Source: Epithemia pelagica
Lineage: Eukaryota > Protista > Bacillariophyta
DNA length: 64,000 nt
Direction: 5' to 3'
NCBI GenBank assembly: GCA_946965045.2
Contig: OX337232.1
Coordinates: 2,542,001 to 2,606,000, forward strand
Position numbers and translations under genes: made by a program. Below, in pieces: positions 1 to 64,000 of this stretch. The notes beneath the pieces were generated by a model. It was not told the DNA's origin. It did no database searches and saw nothing but the letters and a program-made list of their open reading frames with translations. The stretch's first letter is position 1, and each line of letters opens with the position of its first letter.

Positions 1-346
1 TGAGGTGCCGAACCTAACCGATGATTTTCGGTGAGAGTTCTACTAACAAGCACTGGCGTTATACTACTAGTAAATAAACAAAAGAAGGTCTAGAGTATAG
101 AGTATGTATTTTAATGCAATCAAAGTTATGGGGCTCAGCAAAAACCAGTCATTTCTGTTCGACAAGAATGAACACTGGCAAGTAATGAGCTGCCCAGCGA
201 CTAAACAGATGAGTAGCGTCTCACACGAGCAGAGCAAACAAAAGTGGCAAGTGGCAGTGAGCATGACTGATGTCATTGACAACATGGCAATTGGCAATGG
301 ATCAAGCTCACCTGGAAAGCCAGTAACATTCGTAAGTACCTACCTA

Positions 347-781
347 CCGTAATTTGCGGATTCCTGGACCCCACAGAGTCCTGGACCCCCCGCTCCCCTT
401 AAACGTACATGGCCCCCTAACTTTTGATCTGTAGGTTCTTTCCGGGTTTTAGGGTTACCTCCACATTCCTCACGTTTCGAGCTTTCTATCGCACTGGCTA
501 ACATTAGATGGGAGTGAATCAAAGAGGAGAAACAAGAGATACAGCATGATGGGTAGTATTGTTAGGGTTAAGGCTACGCTTGGAAGCACGGTGATATCCC
601 TTACTGGAATAGTGCGACCAACCGTTCTCTACAACTCCGATGTTTATCATGAAATTTACTATCAAGTTAATTGTACACTGTGAATGGAATCTTAAAAAAA
701 ATTATCGAAAATTGTGGAGTTCTGGACCCCCCCAAGTTGTTTCATGCACATTCCTGGGGTCCAGGACTCCGCAAATTACGG
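347..781. mobile_element. Non-autonomous MITE, 435 bp, TA target duplication (Tc1/mariner-pogo-like ends)
   Basis: 26-bp TIRs CCGTAATTTGCGGATTCCTGGACCCC (347-372) and GGGGTCCAGGACTCCGCAAATTACGG (756-781), 25/26 match. TA on both flanks, extra internal CTGGACCCC motifs, no long ORF. Confidence 0.85.
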
Positions 782-1230
782 TAGTAAGTACGATGTGCTT
801 TGGCAAAAGAAAAGAGAATTGTGAGCCTGCCCCAAATTATGCAACAACCAACCGCCATCCACGCAGGGGACGCTTGTTGGGCTTGCGTCCGCTTCAAACG
901 TCGAAAAATTCAGCTGGGCATGCGTGTCAATTTGCAATTTGATAATTTCTATTTGCATCAAAAGCGAAAAATGCTGTCTGTGTCCACTTGGGAACCTGTG
1001 AAGGTGGCACAGACAAAAAACAGCTTAGCAGTGGACACTGATACCGAGGGATCCGTGCTGTCTGGGCTTTATTTTGTTTTGGTAATTGTGCCTAACGCTG
1101 TCCTTACGCATTCGCAAAACAAATCCAAAAGACCGCGCCTTTTCGAATCCTCTCCCCCATCCTCCCCCAGTCTTCACTGACTACTAAAACTTTTGGGTAC
1201 GAAGACAGCGACACCTTAGGCCATTGACGT

Positions 1231-1494
1231 TAGGGATACCGTTGTAGTCGAACGCCCGCTCGCCATGTCGAACGCCCGCCTGACATATCGAAACTGTATG
1301 TTACGCATACACTATCATAGGTACAACACTATCCCTAATGTATTTCCCGGATTTGTCGCTCGCAAATCCGGAGGCCCGGATTTGTTCGAACAAATCCGGA
1401 GAGGCCATATTACCCGGATATATGACGTCAACGTGACGCAAATTGATGACGTGTACGGTATCGGGATTTGGTTTTGCGAGCTAAAGGAACAGCC
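1231..1494. mobile_element. Partial PIF/Harbinger-type MITE (right end only), same family as the MITE split at 19186/45135-46043
   Basis: Ends AGCTAAAGGAACAGCC|TTA like the 46043 end (AAGGAACAGCC|TTA). 1247-1337 resembles 45270-45360, and TATTACCCGGATATATGACGTCAA resembles TATTACCCAGATGTGTGACGTCAA near 45983. No matching left end found. Confidence 0.7.
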
Positions 1495-1548
1495 TTAGGC
1501 AACAACGGCTGCTCCATTGTCCGTTGATGCTTGATGTATCGTCCGTTA

Positions 1549-2817
1549 CCCCCAAGCAGGGGTGAGTCAGTCACGCGTGATTGGATGCACGATGTGCATC
1601 CGTATACTCACCCCCTTGGCTCGACCTGGTCGCTCTCGACATTGATACAAATTTCTAAAAACCACATTGTACCTCCACACATCCATCACGGTGGTGGAGG
1701 TGCAGTGGTATCCAAACGACCTACATCATGTCTTCTTCTTCACATAAATCACTTGCAGAGTCCATCAATGTCGATAGGGTGGCTTCGGGCGCCAAGGAAG
1801 ACTTCCAGGCTGCCCGAGAAGCCACCAGCTCGTTAAAAAGTTCAGTACGATGAGAAACACTAAGAAAATCCAGCAACATGCGATACATTCAGCAATCAAA
1901 GACTATTTCGACAAATCGTCGCTGAAGATCCATCTACGAATAAGATGCACCATAGTCCCTCAAAATGTGTCAACGTTTGGACAAGGTGTCCATAAAAGCA
2001 TCTTGAACACCAGCGTCATCCTCTGCATCAGAGTCTGATTCCTTCAAGTCCTTTGATGACTCTTCGTCATTCTTTTCTTTGTCTTCATATGCTGGCTATG
2101 AGATTTCTCACTTCCACTTGACGATGACGACATGGCGGCTGACACCGTCAGGTTTACCGTCGTCTCTTTGAAGGGAATTGGGTGTGTTGCTGCTTTTATA
2201 ATGGGAACGTTCTTGTGTTTCGGCCTCATCCCCCTCGTCACAAGAACCATCATCCCCTGTGGCCGAACTTGCTTGCGGCTTTCTTTCGTTTCGTTTCGTT
2301 TGATTGCCGTGTGTGGTATCGCTGTACCATTTGTCGTTGTTTGGCATTCTTCTTGTTTCAACAATTCCACTACCACTGGATCCGATTTCAAAACACTGCC
2401 CGGTTCCTCCTGCGATGGAGACTTATTGGCGTAGGTGAACTTGTTCACTGGATTTAATAGAGCCGGTTGCGGATGCAGTCGATGGAGCTTCACCTTCCTT
2501 GTTACTGTTCCAAAATGTGCTGTCTTGCTGGTGGTCCATGCCTGTGAAAGGGTGGAATGGATGCAACACCGAGTAGGCAGAAGTGTTGTCGGTAGTATTT
2601 GACAGCTTACAATGCCTTGGGTGCGGTTGGAGAACCTTCATGGCGGATGCAATCGACCTCACTTGTTTGGCACCGTGGTGGATGCGTTGAGGTAAAATGC
2701 AATTTGTATCAATGTCGGAAAATCGCCAATTTTGGGTGGTCGAGCCAAGGGGGTGAGTATACGGATGTACCTTTAGGTACGACCTATGTGCGACCTGAAC
2801 TCACCCCTGCTTGGGGG
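1549..2817. mobile_element. 1,269-bp non-autonomous TIR DNA transposon (CCCCCAAGCAGGGGTGAGT family) with TA duplication
   Basis: Three perfect inverted blocks: 19 bp (1549-1567/2799-2817), 30 bp (1597-1626/2738-2767) and 17 bp (1637-1653/2701-2717). TA on both flanks. Interior has only broken acidic/low-complexity ORF remnants. Confidence 0.92.
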
Positions 2818-3172
2818 TATATCGTCCGTCTTTCCTCTCGACGCCGCAATGCTGCACCTTTTGTGTTTAGGATTTAGGATCGCGAAAAAATGTCGGCGAG
2901 CTCGGCTCGTGTTGAAGATCGCCAGCCGGGTCAAATGAAAAATTCAGTCGCTACTGGTGGTCGTGTGAACAAATGGGTCGCGCTTGTAAGAGGAAGAGCC
3001 AACCCCCCCCCCCCCCCACGCGCGAGCTTCAACAACCAACCACGATATTTCAAGCTGGGCAGTACCGGGTACTGTTCGTAAAATTCTCTCTCATCGTGTC
3101 TCTGCAGCAGGCAGACTGCGTACCCGGTCCCCTACTACGGTACCAGGTACCGGGTACCGGGTAGGGTATGGT

Positions 3173-3389
3173 TGTTGAAACACAACTCCGGTCGTACCGT
3201 ACAAGTAACCACTAGAGAAGATCTCGTGTTATTTTAAAAAGAATGAGCCTCCTCTTGGCTCATTATTTGTTTGTTTCGCCTCGATCTTGTGTCTATGACT
3301 CTGACGTGTCACCAAAGTCCATTGGGCCTTTTCCTCTTCAGTCGCACTTTTCGTTTCCTTTGCCTTGCTCGCATCCACTTGTCCTAACA
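3173..3389 (-). repeat. 3' LTR of Copia element 1 (217 bp)
   Basis: Direct repeat of 8908-9121 apart from a 3-bp indel. Confidence 0.95.
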
Positions 3390-6300
3390 CACTCCTTCGC
3401 GAGGAATGGTATTTACTAGTTCTCGGGATATTCATTAGGGCATCACGAAAAGTATAGAAGATGGATCCTTGCAACGGCTTCGTGTGGAAGTCAGCGATCA
3501 TTTCTTCAGTCGGGCAATATTCAATTCGTAAGTCTTTCTTGTCAACACGATCCTTGATAAAGAAATATCTGATGTTGATATGTTTTGTTTGTTTGCTGCT
3601 TGACGCACGTCCATTTTTCTCGAGCAAGATGGTACTCTTGTTATCTTGATACAAGATCACGTCCTTTATTGGATAGCCTTGGGCCTCCATAAATTGCTTA
3701 CTCCACATGATCAATGGAAGTCCATCGTGGACCCCAATTAGTTCGCTTTCAGTTGAACTTCTGGCAACTAATTTTTGCTTGCTTGACATGCTCAGAGCGG
3801 CCCCTTGTCCCATTGACATGACTGCTCCAGTATGTCCTCGCATATTTGGATGAATTGCATATGACGCATCAATCCACCATTTGACAATGCCACTCCCATC
3901 ACAGTTGAGGCGTAACAGGAGGTCTTTTGTCGACTGCAGGTATTTCATTAGTCGGGAGAGTTTCCTCCAGTCCTCTTCAGTCGGCTCAGCAACTCGAGTA
4001 CTCAAGAAAGCCAGAGTTGCTCTCAAATCAGGTCGTGCCCGTTGGGCCAAATACATGAGCTGCATGGTGAGACTATGGAAGTAGTCGGCTTGGTCTTGTT
4101 TCAGTTTTGGGGACTCTTCTGTCACCATGAAGAGATGATTAGCTGCTGGTGTCAAGGCTTTGCCATGGAATTCCTTTGGCGCTTCCTCAATCAATCGTTG
4201 GATGTATAATTGCATATCGACCATAAGGGTACCGGGCTCACTAAAGTCCAACCACATTCCCAGATAATCGTGACGCTTGCCACGTGAAATGGACAGTTCA
4301 CCAAGGGTGGCAAAAGTGTTGTTCAAATCGTCAATGATTTGTGTTACCACGGCAGGATCTTTGTGAGAGATCTTAAGATTGTCCACATGCCAGGTAAGAG
4401 TACATTGATGGCCGTTGATTGTTTTGTTTGCCACACAAGAATCGTATGGATTAATCTCGAAGCCCCAGCTTTTCACAACACTTGTGAGCTTCTCCCAAAA
4501 TAGTCTTGCTGCTCTGAGTGTACCGTGTAGAGCTCGTAGTAATTCCACATATATAACTTTTTCTCCACGTTCATAAACCACAAATTGTTCATAGCTTTTG
4601 TCAATTTCGATCAAGAGGTCGACCATCAGTCCCGTTATACGCATATAGACGTCCTTGTCCATGATTACTTGCATAAATGCACCTGGGATGTCAACTACTG
4701 CCACCTCGCGCTTCTCCATCGCGTCAACTATTGCCGTGATAAATACCGCCTCGGTTGATACTGTTGGTGAGACTGTGTCTTCCTTTGCAATATGACCCCG
4801 CTGCTTTCTACCGTCTGCACAACCACGACCTTTGATCTTCCCATTCCTTTTTCTCTTTAGGAACATCAAGTATCCTAAGGCTTGTCGTATTTGTTCTTTC
4901 GTAAGTTGGCTTTTGTGAATTGCTCGAATCACGTCTCTGTCATGAAGTTGTAGAACTTCTTTCTTGACTGCTGAGACTCCCAGATCTCCAAACATCCTCA
5001 CTCCTTGTTTCATACCCATCTGTGGAGTTTCGTTGGTAGCGCTCGTCACATAGATATCATGGTCATATCTATGCGCGTAGCTACGTTCTCTATTTGTACG
5101 TAGATTGTATCTTCGTTCCGATGGGTCTCTGTCGCCACTTGGTGCTGCAGTGGGTTCTGTTCTGGGTTCCAGGGCCGGCTCAGCTTGGTTCTCTACTAAC
5201 ATGTTGTCTGCCACGGCTTGATCAACAAAATATTCTATATTTTGTTCGTCCTGTTGGTCAATCTCATTTGCCAATACAGGATTTTCAATGAGTTCTCCTT
5301 CGTGATAATGCTCCACTCCTGGATTTTCAGCTGGAGCATTGATTGGACCATCGAAAGGTTCTTCTTCTGCAGCTGGAGCATTGATCGGACCATCGAAAGG
5401 TTCTCCTTCTCCTGATGCTTGGTCGAATACTTGATCATCGTTTTCCACATCCTCCACTCCTTGATCCCCCACTCCTTGATTTTCCTCCATCTCCTCCATT
5501 GGATCACCTACTCCTTCCTCTTCCCCACCGATGACCTCCATACCCAATCCATGGTTTTCATCTTCCTCGTCTACCTCTTCATCCACTTCTTCTAGCTCGC
5601 CGTCAATATACTCTTCATCATACCGAAGATCAATATCTTGCTCTTCTCCGTCAACAATGAATTCCTCATCGTTTGATTCATCATCATCATCATCATCAAA
5701 TTCGAGGGCTACAATTCGGTTGTCACGGTTGCCAAATGCCAAATTTGGGTACCGATCTTGCGCATTTGTTAGGTCATACACGCGTTTTTCGATGCCTTCA
5801 GGCATTGGCACAATTGTTGCATGATTCCTGTTGATGATTCGGCCAGTGACTAGGCTCATGAAGTAGTATCCTCCCTGGCGGTTCCCTGTAGGGCGAAGGG
5901 CAATTGCTCCCACTGTTCTAGGTCCCATGTTGTTTGAATGCTGCTCGTGGGTTTTGACGTACTGACCAAATTCAAATTTGCAGTGACGATTAAAGTCAAT
6001 CATTTCCCCAGTTACGAGAGTTCTAGGACTGAGCGTGTTCGAAAGTCCTTGGGATGCTGGAAAAGCATTCAGCCAATAACAAGCATACTTTGCCAGTTCA
6101 ATCACCATAATTCTTGGGACATAGCGAAATGGGAGTGTGTTATATACACAACGCATTCGTTCCTTGAGCGTTCGTATGTATCGCTCCACCTCACCAACAT
6201 GTTCTTCTCTTGAAGTTGGGTTGAGCTTGATCCCAATGTTGTTGAGTGCTGCATTGATCTCTGTCGTATCAAAGGCTCCATCAGCTAAGAGAACACGTGG

Positions 6301-8265
6301 TCTCAGATCTCCTCGTCGATATATTGACGCTACCTGTTTGATTGCCGTAATGACAGACTGATCTGTAACTGACGGTAGGGTATGGACTGTCCCGAACTTG
6401 ATATTTCGAGAGATGGTGACAAGGAAACCCACACCATTAACATGCATTACATCCATGCTGAGAACAACATCTTTTTGTTTGTCCGGGATGGGGACGTCAA
6501 CAAGTTCTTGGAATTCCACTTTGTGTGGGCGTCTTCGCGTTGTTTTTCCTTTTAGAATCCCTATGTCGGGTCCAAAGATTTTCATTGCTAACTTGACATC
6601 ATGACTCGTGAATGGGCAATTCGGAAGTAAATTTGAGTCCAGAATCTTACACAGTTCACGGTCACTTGGTCGCCCTACTTTTGCTTGAAGCGACCGGACT
6701 CCCTTAGCACGAGCAACTTCATTCTCCGTATATCCTTGTTTATTCTTAGACACGGTGGTGACTAGGCATGATTTATTATCTGAATTACGCTTAGTATAAT
6801 ACAAGCCCTCTCCATTTGATTTGAAGCAGTCCACCTGGTCTCCATTTTTGTCATATACTGTGAATGTATCGTTGTCGTCGTTGTACTTGATCTTGTGGGT
6901 TTTGGTAATGATATAGAATGAGAGGATGTTGACCCAGCCCCCTTGGTCAAACCAGACCGTTCCATAAGGGTCAAATTTGCCTTGAAGTGCTGTTGTCCTG
7001 GATCCCCCATGTCCCTGTATTGTTATCTGATGTGGGGCCTTGGATGGTTGATTTCGTAGAAGTTGTGGATTTGAAAAGACATGGACTGTTGCCTGGTTGT
7101 CGAGTAGGATCCAGGTCTTGGGTATATTAGTCTGGGAAGTTGAAAGAGAAAGAACAGGTGAGGTTGGAATAACAGTTGATATATGGTCAGTATGATTTGA
7201 ACCTTGTTGATTGGCACCACCTTGGGTGTCGCCTTGATTTGTAGTTGTTGTAGTGGTTGTTGAATCGGTGATGAATGCAACACCAGTACCTCCATTTGCA
7301 TTTGTCGTATCCTGTGGACTCTGTTGTTCTTGTTTTCTTGTCATTCTTGCATCCATGATTGCTCTAGCGTCGGCCAAGGTAGCTGGATAAATATTCTGTC
7401 CATCTAGGAAGCTGTTATGAAGATGAGCTTCATACTCCTTCTGCTGGCATGCTCGAATGAAGCGATTGGCGATCATTCTTTCTTGAGCTTCTTTTGTATC
7501 CTCATCGATGGCTTTGCCACCACGTCCATTTTTCTTAGCAATCTCTTCAACATAGGCCGCATCATAGAGGATAATGCCAAGTTCCTCTATCACTTTCACC
7601 TTCGCCTTAAACACTTCATAGAACTGGTGGACACTCTGACCGGGATGCCGTTTCAGGTGATAAAAGTCAAACCGGATTTGATCCATTGCCATTCCAGTGT
7701 AAACTCTCCCAGGCTGGTAGGTGAAGGTAGTTGTTTTTATGAGCTGCAATAACTCAATCCCGTCTCTCTTGGTTTGAATTGATCCAAAGTCTTTGTGAGC
7801 ACAAAGTTTATCCTTGAGGAGCTCTGTTGCCTGTCCCAATATAATGCTATATAGAGCAGATCGAAAATCTGCCACTGCATCTCGCTTATCCATCATTCGC
7901 TTGTACTCCATCTTCCAGGCTTCGACTTGGATGTTGGTTGCAGTAGGTCCTGGCTCCGTTGGTGTAACTGGGTCTTGTAGGTTGAGGTTCTCCACAGCGA
8001 CTTGAAAATCTTGGTTGTATTTCGAGAACTTGGTTCCGATGTAACCGATTAATAGTTCTATGTTTCTTAAATATCTCTTCGCTTGGGAGTCTTCAGCGTA
8101 ATCGAAAATGCACCCTTTGAGCAAGGGCTCTTGTCCTTCAAATTTACTAGTTGTACCTCCTCGGTTGCGTCCGCCACGACCACGGCCTTGGTTTCCTCTA
8201 CCTCGTCCTTGTTGTCCTCGTCCTCGACCACCTGAGTCCACTTGGTCAGGTCTTGCTTCTGACAT
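3229..8265 (-). CDS. Copia Gag-Pol polyprotein, 1,678 aa from the ATG at 8265
   Basis: Protease WILLDNQAT, integrase core (SMDVMHV...LADGAF...EVERYIRTLKER), RT (VVDIPGAFM...WHVDNLK), RNase H (WIDASYA...SSTESE...YQDNKS...ADFHTKPL). Confidence 0.95.
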   Translation of the reverse strand: MSEARPDQVDSGGRGRGQQGRGRGNQGRGRGGRNRGGTTSKFEGQEPLLKGCIFDYAEDSQAKRYLRNIELLIGYIGTKFSKYNQDFQVAVENLNLQDPVTPTEPGPTATNIQVEAWKMEYKRMMDKRDAVADFRSALYSIILGQATELLKDKLCAHKDFGSIQTKRDGIELLQLIKTTTFTYQPGRVYTGMAMDQIRFDFYHLKRHPGQSVHQFYEVFKAKVKVIEELGIILYDAAYVEEIAKKNGRGGKAIDEDTKEAQERMIANRFIRACQQKEYEAHLHNSFLDGQNIYPATLADARAIMDARMTRKQEQQSPQDTTNANGGTGVAFITDSTTTTTTTNQGDTQGGANQQGSNHTDHISTVIPTSPVLSLSTSQTNIPKTWILLDNQATVHVFSNPQLLRNQPSKAPHQITIQGHGGSRTTALQGKFDPYGTVWFDQGGWVNILSFYIITKTHKIKYNDDNDTFTVYDKNGDQVDCFKSNGEGLYYTKRNSDNKSCLVTTVSKNKQGYTENEVARAKGVRSLQAKVGRPSDRELCKILDSNLLPNCPFTSHDVKLAMKIFGPDIGILKGKTTRRRPHKVEFQELVDVPIPDKQKDVVLSMDVMHVNGVGFLVTISRNIKFGTVHTLPSVTDQSVITAIKQVASIYRRGDLRPRVLLADGAFDTTEINAALNNIGIKLNPTSREEHVGEVERYIRTLKERMRCVYNTLPFRYVPRIMVIELAKYACYWLNAFPASQGLSNTLSPRTLVTGEMIDFNRHCKFEFGQYVKTHEQHSNNMGPRTVGAIALRPTGNRQGGYYFMSLVTGRIINRNHATIVPMPEGIEKRVYDLTNAQDRYPNLAFGNRDNRIVALEFDDDDDDESNDEEFIVDGEEQDIDLRYDEEYIDGELEEVDEEVDEEDENHGLGMEVIGGEEEGVGDPMEEMEENQGVGDQGVEDVENDDQVFDQASGEGEPFDGPINAPAAEEEPFDGPINAPAENPGVEHYHEGELIENPVLANEIDQQDEQNIEYFVDQAVADNMLVENQAEPALEPRTEPTAAPSGDRDPSERRYNLRTNRERSYAHRYDHDIYVTSATNETPQMGMKQGVRMFGDLGVSAVKKEVLQLHDRDVIRAIHKSQLTKEQIRQALGYLMFLKRKRNGKIKGRGCADGRKQRGHIAKEDTVSPTVSTEAVFITAIVDAMEKREVAVVDIPGAFMQVIMDKDVYMRITGLMVDLLIEIDKSYEQFVVYERGEKVIYVELLRALHGTLRAARLFWEKLTSVVKSWGFEINPYDSCVANKTINGHQCTLTWHVDNLKISHKDPAVVTQIIDDLNNTFATLGELSISRGKRHDYLGMWLDFSEPGTLMVDMQLYIQRLIEEAPKEFHGKALTPAANHLFMVTEESPKLKQDQADYFHSLTMQLMYLAQRARPDLRATLAFLSTRVAEPTEEDWRKLSRLMKYLQSTKDLLLRLNCDGSGIVKWWIDASYAIHPNMRGHTGAVMSMGQGAALSMSSKQKLVARSSTESELIGVHDGLPLIMWSKQFMEAQGYPIKDVILYQDNKSTILLEKNGRASSSKQTKHINIRYFFIKDRVDKKDLRIEYCPTEEMIADFHTKPLQGSIFYTFRDALMNIPRTSKYHSSRRSVLGQVDASKAKETKSATEEEKAQWTLVTRQSHRHKIEAKQTNNEPRGGSFFLK

Positions 8266-8267
8266 GC

Positions 8268-8870
8268 TTATGATTCTCGGATGAGTTTCACGTTGTTGAG
8301 TTGTCTTCGATGTTCTTCGAACTTGTTCGTGATCTTGTTCCAAATGCGGACCCAAACTTGCTCGCCTGACTTTGTGTATCTTATGACAGTTCCTTGAAGA
8401 TTCGAAATCCCCCTAGCGTGTTGTGCCAACTTGACAGGTGTGAGGACTGAGACTTTCGAGTGAACTTGAATCACGTCTTCTACTTCTTGTTCTTCTGTGT
8501 CTTCAACTTCAACTGCTGCTGCTTCAGGTAGTAGTTCACCTCGTTCTGCTTGTCCCAAAATATGTTCTTCTTCTTCAAGTGCTGTTCTGTATACTGCTGC
8601 TGAGTCGGCTTCAAACTGGTTTCTTGCTTCACGAAGCGCTTGTCTATACCGCGTATTCTCAGTAGCACGTTCCTCTTGATAGCGCTGTTCTAACTGGGCT
8701 TTATCAGCCCAGTACCGGCAGTCCACCGCACGAAGACGGTCTTCGTGGGCTTGTTCCAGCTGGCCGGTCTTGCGCTTTTCTGTTCGTTGGAGGCGTATAA
8801 AGGCAGTTATCAATCTTGAGATTGGACCATCCGCGGGACCTTCAGAACACGGGCCTTCACTATTTGACAT
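8268..8870 (-). CDS. Extra ORF (200 aa) between the 5' LTR and gag, unknown function; helical N-terminus and beta-rich C-terminus
   Basis: ATG-initiated ORF whose stop lies 2 nt before the gag ATG; homologous to 30232-30912 in a related element. Confidence 0.75.
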   Translation of the reverse strand: MSNSEGPCSEGPADGPISRLITAFIRLQRTEKRKTGQLEQAHEDRLRAVDCRYWADKAQLEQRYQEERATENTRYRQALREARNQFEADSAAVYRTALEEEEHILGQAERGELLPEAAAVEVEDTEEQEVEDVIQVHSKVSVLTPVKLAQHARGISNLQGTVIRYTKSGEQVWVRIWNKITNKFEEHRRQLNNVKLIRES

Positions 8871-8907
8871 TCAGTGTAAGCTGAATGATTGTTTTCTTTT
8901 TAAAATA

Positions 8908-9121
8908 TGTTGAAACACAACTCCGGTCGTACCGTACAAGTAACCACTAGAGAAGATCTCGTGTTATTTTAAAAAGAATGAGCCTCCTCTTGGCTCATTT
9001 GTTTGTTTCGCCTCGATCTTGTGTCTATGACTCTGACGTGTCACCAAAGTCCATTGGGCCTTTTCCTCTTCAGTCGCACTTTTCGTTTCCTTTGCCTTGC
9101 TCGCATCCACTTGTCCTAACA
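8908..9121 (-). repeat. 5' LTR of Copia element 1 (214 bp)
   Basis: Direct repeat of 3173-3389. Confidence 0.95.
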
Positions 9122-9195
9122 ATGGTACCAGGTAGTGTTGTCGTTTTCTCTTTTGTGTGCTTCGGTCCGCTGTGGCAATTCACTAAATCTTCACC

Positions 9196-10482
9196 ATGGA
9201 AGTCGAGGAAATCCCTGATGCTAATGCGGAAGCCGCCTCTGCTCCGGTTGCGGCTGATGCTGCTCCAGCTCCGGCTGCGGCGCCTGCAGCAGCAACAGCA
9301 GCAGCAGCAAACCCTATTCCAAACCCAACACGCCCACCGGTTCCGTACGCCAACTGTGACCCCATCATGCAGCAACGCCGGGACAGAACTCCACATGAGG
9401 ATCAAACTTATGCACTCCTTCGGCTGAAGGGTGTGTACTTTGATTCTTACGATTCCATTTGGACGATCAATAACGAGAATTTTGTAGCAGGCGATTTTAC
9501 TTTCCTCGATGCTATCCGACGTGAAGGAGGTCCTGGAATGATGGATCCAGTCGCTCACTTTGAAGATAGGTTTCCAGCTATGCGAAGAGGTATATATTCT
9601 GGTGACAGCAGGACAACCAGTGTAAATTTTCAGGGGATGGATATCTTTGGTCGAACGTACCCGGATCGGGTACATTTGGTCCCTCACACGCCAACCGCTT
9701 GTGCCGCATATGGGCCACTGGCGGAAGCGGCCATGGGAGTTAGGATGAACACGCAATTACAGCGAGCGAAGCTGATTCGAGGGACAAAACGATGTGGTGG
9801 AGAGAAGAGAAATGGGCTTCGGTACAGTCCATACAACCTTTTGCCGTTGTCTCAACAGGGCAGCTTTTTCGACAACCTCCCGTACATTATGGTTATACCC
9901 TGTGTTGACCTTCCATTTGTCCTTAATTGGACGCCGGGGCAACCGTATGCTTGTATGGTCGTCGCAGGTGGTTCTACCGTTGGTGGTGAAGGAGACGCCG
10001 AATTGATCGATGCCTACAAAACTTTGTTGCGGGAGACCTATCTATATTGCAACGAACAAGAAGCAACTGACGCGACAGATTTGCTTGCTGCTTTCGTCCG
10101 CGCCGCGGCATGTTGTATTAGGAATGAACAAAGTCTCCGTCTTTTTGATCAAGTGACAAATGCGGCTGAAAGTTCCCGGTTACGAAATCTTTTCGCGAAC
10201 CATCCTCATGGAATTCCGGTTCCATCAATGACGACTGGCGTTGACTTTCATCATCGACGACTTGCCAAGCTTAGCTTTCCAGTTCAAGGCACAAATGACC
10301 ATATACCGGACCCGTTTTTGCTACTTATCAAGGCCATGGTTTGCTTTTCTGCCAGCCAGAATTGCCGACTCATGCCATATATATATCGTCGTTCCTACTT
10401 TGACGATACGAGTGAAGAAAGCCAGGACGGAGACGCGGTTTCTCTCGAGTCGATAGAGGGGGGCTCGGAAGTTGATATTTGA
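9196..10482 (+). CDS. 428-aa protein with a degenerate HNH-like nuclease fold (Crinkler-type effector-like)
   Basis: Ala/Pro-rich N-terminus, then DRVHLVPH...NLLPL...FFD...IMVIP, resembling the AHIVP...N.L.L...H..FD pattern of HNH_2-type domains. Recognised by eye only. Confidence 0.5.
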   Translation: MEVEEIPDANAEAASAPVAADAAPAPAAAPAAATAAAANPIPNPTRPPVPYANCDPIMQQRRDRTPHEDQTYALLRLKGVYFDSYDSIWTINNENFVAGDFTFLDAIRREGGPGMMDPVAHFEDRFPAMRRGIYSGDSRTTSVNFQGMDIFGRTYPDRVHLVPHTPTACAAYGPLAEAAMGVRMNTQLQRAKLIRGTKRCGGEKRNGLRYSPYNLLPLSQQGSFFDNLPYIMVIPCVDLPFVLNWTPGQPYACMVVAGGSTVGGEGDAELIDAYKTLLRETYLYCNEQEATDATDLLAAFVRAAACCIRNEQSLRLFDQVTNAAESSRLRNLFANHPHGIPVPSMTTGVDFHHRRLAKLSFPVQGTNDHIPDPFLLLIKAMVCFSASQNCRLMPYIYRRSYFDDTSEESQDGDAVSLESIEGGSEVDI

Positions 10483-11459
10483 CACGAATCGTCCTTCTGT
10501 CCGGAGGAAGAACGCACCATGGAAGCAGTGGTGGTGGTGGTGGTGGACGTTTGCATCAGCGAGGACGGTGTGACGGTTGCCGCGGCACTGTGGTGGGGTG
10601 GGTGGTGGCACAAGGACGACGCCACACACCAGCCCACCACGGCCACCAGGGATCCTCCTACCAGACACCCACAGAAAAAGGACCACACCATGGGCCAGGA
10701 ATAATGAGTGCGACCACCACAGGACCACCAGGATTTGGTGGGAAATTTGGGAGGATCCAACGGATGATAGAGGAGGTACTTTTGTTTCCGAGGATGACTC
10801 CCCGAACTACCACTAGTATTGGTAGTGCGTAGGGACCAGAGCGATGATCCCGATGATGATTTCCAGGCTGTGGTCGTCATGCTGTAGTCTTATTCGTTGC
10901 CGTGATGCGCGTTTTGTCACAACCAGACTTGCACCCTTGGGCTTTGAAAAGATGACAATGCAACCGACAGGGACAGGTTCTCGTTGTCGTCGACGACAAG
11001 AAGAAGTTGATGCCAAATGTCCCTGTTCCCTGTCCCGCCAGTCATGCTGACTCATTAAGAAGTCGCCTTTATAACGCGGATAGGTCCATTTCATTTTCGG
11101 GGGATCGGCGTATCCGTACTTTCAAAAGCAGAGTGGGATCAATCCCGGAAATTCCAAAAACACCCCAGAGCAATAGAAAAGGAAATCTTTAACATTTCCA
11201 TTGGTATTAATTCCCTTCAACCTCTGGGTTGTCTTCAAGAAACCAAAACCAACAAGATACTCCCCAGAGAGGGTGGTTTCGAGGTTGTACTTTCTGGATA
11301 ACAGAAATTACACCCTATAAGCAAACCCCGCTAGGGGGGCCAACAAGGACCTCGTCGACGGAACAAATCCACCAGTTGGCGTGTTAGCAAAGAACACGAG
11401 CAAAGGAGCGGAACCACCACAACAACAACAACAAACGATCATATAGACAGCGACAGAGA

Positions 11460-12893
11460 ATGGCAATCCCCGAGATGATCACGTTGGACAAGGAAGACGC
11501 GGTCGTGGACGAAGAATCTCATTTGTTGCCTCTGGAAGATCGACCAACCACCACCAAAGGATTGCTCACGACCGAGCAACAACAACAACACCAAGAACCA
11601 AACGGACACGCCACGAACCACCACCACCCATTGACCAATGGACATGCCACCACGTCGTCCCCAACAACGGCCAATGGGCCTTCGATGAAACCCATGGATC
11701 ATTTGGTGTCCAATCGTCGAAAGAATTTGTGTTGGTCGGTCTCCTTGTTGATTGTCTTTTTGGGATTGATTGGATCCTTGGCGGTCTGGAGGTACCAAGA
11801 CTTGTCGCAAGCTTCGTCTGCGGCTTCGGCCACCACTTCACCGTCCATTGGCAATTGGCCCAATGATGACAGCAGTGGCAACAGCAACACGAACGACTCG
11901 GACAATCGAGCCGCCCATGCGCGACAAGTCTTGAACAAACATTTCAACCGACAATCCAATCTCATGGCACCAGGTTGTGAGGCAACCATTATGATTATTC
12001 GACATTGCGACAAGTATGGTCCCAATGTCTATGATCAAGATGGCAATGAGCATTGCAGTTACCAAGGAATGGAACGGTCCCACTTTCTCAAAACCTTGTT
12101 TGCCAAGCCAATGGACAACAACAGCATCGAGAATGATACTCCCAATTGGAGATGGCCTCTCCCCTCCTACTTGTTTGCCTTGACGGCCGATCGAGGATCT
12201 CATTTGAACTTTCGCGAACGCGAGACCTTGCACCCCTTGTCGATTCAATCGGGGCTCGACATTGAAATGATGGACCCGAATGACATGCCCCCACGATTGT
12301 TTGACATGCTGCAATCCGGTGACATGTGTGGACGATTGGCGGTCGTTTGTTGGAAACATGAACTCATTCCAGATTTGGCCGTGGCCTTGGGGTGCGGACA
12401 AGAACAGGGATGCCCAGCAGTGTATCCACGAGAAACCTTTGATCAAGTGTGGCAAATCAAATATGTGTTTCGACCATCGCTGGTGGCATCCACCGTTGCG
12501 TCAACCTCCAATTCTACCAACTCCAGCGTAAGCACTGCGGCGAATGGAGACCAACAGGTCAACGCTGCTGTCTCTGCCTCAGTGAACAACGATAATAATA
12601 TCGACGACGATGATGATAACACCAGCACGGAGAACAACAGCATAAATGACGGCAGTGGCACAGCGGGTGGCAGTAATGATGATGATGATGACGATACTGC
12701 CAAGAACAACAGTGGTTCCAGATTCTTGAAAAAACACAAACAACATCACAGCAACAAACGTGCCAACGATGGGTGGTTTGTCTATGCATCGGTCCAACAT
12801 CAACATTTTGATCCTCTCACCTACAGCGCACAAATGGGGGATTATCCACCCGGTGGTACACCCCAGGGAGGACGATGGAAAGACGAACTGTAA
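11460..12893 (+). CDS. Membrane-anchored histidine phosphatase (phosphoglycerate mutase-like) superfamily protein
   Basis: One TM helix (LCWSVSLLIVFLGLIGSLAVW), IIRHCDK, RERETLHPL and VVCWKHELIPDLAVALG motifs; Asn/Asp/Ser-rich insert. Confidence 0.8.
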   Translation: MAIPEMITLDKEDAVVDEESHLLPLEDRPTTTKGLLTTEQQQQHQEPNGHATNHHHPLTNGHATTSSPTTANGPSMKPMDHLVSNRRKNLCWSVSLLIVFLGLIGSLAVWRYQDLSQASSAASATTSPSIGNWPNDDSSGNSNTNDSDNRAAHARQVLNKHFNRQSNLMAPGCEATIMIIRHCDKYGPNVYDQDGNEHCSYQGMERSHFLKTLFAKPMDNNSIENDTPNWRWPLPSYLFALTADRGSHLNFRERETLHPLSIQSGLDIEMMDPNDMPPRLFDMLQSGDMCGRLAVVCWKHELIPDLAVALGCGQEQGCPAVYPRETFDQVWQIKYVFRPSLVASTVASTSNSTNSSVSTAANGDQQVNAAVSASVNNDNNIDDDDDNTSTENNSINDGSGTAGGSNDDDDDDTAKNNSGSRFLKKHKQHHSNKRANDGWFVYASVQHQHFDPLTYSAQMGDYPPGGTPQGGRWKDEL

Positions 12894-13565
12894 ACTCGGT
12901 TGGCCTTTTGCACTGGTCCCTTCTTTTAGGGACAAGTAATGTCCAGGCGGTGGAAGAGGAATGATCCATACAGGCAATATCCTGTTCTCTCTAGAGACAC
13001 TGCTGGATGGCACATGTAGGACAAGCCTTGCTGGGCAATCACTGCCTCGCGGCGTACCGCCATGTCGGAACAAGATTCGGAGAACCTCCCAAAGACGATC
13101 AATTCACCAAAATTTCATTCATTTTCATTCCCCCATTGTATTCTTTCACATTGCTATCATACATACATAATCTATATATATCGGGTACAGAGATCCTCAT
13201 CTTACAGCTGGGACGTTTGCAGTTTCGTGAAGCATCTCATAACGCAACCAAAACGAACACACAAAATCATGATTTGAGAGTGATATCGTGATGAAGCTCG
13301 ACTGCGCTCACGCATTCGGATACAAGGCTATTTATGTGCTCTAGTAGAAAAACTGAACCATATTATAGGGTTCCAAACTCCTCAAACTACGAATATGTTT
13401 AGAAGGCCGCTAGCTCAAATGGGATGCACTTCGAAAATTGGAGAGAAAGTAAAAAAGAAGTTAGACCTATGTAGTCGGCACTCTCCTTTGGATCTCCAAT
13501 AGAACGAGATATATGTACGAGTATTTCAATGGGGACCATCCTTTCGAATCATCATTCACTCTGTC

Positions 13566-14255
13566 TCATAGTCCCATCCAATCTTTGAGCAGACGTGGCG
13601 CTCCCAACCGTTCCACTTTGTGTTGCCGAGCTACTTCGAGACACTCATTGGTGGCCTCTTCTGGTGATATTCCATGCTTGTGAACGACCCACTGATGTTT
13701 CACCAAGAATTGGAAGCGTGAGAAACGATTGTGTCCTATGGGTATCCCTTTTGGTCTCCATTCACTACTTACTCCAGCAGCCACTCGACCACTGCGTCCC
13801 ATTCCGTGAGTACAATGCACTACCGCACGTTCGTCTTTGGATTCAACATCTTCAATGGTAGCCATGATTCTCTGGAACGAATCTTTGGATGACATGGGAA
13901 TATGATGAACCACAATACCTGCTGCCTCATAGGCCGATATCAATCCAGGGGCTTCATAGTCTTCCAATTCCGAATCGCCCAACAAAATAATCACATGCTT
14001 TATTTGACGTTCCGAAGCAGTCATGTATGCGACCCATTCGTCTACCACGGTTTGGGTAGGAATTTTGGACGCCTTGTCGGCCGGATCACCACCAGGTCGT
14101 TCACAGGTGAACAAGGTGGCATCACGGTCCGATGCCGGTCCAAAATTGTGAGGATTCTCTTGAGGACAAGATGGCGTCTTCACAGTCGTCCTTTCGTCGT
14201 TGGTTTCATCCACCTGGACTTCGTCTCCTTCTTTGACGGTCAGTATCGGTGCCAT
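13566..14255 (-). CDS. Cys-based protein tyrosine/dual-specificity phosphatase, one 81-bp intron (13692-13772)
   Basis: HCTHGMGRSG (CX5R) loop; in-frame GTAAGT...CAG intron whose removal joins GRVAAG to WVVHKHG; likely ATG at 14255. Confidence 0.85.
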   Translation of the reverse strand: MAPILTVKEGDEVQVDETNDERTTVKTPSCPQENPHNFGPASDRDATLFTCERPGGDPADKASKIPTQTVVDEWVAYMTASERQIKHVIILLGDSELEDYEAPGLISAYEAAGIVVHHIPMSSKDSFQRIMATIEDVESKDERAVVHCTHGMGRSGRVAAGVSSEWRPKGIPIGHNRFSRFQFLVKHQWVVHKHGISPEEATNECLEVARQHKVERLGAPRLLKDWMGL

Positions 14256-14736
14256 GGTGCAACGAGTGGAATGAATGCTTCTTCGTTGTGTGGCCAAAGA
14301 GGAAGAGGACGACTCTTCGTTCCAATCTATAATCCTAAGCGGTGATTCGGCAAAAGAATGGTTTGAGTAAGGTCTTGGATGTGAGCCAGTCAGCGTCGTC
14401 ACTTGGCAGGGTAGAATACTAGGAACCAAGCGCAAGGGGTTGCCGCTATTGGCACTTTGTGCAGCTTTGGCACGGATATGGACGATCCAACGGTGGGAGC
14501 CGAGCGATGCCATGATGTGACGAATCTTATGGCCATGGTCGAGACCATTTAGGTGGGGGGAGTACACTTTTGCGGAGTGTGAATCTTTCTGATGCGAGCG
14601 CGGGGCGGCCCAGGTCAGTCGCACGAAAAGGTTGCGTACGTGTCACCACCAAGATTTCGATCTCTCGTTTCGTTGTCGGTTGTTGTCCCCGATTGCAGAA
14701 TCCAAAAGTGCCACCAGTGCAATTTGCGATGCCGCA

Positions 14737-15294
14737 ATGAGGTCGTTGTGGATACTACAGGCTGGAGCAATTCGAAGGCTTTTGATTGTTATCTTATTGA
14801 ACGACCTTGTACAGTCATTTTCATTCCTTTCCAGGCGAAACAAACCGACATGTGCATCACTCAATATTCCATTGCTCCAGGCGTCTTCAAAGACAAATAA
14901 GGAAGATGAATCGACCATTGAATTTCAAGCTCAATGCGGACGAGGCGAAGATCACTTATCAGCGTTTTTGGAAGAAGGAGATGTTGTCGTTTACCAAACA
15001 GGAACCTGGTTCGTCGATGGAGTTGAAGTCGGCGATGGGAGCGAACCAAAATTCCACTATTGTCAAATGGAAACACTGCAACTGGTCTGGACTCACAATT
15101 GTGAGCATGGGGTCATACGAGGGTACCAACTGGATTGTCTTGACTCGGAAACTCTGGAGCTCTCGGACGAGGTCGTGGAGTTTGGACCGGAACAATTGAT
15201 TGCCCGAATTCCCGTCAGCTGGGTGCAACAAGGAGATGGAGGGCAACGGGCTATTTCGCCTATTTCCTTACGAGATGACTTGTGGCGGCAGTGA
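14737..15294 (+). CDS. Unknown protein with a probable bipartite plastid-targeting presequence
   Basis: Hydrophobic signal ending VQS-F followed by a Ser/Arg-rich transit-like region; acidic globular C-terminus. Confidence 0.65.
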   Translation: MRSLWILQAGAIRRLLIVILLNDLVQSFSFLSRRNKPTCASLNIPLLQASSKTNKEDESTIEFQAQCGRGEDHLSAFLEEGDVVVYQTGTWFVDGVEVGDGSEPKFHYCQMETLQLVWTHNCEHGVIRGYQLDCLDSETLELSDEVVEFGPEQLIARIPVSWVQQGDGGQRAISPISLRDDLWRQ

Positions 15295-15514
15295 CATGAG
15301 TATCGGCCATGGAGATTGATTAGGTAGCTCGGAAAGGCTGGAGAGATGTCGGCGAACAATAGAGGTCGCGGGTAGATAGCTTTCAGTCGCTTCAGTTTTC
15401 GTGCGTACATTCGCCTCTTTCCCAGCGTTCCAAGTCCAAAGTCCAAGCGACCATCGTGCGCGCACTATTCCACCGCCAGATTCTTCGCCTTGTGCAAAAT
15501 TTGGTGTGAACTTG

Positions 15515-16825
15515 ATGATGGGTGCTGGGACCATGAAGTTGCTGTTCTACAACAATATTCGTATGGCGCGAAGCGTTTCTGAAATGAGACATCGTCTCTG
15601 TGCGAGAATTCATACGATATCGCTGGCTAGAGAGCAAAGGTATCCTGTTGGAACCTTTCGAAGAGCACTAATGAGAAGCCACCATCATCAGTCAATATCG
15701 CACCGATACATGACAGTCAAATCGCAACTTTTCAAGGAAGACATGGCATCCGATGAAGAGGCTGTGAAGGATTCCAATTTGATCAACACAAAGCTGGGGA
15801 TTCTATCCAATTCCGCGTCATCCTCGGTGCAGATTATTGACGTTGGTCCGCTGGCGGATCATATGCGATATCAGGTCCGACAGTACACCAAGACATTGGC
15901 GAAAACGCAAATGGAGAAGGTTCGAATGGTGGGAATATTAGCAGATGAAGGCATTGATCGGATAGATGCGGAAATTTACAGTTCACGAATTTCCGAGACT
16001 TTTGCCCAAGATGGAATTTCCTACGAGTTGTGCAGATGCTCGGGCACTACTCGAGACGATGTGGAAGCCGTGATTCAGTCCATCAACGAGCGAGAGGATG
16101 TGGATGGTGTTTTGGTTTTTTACCCAATCTTCAAGGACCAAACCAGCGTTTCCAATAAAACTTACATGTCTAAAACCGGGGTGTATTACAAGACAGACGA
16201 CGATTATCTTCGTGACTCTGTCCACCCCTCCAAGGACGTGGAAGGAGTTCGCTTCAATAACCAAGTCCGCAGTATGTTTCGGGCAAGAAGCAAAGAGTCC
16301 CGCACTCCCAATGACTTTTTCGTTCCTTGTACAGCGCTTGCCGTTACTCGAATCCTGGACACATATGTACAGGCCAGTCAGTCGTCGCCATCATCGTCAA
16401 TTAACGAGAACTGGTCAAAATCTACCGTGACAATCATCAATCGATCTGAAATCCTGGGGAGACCTCTGGCCGCCTTGTTGGCACTGAAAGGAGCAACTGT
16501 GTATTCTGTTGACGAACACTCCATTCTTTGCTTCGAAGCAGGTCGAATGCGACGATGCAACTTGACCATTGACGAATGTTTGGCGACATCTTCCGTCATT
16601 GTCACGGGTGTTCCTTCAGCAAACTATCGTCTTCCCACCAATCTTGTGCAAGATGGTGCCACCATTGTCAATGTTTCCGAATTTCCCAATGTGGACGAAA
16701 CGGCGCTTGTACGACGAGGAGTCAGGGTCAACTACGTACCACAAGTTGGTAAAGTGACAGTTGCGGCGCTGGAGGAAAATCTGATTCGACTTCATAAGAA
16801 GAAAAGGGAAGAATCTTTGCTATGA
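15515..16825 (+). CDS. MTD1: Methylenetetrahydrofolate dehydrogenase, NAD-dependent MTD1/FolD family (start codon uncertain)
   Basis: INEREDVDGVLVFYPIF, DDYLRDSVHPSKDVEG, VPCTALAV, INRSEILGRPLAALLA and YVPQVGKVTVAAL motifs. Confidence 0.88.
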   Translation: MMGAGTMKLLFYNNIRMARSVSEMRHRLCARIHTISLAREQRYPVGTFRRALMRSHHHQSISHRYMTVKSQLFKEDMASDEEAVKDSNLINTKLGILSNSASSSVQIIDVGPLADHMRYQVRQYTKTLAKTQMEKVRMVGILADEGIDRIDAEIYSSRISETFAQDGISYELCRCSGTTRDDVEAVIQSINEREDVDGVLVFYPIFKDQTSVSNKTYMSKTGVYYKTDDDYLRDSVHPSKDVEGVRFNNQVRSMFRARSKESRTPNDFFVPCTALAVTRILDTYVQASQSSPSSSINENWSKSTVTIINRSEILGRPLAALLALKGATVYSVDEHSILCFEAGRMRRCNLTIDECLATSSVIVTGVPSANYRLPTNLVQDGATIVNVSEFPNVDETALVRRGVRVNYVPQVGKVTVAALEENLIRLHKKKREESLL

Positions 16826-17218
16826 GTAGCGTCAGCAACAGAATACACAGGCAGCTATAGCTAGTTTAGCTAGGTTCTCCTAGCAATGTCCAGGAGTCAG
16901 TTGAGACGTTTGGATTCCTGGGTTTCTTGTACACACAAATGAAATCTTGCTGGAGGGCATGGCAACACTGGGCACCTTTTCAGCTGTACGTGGTCCCATG
17001 CAGTATCTCGTCGCTGAGCTCTTGACGGATGGTGCCTTTTTTATCGAGTCAAGGTCTCGGGTGGTCAAAAGCCTCCGTTCCATCACCCACCCCATGGACC
17101 CGGTGTCTCTGAGCCTAAGTGGTATTTAGATGTCGTCCCCATTCCCGTACAGCTGACAAAAGTAAAACAAAGGCAATGCTTTGGATATTGGCAGCACGAC
17201 ACTCGGTCAAATCATAAT

Positions 17219-18946
17219 CTACGTGACCATGTCGTCGCCCAACGTCTCTCCAGTCTCGTCCATGAGGGGTGCCGTCCACTGTATATCTCGGAGACACTCG
17301 AAGTCACGAATGGTAGCGGCAGAAACGTGAATAGGATTGGGGGGTTGCGATCGCGGACGCTTGCTTCGTCGTTGAGGCGGACGTGGAATGCACGTGAGCA
17401 TATTCATCACGGCATCGGAAGGGCTCAGGTACACAAGATATATGTTGTCAAACGATTGGAACCATCCACTATTGTCGCACATCCTTCTTAAAGTGGGCAA
17501 AACGTCATCGTGATCTGCGACGTGCACTTTCACTGCCCAGACGTCCTCTCCGTCCTGGCTCTTTAGAATCAAATCGATGGCAGGGAAATTTGAGTTTTTC
17601 GGTATGAAGAGCGTGTTTTCTGCCATCATCGGAGCCGTTGGCAATTCTTGCGTCTCGAAGACCAAGCCGGAGTCCACAGAAGCAGGAAGCACATCTCTCT
17701 TTGGATCTTTGGACAGGACTGAGTTCTTGCGAAATCGCACGATGACAATCAGTTCAAAAAGACGCTCTCGAACATCATTGGAAACGTTGACGTTGGCACA
17801 TACGTTAAGGAGAACAATTTCATTTTTCTCGACGAACTGTATCAAATCGTTCCAGAAGATAATACGGTACGCCACCAGCACAGCTGGGAAAAGAGGTACA
17901 ATGAGGCCGTCTCTCCAAGCGGAGTATTTCCTGTCGTAGTGCAGCACTGAGCTTAGTTCAGGTGGAATCGAGAGCAAGCAATAAACTGCAGCAAGTTTGA
18001 TAGACTGGAGTTTGATAGACTGGATTGCCACCTTATCCGCACTATGTTCTGCCAACAACTGGCCGACTCCCACCCGGACGTCGCGGATACATTCAGGTTC
18101 GTAGCTCGCTGGCGATTCCAGATACTCCGCAACTTGCAAGGGGCACAGTCCCGTCACTTTCTTCAAACGAAACAGTTCCTCGCCGTTATCAAAATGAGGC
18201 TTCCACACCAGCATTTCCTCGACTGTCAAAGACAACGGATGATCATAGACACAAAAACCAGGATGGTTTTCTTTGTAAGCCGTTGAATTGTTTGCTGATG
18301 CGGAGACTACACACTTCATCCTGTTTCGAAGATTCAATAGCTTCATAAGATTAAATGGGGGCGGCAACACACCGACATCTTTGGCAGTCGAAAACTGAGG
18401 CCGGGCGAATATTCTGTTGATTTGGTCAAACAAGAAGAACCAATCCTTGTCGATGGTCGGAAGAATGGCTTCAATGCGATCAATTATCGTCAGCAACGTA
18501 TCCGTTGTCGCCATAGCACGGTCAATACCAATTGCTTGTGTGCTGGACTTGATCGAACGGCACATAGCCTGCAACAAGTCAAAATTATCGCACCAATCTT
18601 CACAGGTCGGAATGAACGTGACGATTGCGCCGCGCGCTCTCAGTCTACGAACCAGGTTGACCATTGAATGAGATTTCCCAATGCCCTGCGGGCCGCGCAC
18701 AAAGAGACCCTTCACTTGATTCTCGTTCATCAGAAGTTCTTCCATCTTCTCGACGATATCGGGTCGATAAAGGACGCCTGAACGCCGAGTTTCTTTGAAC
18801 CGCTCCACCGGAAAGCTCGCCGGAAATTCAACTGCAAAATCCATGGGATGCATCTCGACCGCGACAGGGTCAAGATGATGACCATGATCTTCAACAGCGG
18901 CAAATTCCTCCAACGCCTGCAAAAATTTGTCCATGATCTGCTCCAT
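17219..18946 (-). CDS. P-loop NTPase fused to a C-terminal restriction-endonuclease-fold domain (Crinkler/RHS-type module)
   Basis: Walker A GPQGIGKS, Walker B FFLFDQ, and C-terminal LFIPKNSNFPAIDLIL...WAVKVHV (the usual Q.T position is altered). Confidence 0.75.
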   Translation of the reverse strand: MEQIMDKFLQALEEFAAVEDHGHHLDPVAVEMHPMDFAVEFPASFPVERFKETRRSGVLYRPDIVEKMEELLMNENQVKGLFVRGPQGIGKSHSMVNLVRRLRARGAIVTFIPTCEDWCDNFDLLQAMCRSIKSSTQAIGIDRAMATTDTLLTIIDRIEAILPTIDKDWFFLFDQINRIFARPQFSTAKDVGVLPPPFNLMKLLNLRNRMKCVVSASANNSTAYKENHPGFCVYDHPLSLTVEEMLVWKPHFDNGEELFRLKKVTGLCPLQVAEYLESPASYEPECIRDVRVGVGQLLAEHSADKVAIQSIKLQSIKLAAVYCLLSIPPELSSVLHYDRKYSAWRDGLIVPLFPAVLVAYRIIFWNDLIQFVEKNEIVLLNVCANVNVSNDVRERLFELIVIVRFRKNSVLSKDPKRDVLPASVDSGLVFETQELPTAPMMAENTLFIPKNSNFPAIDLILKSQDGEDVWAVKVHVADHDDVLPTLRRMCDNSGWFQSFDNIYLVYLSPSDAVMNMLTCIPRPPQRRSKRPRSQPPNPIHVSAATIRDFECLRDIQWTAPLMDETGETLGDDMVT

Positions 18947-19599
18947 TGTCGCCAATGCAATGCAATACAAGTTTCTTTTCAAAAGAACGACGCTGCTCTA
19001 CAATAAAATTTTGTAGGAGTAGGAGTAAAATATGGTGATTACACATCTAGCGAGCCATTGGAATGGTGCAAAAAACGGACGATTTACCCGCCTGCCCCCA
19101 ACGAGCTTCATCCATCCATAAAAAATGAGCGCCATGTCGGATTTTGATGAACCCGCCGGGTGAGAATGAGATCGAATCCTCTTTAGGCTGTTCCTTTACC
19201 CCCAAGCAGGGGTGAGTGAGTCCCGCGTGATCGAATACTCTGCGCTTGTATTCCCTTACTCACCCCCAAGGCGCGTCGGCTGCTCCCAACTTTGACACAA
19301 ACTCAGAACAACCACAACGCAAACACCACGAGGCCCATCTGGCTGTGGATGTAACAACACCCATGGACCCTCCCAAGTCCAACCGTGTTGTCCATGCTGT
19401 CTCTAACAACCCAAGGGACACTCCTGGCGCTGCAATAGCTGGTGCGCACACTTTCATTCCAAACACAATGCTACCGCGACAAATCCTCCAAACGTACAAC
19501 AATCGTTTAGATTTAGAATCTTGTTTACAAATCTCAACGGACCAAGTTTTCGGTGACAGAACCGACTGCGATCTCTCGGACAGACCGAAACGGCACGTG

Positions 19600-21250
19600 C
19601 CAAGGATGTTTGTCGTAGTGTCTCTTCGCGGAATCAAATCAGTCTTGCGCCGAACGGCAATTTGCTTCGACACTTGAAGCACTTGCGAGAAATTGAAACT
19701 ACGGTACCGCCGGATTGCGAGGAATGGCTTGCCGACTTGATTGACAGGAGGACTCCGTTATGGAGAGACTGTCTCTTTTTTTGCGCTGCGATACGGAGAG
19801 GCGTTGGCAACCCTTGAATATCGCGGTGCAACTGGTAGTTCCGACCATCCACGCGCACACAGCAACGAGTCAAACTTTGAATACACCCGAGTTGCGGAAA
19901 ACTTTGAGATTATTTCGGGTATGGATGGTATTTTATTTGGCGAGCAGCTACGCATGGTCCCGGTGAAGGGATGCTTCAGCAAGGCTCCTCTTGTCGGTTT
20001 GAACGAAGCGGACGTTCAGACGGTTGTACACGATACTCGTCAAGATGCCGTCAATATTTGCAACATCATGCTTGGACTCGACAACAACAAGGAAGGGAAC
20101 ACAGTATTGGTGTGCAGAGAAGGAAATTTGTTTACAAATCAACCTGATCATTCTAGGCCGATTTGTAAACAAATTTTGCATCTCTGCACACACAAACAGA
20201 GTGTGCCTGTGGTGAAGGTCCAAGAGAAACCGGGAGACGCAGCGGTAGACGACAATCGAGTGCACGGTCAACCATTCGACCAGCTGCTCAATACTGTGCT
20301 GTCAAAGCACAAGGGAAACGCCATTGGCGTCATAACGTCTATCAAGAAAACCCGCGTTGCTTGGATTGGGGATGAGGCGGACCGCATTGTGGAGGAGGGT
20401 TCCTTTCTCTCCCTGGAAAAGTTGCGCGAATGCAGGAAGCGATTGTCGACCAGGGACGGGGTGCCATTGTCAAGGAAAACGGAAGAGTACGCACAGCAGC
20501 AAAACGGCGGTATCCAGATGCAAGTTTCAGCAACACCTCATCGTAACGCGAAAAAGGCCCGAATCGAGGTCAAACGAGAATTGTTTTTGTCGTGTCCTTT
20601 CCAAGCGAATGATCTCCTTCATGTTTTCTGCAATCTCATCATTGCTGGTATCCTTCTACACGATCCCGACACCGTGGGATTAAGCCGCAGCGACACGCCA
20701 GTGGACATTCCGGCATCCGTGGTACTTCATTCAGGGGGAAAGGCGCCCATGCTGGAAACCCTGGCGGCAGTCGTTCGCGGGCCGGCAACGAAACCTCGTT
20801 TTTCGGGACTTGCGAGAAAGGTCGCCAGCTCAATGGGTATGGTTCCGTCACCCAAATATTTTCTGGGAAAGCCTTTGCTCTTGTTCGACTTGGAACGTTT
20901 ATTCGAGTGGTGACGCATTCCGGGCATGAATGTGTTGTGAAAATGTACATTCTGGAGTACCATGTGGATGGCACTCGAGAATATACATTTTGATGACAGA
21001 TTCATGATGGGCAAAAGATTATCGATTTCGATTCAAGAAGCTTGGAGGCCGTGTCACGCGAAGAAAGGATGTACAACAAAGTATATCCTGAGCTTGCTCA
21101 ACATGTATGGGTCGAAAGGTTTTGCGGGCGGCACTGCTTGATTCTTCCTTTTTTTTGAAAATGTGCCCAATGCTGATCGAGCAATCCAAAGTAGCCGATG
21201 TTGGCGCACTAACGGTTGACTTGTGTGTACTACAACATGTTGCTTCCTTT
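19600..21250 (+). pseudogene. Frameshifted Crinkler-type REase + kinase-like gene (boundaries approximate)
   Basis: ORF 19741-20913 has NEADVQ...QPDH...VKVQEKP...GQPFDQ (eroded PD-(D/E)xK-type motifs). Downstream shifted frames give LGTFIRVVTHSGHECVVKMY and YNKVYPELAQHVWV...HCLILPFF; stops and frameshifts at both ends. Confidence 0.6.
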
Positions 21251-21333
21251 GGAGATCATGCGAATCCTATACTCGTTACTTCGTCCGTTAGGTAAACAGA
21301 TCACTGCACTTAGTCGTCAAACGCCCAATTCTT

Positions 21334-22560
21334 TCACAACAAACAACAACAAACACAAGTGTCATCCTTCCGTTTCGCACGGTCAATATTGGTTGCCGCA
21401 GTGGCATCTCGGATGCGTCCCATTTCTTTCCATTGGTGATACCATCCGTTTGGTTGCTGCTCGCAGAGTCGTTGAAAGCACCACGAATTCTTGTCCATGA
21501 GCGGCAGTGTCAAACAGGTAGAATTCCCTTTTCCACCAATAATGGCAACTTGATTGGCCACAGTCACCATAATGCAGCCATAAAGACGATTTTCTAGTGA
21601 TGGGAGATTCCAAACGCGGTTGCGGTTCGTATCCAATACTTCCACGGTTCGACGAAATCTTCCCGCCACAACCAGACAGGATCCAACCGCAACCCCTGCA
21701 CAAGAAACATAACCTCTTGTCCCGGAAAGCACCGTATCTGAATGAGTCCTCCTCCAAGTAGATGAGAAGGAAATGACTTTATCATCTTTCATTGCCTTTG
21801 TCTTCCTATTCCTCTTCTTCTTCTTTTTGCCGTTAGTCTTTGCAAATTCCAAATACTCCACCGACTCATCCTCACAGCCTCCACCGACAAAGATGCGGTG
21901 GCCAACGACCGCACTGACATACCTCAATCGTGGAACTTTCATAGATGGTCCCGCAGTGACAGTATGATTCCTAGTATCAATAATATCCACCGACGACAAA
22001 CTACGCCTCTTCCAGCCACCCATTACCACAATATATCGATTGTGAACCGCAACAGCACAACATCCATATCGTCCCGGTGATAATCGACATTTCAATGTTG
22101 TCCAATAACTCTCTTGTGTGGTTCTTGTTGTGCAGAACGATTGTAGCAAATCAGTGGAATCAATCCGTTCCATACAATCCAAATCATGTAGTGCTTCTGC
22201 ATTGCGTCCTCCCATCACGTAGATGCTTCCGTTGCACACAACAGCGGCATGATGCTCACGTTTGTGGTTCATGGGTGGCCCTTCTCGCCACTGCTTGTTT
22301 GATTCTGCCAAGTTCAATACAAGAATGGAATCGACGTCGCCTTGACCTGTTTGATATCCACCCAACACGACGACGGTTTGTCTCTTGTGGTCGTTATCGT
22401 TGTCCTGATCGGGATGATTCAGTACGACTGAAGCATGATCGCGACGCCATCCACCCAAAAGAGGAGGCCAATCGGTTTCATTCCATGCTGCTGTCTCGTC
22501 CAAAAGGACAAGGCCCGACTGCCATGCTTGTTCTTGCAGTGTCATGCTCATACGGTTCAT
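21334..22560 (-). CDS. Kelch-repeat beta-propeller protein
   Basis: Repeated VVLGG/YVMGG/VVMGG/FVGGG/AIIGG units with W.EGPPM..KR..HAAV and AGPSM.VPR motifs. Confidence 0.9.
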   Translation of the reverse strand: MNRMSMTLQEQAWQSGLVLLDETAAWNETDWPPLLGGWRRDHASVVLNHPDQDNDNDHKRQTVVVLGGYQTGQGDVDSILVLNLAESNKQWREGPPMNHKREHHAAVVCNGSIYVMGGRNAEALHDLDCMERIDSTDLLQSFCTTRTTQESYWTTLKCRLSPGRYGCCAVAVHNRYIVVMGGWKRRSLSSVDIIDTRNHTVTAGPSMKVPRLRYVSAVVGHRIFVGGGCEDESVEYLEFAKTNGKKKKKRNRKTKAMKDDKVISFSSTWRRTHSDTVLSGTRGYVSCAGVAVGSCLVVAGRFRRTVEVLDTNRNRVWNLPSLENRLYGCIMVTVANQVAIIGGKGNSTCLTLPLMDKNSWCFQRLCEQQPNGWYHQWKEMGRIRDATAATNIDRAKRKDDTCVCCCLL

Positions 22561-22703
22561 TCCAACAGGTAACCGTCGAACAAAAAGTATAATGAGCAAA
22601 TCACGTGGAAGATTATATTGTGGTCATTGAGAGAACGGAAGTGTCTGCTCGTCATAATAGGACTAATGTAATACAATCGAGCAAAGCACGATGGAAATGG
22701 ACA

Positions 22704-25700
22704 AGTCGGAATCAAAGAATTGAGTCGCTCTTCATGTCGTGATCCCGAAGTGGTCGCACATCCAAATCATTGGGATAGAAACCGCATGGGAGGCGGTTAT
22801 AGATCACCTAGATCTTGGATGATTTCGATCTCAACTGGCATAACAACAACTCCCATCTTGGACAACACTCTAGTCGTAACACTCACTCTTTCTAGATCGA
22901 TCATTTTGAAAAGCAATTCGTCTACATTTACATCTCTATTGCTTCTGTGCACGGAAGACTCCATTTGGGCCAATCTAGTGATCCAACATACTAGCTAGTA
23001 TCGGTGATTGCTTTGTTGGTCCCTCTGATGCAAAAGAAAGAGAATCAAGCCTTACGGGAACAAGAAGAATCGAAGAACTGAGTCAAATCGTTGGATTGTT
23101 ACATTGAAATCGGGACAGAACGACCATTACCGCAAAGGTTTGGAATCATTGATCGTGTGTTGTTGTTTGCCAAACTCGTCTAACTCCATTCATCTATCAT
23201 CAAAATCATCATCATGGATATTACAAGCAATGACAAATCAGCAACAGCGGTCAAGGTACCAACTTTCTCCGGGAAGAAGTCGGACTATCCGATCTGGTGG
23301 ATGAGATTCCGTTCTCATGCCCGAGTGTACAATTTCATACAAGCTCTCTCAGAACAGCCTGATCCTGATTTGCCGGGAACAGAAGATGCCGTGATCGACG
23401 AATCAACAGACTCCGGAAAGAAGCAGAAGAAGGCTCTACATCGGAATGCAATGGCGGTATCCTGTCTCAGCATGGCTCTCCAAGCTGATGACGATCTCAA
23501 GCTCGTCATGAAGTCCATCACAGCTGATTGGCCGGGTGGACAAGCTCATATCATCATCAAGGGGTTGAATCGAAATTATACAAGCGAAAACATTGCGGCC
23601 AAGACACGAATCCGACAAGATATCAACAAAATCAACATGACTGATACCATGAATCCCAAGATTCTCCGCAAGAGGATCTCCCAGATAGAGAATCGACACA
23701 ATCACGAGTTGGGTGACGACGATCTTGTCGCCATTGTGATCGAGAAAGCTGCTCCAGTATACAACACCATCGTAGCCGCCGAACAACGAGCCAAAGGAAG
23801 TCAAGTGACGGCCGATGATCTGATCGACGCCATGATGACACAATGGAATCTCCACCATGACGAAGATGACGATGGCGAAGACGGAACGGAATCGAGTCTT
23901 GATAGTGGTGGATTGTCACTTCAAGCCACTCAAGTCGTCAAGAATGCTCCCATTTGTCAAGCCGTTGGATGCACTAACTCCGAGGTCTCCAGTCCTTATG
24001 TGATTTGCAACTTCTGCCAAGAGCCAGGCCATGGATACTACCAATGTCCTTTGCGCCTCAATCAAACCCATCAAGGTACAGCATTGGTTGCTGGACAATA
24101 CCAAGCTCCAAACAATGGACCTCCTCAGCATCAAACATATCGACCAAACACTCCAGGACAGTATCAACAACGCCCATACGATCCCAATCGCCCAAGACCA
24201 TATTGTGAGGATTGTAAAGTGTATGGACATTCGACACATCGATGCTGGGAGAACCCCAAGAATGCACATCTGCGTCCACCGAACTGGACAAGTCGCCGTC
24301 AACAACAACAAGCTCCACAAGAACCACCACCACAACAGACTCCAATTCCCAATGGAACACAAGATATTGCCACTGTTGTTGCATCAAATTTGACCGGTCC
24401 TCCTGTGAACACCAATAGCGCCACGACTGCTAATCCTTCTCAAGGCACTCATGTTGAAGCGCTTTTAAGCGGAATCGAGTTCCCTTCCGACATTCAGATC
24501 TTGCGTGATCCGAATATCTGGATCGCTGATACTGGCGCAACCCAACACATGACATCCCATGCACAAGGGATGATCAACCTCCACAAACCTGTTAATCCCA
24601 TCGGATTGGTGATGGCCAATGATACAACCGAAACTGCTTCGTTGATTGGTGATTTGCCTGGTATTCGTTGCGATAAACATGGCCACGAAGTCGGCCCAGC
24701 TCGTCTGACTGGTGTGAATCTTCTTCCGTCGGCTGCCTTCAACCTTTTCAGCGTGTCGAAAATGCTGAAGCAAGGTTGGTCTCTGTCTGGATCATCGGAG
24801 AAAATCGTCATCAGCAAAGGTCAGATGCATGTTGAGTTCGATATCGTCATTCCCACTCCAGATGGCATGATTTTCTGCATGTACTTACGTCGTGACACCA
24901 GCAAGACACATCAAGAAATCATCGGCGCGGTACCCAATGTCAACTTCCCAACAAAACGCAACATCATGACACAGCAGCAAGCACATGACCGTCTTGGCCA
25001 CATCGGCAATCATCAACTCAAGGCCATCATGGATCATCTTGGATTCACTCTTGACTCATCTCCAATGGACCAATGTGCCGCATGTGCAGCCGGAAAGGCA
25101 CGTCGAAAGAACTTTCCTCGATCCAAGTCGAAAACCAAACTTGACGACGATTATGATCCGAGCCAAAATCTTGCCGTGAATCGTGTGTATCTTGACATGA
25201 GTTCTGTCCGTCGTACGCCTTCGATGCCATACCCCAAGAAATACCAGTGGTGTATGATAGTACATGGAAAGACCCAACTAAAATTCTCATCTTTTCATTC
25301 CTCAAAGAACGCAATGGTCGAACCCGTTTGCGAATTGTTTCAACGATGGGCATCCAATGGATTGGGTGTGACACATGTCCGACTTGACAATGCCGGTGAG
25401 AACATTCTTCTACAGTCTCGAGCACAGTCTGCTGCGTGGAAATTGGGCATCGAGTTCGAGTTCACCGCGCGCAATACTCCCCAGCAGAACTCCCTAGCGG
25501 AAGTTAGCATCTCTACCATTGCTATGCGTGGACGAGCTATGATGCATCGAGCTAACCTGCCTTTGGAATATCGCAATTTATTGTGGACTACAGCCTTCGA
25601 TACTGCGACTTTATTAGATGGACTCGTCGTCATTGAGATCAATGGTGTTTCTCAGACTCGGTATGAACATTGGTGTGGTCAACTTCCAAAATTCGCCCAT

Positions 25701-28700
25701 CATCTTCGCACATGGGGAGAGGCCGGAACTGTCAAGGTCGCCACAGACACCTCAAAGAAGCTGAATGACCGTGGAGCCCATTGTCTCTTTGTGGGCTATT
25801 GTAAGGATCATGCAGGCGATGTATATCGAATGTTCAATCCAACCACCAAAATGGTCCATATGACTCGAGATGTGGTTTGGCTTCGCCGCATGTATTTTGT
25901 TCCTCCTCCAAGTGTGCCCCATCTCATGGTTAGTCCAGTTGTTGACCCAAGTACTTATGCCGACCATGAAGACCTACCATTAATCGATGACAATGCTCCA
26001 TTTATTGAAATGCTTGAAGACAACAACGCCCAACCAAAGACAGACGCGATCGAGCCCGAATCCAATGCACCCATGGAGATTGAACGACCGACTGTCGAAA
26101 CCATCAATCAAGCCGACGATGCCGACGATAATGTCAGCGTGATGACGTCTGCAACTCCTCGTCGCGAGCAAGTCACTCGCACAGGACGACATGTTCGACC
26201 TCCGAAGCGACTGATTGAAGAATATGCATGTGCTGGCATCGATTTCAGCCGATTGCAACTGAGTAGCGCCGAGGTGCGGTATTATCAAGCTATGTCATCT
26301 TTGGGACATGAAGATGCCGATTTTGATTTCGCTCCTCTAGCTTCTGACGTTCGACACGGCTATCAACATGCCGACATGTATCGAGCTCCTGTATTTCATG
26401 ATGATGCCCCTCTGATCTCCAATGATATCAGTGATGCCTTTCTGTCTACTGATGTCGATCCCGACTATCAAGCTCCTACCTTTCCGATTGACAGTATTGC
26501 CTCAGGATATAGCACAAACTCTACAACGCTTGCACAGGAATGTGCCCTAGTGGGTGCAGGTCTAGGCGGTGGAATCCAGAATACTAAAGAGTTACACGTC
26601 CTGTCCTACGAAGAAGCCATCAATGGTCCTGAACGTGACCAGTGGCTTGAGTCCATTGAAAAAGAGTATCAGCGCATGATTGACAACGGTGTGTTTATTC
26701 CGTGTGCTCCGGAAGATGTCCCTGTCGGAGCTAAGATTCTGAGTAATGTTTGGGCCATGAAGAAGAAGGCGAACGGCACTTTTCGTGCTCGTCTTAACGC
26801 CCGCGGCTATGAACAGGTCGACGGCGAACATTACGACAGTCATGCGACGTTTGCTCCTGTCGCGTCCGAGATGACCATCATGATCATTCTTGTTCTGATC
26901 ATCATTGCGAATTGGGTGGTCCATATTATGGACGTCAAGGGCGCTTTTCTCCTCGGCGATTTTGAAAAGGACCGCAAGATGTGGATGACCATTCCGAAAG
27001 GAATGGAATCCAAATATCCGCCCGGTTGGTTGGTGTTTCTGGGAAAGACTCTCTACGGAACCAAGCAAGCCGCTCGAGCCTTTTGGAATAAGGTTCAGGT
27101 CGTGATGCAGCTCATTGGATTTCTTCGCAATCGCGCAGACCCTTGTCTTTATTTCGCCTGGACTACGTTCGGATTAGTGATTTGGCTGTCATGGGTCGAT
27201 GACTTTTTGATTTGTGGCTCTGAAGCCGGTGTCCACCATTCAAAGGAAGCAATGAAGGCCCATTTCGACTGTGATGATTGTGGTCCTATGACCGAATATA
27301 TTGGGTGCAAGATTGACATCGATCGGACCAATCGCCAGAGCAAGTTGAGTCAGCCCGTGTTGTTGAAGAGCTTTCACGATGAGTTTGACGTACCGATTCC
27401 TTCACAGCCGTATACAACTCCTGCAGCACCTGGAGAAGTTCTTCGCAATGACGATGGATCCCCCAGTTTGACTTCCAAGCAGCAGTCTCTCTATCGTAGC
27501 GGAGTTGGAAAGTTGTTGCATCTTATGAAATGGACTCGACCAGATATTTTGAACTCCGTCCGTGAATTGTCGAAGTTTATGAAACAAGCAACGGAGAACC
27601 ACCTCAAGGCAATGTACCGCGTCATGCGGTATTGTATGGACACTTCTGAGCGCAGTAAAACACTCCGTCCGGTTGGTTGTTGGGATGGTCGCAAGGACAG
27701 TCTTGACTTTGTCATCCGTGGTATCAGTGACTCCGATTTTGCCAAGGATCCCGAACGCCGCCACAGCGTATCTGGTATTTCAGTTTTCTTGCAAGATGCT
27801 CCCATATCTGAATCTAGCCGTATGCAAGACTGTGTGACTCTATCCGTGAGTGAAGCCGAAATTGTTGCAGCCGTTGAAACAGGTCAGAGGATGTTGTTTG
27901 GAATGCGCGTACTGGAACAGATGGGACTTACCGTTGCCAAACCCATGATTCTACACATGGATTGCAAAGGAGCTCTTGCATTGACACACTCATGGAGTGT
28001 GGGCGGTCGTACTCGCCATATTGATGTGAAGTGGCATTTTTTGCGTGAGATGAAGGAAGAAGGACTCATTCATACAGTATGGGTCCACTCACCTGACAAC
28101 AGCGCCGATCTTTTCACCAAGAATTTGTCTGGTCCTGACTTCAAGCGTCACAGTCTCGTCTATTGCTCCGATCTTGATCCCAACGTTCAGGCCGATGACG
28201 ATCCCACAAACACTGCCAGTGATCTTCCATGCGCTCACGTTGAACCCATAGCTGGATCCGAAACCGCATTGATGGTCCATCAAGGCCCGATTCCATATTG
28301 GATTCAATCCTTTCTTCGCTCTCAATCGACTTCCAAGTGACCAAGCCCATTCATCCTCATACCACCACAGTGAAACGCGTCATCTTCATCGATAGCATCT
28401 GCCCTGAACTGCAATCTCAACACAAAACCAAAATAACATCAGAATCCAACAAAATCCAACAACAACATCAACAACAAATAATCATCATCATCATCATCAT
28501 CATCACATACCGACAATAACAAACACATCGAAGTCAGGCAGGGTATCTTTCAACGCACACGCAACACAGTTCTCACATCATTCTGCATTCGTCAAAATTT
28601 ATGGCATCAATGACATTCGAGCGACACAATTAGGCAGGGTGTCGGAATCAAAGAATTGAGTCGCTCTTCATGTCGTGATCCCGAAGTGGTCGCACATCCA

Positions 28701-28924
28701 AATCATTGGGATAGAAACCGCATGGGAGGCGGTTATAGATCACCTAGATCTTGGATGATTTCGATCTCAACTGGCATAACAACAACTCCCATCTTGGACA
28801 ACACTCTAGTCGTAACACTCACTCTTTCTAGATCGATCATTTTGAAAAGCAATTCGTCTACATTTACATCTCTATTGCTTCTGTGCACGGAAGACTCCAT
28901 TTGGGCCAATCTAGTGATCCAACA
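22704..28924 (+). mobile_element. Full-length Ty1/Copia LTR retrotransposon, 6,221 bp, nested in the giant element
   Basis: 285-bp LTRs 22704-22988 and 28640-28924, apparently identical except the first base (AG vs TG); purine tract AGGCAGGG before the 3' LTR; single intact gag-pol; no TSD. Confidence 0.95.
23214..28340 (+). CDS. Copia Gag-Pol polyprotein, 1,708 aa, catalytic motifs intact
   Basis: Two CCHC knuckles, protease WIADTGAT, HDRLGH...CAAC, integrase (YLDM, RLDNAGEN, PQQNSLAE), RT (MDVKGAFL, WVDD), RNase H (SDSDFA, SEAE, MDCKGA, ADLFTK). Confidence 0.96.
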   Translation: MDITSNDKSATAVKVPTFSGKKSDYPIWWMRFRSHARVYNFIQALSEQPDPDLPGTEDAVIDESTDSGKKQKKALHRNAMAVSCLSMALQADDDLKLVMKSITADWPGGQAHIIIKGLNRNYTSENIAAKTRIRQDINKINMTDTMNPKILRKRISQIENRHNHELGDDDLVAIVIEKAAPVYNTIVAAEQRAKGSQVTADDLIDAMMTQWNLHHDEDDDGEDGTESSLDSGGLSLQATQVVKNAPICQAVGCTNSEVSSPYVICNFCQEPGHGYYQCPLRLNQTHQGTALVAGQYQAPNNGPPQHQTYRPNTPGQYQQRPYDPNRPRPYCEDCKVYGHSTHRCWENPKNAHLRPPNWTSRRQQQQAPQEPPPQQTPIPNGTQDIATVVASNLTGPPVNTNSATTANPSQGTHVEALLSGIEFPSDIQILRDPNIWIADTGATQHMTSHAQGMINLHKPVNPIGLVMANDTTETASLIGDLPGIRCDKHGHEVGPARLTGVNLLPSAAFNLFSVSKMLKQGWSLSGSSEKIVISKGQMHVEFDIVIPTPDGMIFCMYLRRDTSKTHQEIIGAVPNVNFPTKRNIMTQQQAHDRLGHIGNHQLKAIMDHLGFTLDSSPMDQCAACAAGKARRKNFPRSKSKTKLDDDYDPSQNLAVNRVYLDMSSVRRTPSMPYPKKYQWCMIVHGKTQLKFSSFHSSKNAMVEPVCELFQRWASNGLGVTHVRLDNAGENILLQSRAQSAAWKLGIEFEFTARNTPQQNSLAEVSISTIAMRGRAMMHRANLPLEYRNLLWTTAFDTATLLDGLVVIEINGVSQTRYEHWCGQLPKFAHHLRTWGEAGTVKVATDTSKKLNDRGAHCLFVGYCKDHAGDVYRMFNPTTKMVHMTRDVVWLRRMYFVPPPSVPHLMVSPVVDPSTYADHEDLPLIDDNAPFIEMLEDNNAQPKTDAIEPESNAPMEIERPTVETINQADDADDNVSVMTSATPRREQVTRTGRHVRPPKRLIEEYACAGIDFSRLQLSSAEVRYYQAMSSLGHEDADFDFAPLASDVRHGYQHADMYRAPVFHDDAPLISNDISDAFLSTDVDPDYQAPTFPIDSIASGYSTNSTTLAQECALVGAGLGGGIQNTKELHVLSYEEAINGPERDQWLESIEKEYQRMIDNGVFIPCAPEDVPVGAKILSNVWAMKKKANGTFRARLNARGYEQVDGEHYDSHATFAPVASEMTIMIILVLIIIANWVVHIMDVKGAFLLGDFEKDRKMWMTIPKGMESKYPPGWLVFLGKTLYGTKQAARAFWNKVQVVMQLIGFLRNRADPCLYFAWTTFGLVIWLSWVDDFLICGSEAGVHHSKEAMKAHFDCDDCGPMTEYIGCKIDIDRTNRQSKLSQPVLLKSFHDEFDVPIPSQPYTTPAAPGEVLRNDDGSPSLTSKQQSLYRSGVGKLLHLMKWTRPDILNSVRELSKFMKQATENHLKAMYRVMRYCMDTSERSKTLRPVGCWDGRKDSLDFVIRGISDSDFAKDPERRHSVSGISVFLQDAPISESSRMQDCVTLSVSEAEIVAAVETGQRMLFGMRVLEQMGLTVAKPMILHMDCKGALALTHSWSVGGRTRHIDVKWHFLREMKEEGLIHTVWVHSPDNSADLFTKNLSGPDFKRHSLVYCSDLDPNVQADDDPTNTASDLPCAHVEPIAGSETALMVHQGPIPYWIQSFLRSQSTSK

Positions 28925-29122
28925 AATTGGCTTATTTCCGGGTTCGCGCACGCTACCCTCGTAGGAGTATATAGGTGTAAAACCTCATACTCCTAGCAAC
29001 AAAACTGGGTAGAAGTACTCTTGAGAATATGAATGGATGTGAATACTCCTAACTTTGAAACTGCAGCTGTCACAATAGAATATACATTTGTTTTCCCTCT
29101 AGGCACCATAATGCCATCTATC

Positions 29123-29697
29123 TTACTTTGCTTTCTTGGTCGTCGTCGTCGTCTTCTTTTTAAGTACCCGTGCTTTGCGAAGGAGAGTCTCCAAGTCATC
29201 GGATTGCGCCAATTGTCCCAATTCCCGACATCCACCACTCCATATGCCTCCACTGAACACCATTGGGAGACTGGTGGCACCCGATTCCCCTTCCTTGGCC
29301 AATTCGACTCGCACGGCGGATTCTTGGCCTCCCCACAATAAGAACCATTCGGCACCCAATTCCTTTTGGACAAAGTCGTATCCCGTCGATTCCAAGAGTT
29401 GGACCGCTTCACTACGAAAGGGACTTCATCCATAAGTATAAATCAACGCCTGATTCTGTTTCTTCTTGTCGGCTTGGAGTTGGGCCACGGCCGCTTGTGG
29501 ATCTTTCTCCGATCCCAACCGAGTGGCCTGAATCCCAGCTTGTGCCTTGAATCCGTATGTGTGTCGCAACAAATGCATTCCTTGTGCGGCCTTTTGAATC
29601 ACGGGATTGGGAGCGTACGCATGGGTCGCAGAGACTGAGAAGATCAGAGACACCAAAGGGCCGCCACGACGGCACTCATACTCACGAACACAGCCAT
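29123..29697 (-). pseudogene. Glutaredoxin-like pseudogene with a plastid-type presequence
   Basis: LIYTYG*SPFRSEAVQLLESTGY...GATSLPMVFSGG...GGCRELGQL...LETLL: Grx fold with an in-frame TGA at 29426-29428 and a frameshift in the signal peptide. Confidence 0.78.
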
Positions 29698-29963
29698 TGT
29701 GCTACGACTGACGAATCTTTGATTGTTTACTTGTAGGAGTAAATACCATGAATTGGCCATAGCTATGCATACTATCTTCTACCCAGCAGAGGTGACTTAG
29801 AGTCACGCCTCGTAAGGTTATAGATTATTGCATCGAGTATACTGACCCAACTGCGACTTGGACCACTTCCGCTGGGGAATACCAATCGTTTCATCCGACT
29901 CGTTTCCCGACCGACGGACTGACGGTGGCCGCAGATGGTTTGGGTGACATATAATATGTGCGC

Positions 29964-32235
29964 TGTTGTGGCAAGATCAGGAAACGGTAGGAGTCGACCA
30001 AAAGGCGACTGGCGAGAAGGCGAAAGAAGATGCAGATTGGATCTTGGTGAAGCGACGTGGCCAAAGAAAAGCAACGCAAACGAAACAAGAAGAAGCTCAT
30101 TCTAAGGAGAATACGTAGTTCGATAAGCCTATAAAGAGTTGCTTTTACGGCACGGCTTGTTTGAGTTTCAACATGTTCTCCTTAGAAAATAACCATTACA
30201 TTCACTCAGTTTTTGCCGTGAACTACACTGCATGAGCGAAGAGTCAGCAAGTTCAAGAGTAAAGAATCTACTAACTCAACTGGCCGAACTCGCTATTGCC
30301 GAACAAGACAGTTTACGTGCGGTTGAAGTTCGTTACCAAGAGAATCACCGTCGCAAGGAACGTCAGCACTGCGAAGCGGTCGCTGCTCTTGAACAGCAGT
30401 GGGAGATTACCAGGGATAACGATTACGACGAGTGCGAGATCCGGAAGCAGATCATCTTCGAAGATACGCAGGCAAAACGAGAACGTTTGTTGGCGGAAGT
30501 GAAGCAAGCCGAAGAAACACAACTCCCAAGCACTTGTGTGGCCACCTATCCTGAACACAGTGAGGCAGCCAATCCTGAAGAACCAGATCCAAGAACAGCT
30601 ACACCAGTCGAGACGCCACAGAGTGAGATTCCTGTTGCCCTTGTGGACGTAATTAGGGAAACCGCAGACGGTCAAATCGAGACTGAAACCAACTACCCAA
30701 GGATCCCTTCGCAACGAGGAGTAGCCCCAAAGTGGATTCCAAAAGGAACACGTGTGTGGATCCTCAATCCGTTAAAGCTCAAGGACGCTATCCCCAGGAC
30801 CCATTTACAAGGCACTGTCTCTCGTCACGGGTCACTTCGTGAAGATCTGGAACCCAGTGACAAATCGCCACGAGGAGCATCGAAGGCACCGCGAGAGCCT
30901 AGCCATCATTGAATAATGTCTTCGTCGCAAACAGGATCACAAGCGCGGCCCGATACCGTTGGATCCAATTCTCGCAACAGTGGTCAAGGTAGTCATATAG
31001 GACGTGGCCGTGGGAGAGGTGGACGAGGAGGACGTTCACAACACAGCCAAAACACTGGCCAACAATCAAACAAGTTTCACGGGCAAGAGCCCACCCTCAA
31101 AGAGTGTACGTTTGATTACACAGAAGATCCGCAATCGCGGCGATATTTGAGGAACGTGGAACTCCTCATTGGCTATGTCGGCAACACCTTCACCCGACAT
31201 AATCGACAATACCAACAAGCGCTTGAGGACCTGGAGTTAAAGGACCCAGACAAGCCAGAAATCCCTAAGGATACGAAGGACATCATCCAAGTCGAAGAAT
31301 GGAAAATGGCGTCCAAGGCAAGAGAAGAACAAGTAATGGCCTACGAGAACTTCAGGGCAGCTTTTTATAGCGTCATCTGGGGCCAGTGTACGCCCCTCAT
31401 GAAGGACAAATTACAGGCCAAGGAATCCTACAACACCATCAAGAGCAGCCGAGACGGCATTGCCTTACTTAGTCTGATCAAGGAGACTACATTCACGTTT
31501 GATTCGGGTAGAATCTACAAGCTGGTTGGACGCGATAAGCTGAAAGAGGACTTCTACTCCTTAAAGCGTCGCAACAATCAAAGTATGCATAGCTACTACG
31601 AAGTCTTCCGAGCAAAAGTCAAAGTGCTACAAGAGGCCGGTGTGAAACTTTATGACACAGACCTGGTAAAGTACATTGCCAAAGGGCACAAACGCGAAGA
31701 CACACCTACAGCCGAAGACTTCGAGGAAGCACAAGAACGATGCATTGCAATTCGGTTCATTCGTTCCTGCGGGAATAAAGAATACGAAGCTCATTTACAG
31801 AACATGTTTCTGGATGGACATGCAGCATATCCAGCGTCCTTAGCTGATGCTCGCGCCATTATCGACACCCGAATGACGAGCAAAAACAAACAAGATCCTA
31901 CACCGCAAGGACAGCAACCAGACAATGCAACCGGAGTCGCCTACGCCACTCACGAAGCTGCCACGACCGACAGTACCACGTCTACGATCACCAATAGTCA
32001 AGATGGGGTCAGCCAAAATAACGGTAACAGTAATGGAGGTGGGAACAACAGGCAGACTGATGATCCAGGAGATGTTCATGAAACCTCACCCGAATGTGTT
32101 TTCTCTTCTCATTCCCAGGCTAGCACCATCCCAACAGATTGGTTGTTGCTCGACAACCAGTCAACTGTAGACATCATTCACGATAAAAAACTCTTAAAAA
32201 ACATTCACACCTCCGACAATCCAATCGTGCGAATT
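29964..32235 (+). mobile_element. 3'-truncated Copia element related to element 1 (5' LTR 29964-30173, extra ORF, gag, start of protease)
   Basis: 210-bp TGTT...TTCAACA LTR similar to element 1 LTR; gag closely similar to element 1 gag; sequence breaks just after WLLLDNQSTV. Confidence 0.88.
30232..30912 (+). CDS. Extra ORF upstream of gag (226 aa), homologue of 8268-8870
   Basis: Shared LRAV..RY and V.(V/I)L.P.KL...LQGTV.R motifs; stop 3 nt before the gag ATG. Confidence 0.72.
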   Translation: MSEESASSRVKNLLTQLAELAIAEQDSLRAVEVRYQENHRRKERQHCEAVAALEQQWEITRDNDYDECEIRKQIIFEDTQAKRERLLAEVKQAEETQLPSTCVATYPEHSEAANPEEPDPRTATPVETPQSEIPVALVDVIRETADGQIETETNYPRIPSQRGVAPKWIPKGTRVWILNPLKLKDAIPRTHLQGTVSRHGSLREDLEPSDKSPRGASKAPREPSHH

Positions 32236-32250
32236 CGGGTCAATTCCTGA
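30916..32250 (+). pseudogene. Truncated Copia gag-protease
   Basis: GRG-rich N-terminus, KFHGQEPTLK...RRYLRNVELLIGY, EAHLQNMFLDG; ends shortly after the protease active site. Confidence 0.88.
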
Positions 32251-32830
32251 CTTTGTCTTCGATGAACATCGATGAAGCGCTCCTACGTTGGTTGGTGCAC
32301 GGAAGCGTTCATGTGCCCGTCATAGGTTCAACTTACTGCCAATTTGCGTGGAAGCTACTCTCTAATGTCCCGCCTGGTAGTTGATCTCCAGGATTCGAAG
32401 TTCCCTGTCAAAAACATGTGGTGACAAAAAGTACCACAATGTGTGGCTACGAGTATAAGATAAAATGTACGCCGAACCCTACAATAGAACTTCCGGAAGT
32501 TCGGGGGGGGTGGTTCTTTGCGATTCCTCAGGGAACGTTTTCCTCAGAACACCACTAAACCTCCGCGACGTACAGACGTCGCTAGAGACTGACAAATTGT
32601 CACCAATGGGTTCACCGACAGCTACCACTGACAAATAAAGATGCGACTGCCACGTTGGATTTATTGCAGACGCGCACAGGTTGAAAGTGTGTCTGAAGCC
32701 GCGACCAAGACTACAAACGTAACAAAAGACACTTCGAGTTTTGTCTCACAAAAATTCCTCTTTTGCCCCAGAAAACAACAAAGATAAACTCAAACACCAG
32801 GACTGCATCTACCGACAACACTGCACTCTC

Positions 32831-35311
32831 ATGAGACTCTTTACAACAGTTTGGCCATGGATCTTTGTCGTGGCCATTCTTTTTCATTTCACAGTGGCAC
32901 AGGAGAGGATCCAACAAGAGCCTCCTCAAGTCCAATTGTCCCTCGACGAATTCACGGAACTATACTCCTCGGCCAAACTCAAAGAGGTCGAGAGACGTCT
33001 CTTGGATGAACAAACGATATGGAAACAGGCTCAGAAACAAGAACGCGACCGATTCGAAAGAGAGGCCCATGAAAGGGTCCAACAGCAGGAACGCCTTGTC
33101 GTGCAAGTTCAACAAGAGCTCTTTCCCCAAAATTTTCAAGTTCTCCATCACACCGTGTCTGGTGTATACAACAGTTCGTCGTCACTGGACCCTGGAGTCG
33201 AGGGTGATTTGGCACGGTTTGACGTTGAACTGATGGTACGGGTCATGGACTATTCGGCATTTTCCCCAAACCATGCGTTGCCCCGTCCATGGACAGTGGT
33301 GCCGCTGGTCAATACAACATCCACGGTGGCTACCGACTGGAGGGTTTTCCATCATCAACAAGAAAACTTGAACAATGATGGAGAGTTTGAAGAAAAGGAT
33401 CCAGTCTCGGATCCTGGTGTTTTGGTCATGATACGAAACGAACAACAAGCCTTGGTCACCAACCAAACAGGCTTGTTCAAGATCCAGTTCACAGCGTATA
33501 CACGTGTGAGTCAGACACGAAACATGCACTCTGTATCCTTGAGCAGTCTCTTGTATCCATTGTCCAGTCTGTCCTTTCGGATTGCCCAAACTTCCCCTTC
33601 CATGTCCGCACAAGACCTGAGCATTCAACCCTCCTCGGCAGTGCTGTTAGTGAAAGCACAAGAATTCTTTACCGATATTCAAGCAACACTGCCACTGGAC
33701 GCGGACCACTTTAAACTGAGATGGGTCAATGTTGATCAAGAGCAGGGACAAGACAAGGAGACGCCGTTTGAGGCCTCCGCATCTTCCAAACAGCCGACAA
33801 GACACAAGCAGCAGACAGAGAATCCACCCCAAGTTTCAGTCATTCATCATGTCCTGCACACAATTGGAGAGGGCACAGTTCAAAGCCAACACACGCTGGA
33901 TTATACCACAACGTCCAGTGATGGATCTCCATTGAATTCCGTGGAATTTCTGGTCCATGGAGGAGACGGCGTTCACATTACATCGGTGGAGGGGTTTGCC
34001 TTACAAAGCTGGTCCGTCATTGCCGCACCCAAGAACAACAATCCTAATACCACTACAACACCCACGATACCATCCGTGACGAGTGCCGCCAAAGTAGTCA
34101 AGGCCATTTTCAAAACGTCACAAGTTGCTTCCCGCCAGGTGACATTGCACGTGCACACAGAAATGAACCGTGCCGATGCGACATCCTACAATAACAAGGA
34201 CGAAGACGACGACGAGGAATTCACCATGGTGGAATTGCCTCGCCTGGAATGTCTCCACGTGGTTCGTCAGACCGGTCACGTGGGTGTCATCAAAACCGCC
34301 AATGTGGAAGTCCACGAGCATGAGTTGGGTTCCAGTTTGTTACGCGTGGAAGCATCCGAACTGTCATCGCAACTTCGTCTCAATGTGGATCGACCCATTG
34401 TTCTGAGCTACAAGTACTGGAATCCTCAACACAATCAATTGCTACTTTCGGTGCAAGAACACGAGGCACTCGAAACCTTGGAGGCAACCATCGACCGCGT
34501 CCATTACAAGGTGGTTGTGACCGAGACACATGCCGTTCATTCACTCCTTGTCATGGTCCAAAGTACCCAGCTGCAATACTTGAATGTGTTTGGTTTACCA
34601 GCCTCCTCGTCCAAGTTTACCGTCTTGGTCAATTCGGCTCCGACGAAACCCGTCCGCGGCCGGAAGAAGCAGTCGACCGTCACAAACAACAACAATAATA
34701 CTACCAATATTCTCATTCCTCTCCACGTGGGTCTCGATCCGGAATCGGCTCATCGATCGAGCCTTCTTACGTCGGTGGAACTGACCTTTGTCAGTACCCT
34801 GGAACAAGCATTGACAACCAAGCCAGAGGAAACAACCACGACCAACAAGAATGAAACGCTGTTGATACTCGATCCACAACGGTTTGACATGCCCGTCAGT
34901 GTCTTGACCACTCATTTGAATTTGCCACAAGAGTACACGTACAACTTTTCGGGAACCCTGGGATCACATCGATTGTCCAATCGTTCGGCGATGTTACCCA
35001 TTCCACAAGCCTTGCATCATGTCCAGGGAAAACGAGTCGTCCATCACGATTATGAATTTACCATTCTCGATGACATGATGTATGACGACGACGAAGACGA
35101 CCAAGCCGCAACGGGGGGTGCGGCCGTTCGCATCCTGACACCCGAATCAGGAACCAATGCGTACTTTCAAAAACTCTTGGTCTTCTTGGAGGACCAAGCT
35201 GACAACGAAACCAACGACAGTCCAGCCGTACTTCATGTCCGAGCAACAACCAGGAAACGACCTTCCAACCGTTCGTGGCTGGAATCACTCCAACGCCGCT
35301 TGCGTTTTTGA
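32831..35311 (+). CDS. Secreted/surface protein of unknown function (826 aa from ATG 32831)
   Basis: Signal peptide, coiled-coil segment, then beta-rich domains (PRLECLHVVRQTGHVGV..., RPIVLSYKY, LEATID); long uninterrupted ORF. Confidence 0.72.
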   Translation: MRLFTTVWPWIFVVAILFHFTVAQERIQQEPPQVQLSLDEFTELYSSAKLKEVERRLLDEQTIWKQAQKQERDRFEREAHERVQQQERLVVQVQQELFPQNFQVLHHTVSGVYNSSSSLDPGVEGDLARFDVELMVRVMDYSAFSPNHALPRPWTVVPLVNTTSTVATDWRVFHHQQENLNNDGEFEEKDPVSDPGVLVMIRNEQQALVTNQTGLFKIQFTAYTRVSQTRNMHSVSLSSLLYPLSSLSFRIAQTSPSMSAQDLSIQPSSAVLLVKAQEFFTDIQATLPLDADHFKLRWVNVDQEQGQDKETPFEASASSKQPTRHKQQTENPPQVSVIHHVLHTIGEGTVQSQHTLDYTTTSSDGSPLNSVEFLVHGGDGVHITSVEGFALQSWSVIAAPKNNNPNTTTTPTIPSVTSAAKVVKAIFKTSQVASRQVTLHVHTEMNRADATSYNNKDEDDDEEFTMVELPRLECLHVVRQTGHVGVIKTANVEVHEHELGSSLLRVEASELSSQLRLNVDRPIVLSYKYWNPQHNQLLLSVQEHEALETLEATIDRVHYKVVVTETHAVHSLLVMVQSTQLQYLNVFGLPASSSKFTVLVNSAPTKPVRGRKKQSTVTNNNNNTTNILIPLHVGLDPESAHRSSLLTSVELTFVSTLEQALTTKPEETTTTNKNETLLILDPQRFDMPVSVLTTHLNLPQEYTYNFSGTLGSHRLSNRSAMLPIPQALHHVQGKRVVHHDYEFTILDDMMYDDDEDDQAATGGAAVRILTPESGTNAYFQKLLVFLEDQADNETNDSPAVLHVRATTRKRPSNRSWLESLQRRLRF

Positions 35312-35449
35312 TGAAACACGAAAGCGCATGTAGTATCCGCACTGTCTCGAATACTACATTGGTAATAGCTGGTGCTGTTGATTGTTTTTATATGATGTCA
35401 TGTACAAATAGGTTTCCGTATGTTTGGATGCCATCTTTTTCAGGTTGTG

Positions 35450-36450
35450 GAGGTCTCAATCCTTTGTGTGAGTCATTGTATTCGGTCGGTCATTGCTCCT
35501 TTCGGAGTGTGGATATCCTTCCAGACCATGCAGAGGATTCACGTGGTTCATCCAATTGCCGCGATTGGTGGAAGCCGGAATCCCTCCTGTCCCACAAAAA
35601 GGATTCCAATGTCCACCCATCACGGCATTTGGATTGGAAACAGTGGCAGGTTTCGAGGAAGGGGCGGCATCTCGGATGATATATATCCTTCCAGACCATG
35701 CAGAGGATACCATATGGTTCATCTAATTGCCGCAATTGGTGGAAACCGGAATGCCTCCTGTCCCACAAAAAGGATTGCAATGTCCACCCATCACGACATT
35801 TAGATTGGAAACAGTGGCAGGTTTCGAGGAAGGGGCGGCATCTCGGATGATATATATCCTTCCAGACCATGCAGAGGATACCATGTGGTTCATCCAATTG
35901 CCGCGATTGGTGGAAGCCGGAATCCCTCCTGTCCCACAAAAAGGATTCCAATGTCCACCCATCACGGCATTTGGATTGCAAAAACAGTTACACCCATACG
36001 GCAGTCTGGACCTTCTTGTGTTTCCCCTCTTGTGGGTTTCACACATGGTACTTATCCACCGCGGTTGGTTCTTCAAAAGTCCTCTCTCCCGCTAAGACCA
36101 GGGAAATCTTGGGAGGAACTTTTAATAAAAGCCATGACGTTACGGCTCACGACAATCTCTTTCCGATCGGCCACCTCACCGAATATCCGCCGCAACTTGG
36201 ACGCATCCTCCAGATATTTGTATAGTGATAACCATCTTGTTGCGTCTTCGACATTTTGAAGGAACCATTCCATACTTCTTGAAGATGAAAAGGGTAATCT
36301 GAGTAATGAGCCTCGTCGTTCCTGCTTACCGCGGCTTCTGCAGGCAAATAACAGCCGCCCCAAAAAGGGATATCACAACAGACTCGTTGGGATTTTGGAG
36401 TAACCTTACCTTTTTTCTTCGAGTTCCTCCGTGAAGCATGAATTTAAACC
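35450..36450 (-). pseudogene. Decayed paralogue of the NTPase at 36706-37765, with an internal deletion and a triplicated C-terminal segment (boundaries approximate)
   Basis: About 36110-36345 aligns with about 37460-37676. The repeat unit translates as M...I..PR.R...F...GWT...WD..D, matching the paralogue's C-terminus (MEEVIDNPRER...GWTGMFWDDKD). Confidence 0.62.
35512..35978. repeat. Tandem repeat, 170-171-bp unit, ~2.7 copies
   Basis: CCTTCCAGACCATGCAGAGGAT recurs at 35517, 35687 and 35858; units are highly similar with no unique spacers. Confidence 0.92.
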
Positions 36451-36705
36451 GCGACCGAATCGTCGGTTGCACGGCACAAAAACGAGACGACGACGACCAG
36501 GACGACCGTAGGACCATCTATTTCGAATTACAACCTCTGGAGAGAGACCAAGGTTTGTTTGGTCACGTGTCACAGTATTTGGAATCTACATATGTTTTGT
36601 GTGGAATGGAACTCTCTCCTTCCGACTCCAAAGCACTTGACATTTTGGTTGTAAAAGTGGTGTCTCTTCGTTCGCAGAGAATACGGATCCTGTGCTCAAT
36701 CTAGC

Positions 36706-37765
36706 TCAGCCGCTTTGCTTTGCAAAATGCTCCTGAAAGACTTTTATGGGTGTCATTTCACCATCATTGAGCTCTATCTCACCAACTTGGTCCAGCTCCA
36801 CAAGCGCCTGGATGTCTTTATCGTCCCAAAACATACCAGTCCAGCCAGGAATCTCTTTGAACTGCGCGGAAGCGCGTTCTCTTGGGTTGTCAATAACCTC
36901 TTCCATTGGAAGGATTTTGACACCACCGTTGATAGCGATCATTTCATTCGCCCATTCTCTATCCTTGGTGAGAATTAGTACATTCACTGTCGCCGCAAAA
37001 GCGGCAGTATAGAGTCGACCCACAAATTCATGATTCGCTTCGGATTGAGGTAGGTCGTCAATGATTATTCGAGGCCCTAGCTTGTACGAAGGATCTAAAT
37101 TGAGTGCGAACGGAGGGTGTGCCATAAGATTGGCAGGTTCGCCAACGGAAGGCCGAAAGCAATTCATTCTTTGAATCATTTCAGAGATGCTCCCCATTAG
37201 CTTTTCTGCAGTTGATTTGGGTTCCGTCTCCGAGGGAGGTCTCACAGACGCGACCAGGATGGAAGCAATGTGAGGCGCTGCCAAAGGTGCCGACATTTGT
37301 TTTGCAAAGCTTGTCGCAAAATCAAGACTTCCTTCTGCCTCAATCATAATGGCACGGTCGGGTCGATGGGCATAGTCTCCACGTAATAAATACATTGCGG
37401 ATGTAGTTTTTCCGCAGCCAGAGACTCCGTAACAAACAGTTGTTTGACCAGGGAACTCGTGGAAGGCACTTTTGAGAAACGCCTTGACGCTACGGCTCCG
37501 GACAATCTCCTTTCCGATCAGGGACCTCACCGAATATCCGCCGCGACTTGGACGCATCCTCCAGATATCTGTATAGTGATAACCATCTTGTTGGGCCCTC
37601 GACATTTTGAAGGAACCATTCCATCCTTCTTGAAGATAAAAAGGGTATATCGTTGCTGCTTCCCGCGGCTTCTGCTCCGAGTAATAACTGCGACCGGAAC
37701 GGGTCGCGGATTAAATGCGTGCTTGTTGTTCCATATAGCGAGAAGTGAACTCTGCGCATGGGCAT
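36706..37765 (-). pseudogene. P-loop NTPase (AAA/STAND-like) gene with one frameshift near 37510
   Basis: Walker A GVSGCGKT and Walker B IIIDD. The N-terminal frame (37490-37798) and the NTPase frame (36706-37605) overlap out of frame; CTCCTTTCC here vs CTCTTTCC in the paralogue. Confidence 0.72.
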
Positions 37766-38130
37766 GGTTGTGATAGAGAGTATCGTGATCGTTGGCAATC
37801 AAACGGTCTATATTATACAACTTATTACAGACATTCTGTGGCATCATTGTGCTTGACACAAACAAGTTCGTCCTCCTTTGTTGGCTGTGGTTGACGTGGA
37901 ACCACTCTTGTTGTTGTTCTTGTTTTTCTTATAGTGGTGGTGCCGTTTCCTTTGGTGGCACGGCAACAACAACAACAACAACCCGACGGCTGCCCTCCGT
38001 GGAACGAAGAAGAAGGAATGACAAAGTGCGGTGTCGTACGAATCCTAATTCGATTGGAGAGGAACAACAACAAGACAACTACCTGGGGAATCGGCGACAG
38101 TCGTTGTCCCGCCAGAACAATCCGGACAGG

Positions 38131-41004
38131 ATGCCATCTCCCAACAACAACAACAACCAGGACGACGACGAGGAACAACCAAAGCGACGACAAGCTGCAA
38201 ATGATGATGATGATGATGGTGAGCCTGTGACGAAGCGACCACGCATCACGAATGACAGTCGTAGCAAACCAAAACCACAACGACAACAAGCCACTTTGAC
38301 GTCCTTTTTTCAATCCAAGAAACCACCAAAACCAAAGCAACCACCACAACAACAACAAGACGCCAAATCCAGCAGCACCAGCACCAAGTCGGAAAGTACT
38401 ACAACACCCTCCATTCCACCAGACGAACCAGAATCGAAACCAGGCAATAACAACAAGAAGGAGTCCACACAACCACCACCAATCATTTCCTCTATGACAA
38501 CTACCACCAGTGACACGACGGCACCATTGTTGTCGTCGTCTTTGTCTTTCTCCAACTCACCCTTGGTACCACCTCCCTTGGTGACTCCCGTACCCGATCC
38601 GATTGTCCCCACAATTGTATCACCCAATCCTCGAGTGGAATGGAAGTCCTTGCACGATTCTCATGTCTTGGTACGCATCGACCGATCGTCGACGTCCTCA
38701 ACTACCAGTGGTGGCAACAAGAATAAATTGGCCGCCTTGGATTTGGATGGAACCTTGGTGATTTGGGCGAGTTCCTTTTCGGGATTTTGGCCCAATCAAT
38801 TGACCCATTTCAATCTGTGGTCGTCGACGGTCATTCCGCAATTGCGGGCCTTGGTCGATGACCATGGCTACCAATTGCTCATTGTATCCAACCAAGGAGG
38901 CATTCAATCGGCCCATTCGGGCAAAAAGGCCACCTTGGTCAAACATGTGATCAATTATTTGGCGCATGAGCTCCAACGACCCTTGCAAGCCGTCGTGTCC
39001 ACCAAGAGTCCCAAACGATATGCCGCCACATCCTTTCACAAACCGTCCCCCAAACTCTGGAAGGTGGCCCTGGAATCGTCGGGGTTGATTCAACCGACCA
39101 ACAAGAAGGAGCAGAAATGGAATTGGGCCGAGAGTTTTTTTGCGGGCGATTCGGCCGACCCCAACGACGACCAAGGCGGGGTCGATGCCAAATTTGCTCA
39201 AGCCGTCTCTGACGAGTATTTATCAAAGGAAGGAGTGACCTTGCAATTCTTTACTCCCACGCAATTGTTTGGACCCAGTGATGAGGAACGGCGATCTCCG
39301 ACGTTGACAGGACTCACGAGTGTCGATCCCGTGCCACCCGCCGCCTGCCAAACGCGTGCGGCCTTGCTGGGAGGATACTTGTCCGGACCCCTCCTCTTGC
39401 TCTTGTGCGGTGTCCAAGGGAGTGGCAAATCCACCGTTTGTCATGAATTGATCGAGGCAACCAAACAAAATCCAAAGCATTTGACCCAGTGGGTGCACTT
39501 GAGTCAAGATACCATCAACAATGGCAAACCTGGCAAACGAGAAACGGTCGAGGCTCGGACCCGACACGCCTTGGAACAAGGCTTGTGTGTCGTGGTGGAT
39601 CGCATGCATTTGGATGCCACACAACGACAGTATTTTGTCGCCGTGGCGGAATCACTGGACATTCCCGTTCATGTCCTGGCATTGACGCCGCCGCAATCCG
39701 TCGTGGTACATCGGGTCCGACATCGAACCAATCATCCGGGCAAGGTCCAAGGACCGAGCGGAGTCAAATCGACCCTGCAATCCTTGCGTCACTTGGTTCT
39801 ACCCACGTATGCGCAGGAACCAGGCTTGACCTTGATTCATGTGGCCAGCACTCCCCGGCAAGTGTCGCAGCTGGTCGACGTGTATCGTAACGTGCGAGCA
39901 TTGTCCTCATCCGACACTCCAAATACAAACAACCCGAATTTCGGTAGCAATAATACCAACCGACGCACCCTGGCGACACGAATTCCCTTGGCGTCGACAG
40001 AGGCCGGGGACGATGACCATGACAAAAACAACCACAACGACGACGACGACAAAAACGAGCAAACGTTGACTCTACCGATTCTAACCTTGGGAACCATGGG
40101 CATTGGAAAAAAGAAGACGGCAGACGCAATTCGCGAGGCGATTGCGGCAGAATGTCAGGCCATTGATACGGCACCCACGTACAAGAATGAAGAACAGGTC
40201 GGCGAAGCGCTCTCCCAACTCGACCCGACTCATGAAAATGTCTTTTGTATTGCCAAGATTCCCAAATCCGTCACGCAACCCGAACAAGTGGCCGTAGAAC
40301 TGGACGCTACCTTGACGAAATTGCAACGATCATCGGTTCATCTCTTGTTGTTGCATTGGCCCTGTGATGTCATGGCGGCGGATACCTTGTCCGCCGTCTG
40401 GAAGGCCATGGAAGCATGTGTCCAGCAAGGCAAATGCCGAGCCTTGGGAGTGTGCAATTTCAATGGTGCAGCCTTGACGACCTTGCTCGCGTCGTGTACG
40501 ATACGGCCCGTGGTCAATCAAGTTGAACGGCATCCTCTGTTGCCGCAATGGGACTTGATGGATGTGTGTGCCCGTCACAATATTGTTTTGCAAGCTCATA
40601 CACCCTTGGGACAAGGCCGCGACGAATTGCTCGCTCATCCCGTGATTGTCGACCTGGCGACCCAGCATGGCAGCAACAATGGCAATCCGCTGTCGCCGGC
40701 GCAAGTGGTACTCTTGTGGAACCTTCAACAAGGATGTGCCGTCGTACCCAAATGCAGTAGTCCCCAACACTTGAGGGAATTGACTCGAGTCATATACGGC
40801 AACGACAAGCAACAGAAAGAGTTTGTTGGGTGCTTGTCTCCCGCTGAGATGAAACGGTTGGATTCCTTGACCATGACGACGGCATCCGACAGCGACGCCA
40901 CACTGGCGTCAACAACGACCACACGATTTGTGGCTCCTCCCTTCATGTATGGGACACAATCCTATTGTTGGGGAACCCGCATGCCTCGTCGTCGCAGCAA
41001 GTGA
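38131..41004 (+). CDS. PNKP: Polynucleotide kinase 3'-phosphatase (HAD phosphatase + P-loop kinase) fused to a C-terminal aldo/keto reductase, ~957 aa
   Basis: ALDLDGTLV, IVSNQGGI, FHKPSP, FAGDSA (PNK3P); CGVQGSGKST and VVVDR (kinase); IDTAPTYKNE, AKI, LLHWP, LGVCNF, NQVERHP, AHTPLG, VVPK (AKR). Confidence 0.88.
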   Translation: MPSPNNNNNQDDDEEQPKRRQAANDDDDDGEPVTKRPRITNDSRSKPKPQRQQATLTSFFQSKKPPKPKQPPQQQQDAKSSSTSTKSESTTTPSIPPDEPESKPGNNNKKESTQPPPIISSMTTTTSDTTAPLLSSSLSFSNSPLVPPPLVTPVPDPIVPTIVSPNPRVEWKSLHDSHVLVRIDRSSTSSTTSGGNKNKLAALDLDGTLVIWASSFSGFWPNQLTHFNLWSSTVIPQLRALVDDHGYQLLIVSNQGGIQSAHSGKKATLVKHVINYLAHELQRPLQAVVSTKSPKRYAATSFHKPSPKLWKVALESSGLIQPTNKKEQKWNWAESFFAGDSADPNDDQGGVDAKFAQAVSDEYLSKEGVTLQFFTPTQLFGPSDEERRSPTLTGLTSVDPVPPAACQTRAALLGGYLSGPLLLLLCGVQGSGKSTVCHELIEATKQNPKHLTQWVHLSQDTINNGKPGKRETVEARTRHALEQGLCVVVDRMHLDATQRQYFVAVAESLDIPVHVLALTPPQSVVVHRVRHRTNHPGKVQGPSGVKSTLQSLRHLVLPTYAQEPGLTLIHVASTPRQVSQLVDVYRNVRALSSSDTPNTNNPNFGSNNTNRRTLATRIPLASTEAGDDDHDKNNHNDDDDKNEQTLTLPILTLGTMGIGKKKTADAIREAIAAECQAIDTAPTYKNEEQVGEALSQLDPTHENVFCIAKIPKSVTQPEQVAVELDATLTKLQRSSVHLLLLHWPCDVMAADTLSAVWKAMEACVQQGKCRALGVCNFNGAALTTLLASCTIRPVVNQVERHPLLPQWDLMDVCARHNIVLQAHTPLGQGRDELLAHPVIVDLATQHGSNNGNPLSPAQVVLLWNLQQGCAVVPKCSSPQHLRELTRVIYGNDKQQKEFVGCLSPAEMKRLDSLTMTTASDSDATLASTTTTRFVAPPFMYGTQSYCWGTRMPRRRSK

Positions 41005-41899
41005 CATGCAATCGTGGGTTTTGGAAAGCCAATGGACCGTATTAGAATCGTTTTCGTCCATGGATGAAGGTTTCACCAATAGCATGAGAAGGGAGATTTG
41101 GAAGACACAACAAAACATTAGTGCGTTGATACATGTGTGTGTGCACAAGCAGGTTGCACCCACATCCCAGCCTTGGTACAAAAAAGAAGAGGCAGGGAAT
41201 CTCGTTTGCCCATCTTTTGGAGAAAACAAAGAGAAGCACTCTTGAGATTACCCAAACTATGAGAAAACTTGTTCTTCTATAGATTGTGGATACTCTTTGG
41301 AGTCGTCGTCGTCCTGGCGCTACTATACTAGATTGGCATCCTCATCCGCAGAGTCTCCTCTCTAGGAGGACATGCTGCTATACTATGGGAGCACACATCC
41401 AATCACTTGTATCGCAAACGACTGCATGCCATACACAAGGCTCTCTGGTCTCATCATCTCTCTCTCTCCTATCAGGAAACCAAAGGCACTCCCAACCCAG
41501 CCGGTGGAGCGGGAATTGGATCTGCTCCAGCCGCGTTCGGTGTCGTGGCTGTCTTCTTCTTTGCCGTGTAAAGGTCCGAGGGCGCAACCTTCTTGCGCTT
41601 GTTGTCTCCCAAGACTGTTTTCGACATGAATATGCCATCACAAACTGTTGCTGCAACGGCAAAGACAGGTTCCCTGGTGTGTTGTTGGTCCAATACTCGT
41701 TGGGATTTTGGAGTAACCTTATAGCTGTTTGACGAAAGCCATGCGACCATTTAAGCTGGGCTAGGAGAGTCATGTATGTGGTCGCACCGAGTTTTGAATC
41801 GTCGTCATTGTGACGAAGGATGACGCAAGATAGAACTCCCTCTCGAGTCATGATACCTGAAGAAAGGACGTCTGTGCTTCAGACGCTGACGAACATTGT

Positions 41900-42347
41900 G
41901 GAAAACCCTGCCAACATTGGTCGAGGATGGATTGGTTGTGCGGTGCGAGAAGCGCCTTGGACGTGGTCCATTCCACTGCAGTTGAAATGCAAACGGAATT
42001 CCCAGACTATTTTCCGACGACAGACATGAATTCCAGCAGCTCTTTTGGGTGCTTTGTTTGCATGCTACTTGACCCATCCCTTTGACACTGTGAAGACATG
42101 CATGCAAGGCGACATTGAACGAAAAACCTACGGAATATTCTCGCAAACGGCGCAGACGATTTGGAATCAACATGGATTGGGTGGCTTTTATCGAGGATCC
42201 ACCTTTCGCAATGCGCGACAAGTACGTGCCGTTTTTATTATGGAACTGATGCAAGAAAAGGTTGGTATGCTGTTGTATCCATCGGCATATGGTGAGATGA
42301 AACTGACGACTCGGCCAACAACGTTGTCCCACACACATGGGCTATAG
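41900..42347 (+). pseudogene. 5'-truncated mitochondrial carrier family gene fragment
   Basis: LTHPFDTVKTCMQ (PX[DE]XXK signature) and HGLGGFYRG; upstream frame broken; only the last repeat is present. Confidence 0.72.
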
Positions 42348-42583
42348 CTACTTGTACTCTTCTTATTCTAGAGAGGGCGTACCGCGCCATAATACATGAA
42401 CCCATTGTAGAACGTGTTTTATTTCTTTATGTCCCTTGTCCTTTGATACTTATCCCACCTACAGCAATAGTGCCCACAAATTATCTTTCGACGGGACTGG
42501 AAGTTCTGTAATGGATCAATGGATCGCTGGGGCTGCCTGCTACCACGGAAACCGCATTAAGCGACAAGAAACGGCGTGACGTT

Positions 42584-43375
42584 CTAATGGCGGCGGCGGC
42601 GGACACTGCGCCCGAGCTGCTGGCGTTCTCCGCTTCGACGACGAGTACGTCGCTCGACACCCTGCTCCTCACCTTCCCCGTCACCTTGCGCCTCTTGCCG
42701 CCGCTGCTGGACTTGTGCCATTTGACTGCGAGTACGAAGCCCAACACCCTGCGCTTCACCTTGCCGGCCTGCACCTTGCGTCTCACCTTGCACGTCACCT
42801 TGAACTTGATCGTGTCCGCCACCTTGTGCTTGATCTTGCCCGCCACCATACTCGCCAACAGTCTCTTCGTCTGAAGACGAAGAGACGTGGCCTTCACGTC
42901 GAGCCAGAACTTCCTGAAACTCTTCAAGTACCCCAATGAGCTGCAATGTTACTCGGAGACTTCGGTTTGACCGAATATCTTCGAAGGATATTCCTCCGCA
43001 AGCAATGCGGCGCAGCATTGTTATTGTATTAGGCCGGTCGTTGTCATGCCGGAGAAGGCGCGCTCGATTGAGTTGTTCGTAAAACGACGAGATCAGCGAA
43101 AAGAAGCTTACATAATACCCTTGACTTTGTCGGGCCAAATCACCCAGAAAGTCAAGATTGGCTGGCAGGATCAATGCCTGGAAGGTCCTGTTCGCCAGGT
43201 CCAAATTTGCTGCTGCTCGCGCTGCTGCCGCCATCTTCTCCTTTTTACGCGCCTCTTTCAGTTTCCGACGGAACTCTATGCCACGTGCAGAGCGCTTTCC
43301 TTCCTCCTCCGAATCCCAACCCGCAAATGCAACCTTTCGTGATGTTGGAATATGAACAGGAGGCGCTGTGGACAT
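42584..43375 (-). CDS. Hypothetical protein with a Gln/Gly 4-aa repeat tail
   Basis: ATG at 43375, helical central part, then GGQDQAQGGGHDQVQGDVQGETQG repeats; no family recognised. Confidence 0.45.
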   Translation of the reverse strand: MSTAPPVHIPTSRKVAFAGWDSEEEGKRSARGIEFRRKLKEARKKEKMAAAARAAANLDLANRTFQALILPANLDFLGDLARQSQGYYVSFFSLISSFYEQLNRARLLRHDNDRPNTITMLRRIACGGISFEDIRSNRSLRVTLQLIGVLEEFQEVLARREGHVSSSSDEETVGEYGGGQDQAQGGGHDQVQGDVQGETQGAGRQGEAQGVGLRTRSQMAQVQQRRQEAQGDGEGEEQGVERRTRRRSGERQQLGRSVRRRRH

Positions 43376-44279
43376 ATTGCGTAAGGCTGCAGGCAACCAC
43401 TTTCGATGGTCTGTCACAGGCGTTTTTTTTTTTTTGTGAGGGCTTCGACCAAACCCGACTCCATGTGTTCACTCATACAACCACCCGAATGTGATTCGGA
43501 TGATGGGCAGACGACTATGTCATTCATGACTGAATCCAAGACTCAGATCCAATTTGCGATGGATACTCCAATGGAGTCGACTTGGACTCCAGAGATACTA
43601 GGGGTAGCTATGATGGCAACCAAACTGGAGTCGACATGGATTATACTTGATGCAATCAAGTAAGAACCTAATAGATGCGTGGTCCCGATTGTACTCAATC
43701 CTAGCTACTGAGAGATAGCACAACTATGTTTGGCTAGGTGTTAGTGACATAGTTGCTACTCTCACTAGAGGACGTGGGGAGATGTTTCGCGTGGGTTGGT
43801 TAGTTGGGCGTGATTCTGACGTGGAACAGCGTGGTGAAATGGTTTTTATTTAATGGATTGATAGAACAATGAATGACCGTTCTTCGATCATTGTTTTTCT
43901 TCGGGGCTGAATGGTTTTGAATAGGGGTTGGCCCGGCGTTTTTTGCCTTACATGGGAAGGTTTTGGTGTAAAGTACTGAATTTCGACTCTTGAGCTAAAA
44001 AAGTTTTTTCTAGTCTTTGATGTTTTTCCACCCCCAGACCCCCTTAGCCTGCCGGCTTACCCGACACGTTCATTCTGAACTCAGTCGAATACGCGATATA
44101 TTAAATATGGTGAAGAGCTTAGGGAATGGCTTTGTTGTCGATACGGATATCTTTCGACCTCCTGATGGGCAAGTCATACTACTTGGCAGTTCCAATTTCC
44201 CTTCCGAATAAAAAAGATTCTGTTTGAAAGTAAGATTATTGCTATGGCATCGTTGAACTGGTGTGCAATAGACTCGCAC

Positions 44280-44956
44280 CTCTACGCTATATGCATTGCA
44301 AATTGCCCAGTCATATGGACGAGCAAACTCCAAACATCCATTGCCCTGAGTACAATGGAAGCCGAATACAACGCGCTAAGCGAAGCTTTGAAGTCGGTCC
44401 TTCCCCTACGAGAACTCCTGACCCATGTCGCAAAAGGAGTGGGATTAAGTGACGACTACACCACAACATTCAAGACTACCGTATGGGAAGACAACGCTGG
44501 AGCGTTAACCCTTGCAAATATGGAACCAGGTCGAATCACGCCCAGATCAAAATATTATGCTGTGAAAACCCATTGGTTCCGATCCCATCTAAACGAGCGC
44601 CTAACCGTTGTCAAAGTGGCAACGACGGAACAACGCGCGGATATTTTGACCAAAGGATTGACCCAAACCACTTTCGAGCACATCCGGAAGCTCCTTTGTG
44701 GTTGGTAAGGCCTTCACCATTTCATTTCCATTCCACAATACATCTCATTACATGTTATCTCTCATCCGATTGCTCCTCTGAGAGGGAGTGAAAGGACAGT
44801 GCGACCTAATGGAGACTCCAAAGGGACGATCCATAGGTTCAAGGCCAGCGTCGCAATCGAATGACGCACCCTCACCCATTTCCACTTACGTATTAGGACC
44901 TACCGAGTTTAAACTGATTTACAAGTCATAATTTTACAAACCAAACCCTCCTTTCA
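44280..44956 (+). mobile_element. 3' fragment of a third Copia family: RNase H end, PPT and 168-bp LTR (44789-44956)
   Basis: CPVIWTSKLQTSIALSTMEAEY...WEDNAGA...RADILTKGL; PPT GAGAGGGAG; LTR with inverted ends TGAAAGGA...TCCTTTCA. Confidence 0.88.
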
Positions 44957-46388
44957 GTCCATGGGTGTTGTTACATCCACAGCCAGATGGGCCTCGTGGT
45001 GTTTGCGTTGTGGTTGTTCTGAGTTTGTGTCAAAGTTGGGACCGATTTGGAGGATCGCGCCTTGGGGGTGAGATAGAGAATACAAATCGTGTATTTTATC
45101 GCTAGTCCTCATTACTCACCCCCGCTGGGGGGTAGCTTTTCGGAAACGAAAACTGAATCGTGACGTCACATCATATTCTTGTTTTGGCGCGAAATGCCAT
45201 CCTTGCGCTCAACGAAACCAAAGTATGCTGAAACAATGCAAACGGACAGAGGACGCACCGACCGTTGGAGTTGAACGCCTGCATGCCATGTCGAACGCCT
45301 GTCTGACTGATTCGAAACTGTATGCAAATGGTACACTAGCAGTGGGAACTAATATCCCTAATGTGATTTCAACTTTCGTAAGAGCACTAAGGTTTACGAA
45401 AGTTGGTACCAACTTTCGGAAGCCCGAAAGTTGAAAACCACTACAAGCTGAGTTCAGACAGAATGTTCCTGTCGTAGCGCTCCAGTAGGAAATCTACGTA
45501 ATACGCGCCAGCCATCTTTGTTAATATGGCCCTTATAATTATGCCTCTGTTGTGCAAAGTACTTCCGAAACTCGACAATCTCGCGTTCCCCCAGAAAAAC
45601 TTCGTTTTGTACGAGACTATCGTGCGTGGGGTGCGTCCGATGATCATGTTATTGTGGATGATGCTGATGCGTTGAACTGTTGCCCCATTGGTGATGGTCC
45701 AACAACACCCTAAGGGAGCTGGATGCAGCTCGGCAACAGTTCAACAGGTCGGGACGGCCCTCCACCATGGTCAACACACTCGACTGTTTTTTCGTAATTT
45801 TTGACGAAATCCTAGCGTTCGGAAGAAATCCTACATAACACTAAAGTTAATAAAATATTTATTTCAGCCACTAGGAAGTCGCTAGTCGGACACTAATAAC
45901 GCAGAACGCTTTCCAGGATTACTCCTCTGGTACAAATTCTACAGGAGTCTACGACAGGAACACACTCCCTGAACTCAGCTTGTATTACCCAGATGTGTGA
46001 CGTCAAGTTTCAGTTTTCGTTTCGGGAAAGTCAAGGAACAGCCTTAGAAGTAGATAGATATTCAAATGATAGTCATGAGACTGGTTAACTCAAAGTACTT
46101 CTAGAGTTACAGTTGGCATTTCGGCCTTAAGACTTAACGGTAGATGCGTTGAGCACTACACATTGGACATATACAAATTTGAGCGGAAAGATTCAACGCA
46201 TGGTTCGCTGGATGTGTAATCACCGGTACTAGGAGTACTCCTAAAAATGTGAGACGAACTACCTGCATAGCTCTAGCTCTAAAGGTATAGAGTTAGCTAT
46301 TCAGCAAACGTCACATAGGGTTAGGGATACCGGTCACCACATTCTTTTCGTTGCATGATCAAAAGAGGAGGCGACGAGAGAGATCAAA

Positions 46389-48491
46389 ATGAATGTATGG
46401 GAAACGACAAAGGCCTTGATAACAACTTTTCTGACTAATGTGCTCGACTTTCTGTTATGGATATTCTGGGGAGAGGCGTCAGCCTTGCAACTCGGGCAGT
46501 CACAAGAAAGCCCATTGGACATACAGGCAGTTCCTGGGTTGACAACACTTTTGGATATTTCTTTATTTCGAGCAGTTGAGGGAGAGTTAACAGGTACTTT
46601 GCATACAAGTCACGCACTTTTGCAATCCTGGCTTGATGTCCAAAATCAGTCACGAAGTGTCCTTCAACTCTTGAAGAAACACACGAGTTCCAAGAATATT
46701 CAAGAATCGAATTCTTATCGCACCCAACTGGAACTCTTCGCTCGTTTATGCCACGAAGGATCATGTGATATGATCGAGCGCATCTCAACTGACCGATTTT
46801 CTCAAACAGCTAATCTCAGTGATCCTTTTGAGGGAAGCGGCGGCACTCCATCCCATAACGCGAGTGGAATTGGACACGATGGCCGAGGCCATGATGGCGG
46901 CAACAATCAAAAATCTTCGTCTCAGCACGACTTTATGTTGTCTGCTCTCAATGAATCATCCTGGGATACTGGTCGACGAAGACTGCCTATTCAGCAGCGC
47001 CCTCGCGATTGCTGGGAATCGGCTCGACTGTATTGTCCTGACTATGTTTGGGGAGACGAAGTGGTTTGTCTTTGTCAACAGATTACTCGCAATCTCGGCA
47101 AACACCCATTTTGTTCATTGGCCTTTGCAGAGCGGCATGTATCTTCAGATGGTGTATCGTCCGGTGATTCGTCCATGCAACAAATAGTAGGGAGCAGGAT
47201 GACCTCGTTCTCCCACTTGACAAACACGCTGGAAAGAGAAGAAGCCACATTACTGCTGCAGCTTGTTTTGGTTGATGTAACCTGTCGCGTCTCTCAATTC
47301 AAGGCAGCTCTGGAAGCTGAATCAGTAGTGTCCAAACGACTTTATTTGGTGAAAAGCGAATACCGAGCTCCTTTGCGAGCATTTTGGGAAGCTCATACAT
47401 CGGTCCAACGGGCACCAAGCATTGATCTTGTGCAGGAAAGTCTTCAAAAAATATCCTCCGGTGGAGGTGCTAGCTCGAAAGATCGGCGAAACAAAAGTGC
47501 GCAAGATACTTCTAGCACTGGGCCAAGTGCCAAGACGCGTTTGCAGAAGCTACTGGACAGCCCGGAACTCGTGGAGCTGTTCGCTCTGGAACGGAAAATT
47601 GAACAATACGAACTGGACATGGCTCTTTCCCTGTTCCCATTTTGTGAACTAGCTCGATTCCTTGATCAAAGAAAAGCTGTTCCTCGAAACGGAGATGCAA
47701 ATGTTTTAGACACGTTATCGCGTCTAAAAAATGTTCTTGTGACGTCGACAACGGGACGTCACAAGAGTACCGATCATCCTTCGTCATCTGGGATTCGTCC
47801 TCTACTTCTTGATTTCCAGGGTATTCCGCGAGACGATGAAGAAGAAGAGAAGATGGTAGAACCTGGATCTGCGTTGAATTCCTTGAGAGATCCGACCACA
47901 TTAGAGCGAATAGATACCCGTTTGGACGATTTCGTTGGCCAGATAAAATTTCTTTCCAAACTCTGCTCGCAAAAGCAATCAAAGAAAGCATTCTTCAGTG
48001 AAAAGAAGGCCGATATTGAGCCGCCTTCAGCAGCTGCATGTCGTAAATTTGATGGAAAATTATTCAAGTGCCGTTTCAAAGATTGGTACAACTTGGCTGC
48101 ACGGCAACACGAACTGACAACGGAACTGGTGATGGTGGAAAGTGAGGGAGGGTATTTGAAAGAAGAATCGAAAATGGAAGTTTTGGCAGAAGAAATTCGA
48201 AGAGCCGAAATGGCGGTATCCTTGTCAATGGTATCGACGGAATCAGCTCTACGAAAAGTGAGAGACCGAGTTCAAATGATAACTAGTGACCGAACGAAGC
48301 GATTTGATATCCTCAAGGAAATTCTGGAGGACTTGTGCTTACGCGAAATGAACTGGCACGTCAAGTTGAATACACCGCCCGTCGAACAAGTATTGGAACT
48401 TCGTCCAACAAACCATCAGCGAATTCCCGCAATGGCGGGACTGTTTGGACCGCCGTTACTTCAAGCCAATCATGTTTTACCTCTTGGCTAG
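46389..48491 (+). CDS. Hypothetical 700-aa, largely helical protein
   Basis: Long uninterrupted ATG-initiated ORF with normal protein composition; no motif recognised. Confidence 0.7.
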   Translation: MNVWETTKALITTFLTNVLDFLLWIFWGEASALQLGQSQESPLDIQAVPGLTTLLDISLFRAVEGELTGTLHTSHALLQSWLDVQNQSRSVLQLLKKHTSSKNIQESNSYRTQLELFARLCHEGSCDMIERISTDRFSQTANLSDPFEGSGGTPSHNASGIGHDGRGHDGGNNQKSSSQHDFMLSALNESSWDTGRRRLPIQQRPRDCWESARLYCPDYVWGDEVVCLCQQITRNLGKHPFCSLAFAERHVSSDGVSSGDSSMQQIVGSRMTSFSHLTNTLEREEATLLLQLVLVDVTCRVSQFKAALEAESVVSKRLYLVKSEYRAPLRAFWEAHTSVQRAPSIDLVQESLQKISSGGGASSKDRRNKSAQDTSSTGPSAKTRLQKLLDSPELVELFALERKIEQYELDMALSLFPFCELARFLDQRKAVPRNGDANVLDTLSRLKNVLVTSTTGRHKSTDHPSSSGIRPLLLDFQGIPRDDEEEEKMVEPGSALNSLRDPTTLERIDTRLDDFVGQIKFLSKLCSQKQSKKAFFSEKKADIEPPSAAACRKFDGKLFKCRFKDWYNLAARQHELTTELVMVESEGGYLKEESKMEVLAEEIRRAEMAVSLSMVSTESALRKVRDRVQMITSDRTKRFDILKEILEDLCLREMNWHVKLNTPPVEQVLELRPTNHQRIPAMAGLFGPPLLQANHVLPLG

Positions 48492-48995
48492 CGCCTCATT
48501 GCTTTGACTACTTATGTAGACAACTTTCGTTCCAGTCAGTCAATCTAATTTGCTCCTATATTCAGGTACATCCAGAATCCGCACTCAACGCCATTGAATG
48601 GGTTTGTCCCTAAGCTGGGAGCGGCAACTACTCCAAAGGTTAGCTTTGCAGGAACGCCTCTAGACTCTAGAGTCTCTAGAGGTATGTACCTAGTTAGATT
48701 TAGGGATGTCCGTTGGGATACGTTTCACGAGTGAAACTGCGACATCTCGCATGTCGCCATCGCTCATGCTTAAAATCCAGAGCTGCGCATCGGTTTTCAT
48801 CACACAGTGATACAAAGAGTAGTACACGTGAAACGCTGAAGTTGTTAAATCCAGCGACCAAACTTGCATCTAACCACAAGCGCAAGCGGGTTTCGGAGGT
48901 TCTGTGGAGGGGAAACTCGCCATGACGATCTTCACCCATATATTGAAGCCCTCCCGGGATGGTAATGTGATCATTGCTTAAGAGGAACTCGCATC

Positions 48996-49858
48996 ATGTC
49001 GGATCAATCGTTAGATCAAGTCTTTCAGCGTCTTGAAGTGGCAAAGCGATCGGAATTGGATGGACAGTGCATTGAAGCCGCGACGACGGTATGTCTTTGT
49101 CAAGTTCGCGATTGACTTTTGATGGTTGGTAAGATCTGACCCAAGTTTCTCTTTCCCTTTCACAGTATTATGAAGCCGTCTATATGATGCGTCAAATAGT
49201 CGAGAGTATACCACCCTCGCGGGATGAGGAACCAAAGAGAAAGTTACTTCAAGACAAAATAGAGTCCTATCAGCAGCATGCAAGAAACCTGATGGCTCTG
49301 GAGAATCATACGCTGGAAACTCCAGTTATTGTTGTCAGCGAGTGCGATGTGTCACGTCTCACATATTCACCCAGCATGAGCACAGTCGCAGTCACTGATG
49401 ATGGTCAATATCCATCCCAACAGACGACATCCAATCATGGCAGTCCACAGAAGCAACAATATCGTAGTGAGGTTCCCCTTACTCATTCTTCGCTTTGGAA
49501 ACTTCGAAACTGCATCAGGAACCAAGCAGCTGATGAAGTTTCAAAACCCATCAGGCAGGCGAATGCATATCTCACAAAAGCTTTGGACTATGATGAGTTG
49601 GGTGCAACAGACAAGGCGACCTTAGCCTATTCCGATGCTGCTGAATGCTACATCAAAGCAATCGTCGTTGTAAAGGAGAAACAAAGGAAAGTTCCTAGTA
49701 AAAATTGGGACGAGATTCTCGACTCCATCAAAAAGCGTTTGGAAAATGTACTAGACCGTGCTGAAGAGTTGAAACACAATGTTGGAAGCACGAGGGAAAC
49801 TGTCAAAACGCTTCATCGCCGGGATCTACACAACTCCAGTTACTTTCACTCTACCTGA
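48996..49858 (+). CDS. Protein with two MIT-like three-helix domains; intron 49089-49165
   Basis: Exon 1 (31 codons) spliced at GTATGT...CACAG to YYEAVYMM...KIESYQQHA; second unit AYLTKALDYDELG...AYSDAAE...LDRAEELK. Confidence 0.72.
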
Positions 49859-50155
49859 GAAGAAACAATCTTCATTTCATCATGTTCTATTCTTACTCCT
49901 AGGAGTAAGACATAAGTACTAGGTAGTGCTTCCGACCACGCATCCGAGAGACTTAAAGTGCGACCGTGGATATCCACTTCATTTTTCCATGCGACACGTG
50001 GAACTTTAGATGACGCGCTCACATGTCCCACTTCTTCGGTCTGTCATCGTCATCACCATCCAGATCTTTGTCTCCACCGACATTAGCTCCTGAATCTGCA
50101 ATCCAGATATCTTCCTCCAGTCAACTCTCCGACCATCCAATTCCAATAAAAGGTA

Positions 50156-50932
50156 ATGGTATCCATGATGAGGTGCTACATTCCCGCTTCATTGCTACTT
50201 TTCGCTTTGAATGCTGATGCATGGGTGTCGGTTCCCCTTCCGCGCGTGGCGCAAAGGCTTTCAACAGTCTTACCAATGGCGATGGACTACAACGACCCGG
50301 TGGTTGCCGAGGAGTTTACGAATGTACAACAATTGACCTACGAAGAAGTGGAAGAGGAACTCCAAGAAAAGGGTATCCCGGTTCCTCCGACAATGAGTGA
50401 AATGGATGTGAAGTTAATGTTGGTTGAAATGAGACTACGTTTGTCTGGAAAACTTGGCGGTCAAAAGAAGAGAGAACGACCGGCCACCTTTTCTTCCAAG
50501 TTCGAAGAAGCAATGTGGACGAAACCAGCTTTTGAGGCCTTTTACAACGATCTGAAAATGAAGGATGACCACAATGCACTCAACGTTGTTGCTGAGTACT
50601 TGAATAACCGCGACCAGGCCTTGAAACGCTATGGCAAAGATTATCGAGCGGTTCTTCGTGCGACGGATGAAGCTCTCAATGCTCCTCCTCCTGTGAACAG
50701 TCCAACCCTTACCTTCTCTGGGTTCCCTGCCAATATGGGTGAAGGTGCCTGCAAAATGACTTTGGGGGCTTTGGGAGAAATAACCGAATTTGAATGCGAG
50801 CAAGACGACACATTCCCCATTCTCAAGGGCAAAGTGACGTTCAGCGATATTGAATCGGCGAAGAAAGCGGTTGCTCAATACAATGGCATGGATATGGGCA
50901 TGGGAACCACTCTGGAAGTTGTGTCTGTGTAA
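50156..50932 (+). CDS. Probable plastid-targeted protein with a C-terminal RRM
   Basis: Signal ending ADA-W; LTFSGFPANM...GKVTFSDIESAKKAVAQYNG RRM pattern. Confidence 0.75.
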   Translation: MVSMMRCYIPASLLLFALNADAWVSVPLPRVAQRLSTVLPMAMDYNDPVVAEEFTNVQQLTYEEVEEELQEKGIPVPPTMSEMDVKLMLVEMRLRLSGKLGGQKKRERPATFSSKFEEAMWTKPAFEAFYNDLKMKDDHNALNVVAEYLNNRDQALKRYGKDYRAVLRATDEALNAPPPVNSPTLTFSGFPANMGEGACKMTLGALGEITEFECEQDDTFPILKGKVTFSDIESAKKAVAQYNGMDMGMGTTLEVVSV

Positions 50933-51470
50933 TGGGTGTAGTCTGGAGATGGGTGTAGTCTGGAGATGTTGAACCACGGCAATGTGCAGGACCAAGCGTT
51001 CCTGTGTGACTTCTTGTGGAATTTATGAAAAGAGCTAGTAGAGAAAGTTTTCCAACTCGTTTCTACATTTCAACCAATCATTTTGATTGACGACCACGTT
51101 TTGCGTGCTGTTGTCACTTCGATGGGTGAATTCGTGGAGATTTTTTATTTGAAGTGGTTTTATACTTCGGTAACATAGAGTGACTATCCCACTGTCATTT
51201 TCGGTCGATGTCGAACCCTCGTTCAGCCGTTTGGCGCGAGAAGTATATGCAGTCACTCTCCATTGTTGGTTTCTTTATCTTTTGTCTGTTGTCATGCCAT
51301 AAAGTTCTTGCTAGTCATGCCCCATAAAGTTCTTGCTAACCCCTCTTCATAAACAAGGGTCGAAGATCTTTCCGTGGTTTTCCGATGACGTCATCACCTT
51401 TTTTGACGACAGACAAACAAAATCCTGTCACAACATAATAGCACCCATTGTATCTCTTGAATAGGACAAC

Positions 51471-52556
51471 ATGACGAAGATATCGAGTCTTCTGTCGTTA
51501 TGTCTTGCTTTAAGTCCATTGCATCTACATGCCTTTACGGTCAATACAGCATTGGTAAGAGAGACTTACAGACAGACCACATTTTTGTCCAGTGCTTCTC
51601 CCTCATCATCATCAGGCCCGAAAGCAGAGGGCAGGCGGAGAGTGTCTCGACGAACATCTGCTTCTGGAGGATCTGATGGACCAAGAGGATCACGCTCACG
51701 TAGAGAGCGTCCATCGCAACCAGCTCCATTCGATGGGAAGTTGCTGTGTTCGGAACAAGACGACAATGAAGATGCCGAACCACTGGATTTGGACCGCACT
51801 CTGCAGGAAGGGCGAGTAAGATGCATGACGGACGGGATCATTTTTGAACGAGACGTCAAGGAACCTCCTTTTTTCTTCATGTCGCTGGATGATCTCTTTG
51901 GAGAGGAGGTTGGATTCTCTTCCAAGTTCAATTTGGATTCGACTTTCCGCCAGAAACTTCGTGCTGCTATCCGTCAAGACATTTTCGATACAACCCCTTT
52001 CTACGCCAATTTGTCAGAGAAGGCGGCGTCTATGTTGTTGTTACTAGACTCTTCTTTGGAGGGATCTTGGAGAATGCCAGAATCAATGAACCGGATGAAC
52101 CAAACGTCGAAAGTACTGTCTGATGCACTCGGTGAAAATGCTCCAACTGGCGATGAACTCTTCCATGCTATCGGAAGGTTGTGTGGTGCTAGACCTTCTA
52201 CACACTTCATCGATATATTTGGTGTCCAAGACAGAAGAATTTCCCATTCGTTCCATCTAGACTTTGGGAAATCTCCAGAGAATACGACGCAAACTGTGCT
52301 ATGGGGATGGCCGCGCGAAAATTCATACGATGGATGTGGTGTTTTTTCACATGTGATTCCTTTGAAAGAAGCATGTTGGACTCCTGAGGATCATCCTCGA
52401 ATGGAGCCAGTTCTCTTCGACGGCACTTTTGACGAACAGAACATTGTACGACCCAGGTATAATCGTGGACGGGAACTCCTCATCTACAGAGATGTGGATG
52501 TTGTTCATTCTGCTCCGGATGTTGCCTATCGAACAAGTGTCATGCGATTCATGTGA
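51471..52556 (+). CDS. Probable plastid-targeted hypothetical protein (361 aa)
   Basis: Signal peptide ending LHA-F and a Ser/Arg-rich transit-like region; long ORF. Confidence 0.7.
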   Translation: MTKISSLLSLCLALSPLHLHAFTVNTALVRETYRQTTFLSSASPSSSSGPKAEGRRRVSRRTSASGGSDGPRGSRSRRERPSQPAPFDGKLLCSEQDDNEDAEPLDLDRTLQEGRVRCMTDGIIFERDVKEPPFFFMSLDDLFGEEVGFSSKFNLDSTFRQKLRAAIRQDIFDTTPFYANLSEKAASMLLLLDSSLEGSWRMPESMNRMNQTSKVLSDALGENAPTGDELFHAIGRLCGARPSTHFIDIFGVQDRRISHSFHLDFGKSPENTTQTVLWGWPRENSYDGCGVFSHVIPLKEACWTPEDHPRMEPVLFDGTFDEQNIVRPRYNRGRELLIYRDVDVVHSAPDVAYRTSVMRFM

Positions 52557-52760
52557 TTCAACAAATTCAAAGAAGTCAATATAGCTTGTTCTGTACTCCC
52601 CGCTCACCAATGGATGTGAGACGAGCAAATACTATATGACGGAGATCTGATTCAATCCAAATGCAATTAGTACATGGTGCTACTATTTTCAATTGTTCCG
52701 TGCAAAATAAAACGTTATGAAAGTGAAAGGCGTCTTGGCGATGGGGTGTGGGGAGTTTCT

Positions 52761-53879
52761 TTATACAAGCTCCGCCGCCATCATGTGCTCAAAGCCTGCG
52801 ATTTTGACAGCTTGCAACGGCCTCCACTCTGGTCCCATGAAGTCATCTATCTCTTCAGGCGAGATTCCCCATTTCATTGGTTCCCCCCTCTTCTTCAGTC
52901 GGCCCATGATGAACTCATTTTGCCAGTCCATCCAACCAAGCTTTGGCTGCTCTTGAGACGAGTGCCAGTCGACAAAGTCGAACGCCACAATAGAACCAGC
53001 TGGGGCCACTTTGGCAATTTCCTGTAAAAGACCCTTCACGTCCTCCTCCGACAAGTAAAAAGTTACACCTTCAACCACAAACATTGTTTTCTCGTTGTCG
53101 TGGTATCTCTCAACAGAGCGAAGAACATGAGAAAGCTTGTTCTCAGCCAAATCCACTTGAATCTGGCGCAAATTAGAGTCGGAAGTGGGCGAAATGTCTG
53201 CTCAGTTCGTCATTGTCTTCAAGCCAACTGCCTTCACTTTGGCAGTTGATGGGTGATCAACTTCCCAGAACGCAACATCCTTGTACTCTTGACTCATTCG
53301 AAATGATAGCGCGTCAAATCCAGCCCCAACAGCAACAACTTGTCTGATTCCGTGACCTTCAATTGCATTACGCGTTTGTTCATCAAAGAATGTTTTCCTT
53401 GCAGCGACATAGCTCAACGCGTATGGGTGAACCACTGCGCTCAGCAGCAGCCTGAGAAAGGGCGACAGAAAGAGTCCGACAAAGTCACTTGGAACCGGAA
53501 TACCACTTGCTTCCAACATATCTCGTTGTACCTGGGCGCTCCCTTCAGGAACAAGATGATAGCTAAAGAGATCGGTCCCGATAACGACATGGCACATGGC
53601 AGCCATCATGGCCGTATGACTTGGTTTTCCACCCTTGAGACGAAGATCAGCGTCATAGCGTGTAACGTTTTCCTTATCATCAGGGATGAAGAATTTGGAA
53701 ATCATGTCGGTTGCAGAACTGTATTCAGCTTCTTCTACCCATTGGGACGAATTCGAGTCACGAATGTCTGGGCTTCCAAGTGATACCGACCCCCCTGCAG
53801 CACTTAGTATAACCTCTGTCGATTGGACCTGGCGGTTTAGGAGCAGTGCTGTGGTGAATGCAAGGGCGAGTTGAATCAT
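52761..53879 (-). pseudogene. Leucine carboxyl methyltransferase-family SAM methyltransferase with an in-frame TGA at 53202-53204
   Basis: RKTFFDE...QVVAVGAGFD...FWEVDHP upstream and QVDL...FVVEGVTFYL...SIVAFDF downstream are in one frame across the stop; no GT-AG intron there. Confidence 0.78.
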
Positions 53880-55160
53880 GGACTTCAGTTTTTAGCGAAA
53901 TAATCTCTTTTGGTTCCTGAAATTGTGAGACTGTGACTTTTGGTTCCTGAAATTGTGAGACTGTGCACAAAGAAGCTTCATGTTGAGCATTTGTAAGAAC
54001 CAGGGGTACGAGAAGCTTAGTATGTAGGACTAGCACTTCACAAGCTAGAACAGTGAATTGGAGGGTTCGTTTTCGAGAGTTCTTCTGTAAATCACTCAGC
54101 CGCGGGGAGATCGAGAATCGAGACGCAGTCTGATTAGTTTTGATCTATCCCCAGACTTACATTTCGGAATACGGAATACGTCGATATTGCTGTGCGACAT
54201 CGCAATAATCACGAGTTGACACCATCAGAACATGGTAGATGAGAGATGAGACTGCTTGGAACGTGGAATTGCCTGTCATCTATTCCATAAGAAGTAGTAG
54301 TACATTCATAATTCATATCTCTCTTACAGAACCAGAATGTTGCTGTAGGCTTACAGTTTTTAGTTTTTCCTATTCGCATTGTTTTGTTTTCACTGTCCAC
54401 CACGTGCATGGTTTGTATTCCCGAAGCAATTATACTTGGGTTCTGCGTTCTGCGAAAAAGCATTGTCCATAGTCTAGTAGTCCCCGGGAGCCGAAAGTGA
54501 AAGAAGAATGCACAGACAGTGTGGGTTTGGGGATTTGGGATCGCGGCGTGTATTCCCGGCTTGGAGGGAATAGAAACTGAGAAAGAATAATGGACAGGGA
54601 CCTGGGACTACGGGACGAGGGAACGAACTGTGAATGAGCACGAATCAATCTGTCTAGAGCTAGGGTGTCTACCTAGTGTCTACCTCTAGTAGGAGTAGAT
54701 TGTTTTGTTGGGTACTCCTACTCCATGGTCCATACGTGCCGTTGTAGGAGCATAGCTTAAAATGCTCTATTCCCAGAGATCTAACACTCCCCAGGCCCAA
54801 CCTCTTTCTCTTTCCTTACTCCTTACTCCTACTTGTTACTACGATCCAGGATCCAGGCCCAGTTCTATTCCCAAAAATAAAGACAAGCGAGACACACACA
54901 ATACACAATACCAGTACTTCATTATGGATTATTGTGGAGTTATGAATTATGAATGTCAGATGTGAGGGAGTCAAAAGTCGACGGGCAACGTTACCGTTAT
55001 CATACCATGCTTCCGTTGGCCTCACTGACGCGTAGGGTATGTCTGGGGGATTTGACTGTCTGTTCCCCAAACATTCGCAATTGTGCTCACAATTCATGCC
55101 GAGCAACATTTTTCCGCCTCTCTTCTTCACAAAAACCTGAAAGAAAGTTTCGACATCACC

Positions 55161-57305
55161 ATGGTGGCTTCCGAAAACCGAGACGGGTTGTTGGTTACCT
55201 TCCCTATATACTTTGGGTTTCTGGCTGGACTAGCGGTGTTCTCTTACTTTCGAAACAAGAGACTGCATGGCGACAATGGTATCGCAGAACCACAACTTCA
55301 CTTCCTTGGAGGACGAATGCTCGGACCTTTGTTGACGGCTGGATCCATGGAACGTTGAATTGGCGTATTACTTGACTGGATACCATTGGATCAAACTTGG
55401 TCTCTCATGCGGAAAAAAGTGTTTCATAGTTTGGTTCAGCCTTCTCGGGATACACGGTAATCGGAGTTCCCAACGAAGCATTTGCCAAAGGTTGGATGGC
55501 ACTGAGTTGGCCGTCCGTCTTTCTGGCCGGATTTCCCATATTTTTTGCGGCCGGCCTCCGCATGTACAAGTTGAGCAAGGAACGCAATCACTCGACAGCC
55601 GTGGACTTTTACACGGATCGGTTCCAGTCTCAAAAGCTTCGATACTCTCTTCTTACCATGATGCTCGTGAATCAGGTAATTTACTTGGCCGCACAGGCAT
55701 TTACCTTGAAGTTCATGCTAAACTCAATTTTTGAAAACGACGAAGACTGGCCTGTCCTTCTCATCTTTGCAGGAATTCTGATCTTTGAGTGGGCTGGTGG
55801 ATTCACGTCTGTGGCTCTTTCAGATGCCGTTCAAGGACTGATTATCACGACGGCATATGTGTGTTTGCCAATAATTGTTCACAAGAACTTTCTGGGGTGG
55901 ACCGACTTGGAATGGGAAACATTTCCCTTTCAGCATTTGTACCAAAGTCCGGAGTCCGGAACGCAAGGTGCAGTGGAATGTGTTCAGTTTCATCTTGTCG
56001 GGCATGTCTCTCTTTGCCATGCCTCACTTGGTCGAACGGACCTATGCCGCCCGTGATCTCAAGTCCCTCAAGTGTGCCTACTTCTTTTTGAGCATGGCGC
56101 CTTGGTTGGTTTCCTTTGTGGGTCTTTATCTGGGTGTGCTGAGTGTACAAATCTTGGCCGAATCGGGAGTTCTCAGCAACCCGCCTCCCAGTTTCTTGCC
56201 CTTCAACTCCTTGTTAGAAGAGTTGATCAAGCTTGGAGGCTTTGCCCACGGTATTGCCGTTATTACCATTACGGCTTCCTTGGCTGCCGTCATGAGTACG
56301 GCCGACTCGGTCCTGTTGTCGACATCCCATTTGGTCGTTGCCGAGTTGGTCAATCCGACCGCTCCTGAGGTATCTGGCTCGCGCCTTACCATGATTGGCC
56401 GAGCCACAAGTCTGATTGCCGTGGGAGGTGGATTGGCTATTGGACTGCAATGGGATGAAGGTTTGACTGATCTTATTAGTGTGCAAACGTCGCTCCTTCT
56501 TCAAATCATTCCCGTCTTGCTGATTGGGTTATACAGTGTCCCGGCTGGGACGAGAGGGCAACGACTCAATACGGAACCTCACCCCTGGTGTGTCACGGCC
56601 GGTGCTTGGACTGGTTTCCTTGTCGCCATGACCATATACTTTGGTTATGCCAAAGGAGAAGACGATGTTCCAATTAATTCGGGTGTTGTAGGCGCCTTTG
56701 CCAACGTCCTCGTCATTGTGGTCCTCGAGTTGTACCGTCGCTTGTTTGTCGTCAAGGACTTGTGGACAGGCAAAGATGAAGTATCTCGGGCCATGTCGGA
56801 AGAAGAGGAATCTCATACACTCAACTTTCCGGACCGACCCGTTTGGGATGTTCCCTCGTCGAAACTCGAGTCCTATGGTCGGACCAAGTTGACCTCCCGG
56901 TCCATTCACCAGACCATGTCCGGTGTGACCGAACCCTTTCTCAATCTGTGGCTCATTGTCTTGGTGTTGGCCGTGTTTGCCTTGGCCTTTCCTTTTGTTC
57001 CGGGTGCCTTGCCGCCGCTCGATGAGAAGCGACAATTGGAATACGATCCTGGTACCATTGGAGGTATTCCTTCGTGGGCAATGAAGTGGTTGGCGACCAT
57101 CGCCGTTCTTCCTGTCATTTACTATTACACCATTTACGTCATGCCCAATGAGTTCCCCAGTTCTGAACAAACTCCAGAGGAAAAGACCGAAGAACAACCA
57201 CTGGACACGACCACCGCTAGTTTCCACATGGACAGTAGTAGCAAGTCGGACGGTGAATGGAGTCCCGAGGACAAATTGAGCAGTGAACTGATGGACGAAA
57301 ACTAG
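55161..57305 (+). pseudogene. Sodium:solute symporter family gene with a GA splice donor and a 7-bp frameshifting duplication
   Basis: HFLGGRMLGP, SAFSGYTVIGVPNEAF, SVALSDAVQG, PHLVERTYAA, AAVMSTADS; multiple TM helices; AGTCCGG duplicated at 55946-55959. Confidence 0.82.
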
Positions 57306-58656
57306 TTCATTGCACCACCACCACACGCACACCATGCATTCTTGATATTCGACATTTTTCATAGTTTCATGTTTTTGATCCATTGCATACCATGGAATCC
57401 CGAACCCGTATATATCGAGCAATTATTATCAGATAACGTTTTTCTTTTTTTGACCTGAAGTTTGTAACCCATACGTTGCCTTTAGCACTTTTAGTTCCAT
57501 GGCTGACACGTCGTTTTGTAGTAGGTAGTAAGAAGCACATGCCAGCATGTGTATACTGCATGCATCAGGCCATTCTGTGTGGCACTGGTAGAGTCCGTTA
57601 CACAAGCTAGGTAGTTCCAGACCACTGTTGCTGTCGTGACACGTTTCCAACCCAGAGTGTTTGTCAGACCAAACAGTTCCATTCCATGGATGACCCACGT
57701 CGTCGTCTTGCTGGAGGACTGCTTTCGCGTTCCAACCCATCTGTTTCGTGTTTTGTTTGTTTCGGCGGAAGGAGCCGTGTCAAGTGTGCAGTGGGGGCAT
57801 GGCCTTGTTCCGCTAGCGGCCGCGAATGGATAATGTGAGTCTATGACATCGCTGCATGGATCATCCATACAGTTGGGTTGGAAGTTGTCTTGGATTCTTG
57901 TATCTCGTTGGATTCGTTTTGGTCCACCAATGATGATTTCGTGGCGCTCGTTCGTTCTGGGATACTAGTTCTAGTATTATTTGGGGACGCACTTGTGTGT
58001 GTGTTGGTATGTGGATCAAGCGGGTGGACACTTTCGACGTGGGATCAGAAGCTGCATTGAATTGAATCAATCTAGTTCCTTCGGGTCCAAAGGCGAAACG
58101 TTCTGTGACAGAATCGTGTCGGCCTGCGCTTCCCCGGAATGCAAAGGCTGGTAAATTTTCAAAGGATCATTCTTCTGCTGCTATGGGTCCCAACGCCGTG
58201 CTTTACACGTGGAATCTCAACCATTGCACTGGTGCAAATGAACGTTACCATCAGACTAATTTGACCATGGCGGATTTTTCTGGACGATTTTCATCTCTCC
58301 ATTTCTATTACAACGGTAGATCTAGGTTATTCACTAGCGCTAGGGACTCGGTTCGCTCGATTGGTGTTGTTGCGCGCTCCTTGCGCTTCTGAGAGCAACG
58401 ACGAGGGGACCTTTTACGATCAGGCTTTGTGGCACAAGGACAAGGAGTTTTTCTTATCCCTCGTAGCAATCAAACAAATAGAACGAATAGAACGGATCTC
58501 TGCGAGGGATAAGAAAACGAAGATAGTTATGGACCATAACAGATTGACGGAAGGCATGCCATGGTGAAGCCACGATACACCGCGACAAACTTGATGCCAA
58601 ACGTGACGTCATGTACTAGGAAAAATTACGTAGGCTCTACTGCGTTGGGACCCATA

Positions 58657-58707
58657 GCTGCTGTTGCTGCTACTGCTGCTGCTGCTGCTACTACTGCTAG
58701 TGCTGCT
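58657..58707. repeat. Imperfect (GCT/ACT)n microsatellite
   Basis: GCTGCTGTTGCTGCTACTGCTGCTGCTGCTGCTACTACTGCTAGTGCTGCT. Confidence 0.85.
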
Positions 58708-59000
58708 CCGACGCACTCATGCGGTCTACCATCCAATAGGAGTACCATAGAACTCCTCGAATGATGAGTCGTGGTGCTTTTACGGTAAGGAGAAACATGA
58801 AAAATGATGGAAGGCACTTCTCGGGATGCTGTTAGGTCGATGGCCACGCGTGGTGGATGCGCATGCAGACCAGAAGGCGCAAGCCTGTTGCTGTTGTAGT
58901 GAGCCGCCATGCGCAGGCGATATAAAGTTAAGGTACTCAGTCAGCGCTGTACTCTGTCACGCGCGAGATCGAGATCTCTGTCGAGGCGTGCGCGCCGAAG

Positions 59001-62000
59001 ATGACAGTCTTGCGTGACTGGCTGGATCGATGGTATCTTTTGGTTCGGCTCTGTTGTTGCTGCAAAAATGGCGCCGGTGACCGAACAGTACTCCAACTCC
59101 AACATCTGAATGCTCTCATCCTTTGTGTGTGTATCTTGAAAGAGCAAGGTGGTGTCTGTCCACAGGACATGTCGTTGGTCGCCCGCAACACCAATACCAT
59201 GTCGACGGCTGCTGCCACAGTACGATGGAGGTTGACGACTGTCGCACAACATACAGCAGCAATCTTCCGGACCACGACAGTGTCAAATGCTGCTGCTGCA
59301 AGACGAGGAAGCAATTGGTTGGGTGCTCCAGCATTTTCCAGTTGGACACCGCTGCGAAACAACAAGACTGTTGTTCCAGTTTGGACGGTTGCCTCATCCA
59401 TCCAACCAGTCACGTTTGGACTGCAACGACGCAGTGTGCAAGGGCCACGCTACTCTACTACCGTATCCTTGTTTTCTACAATGGCACCCAGAGGTCGTCG
59501 TCGTCGACGAAAAGGAGCCGGAGGGATGGAGGATTCTCCTTCCAAACCCCTGCTGCAAGTCCAACCCGCCCCCAACAATCGGCCGCCCATGGTCAAGGTG
59601 GCTCTCATGGGTCCCCCCAATGCCGGAAAGTCCACCTTGTACAATCGTTTGTTGGACAAGGCCATTAACAAAACCTATCGCTTGGCCACGAGTAAAATCA
59701 AGTCCCCCACCAAGAGTGGTCGACGTCGCTCGCGCCGGGACAAGGGCCGCTTTGCCGCCTACTTGTCGCAAGGCAATAGCTACGAACCGGGCATGGCCAT
59801 TGTCTCCAAAGTACCGGGTACCACACGTGATCGACGAACGGGCATTGGACGCATTGGAGGTGTCTTTTTCAAATTAATGGATACGGCTGGCATTGATGGA
59901 GAACGTCTGGATGTGTATACCAACAAGACTAAAAATCATCAACAACAACAACAACAGGACAATGCATTCGACGACGAAACAGACCCTTCCAGTGCGGCCA
60001 TGGTGAATTTGCAAGAGAGCAGTCCGGCGGAACGACATGCCTGGATGAACAAACGACATGCCAAGGGTGGATCGAAACGGCGTCGAGAAAGCAAACGACG
60101 GTTTTCCAAACAAAATCCCAAACCAAAGGGACAATTGCCGAGCCGTCCCGGTCAAATGCGACGACAGTTGCGGCAATTGCAAAAATATCAAGAGCAAGGC
60201 CATGCCACTCATGTCATTAATGTCCAACGCCATGCCGACGGGAGTGTTCGCAACGCTACCAATACATTGACCAACATTAACAATGCCGCCATGACACCTC
60301 GCGAATTGATCAAACCCATGATTCAACAAGCCCTATTGGCCGCCCAAGAAGCACATGTTATTTTGTTCCTCTTTGATGCCAAGGTTGGCATTACAGCCGA
60401 TTTTCAACAAACGTGCAAATGGCTGCGACGACTGTCGACCAAACCCATTTTGGAAAGCCGCAATGCCGACAAGTACCGATTCCTCGACGAGGACATGATG
60501 CAGCATGACGGCAACGACGAGGAGGAGAAGAATCGCCACAAGGTTCCACGTCGTCGCAAAATCTTGTTGTTGGGCAACAAATTGGAAGGAACCCATTGGA
60601 CCAGTCAACCGGATTCTCCGGTACACGATCATTTGGAAGAAGCCTCGTGGGCTGGATTGGGAACAGCCATTCCCATTTCTGCCTTGCATGGTGATGGATT
60701 GGCCGAAGTGGCGGTGGAAATTCACAAGGTACAACAAGAATTGATTTTGGAATGGGAACAAGAACGACAAGCGAAAAGAGAACAAGAACAAAAACCACTA
60801 CTACTAGAGCACGAACCAAAATTCCTTTTGCCTGAAGGGGAAGGAATGAACGAACATGAACACCATGACATGGAGGCAGAGGACACTGACATGCGGTTCC
60901 TCGATGAAGACCTCCTAGCAGAGATGGGCGGAAAGAGCCAAAAGCCTTCTCAATTGGACGAAAGAAATGATGGTGACGTGTACGACAATAAGGATGATGC
61001 TGGTGCAAAAGACAAGGCGGACGAGAAACAAGTGGATTTTAGTTCCATGGATCCCGAATCCATTGAAGTACCACATGTAGATTATTTTTTGACCAACAAC
61101 GACGACGACACCGACCAAGAAGGAAAATCTCAAAAGGAAAAGATATTGCAGTTGGCGATATTGGGTCGCGTCAATGTTGGAAAATCCAGTTTGGTCAATG
61201 CATTGTTAAAGGAAGATCGCGTGATTACCGGTGCCATGCCCGGAATGACCCGCGATGCCATTGCCATTGAATGGTCCTACCAGGGACGCCCCGTTCAATT
61301 GGTCGACACCGCCGGCTTACGAAAACCATCCAAACGAACCGATGAAGAAATTGAAGAAATGGCCGTCATGGATGCCATGAGGGCCATGAAAGTGGCCAAT
61401 GTGGCAGTCTTGGTGTTGGACGCCGGTGCGCGCATGCTGCGGCGTCAGGAACTAGCCATTTGTGAAACTGTCTTGAATGAAGGAAGAGCGTTGGTGGTTG
61501 CTGCCAACAAATTGGATTTGGTATGTGATTCCTATGACTACACGGCCAAGGACTTTGAGGAAGGTGTCCGGAACCAATTGGAAGGACGGTTTCCCATGTT
61601 GCGAAATACGCCCATTATTCCCACCTCAGCCTTGACGGGAGAAGGGGTGGAAGATCTCATGCCGGCCGTCTTTTCCGCCCGCGATCGATGGTCGCAGACC
61701 ATTCCGTCAAGTAAACTGAATAAATGGTTGCAAGAAGTTGTGGATGAACACGCTCCACCACTCATTGAAGGACGACGGCCCACTCGCATCAAATACATGG
61801 TTCAAACCAAGGGACGACCACCCACCTTTTTGTTATTCTGTAACACATTGGAATTACCGGAATCCTATATCCGGTACTTGACGAGACAGTTTCAAGAATC
61901 CTTTGATTATTATGGAATGAATGTCCGACTGGTGGTGAAACCCAGCGCCACGTCGAATCCCTACGAGCACTTGAGCCGAGAAAGGACGCGACGACAGGGC

Positions 62001-62123
62001 TTTGGATTGGGAGGAAAAGTCTTTCGATTCAAACGACAATGGGCTATCTTCAAGCGTACCGGTTCCAAGAAAAAGGAACGCAAACGTGGACGTAGGAAGA
62101 TACGCTTCGCTCGGTACCACTAG
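59001..62123 (+). CDS. der: Organellar Der/EngA double-GTPase ribosome biogenesis factor (start may be ATG 59169 or 59199)
   Basis: Two G domains (GPPNAGKS, GTTRD, DTAG, NKLE; GRVNVGKS, GMTRD, DTAG, NKLD) and a KH-like tail (RIKYMVQ...PPTFLLFCN...Y.RYL). Confidence 0.93.
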   Translation: MTVLRDWLDRWYLLVRLCCCCKNGAGDRTVLQLQHLNALILCVCILKEQGGVCPQDMSLVARNTNTMSTAAATVRWRLTTVAQHTAAIFRTTTVSNAAAARRGSNWLGAPAFSSWTPLRNNKTVVPVWTVASSIQPVTFGLQRRSVQGPRYSTTVSLFSTMAPRGRRRRRKGAGGMEDSPSKPLLQVQPAPNNRPPMVKVALMGPPNAGKSTLYNRLLDKAINKTYRLATSKIKSPTKSGRRRSRRDKGRFAAYLSQGNSYEPGMAIVSKVPGTTRDRRTGIGRIGGVFFKLMDTAGIDGERLDVYTNKTKNHQQQQQQDNAFDDETDPSSAAMVNLQESSPAERHAWMNKRHAKGGSKRRRESKRRFSKQNPKPKGQLPSRPGQMRRQLRQLQKYQEQGHATHVINVQRHADGSVRNATNTLTNINNAAMTPRELIKPMIQQALLAAQEAHVILFLFDAKVGITADFQQTCKWLRRLSTKPILESRNADKYRFLDEDMMQHDGNDEEEKNRHKVPRRRKILLLGNKLEGTHWTSQPDSPVHDHLEEASWAGLGTAIPISALHGDGLAEVAVEIHKVQQELILEWEQERQAKREQEQKPLLLEHEPKFLLPEGEGMNEHEHHDMEAEDTDMRFLDEDLLAEMGGKSQKPSQLDERNDGDVYDNKDDAGAKDKADEKQVDFSSMDPESIEVPHVDYFLTNNDDDTDQEGKSQKEKILQLAILGRVNVGKSSLVNALLKEDRVITGAMPGMTRDAIAIEWSYQGRPVQLVDTAGLRKPSKRTDEEIEEMAVMDAMRAMKVANVAVLVLDAGARMLRRQELAICETVLNEGRALVVAANKLDLVCDSYDYTAKDFEEGVRNQLEGRFPMLRNTPIIPTSALTGEGVEDLMPAVFSARDRWSQTIPSSKLNKWLQEVVDEHAPPLIEGRRPTRIKYMVQTKGRPPTFLLFCNTLELPESYIRYLTRQFQESFDYYGMNVRLVVKPSATSNPYEHLSRERTRRQGFGLGGKVFRFKRQWAIFKRTGSKKKERKRGRRKIRFARYH

Positions 62124-62449
62124 AGTGATGCTTTTCTTGTATAGTAACTCATTTGATTTTATCCGTCGTCCTTTTTAGATCGTGAATATACCACAAGAGG
62201 AGTAGGTGCTTCTAGCTCGAAAACTATCTGTTCAAATGAACTCAAAAGTTTGGGTAACAAAGAAGAGAGCGGGCGGTCGTGGAAGAGGATTGCGTTCGGC
62301 GCGTGCAAGCCCACTACGCACTATTGTACATACGTCGATCGCTGTCATGAGCACGTTCCTCGGCGTTCGGTTTCCTTTGCACGACACGAAGTTCGCATAA
62401 AGTACAAGGAGCATGCTCGCTTGGATGGCGTCTTATCGAGAGAGATCCG

Positions 62450-63650
62450 TTGAAAGTTGAAACGAGCAACACGTTGTTCGCACACAACAAACAAAAACGC
62501 CTCTCATTGTTGCAATCCACCATGGAGAGAAACATGAAACCGCAAACCAACCAGTATGAAACGAATCTTCAAGAACATGAACCAGAAGACGTAGAAGTCA
62601 TGATTGGAGTAGAGACTCGTAACCATGATCTTTCCATAGTGTCGGATCCGTCGGTACCGAAACCACGGTCCCTGTTCTTGTCTTTGAGGGGGACCCTTTT
62701 CTTGGTGCTCGTGTTGTGGTGGCTCTACTGCCACCCCTTGCATGAAATGGCGGACGAAACCCACGCACAACTTCGCACCCACCGTCGTCTAATGATCGAT
62801 ACGGAGTAGATGTCATGAGAAAAAGGCTGAATCAAGGTCTTGGTTCGGCGCTTGTGGTGTCGTGTGCATGGTTCACATCATGCTCGTCATGCAGGTAAGG
62901 GTGGATGGCATTGAGCTAAATCCACCTATGAGTCCCGTTACCAGTGATGACGGATAAGCCATTAAGGACACTTCCACTTCTCCGGTCTGTCCCCATATGA
63001 TGAGGCCTAACACCAAGACAGGATCGTGATTGGAAGTGACTATTCTCGACATTTTCAAAATCGGTCTTGGGCGAATCACAATGGCTGGCATTGAGAACTG
63101 ATGGAATCCTTTCAAGGTTGTAAGGAACAAGCTCTCTTGGATGGCCTCTGCCCGAGAGAGATATTTTGAAACGACCAACATTCGCAGTTCGCCCACAACA
63201 AACAAACGCCACTCATTGTGCTGCAAGATCCACCATGGAATGGAACATGAAACTGCAAATCAACCAATCTGAATTAAATCTGCAAGAAGTTGAACCAAAA
63301 CACGTGGACACAGTGATGGGAGACGAGAGTGGCAACCATAGTTGATCCGCAGGGTCTGATGAATCGATAACCAAACCACGTCCTTTCTGCATGTCCTTTA
63401 GTGGGGCGCTTTTGTTGGTGATCGTGCGTGGTGGCTCTACTGTTCCTACGTTACTTGCCAGAAACGGTTTACAAAACCAACACTCAACTTCGCTCCCACC
63501 GTCGTCTAAGGATCGATGCGGAGTATAGCCATGAAAGGCCGAAATCGATGTCTGTGAAAAGTTGTCGTGTCCTTGGTTACAACATCAGCTGGTCTTGCAA
63601 GCAAGGGTGGATGATATTGCGCGAAGACCATCAGTTGTTGCCGTCTCCAA
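62450..63650 (+). pseudogene. Two tandem, diverged, stop-containing copies of a small single-TM-protein gene (~62490-62940 and ~63190-63620)
   Basis: Collinear similarity (ATCCACCATGGA...AACATGAAAC, GTGGTGGCTCTACTG, CAACTTCGC.CCCACCGTCGTCTAA.GATCGAT.CGGAGTA, AAGGGTGGATG), period ~0.7 kb. Confidence 0.6.
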
Positions 63651-64000
63651 TGATGATTGATGTGCCAGTGGCGTCACTTCCAGTACTCCGGTCTGTTCCC
63701 AGTTGCCATACCATAACGAGTACCCTCAAGACCTTATCGTGACGGGAAAGGGACTGTCCTCTTCGTTTCTCGTGGTTGACTTCTCGCGCTATGTTCTCGT
63801 GAGAATAAATAAAGCTCGAACGTCCTTCCCACCTTTGTTTGAGTAAACAATGTGGAGAAGACATGATTTTTGTTAGACCACACCGCATGGCCCATTGTCC
63901 ACGGTGTTCTTGGAAAACCTTGTCAACTTAGACCTATAAACACTGCTGCTTACAAATCCTATCAAAAATGCAGTTACCGATCACCGATCTATTGCTATGG

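Follow-up and report, generated by a model that had tools for sequence, protein, structure and literature searches.

The 25.9-kb block at positions 19199-45132 of the window (the whole 64-kb stretch of DNA analysed here) consists largely of host DNA and retrotransposons captured between the two ends of an element of an AcademH-type transposon family. Relative to the Harbinger-type MITE in which it lies, the block is one insertion, and the two ends that bound it form a genuine transposon pair. Our best explanation, to which we give an even chance, is a Pack-type capture within a resident non-autonomous AcademH copy that would have grown in place.

The left end consists of TA at 19197-19198 followed by CCCCCAAGCAGGGGTGAGT starting at 19199, and the right end of ACTCACCCCCGCTGGGGGG at 45114-45132 followed by TA at 45133-45134. 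With up to three mismatches allowed, the 19-mer terminus occurs four times in the 64-kb window, against 0.03 occurrences expected by chance. Inside the termini are an 85-nt inverted block (19284-19368 and 44957-45041) that is 100% complementary and a 30-nt inverted block (19246-19275 and 45056-45085) that is 90% complementary and contains a perfect 17-mer. The preliminary description of this DNA had proposed both the termini and the inverted blocks, and both are real. It had also considered that each terminus might have its own partner end nearby; zero further family termini were found between 19300 and 44950, relaxed searches included. The element's status as non-autonomous likewise stands, as homology searches found no transposase or helicase homologue anywhere in the window. 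The arms of the element and the two parts of the MITE are as follows:

19183-19196, forward strand: left part of the MITE, with its TTA duplication (19183-19185) and the first 11 nt of its left TIR, GGCTGTTCCTT (19186-19196); matches intact copies L033 and L032
19197-19504, forward strand: left arm with A-type terminus TACCCCCAAGCAGGGGTGAG; 308 bp, truncated at 19504, 97.7-99.0% identical to the corresponding arm of a 1,088-bp subfamily
44957-45134, reverse strand: right arm with C-type terminus TACCCCCCAGCGGGGGTGAG; 178 bp, with three mismatches and one 5-bp deletion relative to the 1,088-bp subfamily
45135-46046, forward strand: remainder of the MITE, including the right TIR and TTA duplication (46044-46046); a second, 545-bp MITE is nested at ~45438-45987

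Both arms are 98-99% identical to the two ends of the 1,088-bp copies (L017-L020) and, judging from sequence, are derived from this non-autonomous AcademH subfamily. The split MITE resumes with GCTTTTCGG at 45135. That it can be restored by removal of the block, as was first suggested from the window itself, is borne out by two intact copies of the same MITE elsewhere, GGCTGTTCCTT-TA-GCTTTCCGAAACG (L033, on C8) and GGCTGTTCCTTTT-TA-GCTTTCCG (L032, on C10), in both of which TA is followed by GCTTT, as in the reconstruction. Since these intact copies carry a single TA, the empty site holds exactly one TA.

Genome-wide (60.5 Mb), there are 107 and 98 family termini of the two types (~205), compared to 0 for a control pattern. 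Pairing of ends, drawn from the first 100 of the ~205 terminus places listed, identified at least 24 other two-ended copies with target duplications (TSDs) of 9-10 bp, with TA inside the duplications and no target preference visible among 24 TSDs. The TIRs of the family are ~170-300 bp in length, and tiny copies of 119-121 bp still have TSDs, which shows that ~60 bp at each end suffice in cis. One other copy is present in the window:

1547-2819, forward strand: non-autonomous copy of the same family; 1,273 bp including both terminal TAs, with a perfect 10-bp TSD, TATCGTCCGT

The autonomous copies are 7.8 kb long and, as determined by Pfam, encode a DUF6589 transposase (1,650-1,750 aa) and a DEAD/Helicase_C helicase (ORF of 698 aa, ~700 aa), every solved relative of which belongs to the RecQ family. 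Two of these copies (L001 and L002) are 99.96% identical and look active on the strength of that similarity. The DUF6589 core has a predicted fold (pLDDT 87) whose model aligns best to the P element transposase (Z 9.0, 353 residues) and Hermes (Z 8.9), followed by integrases, Tn5 and RAG1; this DDE fold was detected by an exhaustive structural aligner only, and a Foldseek search of the transposase core against the PDB returned nothing significant. The DUF6589 domain is commonest in Basidiomycota and Mucoromycota. TSD length, the DDE-fold DUF6589 transposase and the RecQ-like helicase match an AcademH-type family, an assignment made by these features. The preliminary description had regarded the ends as distinct and their family as unrecognised, which no longer holds, and both the other paired termini and the transposase-encoding copy that it proposed to look for were found in the genome. 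A MULE reading, prompted by the 10-bp TSD, was dropped because a Pfam scan to E=10 gives only DUF6589 and a helicase gene is present.

It had further been proposed that the TA is the target duplication; however, TA represents the last two bases of the element itself and lies inside the 9-10 bp TSDs of the other copies. An assignment to the Tc1/mariner type, which has a TA duplication, was rejected because in every other copy examined the TA has the element body on one side and the 9-10 bp TSD on the other. The original reading of the locus as a new TIR superfamily with TA duplication, built for multi-gene cargo, draws on the TA on either side and on the restorable target, but we find it scarcely credible given that in all other copies examined TA falls within duplications of 9-10 bp, that the enzymes and TSD length of the family match AcademH, and that no other member examined carries host DNA.

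The 25.9-kb copy has no 9-10 bp TSD and is the sole such case among the family copies examined. Its flanks, GCTGTTCCTT and GCTTTTCGGA, match at six of 10 positions, so there is no family TSD. This is the single feature of the locus that is unpredicted by any ordinary model. Two family insertions at adjacent 10-bp targets, GCTGTTCCTT and GCTTTTCGGA (2 bp apart in the MITE), which later merged with only the outer ends kept, would predict the exact observed flanks without any deletion. Nevertheless we consider this very improbable, as two hits within 12 bp would be required although the 24 TSDs show no target preference, and no inner ends or remnants of a 22-bp spacer survive.

The interior is a patchwork in which two host blocks with intact ORFs, copied from contig C3 (~4.0 and 11.2 kb, at 92-99% identity), are combined with LTR elements and small repeats:

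19502-19631, forward strand: satellite piece (period ~443 bp) as filler, 130 bp; matched at 98-100% in numerous tandem arrays, e.g., C4:472453-473906
19680-22704, forward strand: host block A, part 1; copy of C3:4148721-4151662, 92-96% identical
22705-28940, forward strand: complete LTR retrotransposon of Copia type, inserted in block A; 300-bp LTRs 98% alike, 1708-aa polyprotein ORF
28933-29789, forward strand: host block A, part 2; continues C3:4151694-4152544 beyond the Copia, 96% identical
29810-29953, forward strand: host piece A'; copy of C3:4168010-4168155, 98% identical, with a 7-bp microhomology (TCGTAAG) to A
29963-32226, reverse strand: truncated LTR retrotransposon; 210-bp LTR and ~2 kb of interior, 95% identical to L042
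32224-37120, forward strand: host block B; copy of C3:3774960-3779528, 98-99% identical, with a 171-bp tandem repeat (x3)
37113-43404, forward strand: host block C; copy of C3:3810573-3816876, 94.7% identical, with an 8-bp microhomology, GAGGGTGT, to B
43471-44090, reverse strand: copy of a high-copy 620-bp repeat, 98.5% identical to L043
44088-44280, forward strand: host piece D; copy of C3:3360097-3360283, ~91% identical
44282-44956, reverse strand: stump of a second LTR retrotransposon, 675 bp; 170-bp LTR and 505 bp, 97.6% identical to L037

The retrotransposon content, one whole Copia and two truncated LTR elements, amounts to the ~9 kb that had been estimated at the outset. The remaining interior was correctly seen as host-type DNA, and the parent copies that the preliminary description proposed to look for were found, all on C3. 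No source was assigned to 48 bp after the satellite filler. Piece-to-piece joins have microhomologies of 3-8 bp, and there are exact LTR tips at two junctions: that of the LTR element at 29963-32226 abuts A', the cut side of this element joining block B via a 3-bp microhomology, and that of the stump at 44282-44956 abuts the right arm. Part 1 of block A contains an ORF of 330 aa together with a Kelch-repeat gene on the minus strand (21334-22560), block C an intact ORF (38131-41004) for a 957-aa polynucleotide kinase/phosphatase and aldo-keto reductase, and block B an 826-aa ORF that is intact here, whereas its C3 counterpart has a frameshifting deletion of 326 bp. Pfam analysis of the ten largest interior ORFs identified Kelch, Copia pol and PNKP/aldo-keto reductase domains and no recombinase.

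A patchwork of this kind might be an assembly artefact, with 25.9 kb misjoined via repeats and a short element at the true locus. The organism's four public runs comprise short contigs, none of which bridges the 25.9 kb, and the sole contig to span a junction (154 nt) crosses the left one and extends 25 nt into the element, short of the 31-nt threshold for a spanning contig; no empty-site loose end was among those listed for these short contigs, 40 loose ends being outside the list. On the other hand, the nested Copia is missing from the C3 source copy and its flanks are contiguous there, the other internal joins link sequences of single or low copy number, 19600-19719 is covered by a 120-nt contig present in two runs, and the points at which the two arms are truncated occur at this locus only. 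We therefore think an artefact highly unlikely.

If the block was captured within a resident copy, the following order of events would account for it. The family is taken to be a cut-and-paste one, with the 7.8-kb autonomous copies providing transposase and helicase in trans. A copy of the 1,088-bp subfamily would have inserted 11 nt into the left TIR of the MITE, after which an LTR retrotransposon would have integrated 178 bp from the right end of the element. Breakage and repair of the interior, in one or more rounds, may then have introduced copied DNA joined by microhomology, namely the two host blocks, both originating within 0.8 Mb of C3, together with repeat fragments; additional LTR elements would have been inserted and partly deleted, so that the original element was reduced to 308 bp and 178 bp. 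As both arms keep intact termini, the unit could in principle still be excised by the family transposase. Lastly, the expected 10-bp duplication, GCTGTTCCTT, would have been lost from the right flank, and a 12-bp deletion between two TAGCT repeats created by the insertion would yield exactly the observed junction.

Several observations touch on growth in place. Consistent with it, the right arm already shows a 5-bp deletion, and nested insertion into short or autonomous copies is the norm among the long members examined. Against it, the exact loss of one TSD copy is an extra and rare event, one that happens to leave the MITE apparently perfectly restorable, and the host pieces all come from one 0.8-Mb part of C3 while the site itself is on C5. 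A single source region fits one multi-switch event, or assembly while the element was on C3, better than it fits independent repairs. Blocks A and C diverge by 4-8% from their C3 counterparts (dS 0.06-0.2), more than the 1-2% by which the arms diverge from their sister copies. This sits uneasily with capture after insertion, unless other paralogs served as the true donors.

The preliminary description regarded the locus as a giant transposon that moves multi-gene blocks. Capture is upheld; transport is not, as there is no sibling copy, no sibling junction and no TSD, and the other long members grew by nesting. No second copy of the 25.9-kb unit was found in this genome, a genome search found neither the junctions at 19504/19505 and 44956/44957 nor the mosaic at any other locus, and the C3 source loci that were retrieved contained no family termini. 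C3 also has unpaired family ends near 3,499,222 and 3,656,986, which are candidate remnants of a donor site. The five other long copies examined are all short or autonomous elements with nested transposons, and none of the other family members examined contained host DNA. The 33.2-kb copy on C17, flanked by a perfect TSD (CGCAAGCTAC), consists of an autonomous copy interrupted by a TIR element of 25.3 kb that has a 3-bp TSD of its own, and the 10.25-kb copy on C8, also with a perfect TSD, has a nested Copia inside; both were rejected as instances of cargo transport because their size is due to nested transposons. The remaining three (L003, L004, and L005) are 1.8-kb elements carrying inserts, and host cargo was discounted for L003 (7.2 kb, with TSD), whose 5.4-kb insert is a high-copy repeat. 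Among copies that show no sign of having grown later by nesting, the maximum size is 7.8 kb.

A move as one 25.9-kb unit is an alternative that we rate as unlikely. The patchwork would have been built in an AcademH copy on C3, excised whole and end-joined into a broken MITE via TA; joining through TA microhomology, and not strand transfer, is a tentative explanation for the lack of a 10-bp duplication. In keeping with such a move, both termini are intact and the 119-121 bp copies indicate that their ends suffice, autonomous copies look active, the insertion boundaries coincide exactly with the element termini and one target TA, the host pieces are all from a single C3 region, and the lone copy without a TSD is also the lone giant copy with host DNA among those examined. 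Against this, no second copy or donor-site trace was found, nor family termini in the fetched C3 loci, capture by end joining was unseen in the 24 other copies examined, and 7.8 kb is the upper size of copies without later nested growth. That the element, after gathering ~15 kb of host DNA from a single chromosome region, was excised as a unit by the family transposase and re-entered another chromosome by TA end joining is in our estimation doubtful.

The locus indicates that a helicase-associated DDE family can come to bound multi-kb host blocks with intact ORFs on another chromosome. In a diatom-like genome, this is a tangible way for genes to be duplicated and relocated. Among the captured genes, the 826-aa ORF is now intact solely in the 25.9-kb copy when compared with C3. 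Should the missing TSD stem from the host having end-joined an excised element, it would bear on the integration of very large elements; were it no more than a secondary deletion, the locus would be an ordinary old, heavily rearranged copy. If a one-piece move did occur, this would be the first Academ element of Pack type to relocate whole genes, and a natural example of host repair integrating DNA that a transposase had excised. No report of gene capture by Academ elements, or in diatoms, was found in the literature searched.

AcademH DNA transposons are reportedly the subject of a paper by Kojima from 2020, in Mobile DNA 11:15, which PMC10045372 and PMC10799480 cite. They are stated to make 9-10 bp TSDs (PMC10045372). 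Like the family described here, they are TIR elements with 9-10 bp TSDs, a large DDE-type transposase and a separate SF2 (DEAD/Helicase_C) helicase gene, and Basidiomycota and Mucoromycota, where DUF6589 is commonest, are phyla with reported AcademH. AcademH is described from animals and fungi; by contrast, the host here is a diatom-like alga, and this copy is non-autonomous, stuffed with host DNA and without a TSD. Mutator-like elements, including the active Phaeodactylum MULE (bioRxiv 10.1101/2023.01.02.522487), are similar in their 9-10 bp TSDs, TIRs of ~200 bp and tendency to carry foreign DNA; however, the transposase here has no MULE or SWIM domain, and there is a helicase gene instead. 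Giant cargo transposons such as the fungal Starships (PMC11162782, PMC6431247) share the size class and intact host-type genes between defined ends, but here there is no tyrosine-recombinase captain, no evidence of transfer, and a one-off patchwork in place of a conserved gene set. Among plant TIR elements, gene capture is well documented for Pack-MULE and Pack-CACTA (PMC8903248, PMC6379663). Such Pack-TYPE elements resemble the 25.9-kb copy in being non-autonomous TIR elements without a transposase, whose chromosomal-DNA mosaics have their sources elsewhere, at several loci. They belong to a different superfamily, and the copy described here, with no superfamily TSD and no second copy in this genome, differs also in its cargo, which consists of blocks of 4 and 11 kb with whole ORFs rather than small exon fragments.

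The left end of the 25.9-kb unit consists of TA followed by CCCCCAAGCAGGGGTGAGT, which starts at 19199, and its right end of ACTCACCCCCGCTGGGGGG, which runs to 45132 and is followed by TA. The terminal 19-mer has four matches in the window at three or fewer mismatches (versus 0.03 expected), and the same terminus also flanks a 1,273-bp element at 1547-2819. The two ends are paired by an 85-nt perfect inverted block, a conserved portion of the long TIR present in all family copies, and by a 30-nt block of 90% identity. No further family termini were found inside the unit, so neither end has a closer partner. A Harbinger-type MITE supplies both flanks, its initial 11 nt on the left and all the rest on the right, with its TTA duplications at 19183-19185 and 46044-46046. 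Two intact copies of this MITE on other contigs carry one TA (GGCTGTTCCTT-TA-GCTTTCCGAAACG and GGCTGTTCCTTTT-TA-GCTTTCCG), which independently supports the empty site with exactly one TA that was reconstructed in the preliminary description. The structure of the unit is real. Nested within the split MITE is a 545-bp MITE (45438-45987; TIRs of ~47 bp) with dozens of copies that are 80-99% identical.

Genome-wide, the 20-mer TACCCCCMAGCRGGGGTGAG has 107+98 occurrences versus 0 for the reversed control, and the family terminus has two variants, A (…CAAGCAGGGG…) and C (…CCAGCGGGGG…). We read the flanks of 24 other two-ended copies, 119 bp to 33 kb in length, and found direct duplications of 9 or 10 bp in all 24. 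At both ends of these copies TA sits between the duplication and the C-run and is, therefore, the terminal dinucleotide of the element; the TA duplication described previously was a misreading of element sequence. The 25.9-kb unit is the exception to the family rule, its flanking decamers being GCTGTTCCTT and GCTTTTCGGA. About 60 bp per end is enough for transposition, based on two copies of only 119-121 bp (C2:496697-496815 and C4:3481250-3481370) in which A-type and C-type tips lie back to back between TSDs of 9-10 bp. Every terminus examined has GGGGTGAG(T) ~40 nt upstream of its reverse complement, (A)CTCACCCC (19209-19266, 45065-45122, 1559-1614, and 2750-2807, as well as the ends of the autonomous copies L001 and L029). 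The pair, with a conserved stem, a variable loop and folding z-scores of -0.9 to -5.2, could form a DNA hairpin or represent paired binding sites.

A non-autonomous A/C-type subfamily of 1,088 bp, of which four examples (L017 to L020) each have a TSD, supplied both arms of the unit: its two ends make up the 308 bp on the left and the 178 bp on the right. The left arm differs from this subfamily by 3-7 mismatches in 308 bp, and the right arm, over its 178 bp, by 3 mismatches and a single 5-bp deletion. The subfamily's middle 600 bp does not occur anywhere in the window. Between the arms, the sequence reads as a patchwork of host DNA, retrotransposon pieces and repeats.

Pieces between the arms of the 25.9-kb unit (C3, source contig in the same genome)
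19502-19631: satellite scrap, 130 bp of a satellite with a period of ~443 bp
19680-22704 and 28933-29789: block A, copy of C3:4148721-4152544, 92-96% identical, with a Kelch gene
22705-28940: complete Copia inserted in block A, not present in the C3 copy
29810-29953: piece A', copy of C3:4168010-4168155
29963-32226: LTR stump, 2.26 kb, its LTR tip directly adjoining A'
32224-37120: block B, copy of C3:3774960-3779528, 98-99% identical
37113-43404: block C, copy of C3:3810573-3816876, 94.7% identical
43471-44090: high-copy repeat, 620 bp
44088-44280: piece D, copy of C3:3360097-3360283
44282-44956: second LTR stump, 675 bp, its LTR tip directly adjoining the right arm

LTR-element DNA totals ~9.2 kb and host DNA ~15.4 kb, amounts that match the preliminary estimate. 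All host pieces have source copies on C3, and host genes have been captured between the ends. The pieces are joined at microhomologies, TCGTAAG (A/A'), ATC (LTR stump/B) and GAGGGTGT (B/C), or by short filler. Blocks B and C were probably captured as one, since the ~31 kb between their sources has a Plavaka-like TIR at its start and a copy of a 663-bp direct repeat (99.7% identical) on either side (C3:3779519-3780181 and C3:3809808-3810470, or 6560-7222 of locus L038 and 1236-1898 of locus L039); the two repeat copies enclose ~30 kb.

The cargo includes an intact 957-aa ORF for a polynucleotide kinase/phosphatase and aldo-keto reductase, 96% identical to a 969-aa C3 gene (dN/dS 0.23). An 826-aa ORF (32831-35311; no Pfam match) is also intact and may be the sole functional copy, based on a 326-bp frameshifting deletion in its C3 counterpart. 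The Kelch-repeat gene of block A (21334-22560) is one of a family that has dozens of copies at 74-78% identity. These cluster, as subtelomeric gene families do, towards the ends of contigs C6, C9, C10, C11, and C13.

Misassembly is unlikely because in the C3 copy the two sides of the nested Copia run on without interruption and because the remaining joins fall within low-copy sequence. The only read data for this organism are short contigs, which weakly support two junctions: one exact contig of 154 nt spans 19070-19223, and contigs of 120 nt span 19600-19719. Among the loose ends listed for these runs, none matched an empty site.

The preliminary description held that the unit is a giant transposon moving multi-gene blocks. 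Capture is shown, and mobility of the 25.9-kb unit is putative. No locus elsewhere in the genome was found to span the arm-truncation junctions or repeat the mosaic. The size of the other long family members is accounted for by later insertions, which makes growth in place the family norm and transport of cargo a hypothesis. The 33.2-kb copy at C17:1180253-1213430 (L064-L067; perfect 10-bp TSD CGCAAGCTAC) is an autonomous copy whose transposase gene is interrupted by a TIR element of 25.3 kb, probably a Plavaka-type giant, with ends CGTCTAAGG/CCTTAGACG, a 3-bp ATG duplication, a 1,003-aa RING-finger ORF and kilobases of 105-bp and 170-bp satellite; its TIR is the one found between the C3 sources of B and C. 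A 10.25-kb C8 copy contains a Copia, and three 1.8-kb elements (L003, L004, and L005) carry inserts, that of L003 being a high-copy repeat. Despite this norm, we keep alive the reading that the 25.9-kb unit was excised and then captured by end joining at a target TA, without a TSD. The insertion boundaries are exact element termini at a single target TA, as that reading predicts for a TA-ended element, and every host piece traces to one 0.8-Mb part of C3, an origin unlikely for independent events at the C5 site (~10^-3 by chance). In another scenario, an ordinary insertion bearing TSD GCTGTTCCTT would have left two TAGCT repeats at a 12-bp spacing in the right flank, and slippage deleting 12 bp between them would give exactly the present sequence. 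Two features merit following up: the lack of a TSD at the junction and the derivation of the cargo from a single region.

The autonomous copies L001 (C4:2025227-2033035) and L002 (C4:3401457-3409265) are in inverted relative orientation with their target duplications swapped, AGTGACCGG lying beside one end of both and AATGGAGCG beside the other. Such a swap is the hallmark of a 1.37-Mb inversion, whose origin was either recombination of the two copies with each other or an inversion-type transposition. On C1, an identical truncated family end with its flank is found three to four times over 0.1-0.3 Mb, in either orientation (C1:419688, 483586, and 515451; C1:701820, 931421, 955538, and 973095), which indicates large direct and inverted segmental duplications.

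The family has autonomous copies of 7.8 kb: L001, L002, L029, and L030 encode a DUF6589 protein of 1,650-1,750 aa and a DEAD/Helicase_C protein of ~700 aa. L001 and L002 are 99.96% identical, which indicates recent activity. A Mutator-like (MULE) assignment was rejected, the large protein having no MULE domain. The family, not recognised at first, is assigned to the known AcademH type, with a 9-10-bp TSD, a predicted DDE-fold protein and a helicase; TSDs of 9-10 bp are the length reported for AcademH elements (PMC10045372). The DUF6589 proteins of the A- and C-type subfamilies share 50% identity across 1,500 residues; the protein has 468 relatives in 1.84 billion representative proteins, and its atlas neighbours are DUF6589 clusters from Basidiomycota and Mucoromycota. 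The solved relatives of the helicase are all of the RecQ family. The modelled core of the DUF6589 protein (pLDDT 87) has an RNase H-like DDE fold into which a large domain is inserted. Its highest-scoring alignments are to the transposases of the P element (Z 9.0, 353 residues) and Hermes (Z 8.9), followed by retroviral integrases, ISCth4, Tn5, and RAG1.
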